64,000 nucleotides of DNA from a bacterium (GTDB taxonomy: Bacteria > UBA10199 > 2-02-FULL-50-16 > JAJFLM01), in assembly GCA_965216315.1 (NCBI GenBank), contig CBDCFN010000016.1:416001-480000 (forward strand), in the 5' to 3' direction. A program made the translations under genes and the position numbers. Positions 1-64,000 of the stretch are shown piece by piece. The notes under the pieces are model-generated. The model saw only the letters and a list, made by a program, of their open reading frames with translations, had not been told where the DNA came from and ran no database searches. Numbering within the stretch: the first letter of the stretch is position 1; the number at the start of each line of letters is the position of its first letter.

Positions 1-468
1 CCTGAGGCGAAGGCGATTCGTAGTCATTCACTCGTGCAAAGCTCACGATTGCTCGACTTATTTCATGAATACGGTTTTACCCATGATGTTAATACATTCA
101 TCCCCTTTCAATCCAATATTGAATTGAAGCCTTGGACTGATTGGAATCATACGATTCGTGTTCCTTTTTATTGGGAAGACGATCTAAATTGCCATTTCCA
201 GGAAGATTGGCAGGTTAAAAAGGTTCTGAAAAGGCCAGGACTTCGGGTTTTTAATTTTCATCCGATACATATTTTTTTGAATTCTACGGATATGACAAAT
301 TATGAATCATCTCGTCGCTATCATAACACGCCCGAAAAATTGCGGGAATACGTATCATCTGTGGAATGCGGTGGTACCAGAAGGTTCCTTCTCGATTTAT
401 TTCATCAGGCAAGTGAAGTAGGTTTAGATTACGGCTTAATTAATGAGATATCGTTGTTGAGTTATTGA
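1..468 (+). CDS. Polysaccharide deacetylase-like protein (WbmS-like), 5'-truncated
   Basis: Frame is open from base 1 (PEAKAIRSHSLVQ...). Motifs RSHS, PFYWEDD and FNFHPIH resemble WbmS-type deacetylases of O-antigen loci. Confidence 0.65.
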   Translation, partial: PEAKAIRSHSLVQSSRLLDLFHEYGFTHDVNTFIPFQSNIELKPWTDWNHTIRVPFYWEDDLNCHFQEDWQVKKVLKRPGLRVFNFHPIHIFLNSTDMTNYESSRRYHNTPEKLREYVSSVECGGTRRFLLDLFHQASEVGLDYGLINEISLLSY

Positions 469-2090
469 TGAGTGAGCACGCATCAAAACTATTCAGAGGA
501 TTTGGGGAAAAAATTCGGTCCTCATTTGTTCTTCAGTTAATTATCATAATCTTTCTAGAGAAGTTATTCCTCTTGGTATGCGTTCGTATGAGGTTGCCCG
601 AGAGTTCCTATCATTCAGCCGTGCTGTTTATCGAAATTTTCAAAGATCCAATGATGGCAATAGCATTAATTGTGTCATTTTTTTGCCTTGTCCCCACACT
701 TAAAGAGAATCAGTGGAAAAAATTCGATTATCATGTGCAGCTGAGATTGCTGATTTTCCTCATTGCGGCGATCATTGCATGGAAGTATTCGACCTATACG
801 TATAACTACTATTACGATCAATCACACTATATCGATCGATTTATCTTAATATTTCTAGCATTAGGCCTACTATATCATCCACTATTTTTGGCGCCATTTC
901 TGTTTTTTGCAGGTGTAGTCATTAACCAATTCCATTACCCATTATTGACATATTCATGGACTGAGAAGTTACTGCTATTCGATATTCTTTTTATTATAAA
1001 TGCATGCTTGATTTTAAGGGCCTTTGTAAAAAAAATTAATACTCGTCATTTAATATTCTTAGGATTGTGTGTAATTGGCGCCAATTATTTTAGTGCAGGG
1101 ATAAAAAAGTTAGAGATTAGCCCCCATTTATATGAATGGGTGATAGAAAACCGTATGCACTACATTACAGCTGTTATGAACTATCGGGGATGGCTGGACA
1201 CTTTAGATCAGGGTTTGGTCCAGGGATTAATCAAATTTATAAAACTTACTGATATTCCACTGCAGTTGCTTGCAGTTATCCTGGAATTAGGTGCCATTCT
1301 GATTCTCGTTAAGAGGAGACTGACAATACTAGCGCTCATCTGTTTGCCTTGCCTCAATTTTATGATTTTTTTAGTCTCTGGGCTTTTCTTTTGGGAGTGG
1401 ATGATTCTCAACATGGCATTCTTAGTATGTATCTTGAGCCTTCCCTATAAGTATTTAAATAAATTATATCAGAAAAAGTATGTGATAGCCTCAATAGCAC
1501 TCATAGCATTAGGGCGCCTTGTTTTTTATCCTGTTAAATTGGGTTGGTGGGATACTAATATAGTTACTTCGTTTAAAGTCGAACAAATTGATGATCAAGG
1601 AAGAAAGTATTTCGTTAATCCTCATGATATTTCAGGTTACGATTATACATTTGGTAATGGAATATTTTGTTATTTGATTAAGCAAAAAGCGCTGACGTGC
1701 AGTGGTGCAGCTGATTATGAGATAACAAAGGCTCTTTATGATGCAGATGCCTCGGATATTTCTCAGTTGAAAGAGGCGCACGGCCAAATCCTGTATGATC
1801 CCAAAAAAGAACGGGTCTTTAAGGAATTCATAATGAGATATTTTTCGAATGCAAATGATTTGAAGGGCGATAAGAAGTTAATGATATCTAAATTTAAGGC
1901 ACCAGCTCATATATGGGGCTCAATGAAAATTTATTCAAAGCCAGCATATGGCACGCAAATACGTCAAATTAATGTCAAATATGAAGAGCTTATTTTTGAT
2001 GATGAAAAAGAAGAGTTTGTACAATTAGCAGATCTTATTGTGGCGGAGGTCGATTTGCCGCCTCGGAAACGACTTCATGGTGTAAGGTAG
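468..2090 (+). CDS. Multi-pass membrane protein, HTTM-like, possibly glycan-modifying
   Basis: About 10 hydrophobic segments, a YFSAGIKKL motif and a soluble C-terminal domain. The ATG overlaps the upstream TGA. Confidence 0.5.
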   Translation: MSEHASKLFRGFGEKIRSSFVLQLIIIIFLEKLFLLVCVRMRLPESSYHSAVLFIEIFKDPMMAIALIVSFFCLVPTLKENQWKKFDYHVQLRLLIFLIAAIIAWKYSTYTYNYYYDQSHYIDRFILIFLALGLLYHPLFLAPFLFFAGVVINQFHYPLLTYSWTEKLLLFDILFIINACLILRAFVKKINTRHLIFLGLCVIGANYFSAGIKKLEISPHLYEWVIENRMHYITAVMNYRGWLDTLDQGLVQGLIKFIKLTDIPLQLLAVILELGAILILVKRRLTILALICLPCLNFMIFLVSGLFFWEWMILNMAFLVCILSLPYKYLNKLYQKKYVIASIALIALGRLVFYPVKLGWWDTNIVTSFKVEQIDDQGRKYFVNPHDISGYDYTFGNGIFCYLIKQKALTCSGAADYEITKALYDADASDISQLKEAHGQILYDPKKERVFKEFIMRYFSNANDLKGDKKLMISKFKAPAHIWGSMKIYSKPAYGTQIRQINVKYEELIFDDEKEEFVQLADLIVAEVDLPPRKRLHGVR

Positions 2091-3073
2091 TGTCCGATAT
2101 TCATATAAAGAGATGTTCGTCTGAATATTATCCGGTTTGGAACCAGTTTATTGAAAACTCTAACAATGGATCTATTTTTCATAGGACTGATTTTCTCCAA
2201 TATCATGGAAGCAGGTTTGATGACAATGAACATCACCTCATGTGGTATAAGGGAGAAAGCCCATATGCCTTGTTGCCGCTTGGAATTTTTATAGAAGATG
2301 GCAGAAAAGTGGCGCGATCACCTTATGGGGCAAGTTGGGGGGGGTTTGTTGCAGGGGGTAAGCTAAAGCTGAAATATGCGTTAAATCTCGTCGATTCGCT
2401 AATGGAGTATCTAGTGCAGCTGGGGATAGAAGAGTGCTACATTACCATGCCTCCACCATGTTATTATAACGAGTACACCAATTTTTTTGAGTTTGCGTTA
2501 ACGACTCATGGTTTTTCCCCTGAGAATCGGGAAATTACACATGTTGTATCATTGCCGATGAAAGAGGCTGATGTCTGGACCTGCTTAGATAGTAAGTCAA
2601 GAAATCAAGCTAGAAAGGGGCTCAAACTATTTGAGATACAGCAAAACGTAGAGGCAGAAAAGTTTTATCCGATACTTTTAGAAGATAAAATGCGTCATGG
2701 AGAAGCGCTTCCGACACATTCTTTAAATGATTTAAAGTATCTTCAGGGACATGAATCTAAGTTCATATCATTTGATATTGGGATAGATGAGAAGGGCGCA
2801 AAAGCAGGAATTTGTTATTTCCATGCTAATGGTAGCTGTTTGACTGTTTTCTACATGGCCCAGGAGAATAAAGCACTTGGTTTGAATGGCATGAACGCTC
2901 TTGTTCTCCATGGTATGCAACGTGCAGTTAGAGAAGGTTACCGATATTTTGATTTTGGGTGTTCATCGTATCATACGAGAATCCAAAATATCGGTCTTGC
3001 TGAATTTAAAGAAGGGTTTGGCGCAAGTGGAATGTTTAGAGATACATACTGTTGTTCGCTTAACTCTGATTGA
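2090..3073 (+). CDS. GNAT/FemAB-like acyl- or aminoacyl-transferase
   Basis: WNQFI..S.NGSIFH, SPYGASWGG, RNQARKG, YFDFG and GLAEFKEGFGA motifs are typical of FemAB-related GNAT proteins in glycan loci. Confidence 0.75.
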   Translation: MSDIHIKRCSSEYYPVWNQFIENSNNGSIFHRTDFLQYHGSRFDDNEHHLMWYKGESPYALLPLGIFIEDGRKVARSPYGASWGGFVAGGKLKLKYALNLVDSLMEYLVQLGIEECYITMPPPCYYNEYTNFFEFALTTHGFSPENREITHVVSLPMKEADVWTCLDSKSRNQARKGLKLFEIQQNVEAEKFYPILLEDKMRHGEALPTHSLNDLKYLQGHESKFISFDIGIDEKGAKAGICYFHANGSCLTVFYMAQENKALGLNGMNALVLHGMQRAVREGYRYFDFGCSSYHTRIQNIGLAEFKEGFGASGMFRDTYCCSLNSD

Positions 3074-3099
3074 AAATTTCTTTATGATGGAGGGGTATC

Positions 3100-3732
3100 A
3101 TGAAAACTGTTGAAGAGTGGGCTCAATATTATGATGCTAAAGATGAATCTATAATTAACCCTATAGAATTGGTTGAGCATTGTGCCGGCGGCGTGCCATT
3201 TGCGGAGGATGTGCATCGTAAGGCAATTTTAGAGCCTGTTATTGAAAAGCTTGAATTGGAGCCGCATCATGAGTTTTTGGAGATTGGCTGCGGTTCAGGT
3301 TTATTTTTGAAAGCAATTGAAAAGAAAGTAAAAAAAAGTATTGGCGTTGATATTAGCAAGAGAATGCTTAACAGCTTTACATGTAAGTCGGAAAAATTCT
3401 TATGTGCAGCGCATAACTTGCCATTCGAAAAAGAATCGTTTGATCGTGTCTTAATGTATAGTGTGGCTGTGCAGTTTGAGTCATTTGAGTATTTAGTATC
3501 GGTCATTAATCATGTGATGCCGCTTCTTAGGAAGAACGGAATCTTTTTAGTGGGTGATCTACTTCTAGGTGAGCAAAATAAAAAGAGCCAATATATCTTT
3601 TATGACAAGCATAGGCTAATAGATTATTTGGATACTCTTGGGTATCCATACAGTATCGTGTGTCCGCCACGCCTGAAACGCACGATCAATAATCGTCAGG
3701 ATGTTATTATTTACAAAGATGATAATAACTGA
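3100..3732 (+). CDS. Class I SAM-dependent methyltransferase
   Basis: LEIGCGSG motif I, GVDIS and LPFEKESFD. GGAGGGG Shine-Dalgarno upstream. Confidence 0.85.
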   Translation: MKTVEEWAQYYDAKDESIINPIELVEHCAGGVPFAEDVHRKAILEPVIEKLELEPHHEFLEIGCGSGLFLKAIEKKVKKSIGVDISKRMLNSFTCKSEKFLCAAHNLPFEKESFDRVLMYSVAVQFESFEYLVSVINHVMPLLRKNGIFLVGDLLLGEQNKKSQYIFYDKHRLIDYLDTLGYPYSIVCPPRLKRTINNRQDVIIYKDDNN

Positions 3733-3765
3733 TTTCTCATTTTTTAATCAACTCAGACATACGTA

Positions 3766-5361
3766 ATGATTTCAACAAAATATATGATTGAGCTCGGACT
3801 TATACTGGTTTTGGGTGGATCTCTTCGCTTTTTGTTTATCCTTAGTAGTACGACAGACCATGGCTACCATCTACGCAATATAAAGTGGGTAAAGGAAAAC
3901 GGATTTAAATTTCCACTCGTAAGTGATTCCATTGTGTGTGGAAGGAATATCTATCCGCCTTTACCCCATTGGATTATTTCTCTTTTCCCAAGGAGTAGAT
4001 GGAATGCTGTCGGCAGGATTCTGAATATAGTCTATGATCTATTTTCAATCATTATTATTTATATATTTTCGACTATCTTGTTTGAAAAGGGTAGCTGGTT
4101 CCATCAATTAAGGGCCGATTGGATGATATTATCTCCTGGAGGCTGGGTAACGCTTCTTTATTCAACATCTCCTCTTCTATTTCCAATTACAGCGAGATTA
4201 AAGACGATCGGCGGTAGAACGCTAGGTCATATGCTGACAAATTTGTATCTTGCTATAATGGGTTACGCTATTATTTTTGGAAATCATTGGTTGTTGATAG
4301 CATGTATACCCGTCGGTATTGCTGCTATACTTGCATCAATTTTTGCAATGCAGACACTGATTTTATATTCATTATTTTTATCGGTATTCTTATTTGATTT
4401 TTATCCAGTCTTGACAATATTCTGTGTGATAGCTGTTGGAATTATATTGCCAGGTCTTCATATTAGAACGCTTTTTCTTCAAAACTTTTACCATTACAAG
4501 TGGTATCTGCGCAGTATTAAGAGAGGTTCTCCAATAGAAAACCGTAATACTGCAAAAACACTTATGTCGTTACCAAGGGATCTTATCCACAATAAGATGC
4601 GATTCGTAAGAAATTTGTTTGAAAATAACTCATTCTTTATAGCAATCTATTCTCTTCCGGCGCTTATTCCGGTTTTATATTGGACCATAGCTTCTAATAG
4701 CGTCTCTACAGAAGGACACGCTTATCCGATATTTTTCATTGCCATGCTATTTTCCTCCATAGCAATATTTCTTCTCACATCATTTTGGCCCCTGATAATA
4801 CTTGGGCAAGCGGAGCGCTATCTGGAGAGTGTTTCTCCGTATATTATGGTGCTATTGCTTGTCCATGTGGTTGAAAGAAATCTCTTTTTTTTATTATCGC
4901 TATTTTTTCTCATAAACTTTGTGTTTATTATTGCCAATTTTATTTTGATAATGGGGAAAGAATATTTATCGCAATTGGTAACTAAACCAGATGATAAATT
5001 AAAGCCGGTGCTAGAAATGCTTGGTAATATGAGAGAGCCAAGAATCATGACAATCCCTACGCGATTAGCTTATATTGTCTCTACTTATCTCGATCATAAC
5101 AATGCATCATATTGCTATGATTGGATAACACAGGACGGCAGTGGATATCAGTACATGATAAAAGAGCGCGAACGCTATCAGTATCCGATGACAAATTTAA
5201 GGTACTATACTGAAAAGTACAAAGTGAATACTTTTATTGTGTCAAAAAAGTCGCTGGCTAAGGCACGGGACCAAAATATTCAATATGACTTTTCTAAGAG
5301 CCTTCTCTTGATGGAAAACGACTTATATATGGTGTACGGTTCGTGTGATAACGCTGTATAG
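3766..5361 (+). CDS. Integral membrane protein, GT-C-like or glycan-modifying
   Basis: Many TM segments. An early DHGYH and YPPLPHW loop resembles GT-C fold proteins. Confidence 0.5.
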   Translation: MISTKYMIELGLILVLGGSLRFLFILSSTTDHGYHLRNIKWVKENGFKFPLVSDSIVCGRNIYPPLPHWIISLFPRSRWNAVGRILNIVYDLFSIIIIYIFSTILFEKGSWFHQLRADWMILSPGGWVTLLYSTSPLLFPITARLKTIGGRTLGHMLTNLYLAIMGYAIIFGNHWLLIACIPVGIAAILASIFAMQTLILYSLFLSVFLFDFYPVLTIFCVIAVGIILPGLHIRTLFLQNFYHYKWYLRSIKRGSPIENRNTAKTLMSLPRDLIHNKMRFVRNLFENNSFFIAIYSLPALIPVLYWTIASNSVSTEGHAYPIFFIAMLFSSIAIFLLTSFWPLIILGQAERYLESVSPYIMVLLLVHVVERNLFFLLSLFFLINFVFIIANFILIMGKEYLSQLVTKPDDKLKPVLEMLGNMREPRIMTIPTRLAYIVSTYLDHNNASYCYDWITQDGSGYQYMIKERERYQYPMTNLRYYTEKYKVNTFIVSKKSLAKARDQNIQYDFSKSLLLMENDLYMVYGSCDNAV

Positions 5362-5387
5362 TAAGTTAAAATTATATCCTTCTAATA

Positions 5388-6845
5388 GTGTCTAATCGAG
5401 TTCATTACAAAGCAGTTCTCAGAGATATGATGCTCTATGGCGTGCTTGGGGTCAGTACGCAGCTTGCAAATATCCTGTTATTACCTTTTTTAACGCGTCT
5501 TTTTACTATAAAAGAATATGGGGTAATCGAGCTCGTAACAGTAGCCGGGAATTTTGCAAATATTGTTATGACTCTCTGTATTTCATCAGGATTGCTGAGA
5601 TTCTATTACGAAGAAGCTGGGGAAAATCGTAAAAAATTAATTTCTACCTTGTTTTGGTTTGTTGTTGTCCTTTCTATATGCGTTTGCATTATTCTAATGA
5701 CTATTACACCATCAATTGTAGGGGTTACGGTAAGAAATAAGTTGTACGGTCCTTATTTTTGCTTGGGTTGGATTTGGGCTGCTATCATGGCGCCTGCGTC
5801 GATTTTAAATACATTATTAAGGGCCGAACGAAGGATTGTGGGTTATGGGCTTTTGAATATTTTGCTACTCGTTACTAATATTGGGTTCGCTATTTTACTT
5901 GTGGGTTATTACAATACAGGTATCGAAGGTGTCTTTGTAGCGATGGTTTTAAGTTCTCTGGTGGCACTAATTGTCGGCCTTGTCTTGACGAGAAATTCGC
6001 TGGAATTTTCGTTTTCTTGGAATATATGTAGAGGCGTATTGAGCTATAGTTTGCCTCAGGTCCCAGCTGTATTAACTGGTTGGGTTAACCAAAGAGGTAC
6101 TCGGTATATAATAACTTTTTATATGACGTTGAGCGCTGTTGGTATTTATGGAGTAGGAGTTCATTTAGCGGCTATAATTTCTTTCATTGTATCAGCATTT
6201 CAAAAAACGTGGAGCCCATATGTTATGAAAATTATGGCCCACGAATCATTTGAAAGTGTTAATAGGAAAATTCTGTCTCTTTATGTGGGTGGCTGTGTTG
6301 TAATCAGTTTACTATTTCTAACTATTTCAAGAGAAGTATGCGTCATTTTCTTGGATGAAAAATATCTAACAGCACTTCCACTTCTTCCATGGCTCATGGG
6401 AGGTGTAATAATCAGAGGCTCAGGAAATATTACGTCAATAGGTATAAGCATACGCAAGAAAACTAGCAAGCAAAGTGTTGCTGCATGGATTGGGGTAGTA
6501 TGCAATATTATTGTTACTTTTATGTTGATTCCAATAATTGGAATGATTGGTGCTGCAATATCTTTCTTTTGTGCTGAATTAATAACTACGATCATTCTTG
6601 CGCGATATACATATACCTACAACCTCATTAGGTTTGAGCACAAAACGCTAGCATTTTTATTTATTTCTTATTTAGCTTGGAGCCAAGGAATTACGTTGAT
6701 GTCTATTTATGTAGATTCAATTGTATTGCGATATTGTACCGGGCTGATAGGAGCTGCTTTAATTATTTATTACCTAAATATTTTCAGTGTAATAATCCAG
6801 TCGGTGAAAAAAAGACTCACTGTCGACGCAGTTGCAGATATATAA
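5388..6845 (+). CDS. wzx: Oligosaccharide flippase (Wzx/MOP family)
   Basis: LLPFLTRLF..EYG N-terminal motif, 12-14 TM segments, VGIYGVG and GMIGAAIS. Confidence 0.85.
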   Translation: MSNRVHYKAVLRDMMLYGVLGVSTQLANILLLPFLTRLFTIKEYGVIELVTVAGNFANIVMTLCISSGLLRFYYEEAGENRKKLISTLFWFVVVLSICVCIILMTITPSIVGVTVRNKLYGPYFCLGWIWAAIMAPASILNTLLRAERRIVGYGLLNILLLVTNIGFAILLVGYYNTGIEGVFVAMVLSSLVALIVGLVLTRNSLEFSFSWNICRGVLSYSLPQVPAVLTGWVNQRGTRYIITFYMTLSAVGIYGVGVHLAAIISFIVSAFQKTWSPYVMKIMAHESFESVNRKILSLYVGGCVVISLLFLTISREVCVIFLDEKYLTALPLLPWLMGGVIIRGSGNITSIGISIRKKTSKQSVAAWIGVVCNIIVTFMLIPIIGMIGAAISFFCAELITTIILARYTYTYNLIRFEHKTLAFLFISYLAWSQGITLMSIYVDSIVLRYCTGLIGAALIIYYLNIFSVIIQSVKKRLTVDAVADI

Positions 6846-6879
6846 ACTAAGTCGACAAAAATTCCAAAAAAATAGTTAT

Positions 6880-7608
6880 ATGCTGATTGAATTTACAGGA
6901 TGCACGGGAGCGGGCAAGACCACTCTTTCTGGCTATGTTATTGATGCATTAAGGAAGAGTGGAAAGAGTACGGTTAGTGTGCATTCAGCTGTTTCGAAAG
7001 CACCTAATGAGTCACTGAGAAATATTTATTGGGAATTGCGCTCACTAGGAGTGCTAATCACTAGTTTGAAAAGAAATCATAAATTTTTTAAATTTGCTAT
7101 TAAAACTCTCTGGAAAAAAGCCGATTCGAAATGGACAGCTCTAAATCTATTCAGGAGCATTATGAGGAAGATTGGAATTTCTGAATATCACCGTATGAAA
7201 TATACGGATTCAGAAATGGTGATTATGGATGAGGGTCCTTTTCACGCCGCCCATCAATTATTTGTACACTTAAATTCAGAGCCATCCGATCAAGATTTAC
7301 AAGAATTTCTTCGGCTTGTGCCTTGTCCTGACTACATTGTCAATGTCACAGCACCGAAAGAAATTATAATGAATAGGACGCTTATGAGAAATGACCCCCC
7401 TCGCAGAAGAGGTCTCGTCGAATCGTTACCGCAATATGTTAATCAAGCTTATAAGGTATACGGGCGTGTATTTTCTCAAGAAAACATGCCCATTAACGTT
7501 GCCATTGTAGATTTTTCTAGAGATAGCGTAGATGAATCCAAGGCTATCGCTTCTCAGGTTGCATCGCAAATAATCAAAATGCAGGCCAATGCTAACGCTA
7601 GTAAGTGA
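6880..7608 (+). CDS. P-loop nucleotide kinase-like protein
   Basis: IEFTGCTGAGKTT Walker A and VIMDEG. ATG at 6880 preferred over the upstream TTG. Confidence 0.65.
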   Translation: MLIEFTGCTGAGKTTLSGYVIDALRKSGKSTVSVHSAVSKAPNESLRNIYWELRSLGVLITSLKRNHKFFKFAIKTLWKKADSKWTALNLFRSIMRKIGISEYHRMKYTDSEMVIMDEGPFHAAHQLFVHLNSEPSDQDLQEFLRLVPCPDYIVNVTAPKEIIMNRTLMRNDPPRRRGLVESLPQYVNQAYKVYGRVFSQENMPINVAIVDFSRDSVDESKAIASQVASQIIKMQANANASK

Positions 7609-9055
7609 ATTGTTCAGCAGAGTTGAGACAGAGGGTCTTAAGTGCTGCCACTGGAAAAGTAATACTACGCTAGAAGAGGCACTTGAGGGGAAGGGCGACC
7701 TGGATCTTCTTGTGCCCAATATCAGACGAGAGGAATTTGAAGCTCTTGTGATGAAGTTAGGGTTTAAGGAAACTAGGCGGCAATCATGGGAGTCTCAGGC
7801 GGACATTGTCCACTATTATGGTTTAGATGCGAGCAGCAATAAATTTGTTCACCTGCATATCTATTATAAGCTAATTTCAGGCGGAAGTTTGTTAAAGAAA
7901 TATCATTTTACATGTGAAGATAGACTGTTTGAAAGCACTTCCAAGTTGCATAATGTAAATATTCCACAGCCTGAACTAGAACTTGTATTACTCGTAATTA
8001 GGAAAATCTTAGAGCACGCTTATTGGCCTGAATATTTTCTCTTGAAAAGAGAATATGGTGGGATGCTTGAGGAACTCAGAGACCTTTCCGAAAAAAGTGA
8101 TAGCGCGAAAATAAGAGATATTATTGCAAAGGCGTTTCCTGAGATATCTTGGGATGAGTTCTCAAAGTATCAAGAGGTTCTTTTGGGTGGTGCGCCTCGG
8201 GAACGCCGCAAGCTTTCAAGGCAGTTAAAAAATAAACTATCTCATCTAATGATTATTTCAGAGCGAAGAGGGTTCTTCCAGGTATACTATCGGTTCTTGC
8301 GGAAAATATTCCAGAAATTCATTTTGAAGAGAAAATCTCAAACTCTCGTGTCGGGAGGAGCGGTGATTGCCTTTGTTGGCCCGGATGCTTCTGGAAAGTC
8401 GACAATTGCGAGTCAAATTAGTGGCTGGCTAAAAGAAAATTTTTGGGTATGCAACTTCCACGTAGGTAAGCCAAAGGCATCCTTGCTGACAGTTGTTCCA
8501 AGACTGACTCTACCTTTGATTAGGAAACTATTTCCACAATCTAGGTCTTCCTATATTGAAAATGAAGCACCTGCATCAGAGAGGGAAATGAAAAAGTCCC
8601 TTCTGTATTTTATTCGTAGATTAATGGTTGCTTATGACAGGCTGAGAGCAGCCAGAAAAGCAGTAAAGCTGGCAGGAAAGGGAAGTATTGTTATTTGTGA
8701 TAGATACCCATCGAGTAGCGTTGGTGCTATGGATGGTCCACAGTTGGAATGTTTTGTGAAAAATTTAGGTAATAATTCAATTCGTAAATTTATTGCTAGA
8801 AAGGAAAAGGAAATCTACGGGCAGATTTCATCTCCTGATGTGCTGATACAGCTGATTACATCGTATGAAACGGCTGTTGAGAGAAATAAAGGACGCAAAG
8901 ATAAAACGGCTGATCCGGATGAATATCTTCGACGTAGGCACCAGCAAAAAATTAACCCTATTGATGCCAGTAAACATTATTCTAAGCTCGAAACACTTGG
9001 AACTCTAAGCGAGTCGTTTTCAATTGCTCAAGAGAGAATCTGGGCAGCTTTGTAA
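7589..9055 (+). CDS. Nucleotidyltransferase-like plus thymidylate-kinase-like fusion protein
   Basis: N-terminal GDLDLLV (Pol-beta NTase DxD-type motif). C-terminal FVGPDASGKST Walker A and ICDRY as in the dTMP kinase fold. Confidence 0.65.
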   Translation: MLTLVSELFSRVETEGLKCCHWKSNTTLEEALEGKGDLDLLVPNIRREEFEALVMKLGFKETRRQSWESQADIVHYYGLDASSNKFVHLHIYYKLISGGSLLKKYHFTCEDRLFESTSKLHNVNIPQPELELVLLVIRKILEHAYWPEYFLLKREYGGMLEELRDLSEKSDSAKIRDIIAKAFPEISWDEFSKYQEVLLGGAPRERRKLSRQLKNKLSHLMIISERRGFFQVYYRFLRKIFQKFILKRKSQTLVSGGAVIAFVGPDASGKSTIASQISGWLKENFWVCNFHVGKPKASLLTVVPRLTLPLIRKLFPQSRSSYIENEAPASEREMKKSLLYFIRRLMVAYDRLRAARKAVKLAGKGSIVICDRYPSSSVGAMDGPQLECFVKNLGNNSIRKFIARKEKEIYGQISSPDVLIQLITSYETAVERNKGRKDKTADPDEYLRRRHQQKINPIDASKHYSKLETLGTLSESFSIAQERIWAAL

Positions 9056-9059
9056 TGCT

Positions 9060-10283
9060 ATGAAAATTATTATTGTTATCAACGATGCATTTTCAGCCTG
9101 GATATTTAGAAGGGGTCTGATCAAATCTCTCGTCGCAACGACGGGAAATCAGGTTCTGGTGCTAGCACCTAAGAGTGAGAAATATTCTCAATTGATTAAA
9201 AGTATCGGTGCCAAACATATACCTATACCAATAAAACGTTTCATTCATCCAATAAGCGATCTTGTATTGTGTTTAAGGATATATAAAATTTTCAAAAAAG
9301 AAAAACCAGATGTCATTCATTCATTCACAATTAAGCCCAACATATATGCGGCACTTATTGGGAAATTTCTAGGTGTTCAATCAATATTTTGCTCTGTCAC
9401 TGGTTTAGGTGCCGTCTATGCAAGAGATGCGCATGCCTCATTAAAGGTAATGAGGATTTTAATTACACCACTTTATTATTTGGCGTGTAAATATTGTACT
9501 CGATTCTCATTTCAGAATGCTGATGATATGGAATACTTTATATCGAAAAAAATTCTGAGTGAAAGGAAGGCAGTGTTGATTAGAAGCTCCGGAGTTAATC
9601 TTGATGAATATTCTATGGAAGCTGCAGATACTCAAAGTGCGAAAAAAGAAATGGTACTAAGTGGTAATGAGAAAATTATTTTAATGGTTGCGAGAGCTAT
9701 TTGGAGTAAGGGAGTACGTGAATTTATCGAATCATCTAGGGAAGTAAATCGATTAAATACACCTGCTAGATATATATTAATTGGCAGCGTAGAGTCTGGT
9801 CCCGACGCAGTACCGTTGAATTATTTACAGTCAAATGCTTCGCATAACTTCCAATGGCTTGGCTTTAAAGATCAAATCAGAGACTATATTGCTGCATCTG
9901 ATATTGTTGTTTTACCATCATTTTATCCAGAGGGTGTGCCACGTTGCTTGCTAGAGGCGATGGCGCTTGGGAAGCCTATTATTACGACGGACAATGTTGG
10001 TTGCAAAGAAGTAATCGAACACGAAAAAAATGGCTACATGATTCCAGTGAAGAATTCACAGGCTTTAGCTGACGCAGTGGAAAAGCTATTAAGTAATCCG
10101 TCGATAATGCAGGAATATGGACGATATTCTCGCGTTAAAATCGAAAGAGAATTTAGCGAAGGTCTAGTAATAGCCGAAACTTTGAGTAAATTATATAAGT
10201 TTGATTCTGTGAGTGATTCTGAGACTAGTTGTATGGACAGTAGTTCATTAGATTTGAGTCGATCCGACGAGTTAAGTGGATAA
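9060..10283 (+). CDS. Glycosyltransferase family 4 (CapM-like)
   Basis: HSFTIKPNIY, FQNADD and EGVPRCLLEAMALGKP. Confidence 0.9.
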   Translation: MKIIIVINDAFSAWIFRRGLIKSLVATTGNQVLVLAPKSEKYSQLIKSIGAKHIPIPIKRFIHPISDLVLCLRIYKIFKKEKPDVIHSFTIKPNIYAALIGKFLGVQSIFCSVTGLGAVYARDAHASLKVMRILITPLYYLACKYCTRFSFQNADDMEYFISKKILSERKAVLIRSSGVNLDEYSMEAADTQSAKKEMVLSGNEKIILMVARAIWSKGVREFIESSREVNRLNTPARYILIGSVESGPDAVPLNYLQSNASHNFQWLGFKDQIRDYIAASDIVVLPSFYPEGVPRCLLEAMALGKPIITTDNVGCKEVIEHEKNGYMIPVKNSQALADAVEKLLSNPSIMQEYGRYSRVKIEREFSEGLVIAETLSKLYKFDSVSDSETSCMDSSSLDLSRSDELSG

Positions 10284-11616
10284 CATATTATTTACATTTA
10301 TATATTTACTGATTCCCGTTGCATCTTATCAAGTGCTGAAGGCGGCGCGTGTTGATCCATTTCGGGTAACAGTCCCTTCTATATTTTTTTGGTACTATCT
10401 GATGATTGCATATATAGGGATTTTACCAATTTGGTTTGATTGGACTTGGTATGACTATATAGACACAAGTAATAAAGAGCTTATTCTTGCCATGTACTTT
10501 TATAGCGCTTCCTGTCTCTTGCTTGTCATGGTTGGGTTTTTCTTTATGTCGCGTATGCGAGGATCGCAGGTCGCTGCGGATTGGACTCCACCTAAGGCGA
10601 TGAAGAAAATTGTTAATATTCCGATATTGATACTTGTTTTGATTTGTGCCGCTGTTACCGCGCTTTACTTAAGAAATTTTTCTTCATCAGTAATGAGTCT
10701 GGTAGTCTCAGGTGAAGTAGGTCAGGTGAAAGAGATGAGAAGTCAGATGGGGAATGATTTTGCTGGTCAGGGCCGCTATCATTATTATAGCATTTTTTTT
10801 AAAACCCTGCTCCCATTTTGTGTGTATCTTCTGTTGGCTCAAGCAATCATCGTTAAAAGGACATTTGCTAGAGTTTTCGCATTTCTGACCTTAGGTGGAG
10901 CTGTTTATGCAACTCTAATGGCAGGAGAGAAGGCACCAATTATCTGGCTTCTGTGTGGATGCTTCTTAGTTTATATCCATGCTCGCAAAGGGAACATTAG
11001 GCCCCGTACGGTTGTTGCAATGATAGCGTGCACGGCAATGATCATTGTGGGGCTGATCACAATGTTTGTTGGGGGGGAAGGCCGTACTGTAGCTGATTTG
11101 TCTGGATGGATTGTTAGCAGAATATTTGTTGGTGGCATCGTTCCAGCTTATTTTTATTTGCAGATGTTTCCTGGCCACCACGAATATTTATGGGGCGCTT
11201 CTTTGCCGAATCCAAGGAACATATTTCCCTGGGAACATTATCGTTTGACGGTTGAAGTGTCAGAATTTATGAAGGGTGGGGTGGCAACTTCCGATACGGT
11301 TGGTTCGGCACCAACTGCGTTTTGGGCGGAAGCATTTGTTAATTTTGGTCCTACTGGTCCTTTAATCGTGGCGCCGATTATCGGCATTATAATCTACATT
11401 ATTCATATCTTGTTAGGGCGATTGAAAGATAGCCCAATTAAAACAGCGTTGATTGTGTGGGTCGCCGTTCATTTTATGAAATTGGCAGAATCTGGGATTA
11501 CCGGTTATCTTTTGGATCTCGATTTGCTGCTAATTCTATTTATCAGTGGTTTGTTGTTGGTTGTTGATGGGCAGGTACGGCTTTTACCTAAGCGGATAGT
11601 AACTAATGCGGTTTAA
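10276..11616 (+). CDS. wzy: O-antigen polymerase (Wzy)
   Basis: About 11 TM segments with a periplasmic loop, EAFVNFG motif, flanked by a GT and a flippase. Confidence 0.7.
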   Translation: MDNILFTFIYLLIPVASYQVLKAARVDPFRVTVPSIFFWYYLMIAYIGILPIWFDWTWYDYIDTSNKELILAMYFYSASCLLLVMVGFFFMSRMRGSQVAADWTPPKAMKKIVNIPILILVLICAAVTALYLRNFSSSVMSLVVSGEVGQVKEMRSQMGNDFAGQGRYHYYSIFFKTLLPFCVYLLLAQAIIVKRTFARVFAFLTLGGAVYATLMAGEKAPIIWLLCGCFLVYIHARKGNIRPRTVVAMIACTAMIIVGLITMFVGGEGRTVADLSGWIVSRIFVGGIVPAYFYLQMFPGHHEYLWGASLPNPRNIFPWEHYRLTVEVSEFMKGGVATSDTVGSAPTAFWAEAFVNFGPTGPLIVAPIIGIIIYIIHILLGRLKDSPIKTALIVWVAVHFMKLAESGITGYLLDLDLLLILFISGLLLVVDGQVRLLPKRIVTNAV

Positions 11617-12895
11617 CTTACATAAATCGGAATTTGTCCGACATGCATTTACATTGTCTGCTGGGACGACATTAGCGCAGGTTATTCCAATTATTGCCGC
11701 ACCATTTCTGACGAGACTTTATGCTCCAGCTGATTTCGGTGTCTTTGCAACAATTCTAGCATTTTCATCAGCTGCTGTTATATTGGCAACGGGGCGTTAT
11801 GAGCATTCGATTGTTATCCCGAAGCTCAATGCAGATGCCGCAAGTATTGTGCTCGGTATTATAGGCATAGCGATCATTGTTAGCAGCGGGTTAGCTGTAG
11901 TCTTTGTACTTGCTCAGGGTGTGATAGTAGAACTTTTTAAGATTACGATTTCCGAGGTATGGATTAGTATTGTTCCCGCGATTGTATTGTTGTTAGCAGT
12001 CCAGAGTTCATTAAGTTACTGGGCAACGCGAAATAAGAAATTCAGACGTTTAGCACTAAGTCGTATAGTCACCTCAGGATTTACAGCTGTTTCAAGTTTG
12101 CTATTGGGAATATCAGGATATGGTGCCGAGGGACTGATTATAGGAATGATTGTTGGTCTCGTGGCCTGCAACTGCTTGTTGGCAATTCAGCTGCTGCGGG
12201 AGGATATGGAAATTTTTAGAAAGACGAATTTGTCATCGATTTTTCTACAGTTGAAGACGTATTCGAAATTTCCTAAGTACTCGGTGGCGGCTGATTTTTC
12301 AAATGTGCTGACGAATCAACTTCCTGTTCTCCTCTTATCATCGTTATTTGGGGTTGCAGCTTCTGGATTCTATTCTCTTACGAATCGAGTGCTTGGAAAG
12401 CCTGTATCAATCATTTCAGGAGCGGTATCAGATGTGTTTAAGCAGAAGGCCGGGCAGGACTTTGCCGAATATGGCACTTGCCGCCCTTTATTTATAAAGA
12501 CGGCGCGATCACTTACACTGATGTCTATATTGCCTTTCCTTGTTCTCATTTTATTTGCACCAAATCTTTTTGTTCTGGTTTTTGGAAGTTCGTGGAAAGA
12601 AGCAGGAGAGTTTGCGAGAATTCTCGCCATACTCTTTGCAGTCCGTTTTACGGTAAGTCCGTTAAGTTATGTCATTTATATCGTGCAGAAGCAGGAATAT
12701 GATTTGATTTGGCAATTAGCTCTTCTAGCAATGTCTGTTATGAGTATTTATCTTGGTTTCTGGGCTGGAAATGTTCTCTACAGCATTGGGTTCTATTCAA
12801 TTGCGTATTCAGCGATGTACATAGTGTATGCATTGCTGTCATATAATTTGTCTAAAGGAGATGGGGAACTTAAATTAGGAGTCTCGGAGACATGA
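11606..12895 (+). CDS. wzx: Second oligosaccharide flippase (WzxC/TuaB-like)
   Basis: GTTLAQ.I.....PFLTRLYAPADFG, RYEHSI and 12 or more TM segments. Confidence 0.85.
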   Translation: MRFNLHKSEFVRHAFTLSAGTTLAQVIPIIAAPFLTRLYAPADFGVFATILAFSSAAVILATGRYEHSIVIPKLNADAASIVLGIIGIAIIVSSGLAVVFVLAQGVIVELFKITISEVWISIVPAIVLLLAVQSSLSYWATRNKKFRRLALSRIVTSGFTAVSSLLLGISGYGAEGLIIGMIVGLVACNCLLAIQLLREDMEIFRKTNLSSIFLQLKTYSKFPKYSVAADFSNVLTNQLPVLLLSSLFGVAASGFYSLTNRVLGKPVSIISGAVSDVFKQKAGQDFAEYGTCRPLFIKTARSLTLMSILPFLVLILFAPNLFVLVFGSSWKEAGEFARILAILFAVRFTVSPLSYVIYIVQKQEYDLIWQLALLAMSVMSIYLGFWAGNVLYSIGFYSIAYSAMYIVYALLSYNLSKGDGELKLGVSET

Positions 12896-13518
12896 TTACG
12901 ATAGTCGACTATGGAATGGGTAATTTGGCTTCAATAAAGAATATGCTGCGTAAACTTGGAGAGGATTCAATTATATCAAATGATCCAAAGGATATAGAGG
13001 CTGCGTCTTCGCTGATCTTACCAGGCGTTGGAGCTTTCGACTATGGAATGAAAAATATGAAACGACTGAATCTTATTCAAGTACTTGAATCAAAGGTTTT
13101 AGGTGAAAGAGTACCTATGCTAGGGATATGTCTTGGCATGCAGCTCTTGACTAAAAAAAGTGAAGAAGGATCTGAAGACGGACTCGGCTGGGTCAATGCG
13201 GTTACCGTGAAGTTTGAACAAGATAGTATAGGTAAGAGTTTGAAAGTTCCTCATATGGGATGGAACGCAATAAAAATGAAGAACTCACCCTTATTTGCTG
13301 ATCTCGAAGATAAGAGCCGTTTCTATTTTGTTCATTCATATTATGTGAAGACTACGCATGAAGAAAATATTGCTGCAACGACGACTTATGGTCAAGAATT
13401 CACTTCAGCTATCAACGACGATAATATATATGGTGTACAATTTCATCCAGAAAAGAGCCACCGTTATGGAATGCAGCTACTACGCAACTTTATAGGAATA
13501 TCTACTAGTGCTTCTTAA
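12892..13518 (+). CDS. hisH: Glutamine amidotransferase, HisH2/WbuY-like
   Basis: IVDYGMGN, LPGVGAF, GICLGMQ, PHMGWN and QFHPEKS. Located in a glycan locus. Confidence 0.9.
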   Translation: MITIVDYGMGNLASIKNMLRKLGEDSIISNDPKDIEAASSLILPGVGAFDYGMKNMKRLNLIQVLESKVLGERVPMLGICLGMQLLTKKSEEGSEDGLGWVNAVTVKFEQDSIGKSLKVPHMGWNAIKMKNSPLFADLEDKSRFYFVHSYYVKTTHEENIAATTTYGQEFTSAINDDNIYGVQFHPEKSHRYGMQLLRNFIGISTSAS

Positions 13519-14293
13519 TAGATTGATTCCCGTCCTTTTGCTTAAGGATGGCGGGCTTGTAAAGACAAGGAAATTTGCAGATCCTGTCTATCTTGGCGAT
13601 CCCGTCAACGCAGTGAAAATATTTAATGAGAAATGTGTTGATGAACTGATAATCCTAGATATTACGGCAAGTCTTTCGAAGTCAAAGCCTCAATTGCAGC
13701 TCATTGAAGAGGTAGCAGGAGAATGTTTTATGCCTATTGCTTACGGAGGAGGCATTAGAGATTTGGAAGATATTAGAGCTATTTTGAGCCTAGGTGTTGA
13801 AAAAGTAGTTCTAAATACCATTTTTTCAGAGTGCCCTGGATTAGTGAGAGAGGCAGCAGATATGTTTGGAAGTCAGAGTATCGTTGTATCCTTTGATGTG
13901 AAGAGGAATTTATTTGGTAAGACTGCTGTATACGCGGTGGGTGGAAGGCGCCGTGTGAGTATGTCGCCTGTGGATTATGCACAATTTGCTGAAGACCAGG
14001 GAGCGGGAGAGCTATTTGTTAACTCCATCGATAGAGATGGATCAATGGCCGGATTCGATCTAGAGTTAATCAATGAAGTAACTCATTCAGTAAAGATTCC
14101 TACAATTGTATGTGGTGGTGCCGGGAGTTTAGCGGATTGTAAGCTAGCATTAAATTCGGGCGCGTCAGCTGTGGCCGCAGGAAGCTACTTTGTATTTCAG
14201 GGGAAGCACAGGGCTGTCCTGATATCATATCCATCCGAAGAAGAAATAAATAAAGTGATTAACGTCAGTGGAGAAAAAAATGCAAATAAATGA
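13508..14293 (+). CDS. hisF: HisF2/AglZ/WbuZ-like acetamidino-modification cyclase-fold subunit
   Basis: LVKTRKF..PVYLGDPVNAVKIFNEK.VDEL, YGGGI and SIDRDG. C-terminal AVLISYP is typical of HisF2. Confidence 0.88.
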   Translation: MLLNRLIPVLLLKDGGLVKTRKFADPVYLGDPVNAVKIFNEKCVDELIILDITASLSKSKPQLQLIEEVAGECFMPIAYGGGIRDLEDIRAILSLGVEKVVLNTIFSECPGLVREAADMFGSQSIVVSFDVKRNLFGKTAVYAVGGRRRVSMSPVDYAQFAEDQGAGELFVNSIDRDGSMAGFDLELINEVTHSVKIPTIVCGGAGSLADCKLALNSGASAVAAGSYFVFQGKHRAVLISYPSEEEINKVINVSGEKNANK

Positions 14294-15464
14294 GTATAGA
14301 ATTTGTAATTGGTGTGTAATGGATACGACGGATCCTCAAATATCTTTTGATGAGAACGGGATTTGCAATCATTGTAAAGAATCTCAAGTAATGCTGGAGA
14401 AAATAAGTAGTTCTACATATGCTGCTAGGCAGTTAGAGCTAGGCCAAATTGTAGAGGAAATAAAAAAGGTAGGTGAAAAAAATGAATATGATTGCATCAT
14501 CGGTTTGAGCGGTGGGGTTGATAGTTCATATCTAGCGTATTTGGCAAAAAAACTTGGACTAAGAGTGCTAGCAATTCATGTTGATACCGGTTGGAACTCA
14601 GAGCTCGCGGTGAAAAATATTGAGCTCCTAGTGAGAAGGCTAGGCATTGATCTTTATACATTTGTTGTCGATTGGCCGGAAATGAGAGATCTCCAATTAT
14701 CATTTCTGAAGGCTGCGGTTGCTAATCAGGATACACCTCAAGACCATGTGATACATGCCGCTCTTCATAGAGTCGCCGTAGAAAAAAAGATCAGTTATAT
14801 TTTATCGGGTAGTAATTATTCTACTGAATGCATTCTTCCCAAGGCATGGGGGCACAGTGCAATGGATCTTCGGCAGATAAAGGCGATACAAAAGAAGTAT
14901 GGTACTGTAAAGTTAAAGAAATTTCCGCAATTAGGACTCTTTAAATATTATATTTATTACCCTTATATAAGACGGCTCAAGACAATTAAGCTACTGAACT
15001 ATTATAACTACGTGAAATCAGAAGCGATGCAGGTTTTGGAGCAGGATCTTGGATGGAGATATTATGGTGGAAAGCACTATGAGTCAGTGTTTACGAAATT
15101 TTTTCAGTCTTATTATCTTCCCGAAAAATTTGGTTTTGACAAACGAAAAGCCCACCTTGCAAGTTTAATTGCCTCAGGGCAAATGACAAGGGATGATGCA
15201 TTGGTGGAGTTACAGCAACCTCTATATAATGAAAAAGAGTTGGTGGAGGATAAAGGGTATATTTGTAAGAAGCTTGGGCTTACAGTGGAAAAATTCGATG
15301 AATTATTGAGCGCCCCTAATAAGCACTATTTGCAGTATCCATCAGGACAAATGTTTTTTAAAATAAAAGGTAAGCTTGGGAGCGTGAAGAGGTATTTAAA
15401 AAGAATAATCTCTCAGAATCGCCCAATTACCTCTCCGAGAGAAGAAGTGAAATCCAAGAGCTAA
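14280..15464 (+). CDS. N-acetyl sugar amidotransferase (WbuX/WbpG family)
   Basis: CxxCVMDTTDP...C.HC, PP-loop IGLSGGVDSSY and YGGKHYES. Confidence 0.9.
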   Translation: MQINEYRICNWCVMDTTDPQISFDENGICNHCKESQVMLEKISSSTYAARQLELGQIVEEIKKVGEKNEYDCIIGLSGGVDSSYLAYLAKKLGLRVLAIHVDTGWNSELAVKNIELLVRRLGIDLYTFVVDWPEMRDLQLSFLKAAVANQDTPQDHVIHAALHRVAVEKKISYILSGSNYSTECILPKAWGHSAMDLRQIKAIQKKYGTVKLKKFPQLGLFKYYIYYPYIRRLKTIKLLNYYNYVKSEAMQVLEQDLGWRYYGGKHYESVFTKFFQSYYLPEKFGFDKRKAHLASLIASGQMTRDDALVELQQPLYNEKELVEDKGYICKKLGLTVEKFDELLSAPNKHYLQYPSGQMFFKIKGKLGSVKRYLKRIISQNRPITSPREEVKSKS

Positions 15465-15478
15465 GTCGTAAAGAAATC

Positions 15479-16606
15479 ATGAAATTATGTGTGCATCTGA
15501 CGCTTAAGTCTAAGCTTATGACATCTCGTATTCTTAGAGAGTGTAGGACAGGTGTGTCTCAGGGAGTATTCGATCATGTTGAGGTCGTCGGCCTTAAAGA
15601 AGATGGGTTCCCAACGGTGGATACAGTGGAAGAAGGCATTACGGTTAGTAGAATTGATCTCAAGTCTAAACGTTTTTCTAAGATACTCATGATGCAACTC
15701 TTTAAGTATTGTGAATGGGTATATCGATTATTGAAACAATATAAGAATAGAAAAGTTTCCGTTATTCATTGTCATGGATTAGGGACTTTGCCTGCCTCAT
15801 TGGTTTTGAAGTGGCGATATGGATGTAAGCTTGTCTATGACGCGCATGAATTAGAGACCGAAAGTTCAGGCCTTAGTGGGATGCGAAAGGCATTAAGTAA
15901 GATAGTTGAAAGAATATGTATAAAACACGTAGATAGTGTTCTCGTAGTTAGTGATTCCATTGCAGCATGGTATGAAAAGAAGTACCCGATGCAAGAGCCA
16001 TTTGTTGTTAGGAATGTTCCATACGCCCTTAAATCTATCGATAAAAATGGGGCCCTCAGAGATGAGTTTGGGCTAAGCTCTCTCGATTTAATTTTCTTAT
16101 ATCAAGGTGGGTTCGAAGCAGGACGGGGAATTGAAACCATGCTGGATGTATTTACTGATGGAAATGATAATAGGCATCTAGTTTTCATGGGGTATGGCTC
16201 TTTATCTGGGAAGATAAAGTCTTATGCTGAAAAATACCCTAATATTCATTATCGAGATGCAGTTAGTTCTGATGATTTGCTTAAGTATACAGCAAGTGCA
16301 GATGTTGGGATGAGCTTAATTGAGAATTCATGTTTAAGCTATTTCTATTCATTACCTAATAAACTATTTGAATACATGATGGCTGGCTTGCCAATCATTG
16401 GAAGTGATTTTCCTGAAATTAAGAAGGTAATCAAACGCAATGATTGCGGGTGGGTGGTTGATGCAGAGCCTCATTATCTCAAGAGCATGATTAGGGATAT
16501 TAAAAGAGCTGACATCCAAGATAAAGCTGAGGGCGCAAAAAAAGCGCGGCATGATTACACTTGGGAAAAAGAACAGACTGTGCTTCTAGCGGCATATAAC
16601 GCATAG
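15479..16606 (+). CDS. Glycosyltransferase family 4
   Basis: VYDAHE, RGIE and PNKLFEYMMAGLP. Confidence 0.88.
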   Translation: MKLCVHLTLKSKLMTSRILRECRTGVSQGVFDHVEVVGLKEDGFPTVDTVEEGITVSRIDLKSKRFSKILMMQLFKYCEWVYRLLKQYKNRKVSVIHCHGLGTLPASLVLKWRYGCKLVYDAHELETESSGLSGMRKALSKIVERICIKHVDSVLVVSDSIAAWYEKKYPMQEPFVVRNVPYALKSIDKNGALRDEFGLSSLDLIFLYQGGFEAGRGIETMLDVFTDGNDNRHLVFMGYGSLSGKIKSYAEKYPNIHYRDAVSSDDLLKYTASADVGMSLIENSCLSYFYSLPNKLFEYMMAGLPIIGSDFPEIKKVIKRNDCGWVVDAEPHYLKSMIRDIKRADIQDKAEGAKKARHDYTWEKEQTVLLAAYNA

Positions 16607-16616
16607 ATTGGTAGCT

Positions 16617-17735
16617 ATGACTCGAATCGTCCATATGACTTCTGTTCATCCGTATGATGATATTCGCATATTCCAAAAAATGTGTACTTCCTTGGCGAAT
16701 GCCGGCTACGATGCTCATATTGTCGCTCCGATTGATAGAGAAGAAGATATACAATCCATGACGAGGGTTAAAGTCCATCGCGTTCCAAAGCCAAAATCAC
16801 GATGGGAGCGATTTCGGCGTACGCGGAAACAGGTTATGCAAGAGGCATTGAACTTGAAAGCGGACATATATCACTTTCATGATCCAGAATTGTTGCCTAT
16901 AGGGCTAAAGATTCAAAAAATATTAAAAGTTCCTGTCATCTATGATGTTCATGAGGATGTAAGATTGCAAGTATTGAACAAAGAATGGATCAAGCCGTGG
17001 GCACGAAAGATCGTTGGAAAATTATTCGGACGGTATGAGGATAATATTGCTATGCAGCTCGCTGGTATTGTCTCTGCAACACCTTCAATTTCTCAAAGGT
17101 TTTCGGGACATAGGAACTCTATCATTGTCCAGAATTTTGCTCTACTCAATGAATTTATACGAGACGAAACTGGAAATAATAGCAAACGAAATATTTGTGT
17201 TTATGCAGGCACGATATCAAAGGAAAGGGGTGTCGTTCAGATAATTGAGGCAGTATCTCGAGCGGAGCCCGAAACTAAGTTATTGCTTGCGGGTAATATG
17301 GCATCCAATGAGCTCTATCATGAGCTAAAAAAAATGAATGAATGGAAACATGTGGATTACAAGGGGTTAGTGACAAGAAATGATATTGCAAAATATTATT
17401 CTCAAGCGTTGGTTGGTATGATTATGTTCCATCCTTTGCCGAACCATATGAATGCTCAGCCGAATAAATTGTTCGAGTATATGGGCGCCGGGTTGCCGGT
17501 TATCGTGTCTGACTTCCCGAGTTGGAGAGAAATTGTTTCACGGCTAAAGTGTGGAATATTAGTAGACCCATTAGATACACGCTCCATTACACAGGCTGTA
17601 GAATATTTGCTTACTCATCCGGAAGAAGCCGAGGAAATGGGACAGAGAGGGAAGAGGGCAGTTGAGGAGCAATATAATTGGTCACGTGAGGAGAAGAAAT
17701 TATTTTCTTTTTACGAATCAATATCGATTAATTAG
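16617..17735 (+). CDS. Glycosyltransferase family 4 (WbpH-like)
   Basis: SVHPYDDIRIF, HFHDPEL, YDVHE and PNKLFEYM. Confidence 0.88.
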   Translation: MTRIVHMTSVHPYDDIRIFQKMCTSLANAGYDAHIVAPIDREEDIQSMTRVKVHRVPKPKSRWERFRRTRKQVMQEALNLKADIYHFHDPELLPIGLKIQKILKVPVIYDVHEDVRLQVLNKEWIKPWARKIVGKLFGRYEDNIAMQLAGIVSATPSISQRFSGHRNSIIVQNFALLNEFIRDETGNNSKRNICVYAGTISKERGVVQIIEAVSRAEPETKLLLAGNMASNELYHELKKMNEWKHVDYKGLVTRNDIAKYYSQALVGMIMFHPLPNHMNAQPNKLFEYMGAGLPVIVSDFPSWREIVSRLKCGILVDPLDTRSITQAVEYLLTHPEEAEEMGQRGKRAVEEQYNWSREEKKLFSFYESISIN

Positions 17736-17823
17736 AAGGTTTTAAGTAGATGAGAGAGGATACGTTTTATTTTGATCTGATGAATCAAGACTGGAATTTT
17801 TTCTCGGGAAAGGTGGTAATGAA

Positions 17824-18888
17824 ATGTCTGCGATACGCTTCGCCTTGATTGGCTGCAGTAATATAACAAAGAAACATGCTGTCTCACTGGGACGGATTGA
17901 ACATGCAAAACTAGCAGCTGTCTGCGATATTAATGAGGAAAGGGCAATGGCTTTCGGTAACGAATATGATGTCCCATACTATCGAGATTATCATGAAATG
18001 TTTGATAAAGAAGAGATTGATGTCGTTACGGTTCTAACACCGTCTGGAGACCATGCCAAACGGGTGCTGGACCTGGTGCAATATAAGAAGCACATTGTTG
18101 TTGAAAAGCCTATGGCACTGCGTCTCGACGACGCCGATGCCATTATTCGTGCTTGTGATGAGGCTGGAATTAAGCTCTTTGTCGTAAAGCAAAATCGCTA
18201 CAATCGTCCTATCCAGGCATTGCGTAGAGCAATTGATGCCGGCAGATTCGGCAAACTAGTCCTCGGAACCGTCAGAGTGCGTTGGTGCCGACCTCAAGAG
18301 TACTATGATGCAGCGTCTTGGCGAGGGACCTGGGCATATGATGGAGGTGTTCTGACTAATCAGGCAAGCCATCATATTGATATGCTGGAGTGGATGATGG
18401 GAGGTGTTGAAAGTGTAACAGCTATGACAACGACAAGGCTAGCCAATATAGAGGTTGAAGATACTGGAGTCGCTGTTTTGCGGTTTCAAAGTGGAGCCTT
18501 GGGTATTATCGAAGCGACGACAGCCACGCGGCCGAAAGATCTCGAGGGGTCGATTTCCATTCTTGGCGAAAAAGGGAGTGCTGTTGTCTCTGGATTTTCC
18601 ATGAACAAACTAACGACTTGGGAATTTTCAGAGGCTGAAGAGCTAGATAAAAATATGCCTGGGCCAGATTGGGATAATCCTGATGAATTCGCCTGGAATC
18701 ACACCGCGTATCTGCGGGACGTAGTTGAATGCATTCGCAATAATAAAAAAGCTCTTGTAGATGGATTGGAAGGTCGAAAATCTCTTGAATTAATCAACGC
18801 TATCTATGAGTCTTCGGAAACAGGGAAGGAAGTATTCCTAAGGTTTCGCCCAAAACAGTGTAGGCTCGGGATGCAAAAAAATGACTGA
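17824..18888 (+). CDS. Gfo/Idh/MocA oxidoreductase, WbpB/WlbA-like UDP-GlcNAcA 3-dehydrogenase
   Basis: VEKPMAL, VKQNRYN and [14 protein letters not shown]. Adjacent to an acyltransferase and an aminotransferase. Confidence 0.85.
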
Positions 18889-19504
18889 GAGTAGAATATA
18901 CGCCAATGTTAAAATCGGCAATGCTTCCGAAATAGGGCCCTTCGCGCTCATTGGCGTGCCAGCACGCGGACAGCAAGAAGGAGAAATAGCTACTTCAATC
19001 GGTTCAGATGCGATTGTACGTAGTCATACTGTTATATATGCGGGAAACCAAATCGGTGATCGTTTTCATGTCGGGCACGGAGCGATGATCCGTGAACATA
19101 ATCATATTGGAGACGATGTGAGTATTGGCACGTCTTCAGTCATTGAACACCATATTGTCATCGAAAATGGCGTTCGTATTCACTCATGTGTCTTTATACC
19201 CGAATATTCTAAACTAGAAGAACATTGCTGGATTGGCCCTAATGTAGTGATGACAAACGCCAAATATCCTCGTTCTGTAACGGTCAAAGACAACCTTAAA
19301 GGAGTGACTGTCAGAAAGGGTGCCAAGATAGGGGCTAATAGTACTTTGTTGCCCGGAATTGAGATTGGAGAAAATGCTCTGGTTGGGGCAGGTAGTGTTG
19401 TAGTAAGAGATGTGCCGGCAGGTGCTGTTGTTGCAGGAAACCCTGCACGTATGATTAATGATATATCAGAGCTGCCATATAACGTTGAAAGGAAAGTATT
19501 GTGA
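18881..19504 (+). CDS. Hexapeptide-repeat N-acyltransferase (WbpD/WlbB-like)
   Basis: Left-handed beta-helix repeats: [24 protein letters not shown]...VVAGNPAR. Confidence 0.85.
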
Positions 19505-20601
19505 CAATACCATTGGTTGATCTAAAGGCCCAGTATGCAGCTATTAAAGAGGAGGTGGATGCTGCTCTTCATGAGGTGATTCAGGCGACGGCTTTCGTGG
19601 GCGGGCCGTTTCTTAAGAGGTTTGAGGAGGAATTCGCGGCTTATTGCGGGACACAGCATGCAGCTGGAACCAGTAATGGAACTGACGCCATTCGCCTTGC
19701 TTTATTGGCATGCGATGTAAAGCCTGGGGACGAAGTGATTACTGTTCCTAATACTTTCATCGCCACTACAGAGGCTATCAGCATGATTGGGGCGAAAGTA
19801 CGCTTCGTAGATGTAGAGTCTAGCAGCTCCAATATGGATCCCAATCTGCTGGAGGCAGCTATTACGCCACGAACGAGCGCGATTATTCCGGTGCATCTAT
19901 ATGGTCGGCCTGCGGATATGGATCCCATCCTCGAAATCGCTAAATTGCATAATATTAAAGTTATTGGAGACGCCGCCCAGGCGCACGGTGCTGCGTACAA
20001 AGGTCGCAAGATCGGCACGCTTGGCGATGCTGCTACTTTCAGTTTCTATCCGGGTAAAAATCTGGGTGCATATGGTGACGCAGGTGCGGTTGTCACGGAT
20101 AATCCTGATATTGCTGAAAAGGTTGCTGCGTTGCGGGATCACGGTCGAACTAAGAAGTACGAACATGACATTGAAGGATTTAATTGTAGGATGGATGGAA
20201 TTCAAGCTGCCGTTTTATCGGTCAAGTTGAAGTACCTCGAACAATGGACATTACAAAGAATAAGAAATGCCGAATTGTATAATGAGTTACTTGTTGGCAC
20301 GCCCGATGTGACTTTACCCGTGAATTCGAGTGAAGATTTCTACTCTGTATACCATTTATATGCTATTCGCACTCCACATCGAAATAGATTGCAAAAACAC
20401 TTAGATCAACAGGGCATCAAGACCGGTATTCATTATCCGATACCGCTGCATCTCCAGAAGGCTTATGCGTATTTGGACCTTACAGTAGGAAGTTATCCTG
20501 TTGCTGAAGAGTTGGCAGGTCAAATTTTGTCGTTACCGATGTTTCCGGAATTAAATGCTGAATCTATAAAATTTATCGCCGAGCAAATCAGGAAATTATA
20601 A
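19501..20601 (+). CDS. DegT/DnrJ/EryC1/StrS aminotransferase (WbpE/WlbC-like)
   Basis: [16 protein letters not shown] and [15 protein letters not shown]. Confidence 0.92.
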
Positions 20602-21647
20602 TGTCCAGCCTTCCATTAGTTTCGATTGTTGTTCCCTGCCGTAATGAGAAGACATATATCAAGGAGTGTGTTGAATCCATTGCAAGTAGTGATTATCCAA
20701 AAGGCAGATTGGAAATTCTAGTTGTAGATGGAATGAGTGATGATGGTACGCGTGAAATTTTACAGTCTCTCAGTGAGAGTCACCCTTATGTGCAGATGCT
20801 CGACAATCCCCAGAAAGTCACTCCTGCTGCGTTTAATATAGGTGTTCAGCACGCGCGCGGCGAGTTTGTTATGATCATGAGCGCTCACGCTACGTATGCG
20901 GACGATGCGATATCAAAATGTATTAAATACTCTCAAGAATACGATGCCGATAATGTTGGCGGCATTTGGCGGATTCATCCCCGACGCCACTCATTTATTG
21001 ATAGTTGTACGATCCATGCTCTCTCTCACCCATTTGGGGTTGGGGATGCGCACTATCGGACGATGGCAAAGCAGGAACCCACATGGGTTGATACTGCAGC
21101 CTACGGTTGTTATAGGCGAAAGGTATTTGAAGATATTGGTCTTTTCAATGAGATGTTGGTGCGTGGGCAGGACATGGAGTTTAATCTCCGTCTCAAGAGG
21201 GCGGGCGGTAAAACTCTGCTCGCACCGGATGTTGTCATTAATTATTATGCACGCTCAGACTTAGTTACCTTTTGCAAACACAGTTTTAGGAATGGCTTAT
21301 GGGCGGTGTTGCCCTTCCTTTATAGTAACGTCGTGCCTGTTTCATTGCGCCATCTTGTTCCTGGTTTTTTTGTGATCTTTCTTATTGTGGGTTCACTAGG
21401 TGCGATAATATGGCCAGCATTCAAATGGGCTTTTTTGACAATTCTTTCGATCTATTTCATTTTGAATATTTGTTCTTCTGTTTATATTGCTCTGCGCAAG
21501 AGAGATTGGCGATTTCTTTTTACTATGCCAATCATTTTTTTATCCCTTCATTTGAGTTACGGTTTGGGAAGTCTGTGGGGTGTTGCCCGATCAATTAAAG
21601 AGCTTTTTAAACGGAAAGTAAGCCGGTTTGTAAGGTCTGCCACCTAA
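20601..21647 (+). CDS. Glycosyltransferase family 2 (ExoA-like)
   Basis: VSIVVPCRNE, VDGMSDDGT, QDMEFNLRL and C-terminal TM helices. Confidence 0.9.
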   Translation: MSSLPLVSIVVPCRNEKTYIKECVESIASSDYPKGRLEILVVDGMSDDGTREILQSLSESHPYVQMLDNPQKVTPAAFNIGVQHARGEFVMIMSAHATYADDAISKCIKYSQEYDADNVGGIWRIHPRRHSFIDSCTIHALSHPFGVGDAHYRTMAKQEPTWVDTAAYGCYRRKVFEDIGLFNEMLVRGQDMEFNLRLKRAGGKTLLAPDVVINYYARSDLVTFCKHSFRNGLWAVLPFLYSNVVPVSLRHLVPGFFVIFLIVGSLGAIIWPAFKWAFLTILSIYFILNICSSVYIALRKRDWRFLFTMPIIFLSLHLSYGLGSLWGVARSIKELFKRKVSRFVRSAT

Positions 21648-21689
21648 GATTAATGAATGAGGCCCTGATATTATATTTCCAAGTTTATT

Positions 21690-22493
21690 ATGACAGTAGA
21701 TTATTCAACAATTACTGAATTGCCAGGTAGTCAAGTATTGCCTGTTCAGGTTGACCGGGCGTATAGCCGATACGCATTTGCAGCTTCGTTTTGTGTAGGT
21801 AAAGATGTTCTCGAAGTCGCTTGCGGAGGAGGGCAAGGTCTCAGCCTTTTAGGTGAAAATGCGAATTCAGTAGTTGGTGGGGACTGTGATGCAAATAATT
21901 TGAGATATGCAGAAGATACGTACAAAAAGAATAAGAACGTTAAAGTTGTTTACCTTGATGCACAAAATATGCCATTTGAAGATAATTCTTTTGATGTCAT
22001 AGTTATTTATGAGGCCATCTATTATTTAAGCGACCTAGAGAAATTTTTGTCAGATTGTCGCAGGATCCTGAAGCCTGGAGGGACTCTGATAATATGTACA
22101 GCGAATAACTGTTGGCCAGATTTCAATCCTTCACCTTTTAGCCATAAATACCATTCAGTATTAGAGCTAAATCAACTTCTCAGTAAGCATGGTTTCTCTA
22201 GCGAATTTTTCGGTGCCTTTCCTGATCAACCGAACTCGTTTCTGTCAAAAATTAAGTCACAGGTGAAACGAGTTGCCGTTAAGTTGCATTTAATGCCAAG
22301 GACGATGAAAGGGAAAGTCATGTTAAAACGTCTCTTTTACGGAAGCTTAGTGCGCTTGCCAAAAGAGCTGCTAACGCTCCGCGGGCAATCTCCAGTCGTG
22401 CCTGTTCCAATTCCTCATGATAGAAATGACACGATTCATACGGCGATATTTGCAGTTGGTACAGTGAGTGCGGTTTCTCAGAAAAGCCATTGA
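21690..22493 (+). CDS. Class I SAM-dependent methyltransferase
   Basis: RYAFA...VLEVACGGGQG, DAQNMPFEDNSFD and RILKPGG. Confidence 0.88.
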   Translation: MTVDYSTITELPGSQVLPVQVDRAYSRYAFAASFCVGKDVLEVACGGGQGLSLLGENANSVVGGDCDANNLRYAEDTYKKNKNVKVVYLDAQNMPFEDNSFDVIVIYEAIYYLSDLEKFLSDCRRILKPGGTLIICTANNCWPDFNPSPFSHKYHSVLELNQLLSKHGFSSEFFGAFPDQPNSFLSKIKSQVKRVAVKLHLMPRTMKGKVMLKRLFYGSLVRLPKELLTLRGQSPVVPVPIPHDRNDTIHTAIFAVGTVSAVSQKSH

Positions 22494-22584
22494 TTTCTAG
22501 CTCTATATGGTTAAAAAATAAACGTCGGTTAATGACAGTTAAGCCCTAACCTTTTGTAATTATTTAATAAATTAAAGGTAGCCA

Positions 22585-23697
22585 ATGGCGGATTACAGAA
22601 AAATTCCTTTTTTCAACTACAGCGGACTATTTGAGCGTCGCAAGTCGGAATATATGCGCGTCATCGAGGATGTTTTGAGCCGGGGTGCTTTTATTATGCA
22701 GCGGGATTGTGAAGAATTTGAGAAAAGCATTCAAGAGTACTTAGGAGTAAAGCATTGTATCGGATTGGCAAACTGTACGGATGCGTTGTTGATTGCGTTG
22801 CGTGTAGCAGGGGTTGGTGCTGGAGATGAAGTCATACTTCCTTCCCATACTTTCGTTGCGACGGCGGCGGCCATTCACTTTGTGGGGGCAATTCCAATAA
22901 CAGTCGATTGTGGTGAAGATAATTTGATTAGTTCTGATGCTGTCTCTGCGGCTATCACCAGCAAGACCAAGGCAATAATGCCTGTGCAGCTGAACGGGCG
23001 AACGTGCCAGATGGATAAAGTCGAGTATATAGCAACGAAACATCGATTGATGATCATAGAAGATTCAGCTCAGGCCTTGGGTTCGAAATATAAGGGTCGA
23101 TATGCGGGCACCTTTGGGCTGGCAGGGACGTTTAGTTTTTATCCGGCAAAGATTTTAGGTTGCTTTGGTGATGGTGGTGCTTTGGTGACAAATGATGACT
23201 CATTTGCTGAAGAAGTTTGTTTGATGAGAGACCACGGGCGCAACAAGAATGGAAAGGTAGTATCATGGGGTTTGAACTCAAGGCTCGATAATCTGCATGC
23301 AGCGATCTTGAATTGCGAATTTAAATATTATGAGCAGACGATCGAGCGTCGCAGGGAAATTGCTCATATGTATCAAGAAGCACTCAAAGATATTGAAGCA
23401 CTCAAGTTGCCCCCATCGCCTAGCGATAGTGATGACCATTACGATATTTATCAAAATTATGAAATTGAAGCTTCTGGCCGAGATACATTGAAATCATTTC
23501 TTGCAGAGCGTGGAATAGGGACAATGATTCAATGGGGTGGTACGCCCATTCACCAAATGCAAGAACTAGGGTTTAATCAGAAACTTTCTGCGACGGATGC
23601 ATTGTTTGAGAAATGTTTAATGTTGCCAATGAATACTTTGATATCCGATGAAGATGTAGAGCATATTTGTGAGCAAATAAAGAGATTTTATTCTTGA
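22585..23697 (+). CDS. Second DegT-family sugar aminotransferase
   Basis: EDSAQALG, SFYPAKILGCFGDGG and NSRLDNL. Confidence 0.92.
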   Translation: MADYRKIPFFNYSGLFERRKSEYMRVIEDVLSRGAFIMQRDCEEFEKSIQEYLGVKHCIGLANCTDALLIALRVAGVGAGDEVILPSHTFVATAAAIHFVGAIPITVDCGEDNLISSDAVSAAITSKTKAIMPVQLNGRTCQMDKVEYIATKHRLMIIEDSAQALGSKYKGRYAGTFGLAGTFSFYPAKILGCFGDGGALVTNDDSFAEEVCLMRDHGRNKNGKVVSWGLNSRLDNLHAAILNCEFKYYEQTIERRREIAHMYQEALKDIEALKLPPSPSDSDDHYDIYQNYEIEASGRDTLKSFLAERGIGTMIQWGGTPIHQMQELGFNQKLSATDALFEKCLMLPMNTLISDEDVEHICEQIKRFYS

Positions 23698-23698
23698 T

Positions 23699-24508
23699 AT
23701 GGATACAACTAGTTTAGCGAAAAAAGTGCGATTGCATGCCGTGCGAATGACCCATTTAGGGAAAAGTTCTCATGTTGCTTCTGTGTTATCAATGGCTGAT
23801 CTGCTGGCAGTTCTTTATGGTAAAGTGTTGAATGTAGATCCTTCCCGCCCCGATTGGATAGATAGGGATAGGTTTATTCTTAGTAAAGGCCATGGAGGTG
23901 CCGGGATTTACGCCGTGCTGGCGGAAACGGGCTTTTTCTCCACAGAAGTGCTTCAAACGCATTATCAAGATGATTCAATTTTAAGTGGTCATGTTTCCCA
24001 TAAAGGAGTTCCGGGTGTGGAATTGTCAACCGGCTCGCTTGGCCATGGGCTTTCTGTTGGTGTAGGAATGGCTTATGCAGCAAAGTTGGACAAGAGACTG
24101 CACAAGACATTTGTTTTGTTGAGTGATGGTGAATGTGATGAAGGATCAAATTGGGAAGCTATTCTATTTGCAGCGCACCATAAGTTGGATAATCTAGTGG
24201 CTATTATTGATTACAATAAGATTCAAAGCCTTGCTTCTGTTGAAGAGACGCTGGGATTAGAACCCTTTAAGGAGAAATGGGAGAGTTTTGGCTGGTCAGT
24301 GCAGGAGATTGATGGGCACGATCACTCAAATATCGCGCGAGCGTGTGAACAGATACCATTACATAAGGGAAAACCGACCTGCCTTATTGCGCATACGACG
24401 AAGGGTAAGGGCGTATCGTTTATGGAAAATAATGTGCTGTGGCATTACAGATCACCTCAGGGGCATGAATATGAAGCAGCTATTGCTGAATTGGAAGGCG
24501 AGAGTTAA
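23699..24508 (+). CDS. Transketolase, N-terminal (ThDP-binding) subunit
   Basis: RDRFILSKGH, STGSLGHGL, SDGECDEGSNWEA and KGKGVSFME. Confidence 0.92.
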   Translation: MDTTSLAKKVRLHAVRMTHLGKSSHVASVLSMADLLAVLYGKVLNVDPSRPDWIDRDRFILSKGHGGAGIYAVLAETGFFSTEVLQTHYQDDSILSGHVSHKGVPGVELSTGSLGHGLSVGVGMAYAAKLDKRLHKTFVLLSDGECDEGSNWEAILFAAHHKLDNLVAIIDYNKIQSLASVEETLGLEPFKEKWESFGWSVQEIDGHDHSNIARACEQIPLHKGKPTCLIAHTTKGKGVSFMENNVLWHYRSPQGHEYEAAIAELEGES

Positions 24509-24510
24509 TC

Positions 24511-25473
24511 GTGAGAGATTCTTTTATAAAAAGATTAGCTGAATTAGCCGCGAATGACGAGCGAATCATGCTTGTAACAGGTGATCTCGGGTTTGGCGTG
24601 CTCGATGATTTTGCGGAGAGGTTCCCCAGTCAGTATATCAATGCCGGTGTTGCTGAACAAAACATGACGGGTTTAGCGACTGGGCTTGCATTGGAGGGCC
24701 GTATCGTTTTCACCTATTCAATTGCGAATTTTCCCATTCTACGCTGTTTAGAACAAATTCGAAATGACGCATGTTACCACGATGCGAATGTCAAAATTGT
24801 ATCCATTGGCGGTGGTTTTAGCTATGGGTCACTCGGCTTTTCCCATCATGCAACAGAAGACATCAGTATTCTCAGGGCTATTCCCGGAACAACAGTTGTC
24901 GTACCAGGTGATGTGTGGGAGGCAGCGGAAGCGACCGAAGCGCTTGTGAAACAACCAGGTACTTGTTATTTGCGTTTGGATAAATCAGCTGCGAAGTGCT
25001 CAAATCAACCGGATGAACAATTTTTTTTGGGTAAGGCGCGCCTCATGCGTAGTGGTACGGATCTTACTCTTATTGCGGCTGGTGGTATACTTGAAGTCGT
25101 TTTGAATGTAGCTGACAAATTACGTTCTCAAGGGATTAGAGCTCGCGTTCTTAATATTCATACAATTAAGCCTATTGATCGTGATGCCATTATCCAAGCT
25201 GCAGGGGAGACCGGAGGTATAGTCACGGTTGAGGAGCATGTCGTGGATGGTGGGCTTGGAAGCGCTGTCGGTGAAGTTTGCCTAGAAGATGGCACGATTC
25301 CTGGATTCTTTTATAGAGTGGGGCTCAGAGATGGCTTTGCCACTGTCGTTGGCAGCCAGAGCCATTTACGAACCAAATATAGAATGGATAAGGAAAGTAT
25401 CTGTCAGACGGTTCTAGAATTAGTATCTCGAGGTAAAAAGGGACCATTAAGGTCAGCGAGTTCTGCTAAGTGA
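24511..25473 (+). CDS. Transketolase, C-terminal subunit
   Basis: NAGVAEQNM, SHHATED and TVEEH..GGLGS. Confidence 0.9.
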   Translation: MRDSFIKRLAELAANDERIMLVTGDLGFGVLDDFAERFPSQYINAGVAEQNMTGLATGLALEGRIVFTYSIANFPILRCLEQIRNDACYHDANVKIVSIGGGFSYGSLGFSHHATEDISILRAIPGTTVVVPGDVWEAAEATEALVKQPGTCYLRLDKSAAKCSNQPDEQFFLGKARLMRSGTDLTLIAAGGILEVVLNVADKLRSQGIRARVLNIHTIKPIDRDAIIQAAGETGGIVTVEEHVVDGGLGSAVGEVCLEDGTIPGFFYRVGLRDGFATVVGSQSHLRTKYRMDKESICQTVLELVSRGKKGPLRSASSAK

Positions 25474-26195
25474 AACGCTTTTTTGACATGACTATTGCCT
25501 TTGTTGGCTTACTATTGATGAGCCCAATCCTCGTGCCCATTCTTCTTGTCGTATGGCTGAGCGATTTCCATTCCCCATTTTATATCTCGTCACGTGTCGG
25601 TCTTAATGGGCTGAATTTTAAAATGGTTAAAGTGAGGTCAATGATTATTAACGCTGATAAGAGTGGTGTAGATTCGACGTCAGCTAGTGATATAAGAATA
25701 ACGCCAGTTGGGCGATTTATTAGGAAGTTTAAGATAGATGAGATTTCACAACTTTGGAATGTATTGACAGGCGATATGTCGCTAGTAGGCCCACGACCTA
25801 ATGTAGAACGTGACGTTGAGCTTTATACGGATGAAGAGAAAAAACTCTTGTCGGTTAGACCGGGAATAACGGACCTTTCATCCATAGTTTTCGCTGATGA
25901 AGGAAAGATTCTTGAAGGCCATGCTGATCCTGATTTGAGTTATAACCAATTGATACGTCCATGGAAAAGTCGTTTGGGGCTCTTGTATATAGAGCGAAGC
26001 TCATTGCTTCTTGACCTGATTCTTATTTTAATCACAGTAGCAGCAATATTCTCTAGAAAATTGGCATTAGTATGGGTGCATAGATGCTTGGTTTCGTTGG
26101 ATGCTGATCAGGAGCTTGTGCAGGTGGCACTCCGCGAACGCGAGCTCTCTCCCTATCCTCCTCCAGGGTCTCTAGAGGTCGTCCAATCCAGATAA
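25470..26195 (+). CDS. Priming phosphoglycosyl transferase (PglC/WbaP small-PGT family)
   Basis: KRFFD, DIRITPVGRFIRKFKIDE and GDMSLVGPRP. Confidence 0.92.
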   Translation: MKRFFDMTIAFVGLLLMSPILVPILLVVWLSDFHSPFYISSRVGLNGLNFKMVKVRSMIINADKSGVDSTSASDIRITPVGRFIRKFKIDEISQLWNVLTGDMSLVGPRPNVERDVELYTDEEKKLLSVRPGITDLSSIVFADEGKILEGHADPDLSYNQLIRPWKSRLGLLYIERSSLLLDLILILITVAAIFSRKLALVWVHRCLVSLDADQELVQVALRERELSPYPPPGSLEVVQSR

Positions 26196-26341
26196 GAGCC
26201 TTTTAAATAATCATTTGCAAATAGTGAAAAATTATCATATTTTCTCAGCTCCCCCTAAGTTAAGAAAAACAATCTCCAGCCTTGATATTGCGAATCATAA
26301 TTTTGTTGTCATTAGATGACTAATGCTGTGGGGTTCTAAGT

Positions 26342-28162
26342 ATGAAAACAAGAGCTATCCTCGTAACGACTGATATTCTGATCTTATCGTGCTCTTTTTT
26401 GCTCTCGCATTATTGGTTTGCTGCGCAAATAGATGATCCATTAATTTTATGTATATTGTTCTTAGCCGTTAAGCTGATTTTCTTCGTAAAATTTGGTCTT
26501 TATAACGCGATATTGAAATTCGCAGGAATGCCGTTGGCAGCAACTATGATTAAAGCCATAACGGCGGCACAAGTGTTGCTTATAGCGGCAAGTCACATCC
26601 TGTCTAGTCAGTCGATACCGATTGGATTCTTTATTGCAGATTTTTTAATAACGGCTTTCCTCGTCGGTCTCGTGCGGTTTGCTCCACGATATTTTTCGGA
26701 AGCGGGTAAGTCTGTCGGTTCAAAACGTGTATTAATTTATGGTGCGGGAGAACTAGGAGTCAGTGTAGCTGAAAAATTAATTAGAAGTTCAAATGAATAT
26801 AGGTTGTTGGGTTTTTTAGATGACCGTGATTCAAAAATTGGAAAGAGAATTCACAATCTTCCCGTCTATGGGTCACGACAGGACGTTTCTGCAATTGTCG
26901 CTAAGTTAAAGGTGTCCGAGGTGATCGTGGCTATAGCGAGTATCACAGGTCAGAATCTAAGGCAAATAGCCCGAGAATGTCATAGAAATGGTGTGATTTG
27001 CCGCATCGTTCCTTCGTTCCCTGATATGATGAAAAAAGATGTAAGCGTCAAGAATATCGATATTAAAGATCTCTTGAAGAGAAAACCCAATGATTTAGAT
27101 GAAGTGATGATCAAGAAGTTTATTAAAGATAGAGCCATGTTGATTACAGGTGCGGGGGGGTCAATAGGTGCGGAAATGGCAAGGCAATGTATTAAGTACG
27201 GTGCCAGAAAATTGGTATTAGTCGATCAATCAGAATATAATTTATATTCACTTCAAGAAGAGCTAGAATCATCAAACATCTCAATTAGATATTGCTTGAG
27301 TGATGTTCTTTGTAAGGAGAGTCTTGAAAAAATATTTTCAGAAGAGCGGCCTTCGATCGTATTTCATGCAGCGGCGTATAAGCATGTACCTATAGTCGAG
27401 GACAATGTTTTTACGGGAGTTAAAAATAATGTTCAAGGTACGATTAATGTGGCGGAATTAGCACAAAAATACGACGTTGAAAAGTTCGTTCTGATCTCTA
27501 CAGACAAGGCTGTAAGGCCGAGTAGCGTTATGGGGGCGAGTAAGAGAGTTGCAGAGCTCTATGTGCAGAATATGGATCCTCGAGGCTCAACGGAATTTAT
27601 CGCAGTGCGATTCGGAAATGTTCTGGCCAGCTCAGGTAGCGTTATTCCAAAATTTATTGAGCAAATCAATGAAGGGGGACCGGTTACGGTTACGCACCCC
27701 GACGTGACTCGCTATTTCATGCTGATCAATGAAGCTGTGCAGCTCGTCTTGCAAGCTGCCAGTATTGGGCATGGGGGAGAAATATTTATTCTGAATATGG
27801 GGAGTCCGATTCGAATTTCCGAAATGGCTGAGGACCTGATCTTTTTGGCGGGCAGGCAGCCGCATAAAGATATAAAGATACTATATACTGGCTTGCGACC
27901 AGGTGAGAAGTTATATGAGGAATTATTAATTGATGAGACGGAGAAGAAGACTCAATACGAAAATATCACAATAGGGCGCGCTATCTATTTGGACTGGGGT
28001 TCGTTGAAAAAAAATATTCAGCTTCTTAGTGAGGCCATCGAGACGCATAATAGAGGGAGATTATTGAACACATTGAGGGTGCTTGTTCCGGAATTTGCTC
28101 ATGAATCGTTCGAGGGGCCTCTTAAGGGTGCCAAGGTCGTTGCGTTGCCTCTGCCATCTTAA
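26342..28162 (+). CDS. UDP-GlcNAc 4,6-dehydratase (PglF/WbpM/CapD family)
   Basis: Four N-terminal TMs, ITGAGGSIG, FHAAAYKHVP, STDKAV, VRFGNVL and GLRPGEKLYEEL. Confidence 0.93.
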   Translation: MKTRAILVTTDILILSCSFLLSHYWFAAQIDDPLILCILFLAVKLIFFVKFGLYNAILKFAGMPLAATMIKAITAAQVLLIAASHILSSQSIPIGFFIADFLITAFLVGLVRFAPRYFSEAGKSVGSKRVLIYGAGELGVSVAEKLIRSSNEYRLLGFLDDRDSKIGKRIHNLPVYGSRQDVSAIVAKLKVSEVIVAIASITGQNLRQIARECHRNGVICRIVPSFPDMMKKDVSVKNIDIKDLLKRKPNDLDEVMIKKFIKDRAMLITGAGGSIGAEMARQCIKYGARKLVLVDQSEYNLYSLQEELESSNISIRYCLSDVLCKESLEKIFSEERPSIVFHAAAYKHVPIVEDNVFTGVKNNVQGTINVAELAQKYDVEKFVLISTDKAVRPSSVMGASKRVAELYVQNMDPRGSTEFIAVRFGNVLASSGSVIPKFIEQINEGGPVTVTHPDVTRYFMLINEAVQLVLQAASIGHGGEIFILNMGSPIRISEMAEDLIFLAGRQPHKDIKILYTGLRPGEKLYEELLIDETEKKTQYENITIGRAIYLDWGSLKKNIQLLSEAIETHNRGRLLNTLRVLVPEFAHESFEGPLKGAKVVALPLPS

Positions 28163-28169
28163 GTAATTA

Positions 28170-29462
28170 TTATTGACAGTTTTGAGGGAGTGGCATTGTG
28201 CCCGCGAGAACTTCGCGGGCACAATTATTATTAATGATTTCTTCCGAAGTCAGTGAGCGGTTATAGACAGCAACATCATCCAGTAACCCATGAAAATTAT
28301 ACTGCGTAGCTGTTGGCGCACCACTGAGATCAACAGAGCCACCTATCCGGTTGTCAATTGAACTCAAAGTTGTCCCATTTAGATTGTCATAAACTGGAAT
28401 TGAAGCTAATTCGGCACCACCTAAGAAGAACTTAGCACCAGAAGCTAAAGTGCTGCCATCGTAAGTTACGGCGACACTTTGCATAGTGCCTGGAGCAGCG
28501 AAAGTCATCATTGAGTCAATTCTAAGGCGGTTGTCTGCTGAATTATCGCTGGTGTAAACAAAGTTTAGGTGATCGGAAGCATCGTAACCGAACCAGAAAC
28601 CCCTTGAAAGAGATGGATTTGTATAGTCAGCATTGCTGAGTATCGTATGATCAGAGCCGGCTGAATCGCGTCTTGTCCATGCCTCAATGCTGAAAGCATC
28701 TGTCGAGTCAAAATTAAAGACATTGCCGATAGTGATGAAATCATTTACGCCGTCAAAGTTTACAGCGCCTCCTACATGACCTTGTGTCCATGCGACAGCA
28801 AGATTAAAATTAGTCAAGGTTCCGCTATTCCCTACGCTGCTTGAGTCAATAGCAGTACCTCCTGCCCCATCATCCATTCGCCACCAGCCTATCAATGAAT
28901 TATCGGTCGAGAAGCCCGCGATATCACTGTAATTGGAAAAGGAAGCATCACTATAAACCGTTCTAACTTTCCAGTAGTACTGTGACGAAACAGCGAGCGA
29001 ATCAATAACATCGTATTGAGTCGTAACCTGTATAGCGTTTGGGCAAAGATCAGGTCCGTCTATCGATGGCAGTCCTTGAGATGATTGGCATACTTGATAT
29101 CCGCTAATGCTTTTTTCATTTACAGGTGGGAGCTCGCCATCCTGCCAAAATAAGAAGGCCCGTGTTGGAGTCAATTGGGCTCCATTTATTGGGCGAAGAA
29201 TTGCGGGCGTTCCATCAAATGGGGTTCCTGCATCTACACTGCCAGCATCTGTCCCCGTATCCGTTGTGTCTCCATCTGTTGAGCCATCTGTTCCGCCATC
29301 AGTGCTGGAGCCAGCAATGAAGGGATCGCTAAAACACCCGACTGTCATCATTGATAAGGCGATTGGTACCAAGAGTAGCGAGTTGTGTGCTGTGTGAGCT
29401 GAAGCCATTACTGTGCTTGAGCCATGTAATGACGAATTTATCGAGGTGGTGCAGGCTAACAT
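28170..29462 (-). CDS. LamG/ConA-like domain lipoprotein, paralog 1 (most divergent)
   Basis: Hydrophobic stretch ending MTVGC (Cys43), acidic D/G linker, FN3-like W..C..CP..YYWKV, LamG (GWWRMDD...F.G.LDDVAVYNRSLT). GAGGAG SD. Confidence 0.8.
   Translation of the reverse strand: MLACTTSINSSLHGSSTVMASAHTAHNSLLLVPIALSMMTVGCFSDPFIAGSSTDGGTDGSTDGDTTDTGTDAGSVDAGTPFDGTPAILRPINGAQLTPTRAFLFWQDGELPPVNEKSISGYQVCQSSQGLPSIDGPDLCPNAIQVTTQYDVIDSLAVSSQYYWKVRTVYSDASFSNYSDIAGFSTDNSLIGWWRMDDGAGGTAIDSSSVGNSGTLTNFNLAVAWTQGHVGGAVNFDGVNDFITIGNVFNFDSTDAFSIEAWTRRDSAGSDHTILSNADYTNPSLSRGFWFGYDASDHLNFVYTSDNSADNRLRIDSMMTFAAPGTMQSVAVTYDGSTLASGAKFFLGGAELASIPVYDNLNGTTLSSIDNRIGGSVDLSGAPTATQYNFHGLLDDVAVYNRSLTSEEIINNNCAREVLAGTMPLPQNCQ
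28195..28232 (+). terminator. Probable intrinsic terminator of the glycan operon, lying inside the 3' end of the convergent gene
   Basis: Perfect 13-bp inverted repeat ATTGTGCCCGCGA-gaact-TCGCGGGCACAAT followed by TATTATT, about 30 nt after the dehydratase stop. Confidence 0.6.
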
Positions 29463-29483
29463 CTGAAACTCCTCAAGGATTAT

Positions 29484-30947
29484 TTACTGACAAATTAATG
29501 GCAACGGGCTAGATCCGGCTAAGGCCTCACGAGAACAAGTTTCATTGATGACTTCAGGAAGAGTCAGTACTCGGGAATATACAGCTACATCATCGAGGAC
29601 ACCATCAAAGTTGTAGAGGGAAGCGAGTGGCATTCCAGATGTATCAACAGAGCCACCAAGCCGCGTCGGAGCTGAGTTGAGGGTTGTGCCGGACAGATTA
29701 TCATTGGTTAGAGTCGTAGCATCTTCAACGCCATCAACGTACATTTTAACGCCTGAGGCTGAAAGCGAGCCATCGTAGCTTAAGGCCACATGATGGGGTG
29801 TCCCAGCGCCAAATAGAGTTGTTGAATCAACCCTGATTTGATCCCCCGTACTATTATCACTATTAAGAGTGAAATTAAGATTGCCTGAGGCAATAAAGCC
29901 GAACCAGTAGCCACGCTGCAATGTAGAATCAGTATAATCGGTTCTACTGATAATCGTATCATCAGTACCAGTGGATTGGCGGTTAGTCCATGCCGAGATC
30001 GTATAGGGGGTTGTTGAATCAAAATTTAAAATATTCCCTAGTTCAACAAAGTCGTCAGTACCATCGAAGCTTAGGGCACCACCAATAAGGCCAGGTGTCC
30101 AGGCGGTTGAAGTATCAAAATTAGTCAGGGTGCCGTTATTGCCCGCACTGCTGGAATCACTGGCTGTGCTGCCGGAACCTTCATTGAAGCGCCACCAGCC
30201 GAGCAGAGAGTTATCGGTAGAAAAGGATCTAACTGGACTATAGTCGGTGCAATCGGCTTCTATGGCGTCGTAACAGGTTTGGACCTTCCAAAAATAACTT
30301 TGCGAGGGGGTTAAAGGATCGATGACACGGAAGCGATTGGTGTCGATGGTTTCATTGGGGCACTCGTCGGCATCATCGATATCGGCCAGCCCGACCGCGG
30401 TGTAGCAGGAACGATACCAGGTGGAGTTGCCTCCCGGAATGACGCCGTCTTGCCAGGACATAAAGGCGCGTGCGGGTGGCAATGTCTGTCCATCGGTGGG
30501 GAGCGATTGAGTTGGGATGTGGTCGGAGGGATATTCCATTCCACCATCCGTCGTGCCACTGTCGTCACCGCTATCACTACCAGCATCGACTGGAGGTGTT
30601 CCACTATCGTCGGGACCTCCGTCACCCGTAGTCCCGCCATCCGATGTGCCGAGTCCACTCGGATCAAATGTACACGCTCCCAATAAGCAAACGACAGCTC
30701 CTAGCAGAGCTACAGGCACTAAACGTAAGGCAGATTTAAATAGCTTGGCTCCTTCATCAGGACGCTGAACTGAAGGGCTTTGTTTAGTAAGGATGGAGCT
30801 GTTTGGCGCAACCGAGCCCGTGAGTGAACTACTAGCAGAAACGCTTGGAGCACCTGCTTGTGCCATGTTTTGCGTAGGAATGCCCACACTGCTAAGCAGC
30901 AGCTGGGACGTCGCCATAGCTGTCGAATTTACACCAGCAAGATACAT
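29484..30947 (-). CDS. LamG domain lipoprotein, paralog 2
   Basis: Long leader, lipobox LGAC (Cys92), same FN3-like plus LamG architecture. Confidence 0.8.
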   Translation of the reverse strand: MYLAGVNSTAMATSQLLLSSVGIPTQNMAQAGAPSVSASSSLTGSVAPNSSILTKQSPSVQRPDEGAKLFKSALRLVPVALLGAVVCLLGACTFDPSGLGTSDGGTTGDGGPDDSGTPPVDAGSDSGDDSGTTDGGMEYPSDHIPTQSLPTDGQTLPPARAFMSWQDGVIPGGNSTWYRSCYTAVGLADIDDADECPNETIDTNRFRVIDPLTPSQSYFWKVQTCYDAIEADCTDYSPVRSFSTDNSLLGWWRFNEGSGSTASDSSSAGNNGTLTNFDTSTAWTPGLIGGALSFDGTDDFVELGNILNFDSTTPYTISAWTNRQSTGTDDTIISRTDYTDSTLQRGYWFGFIASGNLNFTLNSDNSTGDQIRVDSTTLFGAGTPHHVALSYDGSLSASGVKMYVDGVEDATTLTNDNLSGTTLNSAPTRLGGSVDTSGMPLASLYNFDGVLDDVAVYSRVLTLPEVINETCSREALAGSSPLPLICQ

Positions 30948-30965
30948 TTTCGCACCTAGCTCACT

Positions 30966-30991
30966 GTTCGGCTACGCTTATAAAAAGTTGC
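30966..30991 (-). promoter_or_regulatory. Shared bipartite promoter-like motif (paralogs 2-1)
   Basis: GCAAC TTTTT ataagcgtag CCGAAC. Confidence 0.65.
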
Positions 30992-31048
30992 TCCAAATTA
31001 GAAAAAGTGAAAAGTTTTCTATATTCTCTATAATTTCAACATGTTATT

Positions 31049-32488
31049 TTAGTTGCATATTAATAGAAAAGGACCAGCTCCAGTGAGGGCCTCACGCGCA
31101 CAAGTCTCATTGACGATTTCCTGAGCAGTCAGGGCACGATTGTAGACCGTGACATCATCTATGATTCCATCGAAATTATAGAGAGAAGCTGAAGGCATCC
31201 CAGTTGTATCGATGGAGCCACCAATCCGCGTCGGGGCGGGATTGAGAGTCGTGCCCGCCAACGCATCGGATACAACCATAACCGTCTCTTCAGTTCCATC
31301 GACAAAAAGTTTAGCTCCACTAGCCATCGTGGATCCATCATAGGTGACGGCCACATGATGGGGAGTCCCCGGGGAATTAAAGAGAGTCGTCGAATCAATG
31401 CGGAGTCGGTTGCCCGTACTGCTGTCACTCACCAAGAAGAGATCGAGGGTGTCAGTAGAACTAAAGCCAAACCAATAACCTCGTTGCAAGACGGGATCGG
31501 TATAGTCGGCCCGTGCAAAGATAGTATGGTCGGAGCCAACAGCCTGGCGGTTGGTCCAGGCGGAGATAGTAAAGGGGCTCGAAGCATCGAAATTCAAGAT
31601 GTCACCGAGTTCAACGAAATCGTCAGTGCCATCGAAGGTCAAGGCTCCCCCGATAAAGCCCGGGACCCAGGCAGATGCGAGATCGAAATTAGTCAGGACT
31701 CCATTGTTGCCTGCACTGCTGGAATCAGTAGCGGAACTGCCAGCGCCGTTGTCCATACGCCACCAGCCGAGTAAGGAATTGTCGGTGGAGAAGGAGCGCA
31801 CGGGACTGTAGTCCGTACAGTCGGTTCCGCCCGCATCGTAACAGGTCTGGACCTTCCAAAAATAACTTTGCGATGGGGTTAAAGGATCGATGACACGGAA
31901 GCGATTGGTGTCGATGGTTTCATTGGGGCACTCGTCGGCATCATCGATATCGGCCAGCCCGACCGCGGTGTAGCAGGAACGATACCAGGTGGAGTTGCCT
32001 CCCGGAATGACGCCGTCTTGCCAGGACATAAAGGCGCGTGCGGGTGGCAATGTCTGTCCATCGGTGGGGAGCGATTGAGTTGGGATGTGGTCGGAGGGAT
32101 AACCGGCTCCACTATCATCATTGGCATCGGAGCTGGCGTCGACGATTGGGCCACCATCAGGGCCCCCGTCGCCAGGACCAATAGTGCCATCACGTGCACC
32201 GACATATGAGTCATTAAATGAACATCCAGCCAAAAGACATAAGATCGTGCTAAGAATAAGACTCTCTAATAGCGATGAAGAGGCGCTTTCTTTAATTGTT
32301 GTAGGATCATGAATAGCTGGCTTTTTAATATGCCTCTGTGGCCGAATATTTGCTGTGGATCCAATTAATTTGGATTCTTGTATTGAGAGCGATGTAAAGG
32401 TTTTCTGCGTTTGCAGAGGAGTACTGCAAAGAACAGTTTGTGATAACAACGATGATGATATACCGCTAATAATGTTCATAAGGCGCAA
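31049..32488 (-). CDS. LamG domain lipoprotein, paralog 3
   Basis: Long leader, lipobox LAGC (Cys89), same architecture. Start is TTG 32488 or ATG 32479. Confidence 0.8.
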   Translation of the reverse strand: MRLMNIISGISSSLLSQTVLCSTPLQTQKTFTSLSIQESKLIGSTANIRPQRHIKKPAIHDPTTIKESASSSLLESLILSTILCLLAGCSFNDSYVGARDGTIGPGDGGPDGGPIVDASSDANDDSGAGYPSDHIPTQSLPTDGQTLPPARAFMSWQDGVIPGGNSTWYRSCYTAVGLADIDDADECPNETIDTNRFRVIDPLTPSQSYFWKVQTCYDAGGTDCTDYSPVRSFSTDNSLLGWWRMDNGAGSSATDSSSAGNNGVLTNFDLASAWVPGFIGGALTFDGTDDFVELGDILNFDASSPFTISAWTNRQAVGSDHTIFARADYTDPVLQRGYWFGFSSTDTLDLFLVSDSSTGNRLRIDSTTLFNSPGTPHHVAVTYDGSTMASGAKLFVDGTEETVMVVSDALAGTTLNPAPTRIGGSIDTTGMPSASLYNFDGIIDDVTVYNRALTAQEIVNETCAREALTGAGPFLLICN

Positions 32489-32541
32489 CCGCTAACATTA
32501 AAGATAGTCAGGCTATCCAGCAGTATCGCACCTGAATCTAG

Positions 32542-32567
32542 CATCGTATTTCATTACAAAAAGTTGT
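32542..32567 (-). promoter_or_regulatory. Shared bipartite promoter-like motif (paralog 3)
   Basis: ACAAC TTTTT gtaatgaaat ACGATG. Confidence 0.65.
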
Positions 32568-32664
32568 GCAAAACTTCATGAGCTGCTGCGATAGGGCTAT
32601 AACTTACTGTTATTATTTCTTTTATAGGAGTACTTTTTTATGGCTGGTAGGCGGTTAGGGCAGG

Positions 32665-33888
32665 CTAATTGCAAATAGGACTCAATGCTGACATATCATT
32701 GGTTTCTTGTCGATTGAGAGCCTCGCGGGCGCAGGTTTCATTGACGATTTCCTGAGCAGTCAGGGAACGATTATAAACCGTGACATCATCAATAATTCCC
32801 TCAAAATTATAGAGAGATGCCAGCGGCATCCCAGCTATATCGATAGAACCTCCAATTCGTGCCGGAGCCGGATTGAGAGTTGTGCCCGCCAACGCATCGG
32901 ATACAAACGTTACGGCGTCTTCAACTCCATCGACAAAAAGTTTAGCGCCAGCGGCCATCGTGGACCCATTATAAGTGACGGCCACATGATGGGCAGTATT
33001 CGGGGCATTAAAGAGAGTCGTCGAATCGATGCGGAGCCGATCACCGGTGCTGCTGTCACTAACTAAGAAGAAGTTGAGGGTGTCAGTAGAGCTAAAGCCA
33101 AACCAATAACCCCGTTGAAGGGTTGGGTCGGTATAATCAGCCCGTGCAAAGATAGTATGATCGGCGCCCACGGACTGGCGGTTTGCCCAAGCCGAGATGG
33201 TAAAAGAGTTTGTGGCGTCAAAATTCAAAATATCACCGAGTTCAACGAAGTCATTAGTGCCATCGAAGCTGAGGGCGCCTCCGACAAGGCCCGGGACCCA
33301 GGCGGTTGAGGTATCAAAATTAGTCAGGATTCCATTATTTCCGGCACTGCTGGAATCTGTGGCTGTGCTGCCGGTGCCATCGTCCATGCGCCACCAGCCA
33401 AGAAGTGAATCGTCAGTAGAATAAAAACGAATGGCACTATATTCGGAGACTGTATCGTCATTGTATCTTGTGCGAACCTTCCAGTGATAAGTTGTATTTG
33501 GAGTAAGTAGGGGAGTGACATCATAAGCTGTTGCGACCAATTTGCTTCCAGGGCAAGCAGCGCCTTGAATGGAGGTAAGTCCTTCCGTCGTTTGGCATAT
33601 TTCGAAGCTGCTAATGATCTTGTCCGCCGGAACATTAACTGCTTGCCAAGATTGGAAGGAACGCGTCGGAGGAAGCAGCGAACCGTCGGGTGGGAATGTG
33701 AGCGATGGAATACCACTCCCAACGGCGATGCCACCGACTCCTCCTGAGCCGGTCATTCCACCGAGCTGCCCGTCAGAATACTCATCTAGGCCGAGAATCT
33801 CACTACAGCTGGTTGCGCTTAGCCCTAAGCCGAATACGAGGAGTGCTCGACCAGCTGTTGAATTAATACTTGTACCAATTAGAGTCAT
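32665..33888 (-). CDS. LamG domain lipoprotein, paralog 4
   Basis: Short signal with ATSC (Cys28), Gly-rich linker, same architecture. Confidence 0.8.
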   Translation of the reverse strand: MTLIGTSINSTAGRALLVFGLGLSATSCSEILGLDEYSDGQLGGMTGSGGVGGIAVGSGIPSLTFPPDGSLLPPTRSFQSWQAVNVPADKIISSFEICQTTEGLTSIQGAACPGSKLVATAYDVTPLLTPNTTYHWKVRTRYNDDTVSEYSAIRFYSTDDSLLGWWRMDDGTGSTATDSSSAGNNGILTNFDTSTAWVPGLVGGALSFDGTNDFVELGDILNFDATNSFTISAWANRQSVGADHTIFARADYTDPTLQRGYWFGFSSTDTLNFFLVSDSSTGDRLRIDSTTLFNAPNTAHHVAVTYNGSTMAAGAKLFVDGVEDAVTFVSDALAGTTLNPAPARIGGSIDIAGMPLASLYNFEGIIDDVTVYNRSLTAQEIVNETCAREALNRQETNDMSALSPICN

Positions 33889-33890
33889 AC

Positions 33891-35165
33891 CTAATTACAA
33901 ATTGAAGGCAAGGCAGACATGTCATTAGTTTCCTGTCGATTAACGGCCTCGCGCGCACAGGTCTCATTGACGATCTCTTGAGCAGTCAGGGCACGGTTGT
34001 AAACCGTGACATCATCTATGATTCCATCGAAATTATAGAGGGAGGCTGAAGGCATGCCAGTGACATCAACCGATCCACCAATCCGCGCCGGAGCGGGATT
34101 GAGAGTCGTGCCCGCCAACGCATCGGATACAACCGTAACCGTCTCTTCAGTCCCATCCACGAAAAGTTTGGCTCCACTAGCCATCGTGGAGCCGTCATAG
34201 GTCACGGCCACATGATGGGGAGTATTCGGGGTATTAAAGAGAGTCGTCGAATCGATGCGGAGTCGGTTGCCCGTACTGCTGTCACTAACCAAGAAGAGGT
34301 CGAGGGTGTCAGTAGAACTAAAGCCAAACCAATAACCTCGTTGCAGGACGGGATCCGTATAATCAGCCCGTGCAAAGATGGTGTGGTCGGAGCCCGCAGC
34401 CTGGCGGTTGGTCCACGCGGAAATAGTAAAAGGGCTCGAAGCATCAAAGTTCAAGATGTCACCGAGCTCAACGAAGTCGTCAGTGCCATCGAAGGTCAAG
34501 GCCCCGCTGACCAAGCCCGGGACCCAGGCGGTTGAGGTATCAAAATTAGTCAGGGTGCCGTTATTGCCCGCACTGCTGGAATCACTGGCTGTGCTGCCGG
34601 AACCTTCATTGAAGCGCCACCAGCCGAGTAAGGAATTGTCGGTGGAGAAGGAGTGCACGGGGCTGTAGTCCGTACAGTCGGTTCCGCCCGCATCGTAACA
34701 GGTCTGGACCTTCCAAAAATAACTTTGCGATGGGGTTAAAGGATCGATAATACGAAAAAGGTTGGTATCGATCAATTCATTCGGACAGTTCGCGGCGTTT
34801 GAGATAGCGGCTATATTAGCCGCATGGCAGGAACGATACCAGGTGGAATTGCCCTCAGGAACGACACCATCTTGCCAGGATATAAACGCACGCGCAGGCG
34901 GCAATGATTGTTTGTCAGCCGGTTGTGATTGAAGTGGGATGTGATCGGCAGGATAACTGTTGTCGATGGTTCCGCCACTGCCGCCCATTCCGGCTGTTCC
35001 GCCCGTCGTTATCATGCCACCGGTTCCACCGGTAGAGCTCCCTGGAGGATCGCCAATTTTGTCCCGGTCGACTTCAGTTAGGAATGAGCAGCTTGCGACG
35101 CCCATACTGAATCCCAGCGCGAGTGCAAGTCGAGAGCTGGTTGCAGATGCCATGAATCCGTTCAT
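33891..35165 (-). CDS. LamG domain lipoprotein, paralog 5
   Basis: Short signal with VASC (Cys26), Gly/Thr linker. AAGGAG SD. Confidence 0.8.
   Translation of the reverse strand: MNGFMASATSSRLALALGFSMGVASCSFLTEVDRDKIGDPPGSSTGGTGGMITTGGTAGMGGSGGTIDNSYPADHIPLQSQPADKQSLPPARAFISWQDGVVPEGNSTWYRSCHAANIAAISNAANCPNELIDTNLFRIIDPLTPSQSYFWKVQTCYDAGGTDCTDYSPVHSFSTDNSLLGWWRFNEGSGSTASDSSSAGNNGTLTNFDTSTAWVPGLVSGALTFDGTDDFVELGDILNFDASSPFTISAWTNRQAAGSDHTIFARADYTDPVLQRGYWFGFSSTDTLDLFLVSDSSTGNRLRIDSTTLFNTPNTPHHVAVTYDGSTMASGAKLFVDGTEETVTVVSDALAGTTLNPAPARIGGSVDVTGMPSASLYNFDGIIDDVTVYNRALTAQEIVNETCAREAVNRQETNDMSALPSICN
33946..34748. repeat. About 800-bp near-identical direct repeat, copy A (within paralog 5)
   Basis: Matches 35312-36114 (offset 1366) with only a handful of substitutions seen by eye. 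Confidence 0.9.
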
Positions 35166-35193
35166 ATAATATATCTCCTTCTCCAGTGTGTGG

Positions 35194-35219
35194 TGTCGAC
35201 TAGAGGCAAGAATTGTTGT
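35194..35219 (-). promoter_or_regulatory. Shared bipartite promoter-like motif (paralogs 5-4)
   Basis: ACAAC AATTC ttgcctctag TCGACA. Confidence 0.5.
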
Positions 35220-35271
35220 GGAACCGAAATAAAATTCGTTTACTGGAGTAAACAGCTAAAAGGTGCTTATG

Positions 35272-37032
35272 CTATTGACAGGGACTTGGGAGCGGATCCG
35301 AACTCGCAAGAGCCTCGCGCGCACAGGTCTCATTGACGATCTCTTGAGCAGTCAGGGCACGGTTGTAAACCGTGACATCATCTATGATTCCATCGAAATT
35401 ATAGAGGGAGGCTGAAGGCATGCCAGTGACATCAACCGATCCACCAATCCGCGCTGGGGCGGGATTGAGAGTCGTGCCCGCCAACGCATCGGATACAACC
35501 GTAACCGTCTCTTCAGTCCCATCCACAAAAAGTTTAGCTCCACTAGCCATCGTGGAGCCGTCATAGGTCACGGCCACATGATGGGGAGTATTCGGGGTAT
35601 TAAAGAGAGTCGTCGAATCGATGCGGAGTCGGTTGCCCGTACTGCTGTCACTAACCAAGAAGAGGTCGAGGGTGTCAGTAGAACTAAAGCCAAACCAATA
35701 ACCTCGTTGCAGGACGGGATCCGTATAATCAGCCCGTGCAAAGATGGTGTGGTCGGAGCCCGCAGCCTGGCGGTTGGTCCACGCGGAAATAGTAAAAGGG
35801 CTCGAAGCATCAAAGTTCAAGATGTCACCGAGCTCAACGAAGTCGTCAGTGCCATCGAAGGTCAAGGCCCCGCTGACCAAGCCCGGGACCCAGGCGGTTG
35901 AGGTATCAAAATTAGTCAGGGTGCCGTTATTGCCCGCACTGCTGGAATCACTGGCTGTGCTGCCGGAACCTTCATTGAAGCGCCACCAGCCGAGTAAGGA
36001 ATTGTCGGTGGAGAAGGAGTGCACGGGGCTGTAGTCCGTACAGTCGGTTCCGCCCGCATCGTAACAGGTCTGGACCTTCCAAAAATAACTTTGCGATGGG
36101 GTTAAAGGATCGATGACACGGAAGCGATTGGTGTCGATGGTTTCATTGGGGCACTCGTCGGCATCATCGATATCGGCCAGCCCGACCGCGGTGTAACAGG
36201 AACGATACCAGGTGGAGTTGCCTCCTGGAATGACGCCGTCCTGCCAGGACGTAAAGGCGCGCGCGGGTGGCAATGTCTGTCCATCGGTGGGGAGCGATTG
36301 AGTTGGGATGTGGTCGGACGGATAAACAGTTCCAGCATCAGTCATGTCGGCCACATCGTCCGGTCCGTCATCTGTATCAGTATCAAGGACAGCGTCGGGA
36401 GAGGTATCAATTGTTCCATCAGAACTGTCTGTATCAGCCAGGCTGTCACTCGTATTTATGTCAGAAATATCCGCAGATGTATCGGTGATTACATCTGCAT
36501 CGTTTTCATTTATGTCAGGTATGTCAAATTCTACATCTACATCTTGAGGGACGTCTATTAAAGCTATGTCTGTGTCGGCATCTTCGACGCGAGAATCTTG
36601 GATATCTCTTTCCACATCATTAATCGTGTCATCCTCTGCATCTGGAATGAAAAGGTCAGGTAGGGGGGCGTCACCGCCAATCCCGCTATCGAGGAGATCA
36701 GGGTCCAAAGATTCTCCGTCAATTTGGTCAAACCGGCTCAAGTCACCATCAAATTGGCAGCCTGCACTGAAGATTAGGAGTCCTGCGGTAATGCCAAGTA
36801 AACGCTTTGCGAGACTATAGGACCTCTTCGGAGTTTCGACAGTTGATGCAGGGAATCCCGTTCTTTCAGTGAACTGAAAAGTCTGATTACTCTCTGTCGT
36901 AATTGGAATAAAACGAGTCTCATTTGCCTGTTGATGAGTGGGTAGTGTTGCTAAGGTACCAGTTTGTAATGAATTGCTGAGTGCAAGTGACGTTAATGTA
37001 GATGATGTGTTAGATAAGGATATGAAACTCAT
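35272..37032 (-). CDS. LamG domain lipoprotein, paralog 6 (long Asp-rich linker)
   Basis: Start moved to ATG 37032: it has a GGAG SD, and the shared promoter-like motif falls inside the longer ORF call. Lipobox SAGC (Cys92). Confidence 0.8.
   Translation of the reverse strand: MSFISLSNTSSTLTSLALSNSLQTGTLATLPTHQQANETRFIPITTESNQTFQFTERTGFPASTVETPKRSYSLAKRLLGITAGLLIFSAGCQFDGDLSRFDQIDGESLDPDLLDSGIGGDAPLPDLFIPDAEDDTINDVERDIQDSRVEDADTDIALIDVPQDVDVEFDIPDINENDADVITDTSADISDINTSDSLADTDSSDGTIDTSPDAVLDTDTDDGPDDVADMTDAGTVYPSDHIPTQSLPTDGQTLPPARAFTSWQDGVIPGGNSTWYRSCYTAVGLADIDDADECPNETIDTNRFRVIDPLTPSQSYFWKVQTCYDAGGTDCTDYSPVHSFSTDNSLLGWWRFNEGSGSTASDSSSAGNNGTLTNFDTSTAWVPGLVSGALTFDGTDDFVELGDILNFDASSPFTISAWTNRQAAGSDHTIFARADYTDPVLQRGYWFGFSSTDTLDLFLVSDSSTGNRLRIDSTTLFNTPNTPHHVAVTYDGSTMASGAKLFVDGTEETVTVVSDALAGTTLNPAPARIGGSVDVTGMPSASLYNFDGIIDDVTVYNRALTAQEIVNETCAREALASSDPLPSPCQ
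35312..36114. repeat. About 800-bp near-identical direct repeat, copy B (within paralog 6)
   Basis: Matches 33946-34748. Confidence 0.9.
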
Positions 37033-37082
37033 TTTTTTCTCCGCAATACGTATATAGTAATACCGTTCATATTGCGCGAAAG

Positions 37083-37108
37083 AATCGTATTGTTGGATGG
37101 AAAGTTGC
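37083..37108 (-). promoter_or_regulatory. Shared bipartite promoter-like motif (paralog 6)
   Basis: GCAAC TTTCC atccaacaat ACGATT. Confidence 0.6.
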
Positions 37109-37197
37109 GGAAAAACAAGGTTAGGTGTCAAATAAACTTAACACTTGAATACAAAAGATAGCGATATCTTTAAAGAGAGTGCTACATCACTCAAATA

Positions 37198-38643
37198 TCA
37201 ATTGCATATTGACGGTAAGGGATCAGAGCCAGCGAGAGCTTCGCGCGCGCAAGTCTCATTGACGATTTCCCGAGCAGTGAGGGCTCGATTATAGATCACG
37301 AGATCATCAAGAACTCCATCAAAGCTATAGAGAGAAGCTAAGGGCATTCCACTTGGATCAATAGAGCCACCAATCCGTGCCGAAGCGGAATTGAGGGTCG
37401 TGCCTGTTAATGCATCGGTGACTACAGTGGAGGTTTCTTCAGTTCCGTCGACAAAGAGCCTTGCCCCTGCAGCCATAGTTGAGCCGTCATAGGTGACGGC
37501 AACATGATGAGGAGCGCTGGGGGTATCGAAGACAGTTGTTGAATCAATACGAATCCGGTTTCCGGTACTGCTATCGCTGACGAAGAAGAGATCAAGCGTA
37601 TCAGAAGAGCTGAATCCAAACCAATAACCACGTTGTAGGGCTGGATCCGTATAATCCGCCCTGGCAAAAATAGTATGATCAGACCCAACGGATTGACGGT
37701 TAGTCCAGGCGGAGATTGTATAGGGGGTCGTTGAATCGAAATTTAAAGTATCACCGAGCTCTACAAAGTCATTCGTACCATCAAAGTTTAAGGCCCCACC
37801 AATAAAACCCGGAACCCAGGCGGAAGCGATATCAAAATTAGTCAGGGTGCCGTTATTGTCAGCACCGCTGGAATCACTAGCCGTCATTCCGGAACCTTCA
37901 TTGAAGGTATAGCGTGCAAGCAAGGAGCTATCTGTGTTGACCATGCGCAGGGCACTGCCCATGGAGCGCGAACCATCATCGTATAAAGCTCTTACCTTGA
38001 CATGATAGGTAGAGCTTGGATTTGTAATATTAATTGCACCGAATGGAGACGTTACAGTGTTGCTCTGTGGGCATTCAGTAGAATCATCGATAGATGTAGT
38101 CCCAGTTGTTGTATAGCAAATCTCGTATCCTGCAATAGATCTGCCCGGAGGGAGTGTAGCCGCTGGATCCCAGCGGATAAAAATACGGTTGTTGGGCAAA
38201 GAGATATCTGTTGCAGGAATCGTAATCGTCGAATTGTCGTCAATGACTGGACCACTGTCACCGGCATCATTGGTGCTTCCATCTATATCGGCATCCGGGC
38301 TTGCATCGGGAATGGGTCCTCCATCGGGGCCCCCGTCACCTCCACCATCGATAGTGACACCACGGCCTCTTCCATCTAATAAGCAACCACTGCCAAATAA
38401 ACTGAGCACGCCTCCGATAATGAAAGTCGGTAACACTAAAGCGGCATGGCGAAGTCTGCGCTGGTTTGTTTCGTTGAGTAAGCGCGTCAGTGTCGAATTT
38501 TGCGTCACGGATTCGAGTAGAGGTTGAGCCAAATGGTTCGTGTTCGTTGTACTCGGAAGGCTTGGGGGCAGCTGCTGTAAAGAACTCGCCAGGACGGGCC
38601 GAGCCGACAGTAGGAATGGTGTCATCGGATTGATTAGACGCAT
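37198..38643 (-). CDS. LamG domain lipoprotein, paralog 7
   Basis: GGAG SD, long leader, GSGC (Cys87), divergent FN3-like domain, LamG. Confidence 0.8.
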   Translation of the reverse strand: MRLINPMTPFLLSARPVLASSLQQLPPSLPSTTNTNHLAQPLLESVTQNSTLTRLLNETNQRRLRHAALVLPTFIIGGVLSLFGSGCLLDGRGRGVTIDGGGDGGPDGGPIPDASPDADIDGSTNDAGDSGPVIDDNSTITIPATDISLPNNRIFIRWDPAATLPPGRSIAGYEICYTTTGTTSIDDSTECPQSNTVTSPFGAINITNPSSTYHVKVRALYDDGSRSMGSALRMVNTDSSLLARYTFNEGSGMTASDSSGADNNGTLTNFDIASAWVPGFIGGALNFDGTNDFVELGDTLNFDSTTPYTISAWTNRQSVGSDHTIFARADYTDPALQRGYWFGFSSSDTLDLFFVSDSSTGNRIRIDSTTVFDTPSAPHHVAVTYDGSTMAAGARLFVDGTEETSTVVTDALTGTTLNSASARIGGSIDPSGMPLASLYSFDGVLDDLVIYNRALTAREIVNETCAREALAGSDPLPSICN

Positions 38644-38666
38644 GGTTTCTCCAAATTACTCAAGCA

Positions 38667-40124
38667 TCAGTTGCATATAGATGGTAGAGAGCCGGATCCA
38701 GCAAGAGCCTCACGCGCACAAGTCTCATTAGAGATTTCCTGAACAGTCAGGGCCCGATTATAAACAGCGATATCATCAATGATCCCCTCAAAATTATAGA
38801 GAGATGCCAGTGGCATCCCCGCTGTATCGATAGAACCTCCAATCCGTGCCGGGGCGGGATTGAGAGTCGTGCCCGCCAACGCATCGGATACAACCGTAAC
38901 CGTCTCTTCAGTTCCATCCACAAAAAGTTTAGCTCCACTAGCCATCGTGGAGCCGTCATAGGTCACGGCCACATGATGGGGAGTACTAGGTGTGTTAAAG
39001 ACAGTTGTAGAATCGATGCGGAGTCGGTTACCCGTACTGCTGTCACTCACCAAAAAGAGGTTGAGGGTGTCAGTAGAGCTAAAGCCAAACCAATAACCTC
39101 GTTGCAGGACGGGATCCGTATAATCGGCCCGTGCAAAGATAGTATGGTCAGCGCCGACCGACTGGCGGTTGGTCCAAGCCGAGATGGTAAAGGGGGTGGC
39201 TGAGTCAAAATTTAAGATATCACCGAGTTCCACAAAGTCATTGGCACCGTCAAAACTTAGGCCTCCGCCGACAAGGCCTGGATTCCAGGCGGTTGAGGTA
39301 TCAAAATTAGTCAGGGTGCCGTTATTGCCCGCACTGCTGGAATCACTGGCTGTGCTGCCGGAACCTTCATTGAAGCGCCACCAACCGAGCAGAGAATTAT
39401 CAGTCGAGAAGGAACGCACGGGGCTGTAGTCCGTACAGTCGGTTCCGCCCGCATCGTAACAGGTCTGGACCTTCCAGAAATGACTCTGAGCCGGGCTTAA
39501 GGGGTCAATCACGCGGAAACGATTGGTGTCGATGGTCTCATTGGGGCACTCGGTAGTGTCATCGACATCGGTCATGGCCGTGGCATGACAGGAGCGATAC
39601 CAGGTAGAGGCGCCACCTGGGATGACGCCGTCTTGCCATGACATGAAGGCGCGCGTGGGCGCGAGGAGTTGTCCGTCAGCCGGCAACGATTGCGTCGGGA
39701 TGTGATCGGATGGATAACCGGTACCACCGTCTTCGGCATCGCCGGCGTCACCCGGACCGCCATCCATATCGGCATCCGGACTTGCATCGAGGATGGGGCC
39801 TCCATCGGGGCCGCCATCACCACCATCAGGTCGCGGCGGAGCGGTGCCGCTTCGGTCTAAGAAGCAGCCACTACCGAACAGGGCGAGCAGGCCCCCAATC
39901 ACAAAAGCGGGTATGGCTAAGGCAGAGCGGCGGAGCCGCTGCCGGCTTGGCTCACTGAATAAACGCGTCAGCCCAGAATCCGGAGAAACGGGCTCTAGAG
40001 ATATTTGGGTTGGCGCCGAAATGTCAGCTTGAGTCTGGAGGCCAGTTGGCGCTGGTGATACAGAACTCGCTAAGATGGGCTGAGCCGATAGCAGAAAAGA
40101 CGTTGTCTGACTTATTAGGTGCAT
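38667..40124 (-). CDS. LamG domain lipoprotein, paralog 8
   Basis: GGAG SD, long leader homologous to paralog 7, GSGC (Cys87), FN3-like plus LamG. Confidence 0.8.
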   Translation of the reverse strand: MHLISQTTSFLLSAQPILASSVSPAPTGLQTQADISAPTQISLEPVSPDSGLTRLFSEPSRQRLRRSALAIPAFVIGGLLALFGSGCFLDRSGTAPPRPDGGDGGPDGGPILDASPDADMDGGPGDAGDAEDGGTGYPSDHIPTQSLPADGQLLAPTRAFMSWQDGVIPGGASTWYRSCHATAMTDVDDTTECPNETIDTNRFRVIDPLSPAQSHFWKVQTCYDAGGTDCTDYSPVRSFSTDNSLLGWWRFNEGSGSTASDSSSAGNNGTLTNFDTSTAWNPGLVGGGLSFDGANDFVELGDILNFDSATPFTISAWTNRQSVGADHTIFARADYTDPVLQRGYWFGFSSTDTLNLFLVSDSSTGNRLRIDSTTVFNTPSTPHHVAVTYDGSTMASGAKLFVDGTEETVTVVSDALAGTTLNPAPARIGGSIDTAGMPLASLYNFEGIIDDIAVYNRALTVQEISNETCAREALAGSGSLPSICN

Positions 40125-40173
40125 GGGTTCTCCAATTCACTCAATTAGTCGCACCTAATTAAGTCTACCCATT

Positions 40174-40199
40174 CATCGCTCATCCCGGTAAAAAGTTGT
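40174..40199 (-). promoter_or_regulatory. Shared bipartite promoter-like motif (paralogs 8-7)
   Basis: ACAAC TTTTT accgggatga GCGATG. Confidence 0.65.
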
Positions 40200-40222
40200 G
40201 CCTTTTTGGATTGGCGCCTAAC

Positions 40223-41095
40223 TCATTGAAAATATTTGATATTTGAGCTTTTAAAAGTGAAGTAAAAGACGAGGGCAAAGCCCCAACCGGCGAGGACGTC
40301 GATGAAGTAATGGTGATTCAAGTAGACGGCCGCAAATGCGGCCAAGGCGGCATAGAAATGGAAACACCAACGAAAATGCCCCATTATTCTATGGGCGTAG
40401 CAGGCAACCAGCAGGGGGAATGCGGCATGCATGGAGGGAATAGCGCCGAAGACCCAGGCACTGCGTGCATAAGTATTCTGGAAGTGTTCAAAACCGATCA
40501 AATTATCGAAACGAATCAGGCCTGCTGCGGAGCCAGGAATGGCCCAGCCGACCTTGGCAAAGCCATGAGTGGCTACATACCAAGGTGGCGCGGATGGATA
40601 GGCGATGTAGGCAATGAATGCAAAGAGATTCATGAAGAGAAATGCCCAGCGGAAATTATTGAAATAAGGAGAGCGTCTGATCCACAAGTAGAGTGCAAAG
40701 CCGATTGGAATAACTACGTGAGCGGCATAGACAGCCCCAGTAATGATGTCGAGGATATCATTGTTGTGTGCCATGAAGTAGTTCGTTGGAATAAAGCCCT
40801 TATGAAATCCGATGACTTCAAATAACGCGGCTTCAATGCGGTATGGGCTTTCAATGTGAATTGCACCGGCCCAGTCTTTGGGGAAGATGCGGAGTAGATC
40901 GTAGAGAATGCCGAAGAGTGCAAAAGGAAAAAAATCGATCACCCAACGACGTGTCTGCTGGTGGGTTAGATAGAGCCCAATCATGCAGCTGATGAGTAGG
41001 GCGTGTTCCCACCGAAGCCCAATGCTGAGGCTGATGAGACCTAGATAAGCCAGCCAGAAACAAGGAAACCAGCTTTGTTTCAGTATGTTCTCCAT
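40223..41095 (-). CDS. Aur1/IPC-synthase-like PAP2 membrane phosphotransferase (inositol lipid synthase candidate)
   Basis: 6-7 TMs. YPSAPPWY, FGAIPSMHAA and HHYFIDV match the Aur1/PAP2_3 catalytic motifs. Confidence 0.8.
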   Translation of the reverse strand: MENILKQSWFPCFWLAYLGLISLSIGLRWEHALLISCMIGLYLTHQQTRRWVIDFFPFALFGILYDLLRIFPKDWAGAIHIESPYRIEAALFEVIGFHKGFIPTNYFMAHNNDILDIITGAVYAAHVVIPIGFALYLWIRRSPYFNNFRWAFLFMNLFAFIAYIAYPSAPPWYVATHGFAKVGWAIPGSAAGLIRFDNLIGFEHFQNTYARSAWVFGAIPSMHAAFPLLVACYAHRIMGHFRWCFHFYAALAAFAAVYLNHHYFIDVLAGWGFALVFYFTFKSSNIKYFQ

Positions 41096-41214
41096 AATAG
41101 AGGCGTACAGGTAGCGTTCGAATCCATGCCTGTCAATGGCGAGCCCGGCAAATCCCTGAGCGGCGTGAGTTTGCTAACATTGTGATATTACTATAGATTT
41201 GCTATTCTACCTTT

Positions 41215-42849
41215 ATGGCACAGACAGCTTCACAGCGGGTATCACCTCGAGCTGAACTCCTGGAACTCCAGAAAAAAATCTTCCAGCGTAATGAGCGCAT
41301 TATACGCACGGAGGCGATTGTGGAAGAACCGGGTTTTGCACTCTATGAACGGCGTTATAAAAAACAAGTTGCTGATTTTGAGCGGGCGGCCCGAGTTGAA
41401 GATGTACTGAAGGCGATTGAGGCCGCCGACATTATCTATCTCGGCGATTATCACACCAATCCGCAATCTCAACGGACTTTACTACGTTTATTGAAACTCG
41501 TTTCAGGTCGGATTCCTCATCTCGCGCTGGGATTGGAACTCGTTAAAGATACACATCAAAAGAGTCTAGATCGGTATTTGGCGAATAAAATCGGAGCTGC
41601 CACGTTTTTAAAGAGAATTGAATTCAAGAAGTATTGGTACTTTGATCTGTGGGATAATTTTAAGCCGATCTTCGACTTTGCTCGCTACCATCGCATTCAG
41701 GTCTATGGAATCGAATCCGCGAAGGTGCAAGATAAGGGCCTCAAAGTTCGCGATGAATATTCAGCGGAGATCATTGCAAAAATTATCGAAGCACAGCCTG
41801 ATTTAAAGCTCTTTATTTTTGTAGGTGACTTGCACATTGCCCCTCAGCATCTGCCAAGAGAAGTCGATAAAGCATTGGTTAGACGAAAGCTCGAGCGTAA
41901 ACGATTGCTCATCTATCAGAATAGCGAGAATATTTATTGGAAGCTGGCGGAACAACGACGTGAGGAAAAAGTTGAGATCGTTCGAGTGGACCAGGAAAGC
42001 TATTGTTTAATGAATACCCCGCCCATCGTGTGGCAGCAGACCTTCTTGAACTGGCTGGAGAACGAAGGAGAAGCGATCGACTATGTGGATGCCAAGCATA
42101 CATTGACGGAACTTTTAGAGCGTGTGGCCGATTTTCTCGAGATTCGTTTGCCTGGAGACTATGATGAATTTGAGGTGTTTACCTGTGGAGATCTGAGTTT
42201 TTTAGAGGCGCTTCGAAAGGACGGAACATTTACGGCAAAAGAACTTAAGGTGATCAAGCATCAGATCCTCTCGTCTGAAAGTTACTTTATTCCACGTAAG
42301 CGGTTTATATATCTTGCCAATGTGTCTATCAATCATGCGGCGGAAGAGGCATCACATTATCTGAAATACTTATGCTCAGGAGAAGAGTTTGAACGAACTT
42401 TATCGGATGCTTTTTATGCGAATACATTGCATGAAGCGATAGGTTTTTTTGGGTCTAAGATTATTAATCACAAAAGAAAATGTATTCATGAAAAACAGCT
42501 CAAAGAATTAGTAGAGTACTTGAGTGCGATTCACCTTCCGGGAAATCGCCGCTTTGAACTGGAAATTGCCTATCTTGTCCGCGAACATAAAAAACTTGAA
42601 CGGCGTAAAAACCCTATGCCCTACCAGGAGACCATTCCTCATCGGACAGAGGTCTTCTTGGGGGCGACCCACATGCTAGGGTATATGCTGGGCGACCGCC
42701 TCTATCACGCCCTGGTTAGCGGAGCGATTAGCAAGAAGGAGATTCGCGCTCTGATGACAAACCCTATGTTGGAAGAGGGGGAGCCATTCCTCATCTATAT
42801 CGATTTGGTGCGAAGGACGCGGATGGTGAAATTACCGCGGCGTTTGTAG
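41215..42849 (+). CDS. ChaN/TraB(Tiki)-like domain protein with C-terminal HExxG-containing extension
   Basis: IIYLGDYH, LALGLE, RDE..A and VGDLH resemble the EreA/ChaN fold. No signal peptide. Confidence 0.6.
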   Translation: MAQTASQRVSPRAELLELQKKIFQRNERIIRTEAIVEEPGFALYERRYKKQVADFERAARVEDVLKAIEAADIIYLGDYHTNPQSQRTLLRLLKLVSGRIPHLALGLELVKDTHQKSLDRYLANKIGAATFLKRIEFKKYWYFDLWDNFKPIFDFARYHRIQVYGIESAKVQDKGLKVRDEYSAEIIAKIIEAQPDLKLFIFVGDLHIAPQHLPREVDKALVRRKLERKRLLIYQNSENIYWKLAEQRREEKVEIVRVDQESYCLMNTPPIVWQQTFLNWLENEGEAIDYVDAKHTLTELLERVADFLEIRLPGDYDEFEVFTCGDLSFLEALRKDGTFTAKELKVIKHQILSSESYFIPRKRFIYLANVSINHAAEEASHYLKYLCSGEEFERTLSDAFYANTLHEAIGFFGSKIINHKRKCIHEKQLKELVEYLSAIHLPGNRRFELEIAYLVREHKKLERRKNPMPYQETIPHRTEVFLGATHMLGYMLGDRLYHALVSGAISKKEIRALMTNPMLEEGEPFLIYIDLVRRTRMVKLPRRL

Positions 42850-42874
42850 GAACGCCCTGTTGTTTCCCGGCATC

Positions 42875-42956
42875 CCTCCCTTTGTAAAGGGAGGTTAGGA
42901 GGGATTTAATTGGCTGTAATTTAAATCCTCCTTGTTCCCCCTTTCAAAAGGGGAGG
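42875..42956. repeat. Inverted pair of REP-like palindromes between convergent genes
   Basis: CCTCCCTTTGTAAAGGGAGG..GAGGGATTT and an inverted, degenerate copy AAATCCTCC..CCCCCTTTCAAAAGGGGAGG. Confidence 0.7.
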
Positions 42957-42957
42957 T

Positions 42958-43362
42958 CTAGTTGTCATCTGAATACCAAGTTGCTGGCTGAGGACGGGTA
43001 TCTACATGGAGGTGATTGCGGTAGATGCCAATGCCGGTAAATCCGACGTCACGAGCGTGATTGGCGAGTTCAAGTGGTTTCATCTTTTCTACCCATATGT
43101 CGGCTGCTTTGCCGAGCAGGTGTTGGCTGTGGCGTGCCGGACGGTAGCCTTGGCGGCGTAGCCGCTCCTGGTCGGCCTGGGTTCGGTCTCCACTCGTTAC
43201 ATGGATATCGAGCCCAATTTTATTGGCGAGAGCGTCGAGCTTTTCGCGCACTTCGGGATCCGAAACAGACTTGCCATGGTAGTTAACTGCTCCTGTTTGC
43301 TTGGGTTCGGATAGTTGTCCATTTGTTAGACGAGGTTCGGGAAGTCGGCAAATGTGATGCAT
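42958..43362 (-). CDS. Peptidase M15A-like Zn D-Ala-D-Ala peptidase domain protein
   Basis: VTSGDR, SQHLLGKAADI, GIGIY and HLHVDTR. AAGGAG SD. Confidence 0.85.
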   Translation of the reverse strand: MHHICRLPEPRLTNGQLSEPKQTGAVNYHGKSVSDPEVREKLDALANKIGLDIHVTSGDRTQADQERLRRQGYRPARHSQHLLGKAADIWVEKMKPLELANHARDVGFTGIGIYRNHLHVDTRPQPATWYSDDN

Positions 43363-43388
43363 AGTGATCTCCTTTGCCGTGATTAACT

Positions 43389-43405
43389 AGCAAATGAGAT
43401 GCCAA
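43389..43405 (-). promoter_or_regulatory. Sigma54 (-24/-12) promoter of the M15 peptidase gene
   Basis: TTGGCATCTCATTTGCT has GG-N10-GC spacing. An IHF-like TTTCAGCTATTTA lies about 30 nt further upstream. Confidence 0.7.
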
Positions 43406-43546
43406 GTTGATGGCGTTGAAATGAGTCGATATTTTCAGCTATTTACCGCGTGAAGAGAGTCAAATTGAATCGCTAAGTTTCATTCTGAGACGCTAATCAT
43501 AATAGTCGAGGCCAAGGTGCGTAATTTGCTCTTCAGTCATGATAAT

Positions 43547-43616
43547 GGGGGTGTGTGCAGAGCCCAACACCCCCAAACCCCCGGATTGGTTCACTCGGAC
43601 GGAGTGAATCCGATCC
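43547..43616. repeat. Double-hairpin REP-like element downstream of ino1
   Basis: GGGGGTGT..ACACCCCC, AAACCCCC, then GGATTGGTTCACTC-ggacg-GAGTGAATCCGATCC. Confidence 0.55.
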
Positions 43617-43642
43617 TCCTTCACAACAAGTTAGAGCGTAAA

Positions 43643-44956
43643 TTAATCATAGTACTCTAAACCCAAGTGAGTAATCTGCTCTTCACCCATTAAATAGCGC
43701 AAGGTGTTCTTGAGCTTCATCTGCTGGATGAAGAGATCATGTTCCGGGTAGAGGCCTGCAGCGGCCTGGGGGCTCTTGAAATAGAATGAGAGCCATTCCT
43801 GGATACCTTTCATGCCGGCACGTTTGGCGAGGTCGAGGAACAGGATGAGATCTAAAACCAACGGTGCCGCGAGGATGGAGTCCTTGCAGAGAAAATCCAC
43901 CTTGATCTGCATTTTCTCGCCGAGCCACCCGAAAATATCGATATTGTCCCAGCCTTCTTTGTTGTCACCGCGAGGCGGGTAATAGTTGATCCGGACTTTG
44001 TGATAAATATCCCCGTAAAGATCCGGATACAGTTCCGGTTGCAGGATGGAGTCGAGGACGCCGAGTTTACTTTCTTCCTTGGTCTTGAAGGAGCTCGGGT
44101 CATCAAGGACTTCACCGTCGCGATTTCCTAAAATATTCGTTGAAAACCAGCCCTCGACGCCCAGGCAGCGGGCCTTAAAGCCGGGGGATAAGATCGTTTT
44201 CATCAGGGTCTGTCCGGTTTTGAAGTCTTTTCCGCAGATCGGTGTGCTGAATTCCTTGGACAGATCGATCATGGCCGGGAAATCGGCAGACAGATTCGGG
44301 GCGCCATTGGCGTAGGGAATACCGAGTTTGCAGGCCGCATAGGCATAAACCATGCTCGGGGCAATATTGGGGTCGTTATTTTCCAGCCCTTTTTCAAAGG
44401 CGGCGAGATCGTTATGCACTGCCGTCGGTTCAATGAAGACCTCAGTCGAGCCACACCAGATCATAACGAGGCGGTCGATGTTCTTTTTTGTTCGGAATTT
44501 TTCGATGTCCTCTATTAATTGATCCGCTAAGGCCTTTTTGTTGGCGCCTTTTTTAACGTTTGGGCCATCAAGCCGTTTGACGTAATCGCGATCAAACACG
44601 GCCGGCATGGGGCGGATTTCTTCGAGTGGTTCGCGAATGGAGTCGAGCAGTTCTTTGGGGAGAACGCCGGCGTGCGAGGCGGCTTCATAGGCGTTTTCTT
44701 CAAAAATATCCCAGGCCAAAAATTCAATGTCATGCAATTTGGCAAGCGGAGCAAAGTCTTTAATGAAAGGAGTCCGGTTTTCAGTGCGCTTGCCAAGTCG
44801 TATGGTTCCCATTTGAGTGAGGGACCCGATTGGTTTGGATAATCCTTGGCGAATCGCTTCGACACCGGCGACAAAAGTTGTACTGACAGCACCAAGTCCC
44901 ACTAAGAGAACGCCGAGTTTACCGTCGGCCGGTTCAATATTCTTATTTATTTCCAT
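43643..44956 (-). CDS. ino1: myo-inositol-1-phosphate synthase
   Basis: WCGSTE, NGAPN, GKDFKTGQT, NILGNRDG, YYPPRGDNKEGWD and CKDSILAAP. Confidence 0.95.
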   Translation of the reverse strand: MEINKNIEPADGKLGVLLVGLGAVSTTFVAGVEAIRQGLSKPIGSLTQMGTIRLGKRTENRTPFIKDFAPLAKLHDIEFLAWDIFEENAYEAASHAGVLPKELLDSIREPLEEIRPMPAVFDRDYVKRLDGPNVKKGANKKALADQLIEDIEKFRTKKNIDRLVMIWCGSTEVFIEPTAVHNDLAAFEKGLENNDPNIAPSMVYAYAACKLGIPYANGAPNLSADFPAMIDLSKEFSTPICGKDFKTGQTLMKTILSPGFKARCLGVEGWFSTNILGNRDGEVLDDPSSFKTKEESKLGVLDSILQPELYPDLYGDIYHKVRINYYPPRGDNKEGWDNIDIFGWLGEKMQIKVDFLCKDSILAAPLVLDLILFLDLAKRAGMKGIQEWLSFYFKSPQAAAGLYPEHDLFIQQMKLKNTLRYLMGEEQITHLGLEYYD

Positions 44957-45098
44957 CGTCCCATTATCTCCTTTTTCGACGCCCTTAGACTAAATGAATC
45001 CCCTCGCTAACACAGCCAGCCGCTGCCTGTAAACCCCTATGAAATATAAGGTTGTTCTGACTCGCTTTGCGAAAAATTTCAAAAAAACCAGGCTTGGC

Positions 45099-45124
45099 GC
45101 AACTTTTTGAGGTGGGTCGCGATA
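45099..45124 (+). promoter_or_regulatory. Shared bipartite promoter-like motif (113-aa orphan)
   Basis: GCAAC TTTTT gaggtgggtc GCGATA. Confidence 0.65.
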
Positions 45125-45167
45125 AGGGGATTACTAGCTAACTTAGTGATACTTAAAGGGAATTGCT

Positions 45168-45509
45168 GTGATTTTTCGTGCAATTAAAAATATATTCTCG
45201 CTCTTGCCCCATCTCACGCAGCAGGGGGCCATTGAGAAAGAGAAAAAGAAGGAAAAGCCGCGTCTTCTGGATGTGATGCAGGCGCGCTTTCTCTCTGAAG
45301 AGGCCCGGCGGCGCAATGTTGAGTTGTCGGCACTGATCAAGAACAACGGTAACATTGTTGCCGATGAAGCCTTGCAAGAGGGAGTGGAGAAGAAAGTGAA
45401 CGCCTTGATGGCGCCCCACTATCAGCATCCCGAGATCATGGATGAAGTGACGGAAAAATTGACCGACGTTGCGCGTCACGATCCGTATTATCGCCGCTGG
45501 TTCAGCTGA
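45168..45509 (+). CDS. Hypothetical helical protein (113 aa)
   Basis: GTG start with AAAGGGA SD. Fills the gap between ino1 and comM and is preceded by the shared motif. Confidence 0.6.
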   Translation: MIFRAIKNIFSLLPHLTQQGAIEKEKKKEKPRLLDVMQARFLSEEARRRNVELSALIKNNGNIVADEALQEGVEKKVNALMAPHYQHPEIMDEVTEKLTDVARHDPYYRRWFS

Positions 45510-45529
45510 TCATATTTTCACCAATACGC

Positions 45530-47062
45530 TTATAGACTTTCACCTCGGTCGAGTGAACGATACTGGATCGCTTCGGCGATGTGCTTTGCTTCAATATTCG
45601 GGCTGGATGAAAGGTCGGAGATCGTGCGCGCTACGCGCAAGATACGATCATAGGCGCGGGCCGAGAGACCGAGGCCTTCAACGGCTTTTTTCATGAGTGA
45701 CCGACTTTTGCTGTCAAGGGAGCAGAACTTTCTTAAGTGTGGGACCCGCATTTTCGCATTGCAAAAAGGTCCTCTGACTCCGAAACGGTCACGTTGTATT
45801 TTGCGAGCCGCAAGGACACGTCTCGCAATTGCAGCGGACTCTTCCCCCTCCTTCTTTCTGGATAATTCATCGTAGCTCAAAGCCGGGACTTCAATGTGGA
45901 GGTCGATGCGATCGAGGATGGGCCCGGAGATGCGATTGCGGTATTTTATGCGGTCATAGAGCGTACATTTGCATGAGTGCGTCGAACTGCCGAGATGCCC
46001 GCACTTGCAAGGATTCATTGCGGCAATTAGCATGAAAGCGGCGGGATAGGTCAGGGTCGAGAGGGCGCGTGCGATGGTGATTCTCCCACTCTCTAAGGGC
46101 TGACGTAGCAGTTCCATGACATGACGTTGAAACTCAGGGAATTCATCAAGAAATAAAACTCCGTTGTGGGCGAAGCTGACTTCACCGGGTCGCGGGATGG
46201 GGCCGCCGCCGATAAGGCCGGCGTTACTGACGGAGCTGTGAGGGGAGCGGAAGGGGCGCGTGCGAATCAGGGGTTGATCGGGGTCGAGCTTGCCGACAAC
46301 GCTATAAATTTTAGTGGTTTCAAGGGACTCCTCTAGGTTCATAGATGGCAGGATGGTCGGCACGCGTTCCGCCAGCATGGTTTTTCCGGAACCGGGAGGG
46401 CCGATGAGCAAGATATTGTGCCCGCCGGCAACGGCGACTTCGATGGCGCGTCGCGCTTGCAATTGGCCTTTGATGTCGGAGTAGTCCTGCGTGATTCGAG
46501 TGGATGCTTTCTCTTGTGACGGATTCCCCTGGTAAACCGGAAAATCGCGTTCCCGTGTCAGTGCTTGGACGACATCTTGGAGGTTTTTGACGGGAGCCAG
46601 TTGGAGTCCCTTGACGACGGCGGCTTCATGCGCGTTGGCTTCCGGAAGGATGAGTCGGCAGGGGCCTTTTTTTCGGGCCATGATGGCAATAGGAAGCGCC
46701 CCCGGGACGGGCTTGATGCGGCCATCCAGACAAAGTTCCCCGAGGAACAATTTATCTTCAAAACTGATCTCCCCGAAACATTCCGACGCTGCCATGAGTC
46801 CCACGGCGATCGGCAGGTCAAAGGCGGTTCCTTGCTTTTTAATATCCGCCGGAGAGAGGTTGATGGTGATTTTTTGGTTTTCGAAGTGGTAGCCGCAATT
46901 CTTGATGGCGGCAGTCACACGGTTGCGGCTTTCTTTGACGGCGCCTTCTGCCAGCCCGACGGTCATCCAAGAGGGGAGGCCGAAGCGCACGTCTACTTCA
47001 ACATCGATAGAGTAGGCGTTGATACCGATAAGTCCGGCAGAGGGAACGGATGCGAGGGCCAT
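45530..47062 (-). CDS. comM: YifB/ComM Mg-chelatase-like AAA+ ATPase
   Basis: NLSPADIKK.GTAFDLPIA, GPPGSGKTM, PFRSPH, HNGVLFLDE, AMNPC.CG and LSARAYDRIL. Confidence 0.93.
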   Translation of the reverse strand: MALASVPSAGLIGINAYSIDVEVDVRFGLPSWMTVGLAEGAVKESRNRVTAAIKNCGYHFENQKITINLSPADIKKQGTAFDLPIAVGLMAASECFGEISFEDKLFLGELCLDGRIKPVPGALPIAIMARKKGPCRLILPEANAHEAAVVKGLQLAPVKNLQDVVQALTRERDFPVYQGNPSQEKASTRITQDYSDIKGQLQARRAIEVAVAGGHNILLIGPPGSGKTMLAERVPTILPSMNLEESLETTKIYSVVGKLDPDQPLIRTRPFRSPHSSVSNAGLIGGGPIPRPGEVSFAHNGVLFLDEFPEFQRHVMELLRQPLESGRITIARALSTLTYPAAFMLIAAMNPCKCGHLGSSTHSCKCTLYDRIKYRNRISGPILDRIDLHIEVPALSYDELSRKKEGEESAAIARRVLAARKIQRDRFGVRGPFCNAKMRVPHLRKFCSLDSKSRSLMKKAVEGLGLSARAYDRILRVARTISDLSSSPNIEAKHIAEAIQYRSLDRGESL

Positions 47063-47065
47063 CGC

Positions 47066-47584
47066 TTAAAAGCCTATCTTTCGGATCGGTTTTTCAGAGG
47101 GCGCCATTAATTCGCGGATTGCGTTGACTAATAATCGAATATCCTCATCCTGTTCTGAGAGTTTGTGTTCAACTCGAGACAGTCGAAGCGATAGTTCGGC
47201 ATTTTGTGCCACCATTTCTCTCATTTTAATGAAGGTCTTGACGATTTGGATGCTCGCTAAGACGGCTGTTTTGCTGTTCAATATATTGGCTAACATTATA
47301 GCGCCGTATTCCGTGAAGGCGTAAGGTAAGCTAGTGGAATGTTTTAGATTTTTGAACCGGTCGCAAATTGCGACCAGTTCAGCCTTTTCTGAGCTGCTTA
47401 CTTGAAACATAAAATCCTCATCTGGAAAGCGATTACGGTTTCTTTTGACCTGTTCATTGAGGCGCTTGGTCGTGACGCCGTAGATCTTGGCGAGATCGGC
47501 ATCGAGCATGACCTTTTGCCCGCGAATGAGCAGAATCGCCTGTTTGATCCGCTCCAGAGGGATGACTGATGCATTCTTCGGCAT
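47066..47584 (-). CDS. ORF6N (KilA-N-related) DNA-binding domain protein
   Basis: IRGQKVMLDADLA.IYGV.TKRLNEQVKRN..RFP, PYAFTE.G and a C-terminal KIGF. Confidence 0.9.
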   Translation of the reverse strand: MPKNASVIPLERIKQAILLIRGQKVMLDADLAKIYGVTTKRLNEQVKRNRNRFPDEDFMFQVSSSEKAELVAICDRFKNLKHSTSLPYAFTEYGAIMLANILNSKTAVLASIQIVKTFIKMREMVAQNAELSLRLSRVEHKLSEQDEDIRLLVNAIRELMAPSEKPIRKIGF

Positions 47585-47597
47585 GGAAGGCCCTATA

Positions 47598-47613
47598 TGC
47601 AAAAGAGATGCCG
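47598..47613 (-). promoter_or_regulatory. Possible sigma54 promoter upstream of ORF6N-comM
   Basis: CGGCATCTCTTTTGCA (GG-N10-GC), very similar to the site at 43389. Confidence 0.4.
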
Positions 47614-47665
47614 CCGTGAGAAGCGCCGGGAGATCCTTTATTGTTAAAGGCTAGAGATGGATATG

Positions 47666-47697
47666 AAAAAGGGGCGCCATTTATGGCGCCCCTTTTT
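47666..47697. terminator. Intrinsic terminator (bidirectional shape) downstream of the adhesin gene
   Basis: AAAAAGGGGCGCCAT-tt-ATGGCGCCCCTTTTT. Confidence 0.85.
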
Positions 47698-47750
47698 GAA
47701 GAGCAGATTCGATTCAATTTGGGACCCGCGGGTCCGAATATGAATCGTGC

Positions 47751-50090
47751 TTAATTACGTCGACGACGCAGGCCGAGTAGCGCGGCCGTCGTGCCGAACA
47801 GCCAGAAAAGGGCCGAGGCACTGCTTGGTGCCGTCATTGAAGCAAGGCTGCAACCGCCACTGCCGAGACAATTGCCGCCATTGCAGTCACAAGCGTCGCC
47901 GATTCCGTCCTCGTCTGCATCCGCCTGATCAGCATTGCTAACCTCAGTGCAGTTATCAACGTCATCAGGAATGCCGTCACCATCTTCGTCTCCAGAGCTT
48001 GGTGTTGATATCGAATCGAGATCGCAGGCGTCTCCAATGCCATCGCCATCGGCATCCGTCTGATCCGCATTGGACACATTAGGGCAATTATCCGTGGCAT
48101 TATCCTCACCGTCGCCGTCGGTGTCGCTTTCGGCAATGCAGACGGCGCTACAGCCATCTCCATTGTCATTATTGCCGTCGTCGCATATTTCACCGGCATC
48201 TATAATGCCGTTGCCGCAGCCAAACTCAGTAGCACCGATATCCGAGGTGATGGTACCATCTCCATCTCCGTCAATCCGACCGACACCTACTTGATCGGTA
48301 GCAGGAGCATCCGCGTCGTCACCCGAGTCTATTGCCGGACTCCCGCTTTCAAGGTAGTGTGCTCCTGTGGGAATTCCGTTGGCCGGGTCACCGCCATTGG
48401 CCGGGATTAGAGCCGTCAGCATTGGGTCTATTTCATTTCCCAATGCTCCTTCGATGTCATTAAGACTAGTGTCGAAGTTTTCATCGTCACAACCCTCATT
48501 CGTTCCGAGTATGTTGTTCCCACCTGAGGTTACCGGATTCCCATTCGTACCGCAGTCGGGAGCCGACGTTGCATCAAAATTGCCCGCGATGATCGAATTG
48601 GTAACCGTGAATGTTCCCGCAGATGCTTCTAAATGGATGCCGCCGCCGTCACCGTTGCCGTCAAAATCGGAGTCAGCCTGGTTGTTCGTAATGGTGACGT
48701 TCAAGAGGGTTACGGTAGCGGTGCTAGTGTCGTTGTTGATGCCGCCTCCGCTTCTACCTGAGCTGTTGCCGCTGATAGTCGAATTGGTGACAACAACCGC
48801 TCCTCCATCGGCCTGGATCCCTCCGCCATCATTAGACGAACTGTGATTATTAGAGATAGTAGAGTCTGTAACGGTGAGGCTGCCGCCACCTTCACTTTCA
48901 ATGCCACCGCCTTCGCTCGAAGCGGTATTCCCATCGACCGTTGTGCCGGTGACGGTGGTTGTTATTCCTGTGGCTTCGATTCCTCCTCCGTCGCCAAGTA
49001 ATGCATCATTATTGGCGATCGTACTATTTGTGATAGTTAGTAAAGTTTTACTGATGTCACCCGTTGCATCTCCGTCCGCTGCAATGCCTCCGCCTCCACC
49101 ATCAGAAATGTTTCGGATAATTGATGTGCCCGTAATCGTGGCTGTGGTCGTGAATGCCGCATTGTTGTTAAAAACCATTATGCCGCCGGCCTTACTTGTT
49201 ATTGTTTCATTGTCTGAAATGACTGAATCAGTCACGGCCAAGGTGGTTCCTGAGTTCAAATATATGCCACCGCCTTGATCGTTGGCTTCATTTTGGGAAA
49301 TAGTGCTTGATGTTATAGTAACGCTGGAACCATTGTCGGTGACATAGATACCGCCTCCATTTTCGGTGTCTACATCAGCACCCGTATCTGATGTGCGGTT
49401 GTCACTGATGATACTGCCAGTGATTTCAACGACTGAACCGTCTTCCACATGTACGCCGCCTCCCGTGCCGTCTTCTGCTATGTTGTTGTTGATCAGGCTA
49501 TTTTGGATAATGACCGTGCCGGTGTTGCTTTGGTTATTGTCGACCCGGATGCCGCCGCCGTTTCCTCCTCCACTGTCCCCCGTGTCGTTATTTTGGATAA
49601 CAACCGAATCGAGAATGACGTTAGCATCATAATCATCGGCACGGAAACCGCGAAACCCGCCTGTAAGGGTTAGGCCGGAAATAGTGTGGGGACCTGGGGG
49701 CGCGAAACCGGTGTCGTGATCGACCTCCATTACAATGTTGCCGTTGCTATTATTATCGATAATCAGTGAATCGGCGCCCGGGCCCTGTACGGCCACCGGA
49801 GTATCCAAGATGATTGTGGCATTTGTCGTGATGGTGGTTCCGGATCCCGCAGGAAAAACGGTAGAGTCAAAAATGATAGTATCAGGTGTGTTGTCCAGAT
49901 CTGCTGTTTCAATAGCATCGAGGATATCGCAGTTTCCAGCTCCAGTACACGTGGCCGCGCAGTCAACACCTCCCCCTCCACCTGTAAAGGAAATGTTATT
50001 GACGCAGATATCAGCCGCGTGTGCCGCGTGAGAGGACATTATTGCAGCGATGCCTGCGAAGGTAAAATAAACAAGTGGCCTTAATAGCAT
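47751..50090 (-). CDS. Surface adhesin-like protein: beta-helix (GGGI repeats, choice-of-anchor Q-like), Myxococcus Cys-rich repeat, TSP3 repeats, MYXO-CTERM
   Basis: Sec signal ending AAHA, repeated GGGI..., SPAIDSG, CGNG...CDDGN..DGCS..C, DNCP..N.DQ.D.DGDG.GDAC, and C-terminal GGCS + TM + RRRR. Confidence 0.85.
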
Positions 50091-50192
50091 GACTAATCTC
50101 CCCCTGAAAAATGAATGCTTGGATAATAAATAGGTTAGATTTAATAATTTTATTGTTCTGGTGATAATAGGTCAATTTAAAAGGCAAATTAA

Positions 50193-50236
50193 GTGTACCG
50201 TGGTACACGATTAATTATTAACATATTGATATGTTA
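50193..50236. promoter_or_regulatory. Two palindromes and an IHF-consensus site upstream of the adhesin
   Basis: GTGTACC-gt-GGTACAC (50193-50208) and TAACATA-ttga-TATGTTA (50219-50236). The second contains TATCAAtatgTTA on the minus strand. Confidence 0.45.
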
Positions 50237-50350
50237 GAAAGATTTGGAATGAATCGAGATTCTCGATCACAATCAGTTTGTAAAGTTGTCCTATTCGGCC
50301 TCTTATTCGGTTAACCAGCGTTCCGTATCGATCGCCGCCAGTTTTCATAG

Positions 50351-50429
50351 CAGGGGGCACCAGTAAACCCTCGCCCCCTGTACCCCCCCCTGATGGGTTC
50401 ACGCACCCTGAAGTGAATTCAGCGTGCGT
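50351..50429. repeat. Double-hairpin REP-like element downstream of trxB
   Basis: CAGGGGGC..GCCCCCTG, TACCCCCCCC, GGTTC, then ACGCAC.CTGAA..TTCAG.GTGCGT. Confidence 0.55.
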
Positions 50430-50452
50430 TCACAACCACTTTGCATGGCGGC

Positions 50453-51391
50453 TTAACTTTCTTGCTCTTGGAGCCATCTTTCCGCATCGATCGCCGCCAT
50501 ACATCCTGATCCGGCGGCGGTGATGGCCTGGCGGTAGCGATGGTCCTGGACATCCCCGCAGGCGAAAACGCCGGGGATGTTTGTGCGGGTGTTATCACTG
50601 GTTTTGATATAGCCCGCTTCATCGAGCTCGATTTGGCCTTTAAAGATTTCGGTATTCGGATCATGGCCGATCGCGACAAAAAGCGCCTGGCAGTCGAGCG
50701 TTTGTTCTTCTCCCGTCTTGACGTTTTTGATGCGAATTCCCTCGACCTCTTTGTCGCCAATAACCTCTTCGACGACGGAGTCCCAGACGACGCTGATCTT
50801 GTCATGATTAAGCGCACGGTCCTGCATAATCTTTGAGCCGCGCAGTTGGTCGCGGCGATGGATCAAGCGAACGTCGGTTCCGAACTTGGTGAGAAAGATT
50901 GCCTCTTCGAGCGCCGTATCACCCCCTCCGACGACAACGATGCGTTGATCGCGAAAAAAAGCGCCATCGCAGGTCGCGCAGGTGGAGACGCCTTTGCCGC
51001 GAAGTCGGGTTTCCGACTCAAGGCCCAGCCAACGCGCGCTGGAGCCCGTCGAGAGGATTACCGATTTGGCGCGGTATTCGTCGTTGCCGACTTTAACGAG
51101 AAAAGGCTTCTGGGAAAAATCCACTTCGGTGACATCTTTGCTGATAAAACGCGTGCCGAAACGTTCGGCTTGTTTGCGGAGATCCGCCATCATTTCCGGG
51201 CCCATCACACCTTCGGGATAACCGGGAAAGTTTTCGACGTCGGTCGTGAGCATGAGTTGCCCACCAGATTGATAGCCTTCGATCATTAAAGGATCGAGGT
51301 CCGCACGGGCATTGTAGATAGCCGCGGTCAGTCCTGCCGGGCCGCTGCCAATAATGATGATGTTTTCGACTTTCTGCTCAAGTTCTGTCAT
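50453..51391 (-). CDS. trxB: Thioredoxin-disulfide reductase
   Basis: IIGSGPAGLTAA, GGQL..TT.VENFPG, CATCDG, GGGDTALEEA and YRQAITAAG.G. Confidence 0.97.
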   Translation of the reverse strand: MTELEQKVENIIIIGSGPAGLTAAIYNARADLDPLMIEGYQSGGQLMLTTDVENFPGYPEGVMGPEMMADLRKQAERFGTRFISKDVTEVDFSQKPFLVKVGNDEYRAKSVILSTGSSARWLGLESETRLRGKGVSTCATCDGAFFRDQRIVVVGGGDTALEEAIFLTKFGTDVRLIHRRDQLRGSKIMQDRALNHDKISVVWDSVVEEVIGDKEVEGIRIKNVKTGEEQTLDCQALFVAIGHDPNTEIFKGQIELDEAGYIKTSDNTRTNIPGVFACGDVQDHRYRQAITAAGSGCMAAIDAERWLQEQES

Positions 51392-51550
51392 TTCGGTATC
51401 TCCGCAGTTGTTTGATTCTTAGGGCCTCAATAGGTTTCATTTCCTTCATTTGCCGCTGTTAAGGACTCTCTCTCTTAGCGACGTGTCTCTGAGAATGCAA
51501 TGCCTATCCAAAAGTGTAAAAAACTGAATGATTTTAGCTAGATATTTGAC

Positions 51551-51576
51551 GCAACAAAATGAGGGGAGTGCCGAAA
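51551..51576 (+). promoter_or_regulatory. Shared bipartite promoter-like motif (1066-aa orphan)
   Basis: GCAAC AAAAT gaggggagtg CCGAAA. Confidence 0.5.
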
Positions 51577-51586
51577 CCGGCGTTGG

Positions 51587-54500
51587 ATGACTCTTTTTCT
51601 CGCCACCAGCATGCAGCCCATGATGGCACTCGCAGCCGGAGCTCCCGTGACCACCAGTGGGCTGAGCCAGCACCTCAATGGGGCCTTGCGCACCTATGAG
51701 CGGACCCAACGACTCAATGATCTCATCCAAGCTGTCGAGGGCGGTTTGGCTCAGGCGCAAGAACTGACCATCAGGGATCGTTGGACCGCGCCGCAGCTCG
51801 CTCATTTAGCCCATGCCCTTTCCGGGCTGACGCGCCAGCATCAGAGTTTTTTGCTCGCTGATTCACAAGCGTCGGAGCCCCAGATGTCATTGTTGTTTAA
51901 AGAAACGGAAAATGTGATCGAAGCGCTGACCTCTACGGATGACTCACTGATTGTTAGTTCAGATGATCCGGATGATCTGGTTAATTGGTCCCAAGTTGCG
52001 GATGACTATGAACAGTTGCTTGATTCAGGTATTTTTCAGCGAGGTCATTTTCCTCTCCTGCATGGTCTTGGCCAGATGGGACTCTCATTAGGGGCTCGGA
52101 TTGCGCTGAAGTTAGATGGTGCGCAATGGTTTGGCCGTCTTACGGACACTCAACTCGAACATTCAGCCGAAGTTTATTTGTATGGACGTTCGCGGGGTCG
52201 CGATCCGGAGCCGACGAGTTTACTCAATAGTCATCATCGGGTGCCGGAAAAACAATTGCAGGCCGAGCATGGTTGGATCCATCAGGCTGTCAGAGGCATC
52301 GGCCGGAGCGAGCGGCGCGAACAGCAACGCGTCTCTCCATTTCAAGTGACCGGTATTCCATCGAAAGAGTTTGTCAAAGAACTCTATAAGGATGATTACA
52401 GTTTTATGAAGCAGATGCCCGAAGGGGCTATTTTGGTCAGTCCTATCAAGTCTTATATCGCTCCGGACGTTTATTTTAAGATACTCAAAGATTATGCAGC
52501 GGCGCGCAAACAGCGTAATGATGAATCAGAGCCGATTCGCGTCCAAGGGGGCGCGTCGATGGAGGATATCTACGACATGGTTCGGTATATTACGAACCGG
52601 AATGACATCAAGACCGTCCATATTGGTGGTGAATATTTTGCAAAAAATCTTTACATGTATTCAGAAGAGCCGCCACGCCACACAGAACTAGTGTTTGCAT
52701 CGAAAGATATTGAAGCGGCCGAACAGGCGGCACGCTATTTCCGTATTCCGGGACAATTAGAAGTCAGCATCACCGATGACGTTAGTACCGTGATGCTCGG
52801 CGGGGTCATGAAGAATATTGCGGCTTATGCGATGGGCTTTACGGATTTAGAGGAGATGGAACGACTGTATAAGGCCGGCGATGAGACTAACTGTCAGTTG
52901 TATATTGAGACGGGGGACGGAGAAAATGGCTATGTCGATGATCCCCGTAAGTTATCAGGACGTCGTCGCCGTTGGTGGAAGATCCTGGTTGATATTGCTG
53001 AAGGGGTCAAAGGTGAACCGGTCGATCCGCCGCGGGAAGTGTTAAAGGATTTTTGCGGCTGTACTATTTTCAACCGGGATCTGGTTGCGGATCTTTTCCG
53101 TGCCGTTCGCATCAGCTATGATCGGGCGCAGCGCCGTCAGAGCGAGAGTGCTTGGCAGGAATTTCGTGAGGCCGTGCAACAATTTCGAGATCGCGTAGGG
53201 GATTTTGCAAACAGCCGAAATAGACGTGGTGGGCTCCTTCACGCCATGGCGATTTTTGTCAAAGAAGAACTCAAGCGGCCGGAAGAAGCAGCGCTCTTGT
53301 TCTGGGAAAAGACGGTCGAAGGCTATCAGGCCATGCGCGGCTTGCGGGCGACTTTGAGTGATATAGATCCGTTTCTAGCGTCGAGACTGGATATCGGGTT
53401 TAAGCGTTTCTACACAGAGCACGGTGTGCCGCTTCATCCTGAATTAGATCCGCTTGAACCCAAAGCGATTCGCGATGCCGTGATGCAGGGCATAGAGAAT
53501 ACGAATTTTGTTTCGAGTCAGCCGATGTTGGTATCAGCGCGACGGGTCAAAGAGATTTTACAAATACCTTGGTTGACACGAACGGCCTATAATTTTCTCA
53601 AGAACAAGATCAGGGATCTGCAAGATCACATTGCGACTCCCGATCGAGAGCGTGGTCGTGTCGAGCGTGATTTTCGTTTGTTTGATCGGGCGTTGCAATT
53701 ATTCGATGCAGGTATGCTGGTTCGGGCGGGAGATCATATCGCAACAGAACCTGTGCACCCTTATCGGCACATTACGCGTTTTGAAGGTCGCGTGGATCAG
53801 GGGAAAGGTGACGGGATTCACCACTATCATATCGGAATTGAAGGTGATCAGGGGCTTGATCGTGTGCGTGATGTCTCTCTGCTTTTGTCACATCACCAAG
53901 CTCGTTCGGAGCCAACTGAAATTCATATTGAGATCGAAATTTTTGATGCGACGCGCGAGATGCCGCGCGTCTTATGGGCGATGCAAAACGTGGCCAACCG
54001 ATTCCGGGGAAATCAGGATGCGCCGATTAATGTTGATTTTGTCTTCCATACACCAACGGGAAGTCCGCGTTTGAAGGTAACTTCTGAGTTGGCGCAAGAG
54101 ACTCCGGATCATTGGCAGTTTCGTTATGAGCGTGGCATGGATTATCTCATTAGTGCGACCGGTCTCAACTACGATGAATTGACGAGCCATTTCAAACATC
54201 ACGTTAAGATGATTAATTCGATCGTTGGTAAGGATAGCTGGGTTGGTTTAGGCGCGACCAACGTGGGTCAGTATTCAACCGCCTTCAGGGATGCTTTGCA
54301 GGTAGCCGGTGAAAAGGCTTTCTTTGGAGTTTATAGTGATCCCGAACAGGAATACCCTGATGAAGTGGTCGTGGCCCATTTTGATTCCGATGGGGACCTG
54401 CGTTTATATGATAGCCGCATCCAAGAGCTCATGGCGCGTGATTCGGAACGACCTCAAGCCAATGGCAATCAAGAGGAGCGCGATTGGGACGCTTATTTCC

Positions 54501-54787
54501 GCGGACTTCCGGTCGAGCAATATAAAGAGGCCTATGAACGGTTGACGGGTAAGTCATATGGTGAGCTGCTTCCGCTCAATATTTATTTTCCATTGGAAGA
54601 GGTCCTGGTTGGCAATCGCGATGCACGACTTTCACCTCCACGGCTTTTTGTATTTCTGCAAAATTTGAAGGGCGCAAAAGCGAGAGAATTTGCGGAGTGG
54701 ATGGAGCCGCGGCATTTTAGAGAGCCCAATGATCAACTCTATTTGGATATTCGAGATAAAGTTTTAAGTATGCTCCGTTCCATGTAA
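51587..54787 (+). CDS. Large hypothetical protein containing a divergent GpsA-like (NAD(P)H glycerol-3-phosphate dehydrogenase) domain
   Basis: Colinear GpsA-like motifs: GLGQMG, LVSPIKS, IGGEYFAKNL, ASKD, TDDV..VMLGGVMKN, SRNRRG and VEG. Confidence 0.6.
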   Translation: MTLFLATSMQPMMALAAGAPVTTSGLSQHLNGALRTYERTQRLNDLIQAVEGGLAQAQELTIRDRWTAPQLAHLAHALSGLTRQHQSFLLADSQASEPQMSLLFKETENVIEALTSTDDSLIVSSDDPDDLVNWSQVADDYEQLLDSGIFQRGHFPLLHGLGQMGLSLGARIALKLDGAQWFGRLTDTQLEHSAEVYLYGRSRGRDPEPTSLLNSHHRVPEKQLQAEHGWIHQAVRGIGRSERREQQRVSPFQVTGIPSKEFVKELYKDDYSFMKQMPEGAILVSPIKSYIAPDVYFKILKDYAAARKQRNDESEPIRVQGGASMEDIYDMVRYITNRNDIKTVHIGGEYFAKNLYMYSEEPPRHTELVFASKDIEAAEQAARYFRIPGQLEVSITDDVSTVMLGGVMKNIAAYAMGFTDLEEMERLYKAGDETNCQLYIETGDGENGYVDDPRKLSGRRRRWWKILVDIAEGVKGEPVDPPREVLKDFCGCTIFNRDLVADLFRAVRISYDRAQRRQSESAWQEFREAVQQFRDRVGDFANSRNRRGGLLHAMAIFVKEELKRPEEAALLFWEKTVEGYQAMRGLRATLSDIDPFLASRLDIGFKRFYTEHGVPLHPELDPLEPKAIRDAVMQGIENTNFVSSQPMLVSARRVKEILQIPWLTRTAYNFLKNKIRDLQDHIATPDRERGRVERDFRLFDRALQLFDAGMLVRAGDHIATEPVHPYRHITRFEGRVDQGKGDGIHHYHIGIEGDQGLDRVRDVSLLLSHHQARSEPTEIHIEIEIFDATREMPRVLWAMQNVANRFRGNQDAPINVDFVFHTPTGSPRLKVTSELAQETPDHWQFRYERGMDYLISATGLNYDELTSHFKHHVKMINSIVGKDSWVGLGATNVGQYSTAFRDALQVAGEKAFFGVYSDPEQEYPDEVVVAHFDSDGDLRLYDSRIQELMARDSERPQANGNQEERDWDAYFRGLPVEQYKEAYERLTGKSYGELLPLNIYFPLEEVLVGNRDARLSPPRLFVFLQNLKGAKAREFAEWMEPRHFREPNDQLYLDIRDKVLSMLRSM

Positions 54788-54833
54788 TCTTAGGGCTTGA
54801 ACATCCCCCCTTGTATGCTTATGCACATTAGTT

Positions 54834-55850
54834 GTGAGGTTTAAGTGGCTGACGCTTCTGTTGTGTCTTGTTTGCTGTGGGTTCGGCTACGAAACTCATG
54901 CGCAGGAACACGCGTCGCATGGTCCTATTTCGATGCGGAGTCAAAACCCCCTCTATCTCCTGTTCTTAACGCCCCGGCCGGAACGGGCGCGTCTCTTGAA
55001 ACACGGTGAATTGCGCCTGTCGGCGCGAGGCCCTTATTCGAATATATTTGAACAGGGTTCCAATGCCATTTCCAGCGTTGATCTTGACTTGGATATGGAG
55101 CTGTTTCGTCCGAGCTTTTTGCTGGAGTGGGGTTTTTTACCCGGTTGGGAGTTTGGGATTGAGCTGCCGTTTATCCATTTTTATGGCGGGTTTTTGGATG
55201 CTTTTGTGCAGGACTTTCATCGCACCTTCGGAGTGCCGAATGGCGGGCGGGATCTGGTTCCCAATGGACGCTTCTCCTATCGAGTGAGTCAGGGTGGCCA
55301 GGACCTCTACTCTACAGGGAGTCAGGTCATTCAACCTTCGGCTCTAATCTTTCACGTGAAGCGGCATTTCTTGGAGGAGGGCGCTAGGCGTCCATCACTG
55401 ACGGGGACACTCTATCTAAAGGTACCAACCGGCAATTCCGGTAAAGGCCTCGGGAGTGGGGCGCCCGATATCGGTGTTAACGTGGCGGCCGAGAAGAGTT
55501 ATAAGCGCATTCATACCTATGCCAATCTCGGTTGGTCTTTGCTCGGAGCCGCCGATTTAGGCTTAGATCCTTTTTTGAATGCCGTGCTTTGGACGTGGAT
55601 GGTTGGGTTTGAGGTGACGGCCTGGTCCCATCATTTGGGTGTTATTGCCCAACTGCAGGGTGACGGTTCGCTGTTTGATGGCACTGGTATTCAGGCGATG
55701 GATCAGGGTAATCTGATGCTGACGATCGGTTTCGCGGGGCAAGAGGGCCCGTGGGGGTGGAAGGCGGCCTTTGCCGAGGATCCGAGCGGTCAGGGGCCCA
55801 CCGTGGATTTTTCCGTCTACTTTGAGGTCAACTATACCTGGGATTTGTAG
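54834..55850 (+). CDS. Outer-membrane beta-barrel protein, DUF3187-like
   Basis: Signal peptide, R.QNPL...F, GGFLD.F...FH..FG.P.GGR, alternating beta pattern and aromatic C-terminus. Confidence 0.65.
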   Translation: MRFKWLTLLLCLVCCGFGYETHAQEHASHGPISMRSQNPLYLLFLTPRPERARLLKHGELRLSARGPYSNIFEQGSNAISSVDLDLDMELFRPSFLLEWGFLPGWEFGIELPFIHFYGGFLDAFVQDFHRTFGVPNGGRDLVPNGRFSYRVSQGGQDLYSTGSQVIQPSALIFHVKRHFLEEGARRPSLTGTLYLKVPTGNSGKGLGSGAPDIGVNVAAEKSYKRIHTYANLGWSLLGAADLGLDPFLNAVLWTWMVGFEVTAWSHHLGVIAQLQGDGSLFDGTGIQAMDQGNLMLTIGFAGQEGPWGWKAAFAEDPSGQGPTVDFSVYFEVNYTWDL

Positions 55851-55870
55851 GGGCGCCGCTTGCTGCGCCC
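55847..55870 (+). repeat. GTAG-type REP sequence
   Basis: GTAG GGGCGC-cgcttgct-GCGCCC between convergent genes. Its TAG is the stop codon of the upstream gene. Confidence 0.6.
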
Positions 55871-55874
55871 AACA

Positions 55875-56297
55875 TCAGAACGGGATATCATCGCCGCCGC
55901 CAGAACCTGCATCAAATGCCGGGGGTTCCGATGGCGGCATGTGATCCGGCGCCGCACTGCCGGCCCCGCGTCCACCGCTCAAAAATTGAACGTTCTGTGC
56001 GATGACCTCGGTCGTGTAGCGCTTGCCACCGTTCTGGTCTTCCCACTGCCGGGTCTGCAAACGCCCTTCAATAAAGACTTGGCGGCCCTTACTCAGGAAC
56101 TCTTTGCAGTTTTCGGCCTGCCGGCCCCAGACAACAATGCGGTGCCATTCCGTTTCTTCTTGGGCCTGCCCGTCCTTGCTGGTCCAGCGGCGGCTGGTCG
56201 CAATGTTGAAATTGCAGACGGACTGTCCACTTGTAGTCGTTCGGATCTCCGGATCCGATCCAAGGTTTCCGATGAGGAGTACTTTATTTAAGCTCAT
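55875..56297 (-). CDS. ssb: Single-stranded DNA-binding protein
   Basis: [28 protein letters not shown] and C-terminal DDIPF. Confidence 0.97.
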
Positions 56298-56509
56298 GGT
56301 TGAGGGACTAAAGCGAAAGCGGGCCCGGAGTCAACGGTATTTTATTTATACGAATTCTTGACTTTTTTCGCACAATTGCATAATTTCGCGCGTAATTTCT
56401 CGGAAATATTGAGGAATGCAGCATTTCGGAACTTAGGGACCGGCCATTTTGGCCATAAATTTTGCAGTAATTAAACGAAACACTTTACCTTTTCTAAGGA
56501 GGCGGGAGC

Positions 56510-56950
56510 ATGAAGAGACAGTGGCTTCAACTCAGTTTGGTTATCGGATTAGCCTTTGTGACGCTTGTGGCGGTTGGTTGTCAGCAACAGCCGCGTCCAC
56601 GTCGCGCTAAGCCGGTGGCCTCATTACAAAGAATTCATTTCGACTATGATCGTTCAGCGATCAAATCAGAGTACCAGTCAGTTCTTCAAGGGAATGCGTC
56701 TTGGATGAGATCTCATTCGAGTTCACGTGTGATTATTGAAGGGCATTGCGATGAACGCGGCAGCACCGAGTACAATATTGCTCTGGGTTGGCGTCGTGCT
56801 CGTTCGACTAAGAACTATCTTGTATCTCTTGGAATCAGTCCCTCGCGTTTGATCACTAAGAGTTACGGCGAAGAGAGACCTCTCTGCATGCAGAGCAACG
56901 AGAGCTGCTGGTGGAAGAACCGGCGTGCCGAGTTCCTGCAGGCGAGATAA
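56510..56950 (+). CDS. pal: Peptidoglycan-associated lipoprotein (OmpA family)
   Basis: Lipobox AVGC, IHFDYD, IEGHCDERGS.EYN.ALG and SYGEERP...NRRAE. AAGGAGG SD. Confidence 0.92.
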   Translation: MKRQWLQLSLVIGLAFVTLVAVGCQQQPRPRRAKPVASLQRIHFDYDRSAIKSEYQSVLQGNASWMRSHSSSRVIIEGHCDERGSTEYNIALGWRRARSTKNYLVSLGISPSRLITKSYGEERPLCMQSNESCWWKNRRAEFLQAR

Positions 56951-56991
56951 TCAGTTTAGTCTCTTTCGCTTCGTCGATCCGAAATTCTGTT

Positions 56992-57038
56992 AAAGGCCAC
57001 AGGGTCGGTCTGAAAAGGCCGGGCCCTGTGGCCTTTTT
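56992..57038 (+). terminator. Intrinsic terminator after pal
   Basis: AAAGGCCACAGGG...CCCTGTGGCCTTTTT. Confidence 0.8.
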
Positions 57039-57094
57039 GTATACCTGATAATTTAGTTGGCATATCTGCCGTCAATTGATAGGTGATTGCGGCG

Positions 57095-57886
57095 ATGAAA
57101 CGATTCCTTCCATTGTTGACGGCTTGCCTCGTGATGGCCGTTGTGACCGTCGCTACACCTCAACCCCTTGAGGCTGCTTCACCTGAGAGGCGAATTAAAG
57201 CGCTTGAAGCCCAGTTTAAAGATTTTGTTGAGTCGGGTAAGCATAATAAGCAGCGCCTTGCTGAGGCCTTGGCAGTCTTCGATCAAGTCAAAGAAGACAT
57301 TGCGGCGATGCGTGGCGAAATCCAAAAAATCCGTCATGAAGTGAATGCCGATGCAACGGCACGGGGCAGCCAGATTAGTAAGATGGAGCATCAGCTGGGG
57401 CGTATGGAAGAGCGTTTGGAGGACATGAACCAAGCGGTTAAAGACGTCGCCGAGTTTAAGGGGAAGGGCTCAGAGTCAAAACGGCAGGTAGCGGAAAGGC
57501 TGCTTTATGAAGAGGCCTTTAGCGAGTTGACCCAAAAAAATTATAAAACCGCTGGGCGGTTATTCCAAAATTTCCTTAAAAAATACCCTAAAAGCAAATT
57601 AGCGGATAATGCGCAGTACTGGAAGGGTGAATGTCTTTTTGCTCAGGGCGATTATGAGAAAGCGGTCCTTGAATTTCAAAAAGTCATCAAACGCTATCCA
57701 AAGGGAAACAAGGCGGCTGCTGCGATGCTGAAGCAGGGCTACTCTTTTGTCGAGTTGAAGGCCTATGCCGACGGCAAGGCCTTTCTTGAGCTTGTAATCG
57801 CTAAATATCCAAAGTCAAAAGAGGCGCTGCGCGCCAAAGAAAAGCTCGTTGAAGTCAATAAACTGATCAAGAAATCGTCTACTTAA
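57095..57886 (+). CDS. cpoB: Tol-Pal system protein CpoB/YbgF
   Basis: Signal peptide, coiled coil and TPR (YPKSKLADNAQYW.GE). Directly after pal. Confidence 0.88.
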   Translation: MKRFLPLLTACLVMAVVTVATPQPLEAASPERRIKALEAQFKDFVESGKHNKQRLAEALAVFDQVKEDIAAMRGEIQKIRHEVNADATARGSQISKMEHQLGRMEERLEDMNQAVKDVAEFKGKGSESKRQVAERLLYEEAFSELTQKNYKTAGRLFQNFLKKYPKSKLADNAQYWKGECLFAQGDYEKAVLEFQKVIKRYPKGNKAAAAMLKQGYSFVELKAYADGKAFLELVIAKYPKSKEALRAKEKLVEVNKLIKKSST

Positions 57887-57892
57887 AATAAA

Positions 57893-58825
57893 ATGATCCA
57901 GGCAGAGGGACTCACGAAATACTACGGAGACTTTCGAGCCGTTCAAGATGTTACTTTTTCCATTAATGCGGGTGAGATCGTTGGACTTCTGGGGCCCAAT
58001 GGTGCCGGTAAGACGACGACCTTGCGGCTTCTGACCGGGTATATGGCGCCGACTGCCGGCCAGGTGCACATTGGTGGTTATGATGTCTTTGAGCAGGCGC
58101 TACAAGCCAAGCAGCTGATTGGCTATTTGCCCGAACATCCCCCTATTTATCCTGAACTGACGGTTAGAGAATATGTTCAATTCGCCGCTGAGTTGCATGG
58201 AGTGGCCCGCTCGGAGCGAAGTGAGCGAATTGACGAGGCGCTCGAGCGAACCTCGCTGGTGGATGTGCAGGCGCGTCTTATCGGGAATCTCTCGCGGGGA
58301 TTTCAACAGCGGACGGGCCTGGCCCAAGTGCTCGTTAAAAATCCAAAGGTTTTGATTTTAGATGAGCCGACAGTCGGTCTTGATCCAAAACAAATTGCAG
58401 ATATACGTTCGCTGATCACAGGGCTGGCAGGTGACTATACGGTGATTCTTTCCAGTCACATTCTGCAAGAGGTGAGCGCCAGTTGTGATAGGGTGATTAT
58501 TATTAATAAAGGACAAGTCGTTGCGCAGGGATCGCAGCAGGATCTCTTGCAACGGCAGCAAAAACAAAAGCTTTATCAACTCAAGCTAAAGGGTCCACGG
58601 CCGGAAGAGGCTCAAAAAATACTGTCGTCATTAGTGAGCGTCGACCAAGTGCAATTAGGGAAGTCTTCGGATCTAACCGAATTACAAATTGTATCGCATG
58701 CAAATGGTCAATTTCAGGAAGAATTATTTCACGTATTGTCTGAGAAAAAGTGGATTCCTTATGAACTAGCACCGGTGCGCTCGAACCTTGAAGATCTTTT
58801 CCTGCGATTGACCGAGGATGAATAA
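57893..58825 (+). CDS. ABC transporter ATP-binding protein (GldA-like)
   Basis: GPNGAGKTT, LSRGFQQR, LILDEPT.GLDP and SSH. Confidence 0.92.
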   Translation: MIQAEGLTKYYGDFRAVQDVTFSINAGEIVGLLGPNGAGKTTTLRLLTGYMAPTAGQVHIGGYDVFEQALQAKQLIGYLPEHPPIYPELTVREYVQFAAELHGVARSERSERIDEALERTSLVDVQARLIGNLSRGFQQRTGLAQVLVKNPKVLILDEPTVGLDPKQIADIRSLITGLAGDYTVILSSHILQEVSASCDRVIIINKGQVVAQGSQQDLLQRQQKQKLYQLKLKGPRPEEAQKILSSLVSVDQVQLGKSSDLTELQIVSHANGQFQEELFHVLSEKKWIPYELAPVRSNLEDLFLRLTEDE

Positions 58826-58828
58826 AGA

Positions 58829-59524
58829 ATGCTTGCTTTAATGAAAAAAGATCTACGTATTTATTTTGCATCTCCATTAGCATACCTAACGCTTGCGCTT
58901 TTTCTCTTTTTAACGGGTTTTGCATTTAGCTCGCAGCTGGTGCAGATGACTCCCGGACAACTTCCGGAAGCATCTATGCGTGGCATGATCTATTTTATCG
59001 CCGTTATTCTCTTGTTTATGGTTCCTTTATTTACAATGCGGACTTTTTCTGAAGAGTCGCGTTTGCAAACAATGGAATTACTCAGAACGGCGCCGATTTC
59101 TGATGTCCAGATTGTCCTCGCAAAATTTATGGGCGCATTTGTTTTTATGTCAGTGCTTCTTTTGAGCACCGTTATATTTCCGCTGATCATGTATTGGAAA
59201 GCGCAGCCGGATACAGGCCCTATGTTGACATCCTATCTCGGGATTTGGTTGGCAGGTGGGGCCTTTGTTTCGCTGGGTGTTTTCATCTCGAGCCTGATGC
59301 GTTCTCCTATGCTGGCCGCCCTGCTAAGCTTTGTTGCTCTCCTTATGTTGTGGTTTGTTGGAGGGCTTGAGCAGAGTTGGGCGGCGCATATTTCCATTAT
59401 TCGGCATCTCGAGAGCTTTTCTATTGGCGTCTTATCAATGAAAGATTTATCTTATTACGTATTATTTATTGGGACCTTCTTGTTTTTAACCGTTCGCTGG
59501 CTTGAGGCATCACGATGGAGGTGA
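58829..59524 (+). CDS. ABC-2 permease (GldF-like)
   Basis: YFASPLAY, TMRTFSEE...TMELL.TAP and 6 TMs. Confidence 0.88.
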   Translation: MLALMKKDLRIYFASPLAYLTLALFLFLTGFAFSSQLVQMTPGQLPEASMRGMIYFIAVILLFMVPLFTMRTFSEESRLQTMELLRTAPISDVQIVLAKFMGAFVFMSVLLLSTVIFPLIMYWKAQPDTGPMLTSYLGIWLAGGAFVSLGVFISSLMRSPMLAALLSFVALLMLWFVGGLEQSWAAHISIIRHLESFSIGVLSMKDLSYYVLFIGTFLFLTVRWLEASRWR

Positions 59525-60960
59525 AGAGGACATCAGCAAAAGAGTATGCGCGCAAACGCCGGTTTAAATATGGTGCCTATGCCTTGATAGTGACAACCTC
59601 GATCGTTGGTCTTTTTGTGGTGGCGTATGTTGGAGCAAGTCGAACAAATTGGCGTTTTGATTTTACGGAAAACAGTTCCTTCACTTTGTCCGAGCAGACA
59701 TTGAGCGTGCTTGATCAGCTTAAAGAGCCGATCATGATACGGGCATTTTTTCGACGTGGTGGAGATATTGACCAAGTCTTTATTCGGCGCAAGGTTGACG
59801 ATGTGTTACGTGAATATGCAGCCCGAAGCCGTCACATTGATTACGCAATGGTGGATCCTGATGTTGGCTTGGAACAAACAGTGTCCTATGGCATTCAGCA
59901 AGATGGAACCATTGTATTTCAGTCAGCAAATCGACGGAAAGACATATATCAGTCTGTCCTGTTCAACTATCCGAGTCTTGCAGATGAGTCGGTTCCTCTC
60001 TTTGTCGGTGAATCACTCTTTACGAATGCTATTCTAAGTCTCAATCAGGAGGATACGCCGAGCGTGTGCCTTCTGGAAGGGCATGGTGAGAGGGATACGA
60101 CTTCGCCCGAAGCGGATGGGTTGAGCCAACTCATGTCCGTCTTGAAAAATGAGAATTATTTGGTGGAGTCCGTATCCATGGGGACGGATGTCGACTGGCA
60201 TAAGCGCTGCGATCTCTTGATAGTGGCAGGGCCGAAACTCGGGTTTCATGCGGTAGAAGACCGCAGGCTTAAACGCTATCTACTGGACGGAAAAAAACTC
60301 ATATTGATGGTGGATCCGCAGACGCAGCCACAACTTAAGGAAACCCTGGCAACCGTCGGTATCGTATTTGAACCGGCAGTGATTTTCGATCCGGACCGGC
60401 ACTTTGTATTAGGAGCACATTATCCTACGGCTAAAGTACTACAACATGAGATTACCGACAGAATCCTGCAATTAAAATTGAGCCCCGTTTTCTATCTCGC
60501 GCGCCCTTTAAGTGTGAAATTGCCGGATGAAGAATCATTTGAAGCGGCGAAACTTCTCCTGACGAGTCCTGTCGCCTGGGGTGAGACGCAGCTCAAGGCC
60601 CAGACAAAGGCGACGCCAGATCCAAAGGAGGACTTCAAAGGGCCCCTAGCCATGGCCGTTGCGCTGGTGCAAAAGCAGGGAGAAGCGGAGCGGCCGTCGG
60701 CATTATTATATGGAGATTCTAATTTCATAACAAATGGCCTCATCCAAGTTCCTGGTAACAAAGATCTGTTTCTTAATGGGGTTGCATGGTTGCTGGGCCA
60801 ACAAGCGCAAATATCAATTCGGCCGCGTCAACCGGATTTTCGCCCTCTTGTGCTGGAGCCTGAGACGACTCGGTGGGTCGCATTAACGACAGAGGTTATT
60901 TATCCCGGTTTGATATTGAGCGGTGGGCTATTTTATTGGTGGCGGCGGAAGAGACGATGA
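59515..60960 (+). CDS. GldG-like ABC auxiliary protein
   Basis: DFT....TLS.QT, GHGE, L.VAGP, GDSNF, N.DLFLN...WL and a C-terminal TM followed by RRKRR. Confidence 0.85.
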   Translation: MEVKRTSAKEYARKRRFKYGAYALIVTTSIVGLFVVAYVGASRTNWRFDFTENSSFTLSEQTLSVLDQLKEPIMIRAFFRRGGDIDQVFIRRKVDDVLREYAARSRHIDYAMVDPDVGLEQTVSYGIQQDGTIVFQSANRRKDIYQSVLFNYPSLADESVPLFVGESLFTNAILSLNQEDTPSVCLLEGHGERDTTSPEADGLSQLMSVLKNENYLVESVSMGTDVDWHKRCDLLIVAGPKLGFHAVEDRRLKRYLLDGKKLILMVDPQTQPQLKETLATVGIVFEPAVIFDPDRHFVLGAHYPTAKVLQHEITDRILQLKLSPVFYLARPLSVKLPDEESFEAAKLLLTSPVAWGETQLKAQTKATPDPKEDFKGPLAMAVALVQKQGEAERPSALLYGDSNFITNGLIQVPGNKDLFLNGVAWLLGQQAQISIRPRQPDFRPLVLEPETTRWVALTTEVIYPGLILSGGLFYWWRRKRR

Positions 60961-61490
60961 AGTTGTTTGTCAAAGCAACTCTGTATGCGGTGGCTTTCGT
61001 AGCCGCCTTATTTTTTTTAATGAAAGGACAGGAAGATCACGGTGAACTTCATCTGTGGGAGTTCAGTATTGAAGAAATTCAGTCTGTAGCTATCACTTCA
61101 GTTGAACAGAAGTATCAGGTTAAACGTGAACAAGGAAAATGGAAAATTGATATCGCCGGTGATTCTTGGGAAGGCGATGAGAACGCGATAAGCCTGTGGT
61201 TGCGACCGCTCTTGCATCCACACGCCAAAGCCATCTTGGGCGGCTCGAAGGAGGCCATTCTCAATTACGAAGATTATGGCTTGGTGAATCCTTCATCGCG
61301 AATCATTATCCATTTAAATGCGGGTAAGAAGTGGGAGCTATTAATTGGACGCCGCAGTCCTTTGGGGGATAGTTATTATGTTCAACCTGCGGGTGTTTCG
61401 GCGGTATACCTGCTGTCAATTGACGAGTTGAGAGAGTTTCTGGATGGAAAGGTAGAACGGCTTAAGGCGAAGGCGTCCACTCGCCCTTGA
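60957..61490 (+). CDS. DUF4340-like protein
   Basis: N-terminal TM and YGL..P...L.IG..SP....YYV. ATG overlaps the GldG-like stop codon. Confidence 0.7.
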   Translation: MKLFVKATLYAVAFVAALFFLMKGQEDHGELHLWEFSIEEIQSVAITSVEQKYQVKREQGKWKIDIAGDSWEGDENAISLWLRPLLHPHAKAILGGSKEAILNYEDYGLVNPSSRIIIHLNAGKKWELLIGRRSPLGDSYYVQPAGVSAVYLLSIDELREFLDGKVERLKAKASTRP

Positions 61491-62721
61491 GTCGTTTGAG
61501 TTCATATTTTACAATGGTCCTCAGTATTTTAGGCTCGACCCAACCGCTAAGATAGCGACCATTGATGTAGATAGCCGGTGTACCGCTAATTTTGATCGAA
61601 TTACCGAGTTCGACATCTTGAGCAAGACGACCTTCAATTTGATTTGAAGCAATGCATTCTCCCAGCGCTGCTGCAGTCATTCCGATCTCAGGCGCAAGCG
61701 TTTTCGTCAATAGACTATGGGAAATGCGTTTTTGGTTTTCAAAGATGAGGTCATGAAACTTCCAGAATGCCAAGTCACCCTTCTCCTGGTAAACACATAG
61801 TGCGGCCTTAGCTGCAATGCAAGCGGCGGGGTGCATTGCTTGTTGCATCGCCGGATTACATGACTGATCAAGGGGATAATTATTGAAAACGATGCGCACG
61901 TCGTTGCGAAACTTACCTAAATAAGGTTTGAGGCTGAATGCGGCGCGGCGGCAGAAGGGGCATTGAAAGTCGCTAAATTCCGCTATGGTTATCGGAGCCT
62001 CTTTGTTACCTAAAATTGGTTTCCCTTCCGTTGGAATTTCTATGGGCTCTTGACTGTAAAAATGACGAAGTAATGATTGCTCGCTAAATTGAGGCGGACC
62101 CGAATGCGCTCGTTCATTGAGGCCAAAAAAGAACAGGATGCCCACGCCAAAAATGACAATGCTAGATACAAGGTACTGAACAAATGAAGTGCGTTTCGTC
62201 TCTTCATCGGGCGCCTTGAATGTGCGACTAAAATAATCTCCGATAAAATGGATGAGTTTCCAGATTGGCGTCTTGGTAGCGATTAAAAGCAAGATGAAAA
62301 TCGCGACTGCCAAGATGTGAGAGCCCATGCAAAAAAGGCAGATGATGCGGAGCTTTGCCGTCAGGAGATAGGCCATATAGAGGCTATAGAGTGCCGCGGC
62401 ACCGCTGGCGAGCAGTAGGAATTCGAGAATGGAGCGCTGGCGTTGCGAGGAGGCGAGCGCCCAGATTAGCAAAATAGCCGCTACGGCATAATAAAGGAAA
62501 CCCAGCTCAGAGTTAGGGATATTAAGTACATGGGCATATTCGCTCGTTAAGGCGGTATCGCAGTCGATAAAGGAGGAAAGCGTGCAAAAACTCTTTTGCA
62601 TCAGGCCTTCATTGGCAATGCGATAATGCTGGGCCGTGAGAAGGGCCGTATCAATCAGGCCGAGGATCGCTGCAAAAAGGCTTGCGAAAATCCATTTTCG
62701 AGGTGATGATTCTTGCGCCAT
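61462..62721 (-). CDS. VKOR-DsbA/thioredoxin fusion protein
   Basis: VKOR loop cysteines (SFC...IDC..AL.S) and CLFC. Thioredoxin domain EFSDFQCPFC and GTP..YING. Confidence 0.9.
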   Translation of the reverse strand: MAQESSPRKWIFASLFAAILGLIDTALLTAQHYRIANEGLMQKSFCTLSSFIDCDTALTSEYAHVLNIPNSELGFLYYAVAAILLIWALASSQRQRSILEFLLLASGAAALYSLYMAYLLTAKLRIICLFCMGSHILAVAIFILLLIATKTPIWKLIHFIGDYFSRTFKAPDEETKRTSFVQYLVSSIVIFGVGILFFFGLNERAHSGPPQFSEQSLLRHFYSQEPIEIPTEGKPILGNKEAPITIAEFSDFQCPFCRRAAFSLKPYLGKFRNDVRIVFNNYPLDQSCNPAMQQAMHPAACIAAKAALCVYQEKGDLAFWKFHDLIFENQKRISHSLLTKTLAPEIGMTAAALGECIASNQIEGRLAQDVELGNSIKISGTPAIYINGRYLSGWVEPKILRTIVKYELKRLKGEWTPSP

Positions 62722-62752
62722 GAAGCTCAGTTTAATAGCGAAAAGGGTGGTA

Positions 62753-63502
62753 ATGATCAAGCATGTGCTGATTCTAGCCGTATTATTCTTAATTCCTCAA
62801 CCGGGTATGGCCGCGATAGATACGGTGGAAGGTCTTCATCGGGAGGTTTCGGCTCGCCTAGCCGCTTTCGAAGAGGAGCTGTCACTGCGGGAACGTCGGA
62901 CGATGAACCGGGTGTCCTGGAAAGAACGGATGTCGCTGTCCCCGGGGCTTCGTGATAAATATCAGCAGTGGCACCAGTTGCTCGAGCAGGAAGAAAAATG
63001 GCGGAAAGGAATTGAACTCAAGCAAGAGCTCTTGGCATTACACGATAAGGCTATGGCGAGCCGTCAAGAGGTGCAGGCTGAAGCGGACCGCATCAGCCGC
63101 GAGGTGCTTGAGATTATGTATCGTTACCGCAAGGAATGGAAGATGCTCAATATGGCCCTGTTTCAGAATATGCTCATTAATATGAAACTTAAAGACAAGG
63201 GTTTTTGCTGGCATTGGGTGGAAAAATTTGTGGGTACTTTACGGCCGATTGGATTTAAGCATTTTGATTTTCATTGGGGTGTCGCGTATGAGGGGAAGTT
63301 GCGGGAGAATAATGCCCTTGTCATTGTGAGCCTCGGGTCCCCTTTCGAAACGGGACTGGCTATCGATGCATGGCGCTCATCGGGGAGGCCGTTTTGGCGA
63401 CTGGTCAAAAAAGATCGTTTCCCTTGGGTCAAGCGCGATGAGTCGCAAATTGAAATCGGCGAATATGATGAAGAAGCAGATGTATCTGCCAAGCAGCAAT
63501 AG
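62753..63502 (+). CDS. Exported hypothetical protein
   Basis: Signal-peptide-like start MIKHVLILAVLFLIPQPGMAA, coiled coil, then GFCWHW...DAWRSSG. Confidence 0.65.
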   Translation: MIKHVLILAVLFLIPQPGMAAIDTVEGLHREVSARLAAFEEELSLRERRTMNRVSWKERMSLSPGLRDKYQQWHQLLEQEEKWRKGIELKQELLALHDKAMASRQEVQAEADRISREVLEIMYRYRKEWKMLNMALFQNMLINMKLKDKGFCWHWVEKFVGTLRPIGFKHFDFHWGVAYEGKLRENNALVIVSLGSPFETGLAIDAWRSSGRPFWRLVKKDRFPWVKRDESQIEIGEYDEEADVSAKQQ

Positions 63503-63508
63503 CATTTC

Positions 63509-64000
63509 ATGTCACAACACGAATATCAGGTTATAAGCCTCACGGTATCTCCGGAAGATACGGATTGGGTTCAGGGTGAACTCTATGCACAGGGTTGCCT
63601 TGGCTTGATTGAGGAGGAGGGGGCAGCAGGGCAGGTCATATTAAAGGCGTACTTCGAAATTGATGAAAAGATTGGTGAGCGACTCAAATATTTTAATTCG
63701 AATCTTCCGTCGGCATGTAAGGCGGCAGAGATCAAGCTAAACGCCTCGGACTTTAAACCTGCGCCCTTCGAACCGATTCAGTTGGCCGGTGATTTCTGGA
63801 TTGTTCCGCCGGAGGACATGCTCGTAGATGCTGAAAAGTCGGGTGATCAGCTTGCAAGGCCCGGCTTTGCCGAGTCGCGCAGCAAGCTCGAAGGAGCTTG
63901 CGTAGTGATAAGGCCCGGCATGGCCTTCGGAACCGGCCGCCATGAAACGACTCAGCTTTGTGCCGAGGCTATGCTCAAAATGGATCCAGTGCCAGGCTCA
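63509..64000 (+). CDS. prmA: Ribosomal protein L11 methyltransferase, 3'-truncated (absent from ORF track)
   Basis: ATG 63509 is in frame with FWIVPP and VIRPGMAFGTGRHETTQLC. The frame runs off the window end. Confidence 0.9.
   Translation, partial: MSQHEYQVISLTVSPEDTDWVQGELYAQGCLGLIEEEGAAGQVILKAYFEIDEKIGERLKYFNSNLPSACKAAEIKLNASDFKPAPFEPIQLAGDFWIVPPEDMLVDAEKSGDQLARPGFAESRSKLEGACVVIRPGMAFGTGRHETTQLCAEAMLKMDPVPGS

Follow-up and report, generated by a model that had tools for sequence, protein, structure and literature searches.

A repeated RCAAC promoter motif probably marks a sigma-28 circuit linked to type III secretion, with a candidate anti-sigma factor and a class of tagged proteins

What reads a short motif that recurs seven times at one fixed spacing in a bacterial contig, and what do the proteins encoded behind it share? 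The question is raised by a stretch of 64,000 nucleotides (GCA_965216315.1 CBDCFN010000016.1:416001-480000; the window), in which an original prediction had seen a regulon of one dedicated sigma factor. All seven sites, first written with an N15-NCGA ending and equivalent to RCAAC-N16-CGA (N16), were confirmed in position and strand, with matrix scores of 14.5-24.1 bits; in agreement with the claim, five LamG units and two further genes stand behind them. Five are on the minus strand: 30966..30991 (LamG unit 2-1, 21.1 bits), 32542..32567 (gene 3, 17.4 bits), 35194..35219 (unit 5-4, 14.5 bits), 37083..37108 (gene 6, probable start ATG 37032, 14.5 bits) and 40174..40199 (unit 8-7, 21.3 bits). 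On the plus strand, a near-consensus site at 45099..45125 (24.1 bits) heads a candidate anti-sigma gene, and a site at 51551..51576 (17.5 bits) heads the gene of a 1066-aa protein (51587..54787, plus strand). These last two were taken for orphans; both are indeed non-LamG genes, but the former is no orphan and encodes a 113-aa protein whose family is present in 46 of 65 genomes of the phylum and was not found in the other 19, which also bear the motif. The TTGAC-type -35 box ascribed to neighboring genes is found for ssb and the Aur1-like gene but not in the 110 nt upstream of pal.

Matches to the motif in the window number 12 against 3.2 +/- 2.1 expected, a count reached by none of 100 shuffles; the remaining five all fall within genes, where duplicated LamG sequence accounts for three. 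Genome-wide there are 174 intergenic matches at N16 and 5-15 at other spacings from 10 to 23, except for 37 at N17 and 31 at N18; 168 of the 174 face a same-strand gene. A matrix scan finds 279 sites of at least 16 bits in the genome and 17 on the reversed genome. The promoter set comes to ~260-330, with the consensus GCAACTTT-N11-GCCGATAA, and instead of a handful of accessory genes the regulon would take in roughly a tenth of the genome (2591 longest-ORF calls, some with wrong starts). The dominant spacing agrees with the sigma-28 geometry TAAAG-N16-CGA, which is consistent with the P. aeruginosa fliC coordinates (PMC12784957), and the -10 consensus gcCGATaA, from 219 N16 sites, agrees with the sigma-28 -10 box. 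The canonical sigma-28 -35 box TAAAG is not used: CAAC-N16-CGAT occurs at 119 intergenic sites, TAAA or TAAG at 3-18 over all spacings. Judged by sequence the seven sites are very probably promoters, and they belong to a large set with sigma-28 geometry and an altered -35 box.

Transcription had been expected to start 5-8 nt past the CGA box; a start ~11 nt beyond the final A of the CGA triplet is indicated instead, since ATG positions peak exactly there and in P. aeruginosa fliC that position is +1 (PMC12784957). A ribosome-binding site accompanies 10 of 84 short-leader sites and 74 of 125 long-leader sites. At 51551..51576 the ATG follows CGA by 13 nt, and the mRNA is probably leaderless or nearly so.

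Five genes of the genome match the sigma-70 family, a single one of them FliA-like, and this gene lies at G000:C16:350511-351410 inside the only type III secretion (T3SS) cluster. The protein matches TIGR02479 with E=1e-38 and 133 bits, below the 189.6 cut-off; its best structure matches are WhiG/FliA chains in the PDB (E=3e-24 to 2.5e-13), and the best family and structure matches together place it in the FliA/WhiG family. Among the basic residues just past the WxPR motif, the ones corresponding to E. coli R94/R95 are not kept. In region 4.2 the -35-reading helix has KSWTSR where FliA has ESRVSQ; S200, K201, S202, W203, S205 and R206 are invariant in 32/32 alignment rows, which were selected on that motif, and the alignment has an Arg at the position of P. 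aeruginosa Q228, which contacts the -35 box base-specifically (PMC12784957). The original prediction called for a look for an autoregulatory copy; no motif stands directly upstream of the sigma gene. The sigma-28-type promoters are very probably read by this sigma. A single dedicated factor probably co-expresses the motif genes, and the link to secretion drawn by analogy with HrpL holds up.

By its profile matches the cluster is a non-flagellar type III secretion core (SctV, J, N, L, R, S, T, U, D, Q). SctV scores 806 bits, above its 692 cut-off, with FlhA below its own; SctJ, N, L, R, T, D and Q also match, and SctS and a separate SctU were assigned by eye. No flagellin, rod or hook domains were found in the genome, nor does the cluster have a dedicated secretin SctC; a full secretin occurs just once, in an apparent type II secretion operon. 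A T6SS sheath was found in 0/31 genomes; a search for the CesT chaperone gave no match and is uninformative, its control also having matched nowhere. There is a rod-like SctI candidate (SctI/MxiI match, E=0.0015) and, tentatively, a needle-like SctF. For the latter, the first three of four PDB matches are needle-type chains, at weak E values of 0.017-0.48, and the gene order is sctD-small-F-TPR; it has no Pfam or Foldseek match, and its AlphaFold model is poor (pLDDT 57), with confidence confined to the C-terminal helix. The needle-gene promoter has a longer spacer of 17-18 nt in 26/26 orthologues. The 117-aa gene preceding sctF is conserved, without useful match and unrelated to the 113-aa family.

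The gene behind the strongest window promoter (45168..45509, plus strand) encodes a conserved helical protein of 113 aa, and its promoter is kept in 34/34 orthologues examined (24/24 and 10/10). A modelled complex of this protein with the sigma scores 0.88, the best control 0.00; that mark was reached by 116/157 solved pairs and 2/215 mismatched pairs. At least 59% of contacts recur between model runs, and partner pLDDT is at least 62. The modelled contact is made by two C-terminal helices (residues 76-111), with a predicted footprint centered on sigma region 3 rather than on FlgM's region-4 groove. The protein, itself modelled at pLDDT 77, matches nothing in Pfam, NCBIfam, PDB sequences or by fold, gives no usable Atlas match and shows no FlgM similarity in sequence or fold, and the FlgM family profile matches nowhere in the genome. 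On the strength of the modelled complex it is probably a FlgM-like anti-sigma factor that would inhibit the sigma and be secreted.

Behind N16 promoters stand mostly genes for orphan proteins whose N-terminus bears an uncharged "LA(S/A)" tag: N-termini are uncharged in 130/197 N16 genes, 0/19 N18 genes and 166/2091 others. The tag is encoded with all synonymous codons. Its score was trained on N16 genes, and the independent tests are confined to operon-internal genes, tagged in 16/24 cases against a background of ~8%, and homologues from other records, in which the tag is retained; among distant relatives it is less uniform (11/36 N16 genes uncharged). The S/T-rich, uncharged composition fits T3SS substrates.

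In the window the tag is borne by the 1066-aa protein, whose middle domain gives a weak glycerol-3-phosphate dehydrogenase-like lead (Atlas score 0.82; PDB E=1.3), and by most of the LamG lipoproteins, all encoded on the minus strand. LamG lipoprotein 8 (38667..40124) has tag, linker, Sec-type signal and lipobox Cys87. The tag is likewise present in 7 (37198..38643, Cys87), 6 (35272..37032, Cys92), 3 (31049..32488, Cys86-89 by the start chosen), 2 (29484..30947, Cys92) and 1 (28170..29462, Cys43); 5 (33891..35165, Cys26) and 4 (32665..33888, Cys28, low tag score) have short leaders. Of these, 7, 5, 4 and 3 are classed as LamG-family lipoproteins. Elsewhere in the tagged set are additional copies of metabolic enzymes and of lipid enzymes, as well as some very large proteins of 2588 and 3856 aa; no ketoacyl-synthase domain was detected in the latter, which is hence named FAS-like only. 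A 98-aa ACP-like protein without Pfam match was named by eye and position. Amidase and RtcB copies have no N-terminal extension over their paralogues, and the amidase is probably a false member.

In flagellar systems flgM is transcribed by the very sigma that it inhibits, and the present circuit probably copies that checkpoint. A sigma-28 paralogue would have changed its -35 helix to KSWTSR alongside the -35 box (RCAAC for TAAAG), keeping the -10 box GCCGATAA and the spacing. Long-spacer N17/N18 promoters would serve late machine parts (the needle and other cluster genes) and Sec lipoproteins, N16 promoters roughly 150 tagged proteins; the sigma would also drive its own inhibitor, the 113-aa protein, giving negative feedback that is probably relieved by secretion of the inhibitor. 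As a whole, this T3SS-linked circuit with anti-sigma and tagged export is the probable explanation; that the tag is its export signal is the most likely reading of the tag, held with more reserve.

The same sigma could instead run a life-stage regulon like that of attack-phase FliA in Bdellovibrio, which regulon size and surface-protein mix resemble (PMC3627812). The tagged proteins would then stay inside, with the tag a shared degradation or localization signal that clears stage-specific isozymes. Tagged enzymes do require ATP, NADPH or CoA, and the motif stands at rpoD in one relative. A search of the genome gave no further FabA/Z or ketoacyl synthase. The tagged FAS-like protein and ACC may be all the fatty-acid machinery that the cell has, which could argue for a cytoplasmic location. 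Yet 108/152 tagged proteins lack a Pfam match, untagged housekeeping paralogues exist, the tagged ACC bears its own fused biotin ligase though a separate one is present, and the tag also stands ahead of Sec lipoprotein signals; this alternative seems rather unlikely. Still less probably, the tag would be a cleavable Sec signal peptide of atypical kind, its phi-L-A/S recalling a signal peptidase I site, with cargo leaving by Sec and the type II system. L-A does sit near residues 13-21 with small residues behind it, and a type II operon is present, but the tag has no positive n-region and a median peak hydrophobicity of 1.49 against 2.57 for untagged lipoprotein signals, only one SecY and one full-length SecA were found, and in the LamG proteins a second, normal Sec signal follows the tag. 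The original prediction had weighed ECF and sigma-28-like factors; the sigma-28 half stands with the -10 box, the spacing and a FliA-like sigma in 31/31 genomes, and the ECF half, argued from the AAC core, fails as highly improbable, for although one ECF gene has GCAACTTTT upstream it lacks CGA at N16, RCAACT paired with TCT, CGT or GTC shows no intergenic enrichment at any spacing, and that ECF is unmatched in 12/31 motif-rich genomes (by a query that also missed this genome's second ECF, hence no proof of absence).

The motif occurs in 65/65 genomes of the phylum, probably UBA10199, with 5-78 strict matches against 0-2 in controls. In 3/3 flagellated relatives the flagellin leader has, by eye, a TAAAG-like box and no CAAC motif, and one of the three has a separate ESRVSQ FliA. 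In a genome of 9.7 Mb whose sole match to the sigma is distant and partial, strict sites number 0 (one of five handles, a single case). LpxC is found in 0/31 genomes and FabA/Z in 3/31, which suggests that lipid A and type II fatty-acid synthesis are mostly missing from its members. Ankyrin repeats, 0 in the source genome and present in 3/21 genomes, do not speak for a eukaryotic host. In the literature searched, which included few subscription papers and for UBA10199 covered listings, this system is nowhere described.

Features of the proposed circuit recur separately in known systems. With P. aeruginosa FliA/FlgM it shares the -10 box, the N16 geometry, a FliA/WhiG-family sigma, a late filament gene, here the needle candidate, under that sigma and a small inhibitor, here a candidate whose binding by two C-terminal helices is modelled (PMC12784957). 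It differs in its RCAAC box, KSWTSR helix and number of promoters, in a sigma placed in an injectisome-type cluster of a genome without flagellin, and in a partner without FlgM similarity and with a different modelled footprint. In Bdellovibrio bacteriovorus, FliA with TTAAG-N16-CCGATA at 92/140 attack-phase promoters is likewise a sigma-28 grown into a global regulator of many non-flagellar and unknown genes, but there the regulator is flagellar FliA itself, and the -35 box is canonical (PMC3627812). Here it is a T3SS-linked paralogue with a tagged cargo class, which appears orthogonal to flagellar FliA where both occur. Bordetella BtrS is also encoded beside a T3SS, and its secreted anti-sigma BtrA, with a regulon near 300 genes in B. 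bronchiseptica, couples expression to secretion; BtrS, however, is an ECF sigma, and here the inhibitor is a candidate and its secretion presumed (PMC10732220). The 'Myxo' T3SS and the Myxococcus T3SS*, which acts on bacterial prey, resemble the present cluster in lacking a secretin and in an early-branching look with FliG-, FliO-, FliK- and FliM-like parts, and differ in that needle-like SctF and rod-like SctI candidates are present here (PMC3459982, PMC10849154). Chlamydia trachomatis too uses sigma-28 in a T3SS bacterium for non-flagellar late genes, with only two bound promoters, hctB and tsp (PMC12282069).

A bolder extension, possible but doubtful as it stands, is that these organisms are parasites or predators of bacteria, whose secretin-less injectisome, under a FliA/FlgM-type checkpoint transplanted together with a new anti-sigma family, would deliver ~150 individually tagged proteins into bacterial cytoplasm, spacers of 18 and 16 nt ordering machine before cargo. 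The cargo would include lipid-making proteins (ACC with its own biotin ligase, FAS-like, ACP-like, acyl-CoA ligase and acyltransferase), carbon and redox enzymes, and (p)ppGpp, c-di-GMP and two-component signalling domains, and delivered lipoproteins would be finished by the recipient's own Sec system. If cargo is so injected, this would be a takeover by delivered metabolic pathways, of which the literature searched, with few subscription papers, gave no description. The sigma, promoter and candidate anti-sigma are small enough for tests in E. coli that need no culture of the source organism, and a sigma-28 reading a new -35 box would serve as an orthogonal part for gene expression. The circuit is a plausible living intermediate in the transfer of flagellar regulation, sigma-28 with a secreted inhibitor, to injectisomes. 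Its promoter can be sought in any genome of the phylum, and through it the secretion repertoire and the lifestyle of this uncultured group become approachable from sequence.

All seven sites of the promoter-like pattern RCAAC-N16-CGA named in the original prediction are present in the sequence as written. The window contains 12 matches against 3.2 expected, the five beyond those sites lying in coding DNA. Across the source genome (2.96 Mb, 98% complete) intergenic matches number 174 at N16, 37 at N17 and 31 at N18, with 5-15 at the remaining spacings from 10 to 23, and 168 of the 174 N16 matches face a same-strand gene. The weight-matrix scan that had been called for likewise bears the motif out: 279 sites score at least 16 bits vs 17 on the reversed genome (at least 14 bits, 381 vs 46), the consensus is GCAACTTT-N11-GCCGATAA, and 296 genes are assigned to sites. 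The strict motif occurs in 65/65 phylum genomes (5-78 matches; controls 0-2). On contig C16, a 50-kb run of ~20 genes (2159181-2208403) has a near-perfect promoter copy before most genes, and several of its proteins begin with Cys-containing N-termini. The promoter also heads several paralogues that share an N-terminus of YLDYR type (C16:97715, 105078, 284396, 2280780 and 2295210; contig C15:467493), which we take to be TIGR02147-like, and in one relative (L091, genome G022) an N16 copy lies ~100 nt upstream of rpoD itself.

Judged by its sequence, the motif is a promoter of sigma-28 type. The P. aeruginosa fliC promoter is described as TCTAAAG at -36 to -30 and GCCGATAA at -15 to -8 (PMC12784957); the motif shares this -10 box, as originally claimed, and the spacing, whereas RCAAC replaces TAAAG at -35. 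Such fliC-like geometry would set +1 eleven bases past the A of CGA (PMC12784957), the very position at which ATG codons peak (25/199 sites). A ribosome-binding site is found in 10/84 genes that start 9-14 nt downstream vs 74/125 with longer leaders, so that many transcripts from motif sites are probably leaderless. The ATG peak and leader pattern support the predicted promoter function independently of motif count.

Both classes of factor put forward as readers, ECF and sigma28-like, are encoded: beside RpoD, RpoN and an RpoH-like factor, the genome carries two ECFs and a single FliA/WhiG-like factor (RpoD, RpoH and ECF names given by eye). The ECF reading of the AAC -35 core fails, being contradicted by genome co-occurrence and by the -10 box. 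The FliA/WhiG-like gene (C16:350511-351410) sits amid sctD, J, L, N, Q, R, T and V of a type III secretion (T3SS) cluster; the genome's single SctV/FlhA family gene scores as SctV, and searches of this genome for flagellin, rod/hook domains and FlgM found none. This sigma, the probable reader of the motif, is present in 31/31 phylum genomes and flagellin in 3/31. Its -35-reading helix is KSWTSR, vs ESRVSQ in FliA, and Arg aligns with P. aeruginosa Q228, described as a base-specific -35 contact (PMC12784957). Region 2.4 is well conserved, although the positions that would align with E. coli R94 and R95 (10.1101/2020.01.02.893370) are not kept. By eye, flagellin leaders of the three flagellated relatives have TAAAG-like boxes and lack the CAAC motif; they read TAAAG/TCAAG/TTAAG, 14-15 nt, TCCGT (L087, L088 and L089, 3/3), which by eye would be a flagellar sigma-28 promoter with a changed -10 box. 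Each of the three has an extra FliA-sized sigma-70-family gene, with the ESRVSQ helix visible in one. One relative (L082, genome G018) encodes a second, shorter SKSWASRLH-type sigma at 41% identity.

The spacer classes head different genes. Among 26 orthologues examined, the promoter of the needle gene, a 183-aa SctF-like candidate, is N18 in 24, N17 in 2 and N16 in none. N18 sites of the source genome precede other T3SS-cluster genes and ordinary Sec/lipoprotein genes; 11/19 N18-headed genes are Sec-like and 0/19 have an uncharged N-terminus, a feature of 130/197 N16 genes vs 166/2091 other genes. A plain motif test on N-termini gave 74/216 for N16, 1/23 for N18 and 73/2091 for other genes (N16 vs N18, p=0.002). 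From these sequences we infer that spacer length may tune promoter strength or timing.

The word most enriched in regulon N-termini is LAS (38/199 vs 41/1778, p=6.5e-19), usually at residues 13-21 behind an S/T/L/A stretch, within a tag that has neither the charge nor the hydrophobicity of a Sec signal. Every synonymous codon is used in the tag, and selection thus acts on the protein. Of 24 high-scoring proteins that have no direct site, 16 lie inside motif-headed operons vs ~8% background. Among homologues in other records, those of phosphofructokinase (PFK), ACC and LamG retain tag-like starts, which occur in 0/98 ordinary single-chain ACC homologues; in distant relatives just 11/36 N16 genes have an uncharged N-terminus.

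A Pfam scan covered 152 of the 161 tagged candidates, and 108 of the 152 have no match. Tagged proteins include metabolic enzymes (PFK, glutamate dehydrogenase, malic enzyme, cysteine desulfurase), lipid-related proteins (patatins, lipid kinase, acyltransferase, acyl-CoA ligase, FAS-like protein, ACC-biotin ligase fusion), signalling proteins (RelA/SpoT, GGDEF, adenylate cyclase, histidine and Ser/Thr kinases) and a fusion of a helicase with an RpoD-like region-4 domain (C16:91474-94539), whose best NCBIfam match, MzaA, is far below cut-off. Untagged paralogues of the tagged enzymes are also encoded; PFK, SufS, GDH, malic enzyme and ACC have a longer N-terminus than theirs, and tagged RtcB and amidase do not. 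At C15:370001-381898 and C16:1626042-1641915 lie a FAS-like 3856-aa gene with a 98-aa ACP-like gene, and a 1991-aa orphan with an acyl-CoA ligase and the ACC-biotin ligase fusion; all of these genes are individually tagged, and no ketoacyl synthase was detected. The eight LamG lipoproteins (window 28170-40124) all have a lipobox-like Cys, in 5/8 at residue 86-92 behind tag and linker although the linkers differ; the long near-identical DNA blocks common to the copies suggest recent duplication or gene conversion. Window 47751-50090, outside the regulon, encodes a secreted beta-helix protein that contains TSP3 repeats and has a GCS/hydrophobic/basic tail at its C-terminus.

A needle is probably part of the T3SS machine; the match scores are weak, but sequence evidence and gene order point the same way. 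The 183-aa candidate lies between sctD and a TPR gene and has a conserved C-terminal helix, needle-type chains make up 3/4 of its PDB matches (weak E 0.017, 0.31, 0.48), and the product of the gene that follows the sigma resembles the rod protein MxiI (E 0.0015, weak score); Pfam and Foldseek searches added no support. No secretin was found in the cluster, as is also reported for Myxococcales T3SS (PMC3459982, PMC10849154), and the genome's only full secretin lies within an apparent type II operon. A search for T6SS found none.

A candidate anti-sigma is the 113-aa product of window 45168..45509 (+), a stand-alone family of 103 clusters, single-copy in 46/65 phylum genomes and without a match in 19/65; Pfam, NCBIfam, PDB and fold searches gave no match. 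The predicted promoter lies upstream in 24/24 orthologues and a further 10/10. The modelled complex with the sigma scores 0.88 (best control 0.00), a mark attained by 116/157 solved pairs vs 2/215 mismatched pairs, with contact agreement of at least 59% between runs and partner pLDDT of at least 62. Its last two helices would contact the sigma chiefly at region 3, and also at regions 2 and 4; the last helix of FlgM, by contrast, is described as occupying a region-4 groove (PMC12784957). Like FlgM, and like BtrA of another family (PMC10732220), the candidate is, by model, a small sigma-binder under its own sigma's promoter, here a strong one; it may inhibit the sigma and be secreted. Its gene adjoins a myo-inositol-1-phosphate synthase (by eye; window 43643-44956) in 15/29 loci. 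This enzyme and an Aur1-like PAP2_3 protein (window 40223-41095) suggest inositol lipids.

Among the 31 genomes of the class, LpxC is found in none, FabA/Z in 3 and any acyltransferase (FabD-type) domain in 14; judged by gene content, most of its members seem to lack the capacity for lipid A and type II fatty-acid synthesis. The main rival reading is that the regulon serves an internal life stage and the tag directs degradation; the FAS-like and ACC proteins, possibly the only lipid route that the cell has, speak for it. A bacterial recipient would fit with a tag that precedes a Sec lipoprotein signal, with the bacterial signalling domains and with the absence of ankyrin proteins, which were looked for. 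Each principle already has precedent: an expanded FliA regulon (PMC3627812), a secreted anti-sigma for a T3SS (PMC10732220) and a secretin-less T3SS (PMC3459982); sigma-28 of Chlamydia is described as binding two promoters only (PMC12282069). The literature search returned no account of these precedents combined, nor of the altered -35 box, the family of the candidate anti-sigma, the two spacer classes or the tag. Most likely, a FliA/FlgM-style checkpoint is attached to an injectisome: the injectisome would be built, the inhibitor exported, and the sigma would then switch on the genes for the needle, the surface proteins and the cargo. The absence of genes for lipid A and type II fatty acids fits a dependent lifestyle.

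Follow-up and report, generated by a model that had tools for sequence, protein, structure and literature searches.

A 1066-residue bacterial protein with an enlarged GpsA-like dehydrogenase core, a candidate type III secretion cargo

The glycerol-3-phosphate dehydrogenase (GPDH) GpsA is a small, stand-alone housekeeping enzyme of about 335 amino acids. In the DsGPDH fusion of Dunaliella, a GPDH part of canonical length sits in a longer chain, beside a phosphatase-like partner domain. A second version of a metabolic housekeeping enzyme, with an added N-terminal part and encoded besides the regular gene, is described in a bacterium with a system for type III secretion (T3SS), Ralstonia solanacearum, and translocation and activity of this protein, RipTPS, are demonstrated (PMC4278537). 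Myxococcus xanthus carries a needleless T3SS* with an export apparatus and a sorting platform, no recognised needle and cargo that is unknown, paired with a Tad-like Kil pilus (PMC12075869).

Here we describe a gene in a window of 64,000 nucleotides (the whole stretch of DNA analysed) whose product, P0001, resembles each of these systems in part. Like GpsA/GPD1 (PF01210 + PF07479), it has a predicted two-domain fold, the active-site residues and bacterial-type motifs (xxFA loop, SRN, TxEG). Unlike them, it is 1066 rather than about 335 amino acids long, has Cys in place of Thr264, adds a tag, a helical bundle and a 450-aa C-terminal region, and is a second copy besides a normal gpsA. Whereas translocation and activity were demonstrated for RipTPS, we infer both for P0001, and the enzyme and fold differ. 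The gene and its parts are as follows.

51551..51576, + strand: sigma-28-like bipartite promoter motif GCAAC-N14-GCCGAAA, 10 nt ahead of the start codon
51587..54787, + strand: whole gene, a single open frame of 1066 aa, with tag, helical bundle, GpsA-like dehydrogenase and C-terminal accessory region in that order
51587..51649, + strand: uncharged N-terminal tag (aa 1-21, ending ALAAG), a candidate export signal with no Sec-type basic n-region
51650..51949, + strand: four-helix bundle (aa 22-121), a generic fold with model pLDDT of about 50-60
52034..52801, + strand: GpsA-like NAD(P)-binding Rossmann domain (aa ~150-405), from family profile, fold match and core alignment; landmarks G160-x-G162-x-x-G165, YGR closing strand 2, K288 (putative equivalent of human K120) and G348-E-Y-F-A
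52802..53440, + strand: GpsA-like substrate-binding domain (aa 406-618), with K409, N410, D488, C492 (Thr264 position), R544, N545 and E578
53450..54091, + strand: C-terminal part 1 (aa 622-835), helices and a mixed six-stranded alpha/beta domain, weakly CDL-CDC1-like
54092..54784, + strand: C-terminal part 2 (aa 836-1066), a second alpha/beta domain and helices, with pLDDT mostly 85-97

The sequence-only reading had proposed that this frame hides an insertion-laden GpsA-like domain, and every motif on its list was located where claimed and in GpsA order: GLGQMG at aa 160-165, LVSPIKS at 283-289, IGGEYFAKNL at 346-355, VFASKD at 369-374, TDDVSTVMLGGVMKNIAAYAMG at 396-417, DFCGC at 488-492, SRNRRG at 543-548 and TVEG at 576-579. 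The insertions are equally real, with landmark spacings all longer than those of the same genome's GpsA (by about 17, 13, 29, 6, 26, 45 and 8 residues) and ~140 inserted residues in the GpsA-like part. The segment preceding K409 resembles GPD1L, as a eukaryotic origin might predict, but the remaining motifs are bacterial-type.

Single-sequence evidence for GpsA homology is weak, yet the match exceeds chance, because the source genome's own GpsA matches the P0001 family profile (E 1.8e-6, probability 89.8%) and the structural agreement is high. P0001 falls under all Pfam and NCBIfam cut-offs: as a single sequence it matches PF07479 at aa 398-421 with E 0.033 (14.8 bits vs a cut-off of 25) and the NCBIfam GpsA models with E 3e-4 to 1.5e-3 (17-20 bits vs cut-offs of 202-603). 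A PDB sequence search with P0001 returned nothing below E 0.6, and profiles of 5 and 13 rows reached best E-values of 0.4 and 0.036, respectively. The first fold model, built from a 4-row alignment (pLDDT 54.9), gave no Foldseek matches at E 0.001. By contrast, a second AlphaFold model of aa 150-1066, built from a 29-row alignment (pLDDT 83.6, pTM 0.77), with low confidence at aa 150-235 (pLDDT 41-57) and high confidence from aa 240 onward, matched six GpsA/GPD1 structures (PDB 3k96, 1txg, 1z82, 1x0v, 1evy and 6e90) at Z 23.6-25.2, rmsd 3.2-3.8 A and 13-18% identity over 278-303 aligned residues, while the next unrelated family reached Z 15.4. The Dunaliella fusion (PDB 6iuy) aligned at Z 23.8, and its partner domain matched none of the extra regions of P0001. 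The predicted model has GPDH-specific geometry, a Rossmann domain followed by a 6PGD-like helical domain, and we regard it as nearly certain that aa ~150-618 adopt the GpsA/GPD1 fold, as the motif order had suggested. In an Atlas search with the core, unnamed cyanobacterial clusters scored 0.91 and GpsA clusters 0.87-0.88.

Conservation was assessed over 463 core columns in 27 complete cores with a median identity of 31%. Only 11 columns are invariant, and just five of these are polar: K409, N410, D488, R544 and N545. From sequence order and the fold match, these are the predicted counterparts of human K204, N205, D260, R269 and N270, residues that contact DHAP at its carbonyl and phosphate (PMC9119304); the complete GPDH active-site set (K120, K204, N205, D260, R269, N270, Q/E295) would correspond to K288, K409, N410, D488, R544, N545 and E578, the last kept in 25/27 cores. 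The second catalytic lysine, equivalent to K120, occurs in two states with no third among the 27: K288/G406 in 11 rows and G288/K406 in 16. Since position 406 lies one helix turn from K409, the shift from 288 to 406 reads as compensation, and the presence of a lysine at one or the other position in all 27 cores argues for a live active site. This argument is tempered by the K406 rows forming one clade (support 89), so that the move would count as one evolutionary event, in a quick tree in which long branches meet. The K120-D260-T264-K204 chain, which contains Thr264, is changed: Cys (C492) stands at D+4 in 26 of the 27 cores, compared with TC in 29/30 canonical GpsA sequences. The GPxFA loop is also altered in the family (G-E-Y-F-A, G-Y/F-I-P), and with both changes the substrate may therefore differ. 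We consider it likely that P0001 is catalytically active and, given activity, somewhat probable that DHAP/G3P is the substrate.

P0001 had been called an orphan; in fact it has relatives across one phylum, as a member of an unnamed family of this 93-genome phylum that is found in 16 of its genomes and is tandemly duplicated in five. Full-length relatives share 36-38% identity, and in a longer subfamily the helical bundle is swapped for another, paralogue-shared N-terminal region, for which seven genomes each have 58-81 candidate paralogues. The bundle of P0001 has no paralogue in the source genome (G000), and its many structural matches (Z 7.5-9.7) include none that is prominent. A word-index search with one family member, P0008, returned itself alone, so this tool under-reports the family. 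Chromosomal sites are stable in both subfamilies, and the neighbours are housekeeping genes without functional clues: thioredoxin reductase, DUF3187 and OmpA/Pal beside P0001, polA and a radical-SAM UPF0004 gene at the longer-subfamily loci. A canonical gpsA was sought elsewhere in the genome, and is present at G000:C16:668508-669533. It accompanies the family in 12/16 genomes vs 46/77 of the remaining phylum genomes, a co-occurrence on which a general role as a canonical gpsA replacement was rejected; searches for canonical gpsA gave no match in the family-bearing genomes G001, G003, G013 and G034. A search of the source genome for PlsY also gave no match.

The C-terminal ~450 aa were found solely joined to the GpsA-like core. 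Their profile matched no PDB sequences, a single protein in the word-index search and no Pfam family common to more than 1 of 15 members, and an Atlas search gave no usable match. Part 2, whose conserved residues are mainly G, P, W, L, Y and F, had no match in Pfam, PDB sequences or Atlas. Part 1 resembles the central domain (CDL-CDC1/CDC2, PF08326) of eukaryote-type acetyl-CoA carboxylase (ACC), with yeast ACC 1035-1282 aligning to aa 622-835: CDL-CDC1 matches span 134-160 residues at Z 7.4-8.1 and rmsd 4.1-8.7 A (Foldseek E 1e-3), and the topology, with helices between strands 3/4 and 4/5, is the same as that described in PMC4833862. However, these Z-scores are in the range of common arrangements, identity is 7-8% and the match is limited to aa 622-835. 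Profile-profile comparison with PF08326 (hhalign) was not significant (E 0.24-0.32), its best alignment falling on the same alpha/beta segment. The fold-search lists for this region were dominated by matches to other domains and may hide a better one. We treat the likeness as weak and homology as tentative.

The promoter-like motif that had been noticed ahead of the gene is a genuine element. Genome-wide, 28 sites have spacer 14, whereas spacers 10-13 and 15-19 give 1-13 sites; a PWM scan found 163 sites, against 31-53 when the spacer was shifted as a control. It precedes all four same-order family members, including the relatives in G001, G002 and G003, but is limited to 4/15 longer-subfamily loci, even in loose form. 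None of 30 canonical gpsA genes has the motif facing it; a small gene divergent from gpsA lies under it in 10/30 loci. The regulon also includes regulators and genes that are tagless, cytoplasmic-looking or Sec-exported-looking. A FliA/WhiG-like sigma gene is located inside the T3SS cluster, and its product may read the motif upstream of P0001. The tag, a pattern defined after the sequences had been viewed, is found in 29/105 promoter-linked ORFs vs 42/1428 others, and no 19-residue segment of P0001 exceeds a hydropathy of 1.3. Among 42 tagged ORFs scanned, 18 have recognisable domains, mainly of enzymes or signalling proteins: kinases, RelA/SpoT, GGDEF, adenylate cyclase, acyltransferase, malic enzyme and a single-chain ACC. 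These features suggest that the tag could act as an export signal. A search of the source genome gave no canonical AccA; the tagged single-chain ACC may therefore work for its own cell, and the tag would then not always be an export signal.

The source genome encodes a non-flagellar T3SS, with SctV (806 bits vs cut-off 692) and SctN (620 vs 605) recognised by NCBIfam, further core matches to SctJ/R/T/U/O/L/Q and no flagellin found; a YscO-like gene is present in 89/93 phylum genomes. As in M. xanthus, the needle search found no recognised family (PF09392 best E 0.14, below cut-off). The cluster contains several small unassigned ORFs, and a 183-aa ORF there could be an unrecognised filament subunit. 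Two secretins lie outside the cluster, the 989-aa one adjoining the one strong PF00437 ATPase match; a second, Tad-type pilus ATPase, as a partner like that of M. xanthus would need, gave no match. On balance we lean slightly towards T3SS export of P0001.

An enlarged second GPDH with the fold, the catalytic residues and the marks of a large, probably exported protein set may therefore be a delivered enzyme. The best explanation, to which we give a probability of about 0.42, is a duplicated, remodelled GpsA, built into export cargo, that still works as an NAD(P)H-dependent oxidoreductase on a phosphorylated three-carbon substrate. Under this explanation, gpsA would have been duplicated and heavily remodelled, with DHAP/glycerol-3-phosphate or a near relative as substrate; the T3SS-cluster sigma factor would transcribe the gene; and T3SS passage into the cell of a host or prey would be directed by the uncharged tag or, for longer-subfamily members, by the paralogue-shared N-terminal domain. 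In that cell the protein could shift DHAP/G3P and NAD(P)H pools, and with them the glycerolipid precursor supply, while the C-terminal region might be a non-catalytic docking or regulatory module. The earlier proposal, a repurposed enzyme domain that is possibly exported and acts as an effector on G3P/DHAP, is partly supported and is the best reading, export and substrate being the parts that we infer. The stable sites, the lack of a recognised needle, the four genomes without a canonical gpsA match, the possibility that the tagged ACC is the sole ACC, and apparently self-serving regulon members (the gpsA-divergent small gene, a regulator and Sec-signal genes) would all fit a stage-specific, active GpsA isoenzyme kept in the cell's own cytoplasm, with the regulon as a life-stage programme and the tag as a localisation, compartment or turnover signal. 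We nevertheless consider this unlikely, since gpsA co-occurrence gives no replacement pattern, the sigma gene lies within the T3SS cluster, and the family's extreme divergence, exchanged N-termini and tandem duplications are what one expects of cargo rather than of housekeeping.

The remaining alternatives concern what the active site does. The cysteine at the Thr264 position, the large insertions adjoining the D488 helix and R544 loop, and the obligate extra C-terminal domain are consistent with new chemistry on the same fold and phosphate clamp, such as a different NAD(P)-dependent enzyme acting on another sugar-phosphate or a lipid-linked substrate (e.g., acyl-DHAP), or thiol-assisted aldehyde oxidation. 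However, every direct DHAP contact listed for GPDH is retained, Thr264 is a second-shell residue bonding K204 (PMC9119304), so that Cys could partly substitute, and P0008 carries Ser there; we think such a change of chemistry quite improbable. A pseudoenzyme, in which the GpsA fold senses G3P/DHAP or NAD(P)H and switches the C-terminal region as the true output, would account for loss of the third Gly of GxGxxG in the longer-subfamily rows listed, the low-confidence modelling of aa 150-235, and a C-terminal region that was never found alone and looks like a regulatory domain of ACC without catalytic function. The lysine retained in every core argues the other way, and we judge this reading still less probable.

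In our literature search, which covered mainly openly available papers, none dealt with a GpsA-derived effector or with the P0001 family. This HMM-invisible family has tripled in size, swapped N-termini, moved a catalytic Lys and exchanged Thr for Cys while the remaining active site is kept, and for the two-lysine oxyanion hole the lysine move amounts to a natural experiment. If exported, P0001 would be a metabolic effector at the DHAP/G3P node and would give needle-less type III secretion a concrete cargo that can be assayed. A bolder and distinctly doubtful extension would make it the injected GPDH of an exported lipid-precursor kit (tagged single-chain ACC, acyltransferase, malic enzyme) that this uncultured phylum, nearly all of whose genomes bear a T3SS, would deliver to host or prey for glycerolipid building, with the C-terminal region as a borrowed ACC central-domain module docking the kit and the uncharged LA(S/A)(S/G) tag as an export signal that can be recognised from sequence, for a needle-less T3SS. 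The ACC central domain itself is encoded by 22/93 phylum genomes, among them 11 of the 13 that have the P0001-type C-terminal region.

The 1066-aa product of the ORF at 51587-54787 (+), P0001, carries all the motifs named in the sequence-only reading, where that reading placed them and in GpsA order. The P0001 sequence by itself barely reaches GpsA models: PF07479 matches aa 398-421 with an E-value of 0.033, and four NCBIfam GpsA models score 17-20 bits against cut-offs of 202-603. The structure search bore out the proposed GpsA-like domain. We built a predicted structure of aa 150-1066 with a 29-row alignment (pLDDT 83.6, pTM 0.77; only 41-57 for aa 150-235), and its six best matches among 48,161 representative chains were GpsA/GPD1 (Z 23.6-25.2), superposing over 278-303 residues of aa ~150-618 at an rmsd of 3.2-3.8 Å; the next family was ketopantoate reductase (Z 15.4). 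Foldseek agrees (best E 1.6e-6), and 16 GPDH entries head a further structure search. The domain is insertion-laden as described, with ~140 added residues over seven gaps, of which the biggest (45 residues) falls after the D488 helix and before the SRN loop. A canonical gpsA was also located elsewhere in the source genome (G000; 2.96 Mb, 98.3% complete), encoding a 341-aa GpsA (184.8 bits) on the same contig.

P0001 had been called an orphan, which did not hold. A word-index search found three full-length relatives at 36-38% identity. P0001 matches occur in 4 of 101 related genomes (G000 included): both other genomes of its family match in full, and G003, a genome of its order, matches weakly (E 7e-4). 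Besides the three relatives, a G003 protein fragment and one canonical GpsA, the 13 matches that a 5-row profile gave at E 0.001 among 1.84 billion representatives comprised eight distant proteins (626-1674 aa). A 13-row profile, with six candidates scored per genome and counts that may therefore miss members, matched 33 of the 93 phylum genomes; in many of these the match came solely from their own canonical gpsA or from a shared N-terminal region. When the loci were scored again with a profile of the core alone, 16 genomes and two remote cases (G036, G063) remained.

Core-bearing genomes: G000, G001, G002, G003, G005, G013, G020, G027, G034, G041, G047, G053, G059, G061, G079, G082

Family genes form tandem pairs in five genomes, and one G079 copy is spread over three frames. 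The short, P0001-like subfamily is flanked by thioredoxin reductase and DUF3187 in 3/3 genomes (G001 read up to the thioredoxin reductase start), and in three families the long subfamily (1330-1720 aa) has a radical-SAM UPF0004 operon on one side and polA on the other. The remote loci, L040:1-2307 (G036) and L062:4078-6657 (G063), hold more distant GpsA-derived domains with other flanks; the G063 protein retains KN, D, RN and EG motifs, and neither genome has a canonical gpsA match. One family also has second, canonical-scoring GpsA domains within longer open frames (438-879 aa), possibly younger GpsA fusions:

G079:C5:71754
G027:C6:37450
G082:C12:5890
G041:C172:22345

In the ESM Atlas, the core found unnamed, mostly cyanobacterial clusters of 414-502 aa as possible relatives (0.91 by language-model features). 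Canonical gpsA had no match in 35 of the 93 phylum genomes, whole families included (present in 0/6 of f9, 0/4 of f17 and 1/10 of f7), which suggests that G3P is taken up from a host or that some other route is used. PlsY had no match in G000.

The GPDH network comprises K120, K204, N205, D260, T264, R269, N270 and Q295 in the available part of PMC9119304. Conservation was scored over 27 complete-core rows (two fragments of the 29 dropped), which are not independent (identity 17-95%, median 31%). Eleven of 463 core columns are invariant: six Gly/Ala, K409, N410, D488, R544 and N545. E578 is conserved in 25/27 rows. The K120 equivalent takes two states only, K288 with G406 (11/27) or G288 with K406 (16/27); the position equivalent to 406 is Gly in 30/30 canonical GpsA. 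The 16 G288/K406 rows group as a single clade in a quick tree (support 89), so the arrangement is a single event maintained across 32-95% identity; we read it as a lysine shifted to one helix turn from K409, which would preserve the oxyanion hole. The Thr264 site is Cys in 26/27 family rows, and 29/30 canonical GpsA have TC. Rossmann strand 2 terminates in YGR/YGH and lacks an acidic residue there, a pattern also seen in the bacterial GpsA P0012 and possibly compatible with NADP(H). Judged by predicted fold and residues, P0001 would be GpsA-like in its working; we do not place it inside the GpsA/GPD1 family because of its Thr264 site, its length and its scores below the cut-offs.

Preceding this core, aa 22-121 are modelled as a generic four-helix bundle, for which no paralogue was found in G000; the long-subfamily region that replaces it has 58-81 first-look candidates per genome in seven genomes. 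The C-terminal region occurs in 13/93 genomes, invariably at loci of the P0001 family, and its conserved residues are mostly structural; in G005, G047 and G003 the core is retained but followed by a shorter tail or a different one. Residues 622-835 share the topology described for the ACC central domain in the available part of PMC4833862 (Z 7.4-8.1, rmsd 4.1-8.7 Å against yeast and human), with no significant sequence-profile match (E 0.24-0.32). ACC_central is encoded in 22/93 genomes, including 11 of the 13 with the C-terminal region, these genomes being kin rather than independent. We treat the possible kinship as a lead only.

The shared promoter-like motif reported ahead of the gene (51551-51576) recurs upstream of the family gene in 4/4 same-order genomes, independently of the matrix below. 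In G000, GCAAC-N14-G[CG]CGA[AT]A has 28 sites at spacer 14 and 1-13 at nine other spacers. A matrix for which P0001 was one seed found 163 sites, compared with 31-53 in each of four shifted controls, and 131 of the 163 have an ORF behind; many promoter-linked ORFs begin 7-11 nt past the second box, possibly as leaderless mRNAs. The loose motif occurs at 4/15 long-subfamily loci and 1/2 remote loci (random windows 7.8%). It is also present at 10/30 canonical gpsA loci, in each facing away from gpsA. In several families a ~120-aa gene divergent from gpsA, which we take to be PilZ-like, bears the promoter:

L071, L072, L078, L082, L086, L090

Among G000 ORFs of at least 250 aa, no more than one charged residue between positions 2 and 21 is seen in 65/105 promoter-linked ORFs and 206/1428 others; with an LA(S/A)(S/G)-like tag in addition, a pattern defined after the data were seen, the counts are 29/105 and 42/1428, and most of the 42 look like missed members. 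P0001, P0002 and P0003 carry the tag and P0005 lacks it. Pfam matches, found in 18 of 42 hand-picked tagged ORFs, include kinases, RelA/SpoT, GGDEF, adenylate cyclase, acyltransferase, malic enzyme and class-V aminotransferase. One tagged protein joins BC, BCCP, ACC_central and CT to a biotin ligase domain:

G000:C16:1632121-1639887 (L122:225-7988), (-), 2588-aa single-chain eukaryote-style ACC

G000 encodes a non-flagellar T3SS, with SctV and SctN above cut-off, matches to SctJ, R, T, U, O, L and Q, and a FliA/WhiG-like sigma factor inside the cluster; no flagellin was found in this genome. Across the phylum, a YscO-like gene is present in 89/93 genomes and flagellin above cut-off in 11/93. 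No needle family scored above cut-off in G000, its two secretins both lie outside the cluster, and the search for pilus/T2SS ATPases gave one strong match. The needle-less state may be a detection limit; two unassigned cluster ORFs without HMM match have C-termini that may resemble those of filament/needle and inner-rod subunits:

L013:10386-10937 (G000:C16:347385), 183 aa
L013:14408-14896 (G000:C16:351407), 162 aa

The available part of PMC12075869 describes a needle-less T3SS in M. xanthus, with effectors proposed but not identified.

The likeliest reading, at a probability of about 0.42, is that P0001 is an active GpsA-type dehydrogenase packed as putative T3SS cargo, which on delivery would shift DHAP/G3P and NAD(P)H in the recipient cell. 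A search of G000 for canonical AccA brought only weak carboxyltransferase matches, which counts against export of every tagged protein, the ACC being tagged. That P0001 is a stage-specific isoenzyme staying in its own cytoplasm appears unlikely. We consider new chemistry through the Cys at the Thr264 site less probable again, and a ligand-sensing pseudoenzyme, set beside the invariant K409, N410, D488, R544 and N545, the most doubtful. We describe P0001 as candidate T3SS cargo without assigning it to an effector class. Its nearest design precedent is RipTPS, going by the available part of PMC4278537; no published description of such a protein was found in open-access text.

Two other features of the window are recorded here. 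Eight tandem Laminin_G_3 paralogues, one with the promoter motif, occupy 28170-40124 (-), and several start with the uncharged tag, followed by a lipoprotein-like signal, presumably two targeting signals in series. At 40223-44956, a PAP2_3 membrane protein lies near a myo-inositol-1-phosphate synthase, a possible inositol-phospholipid pathway.
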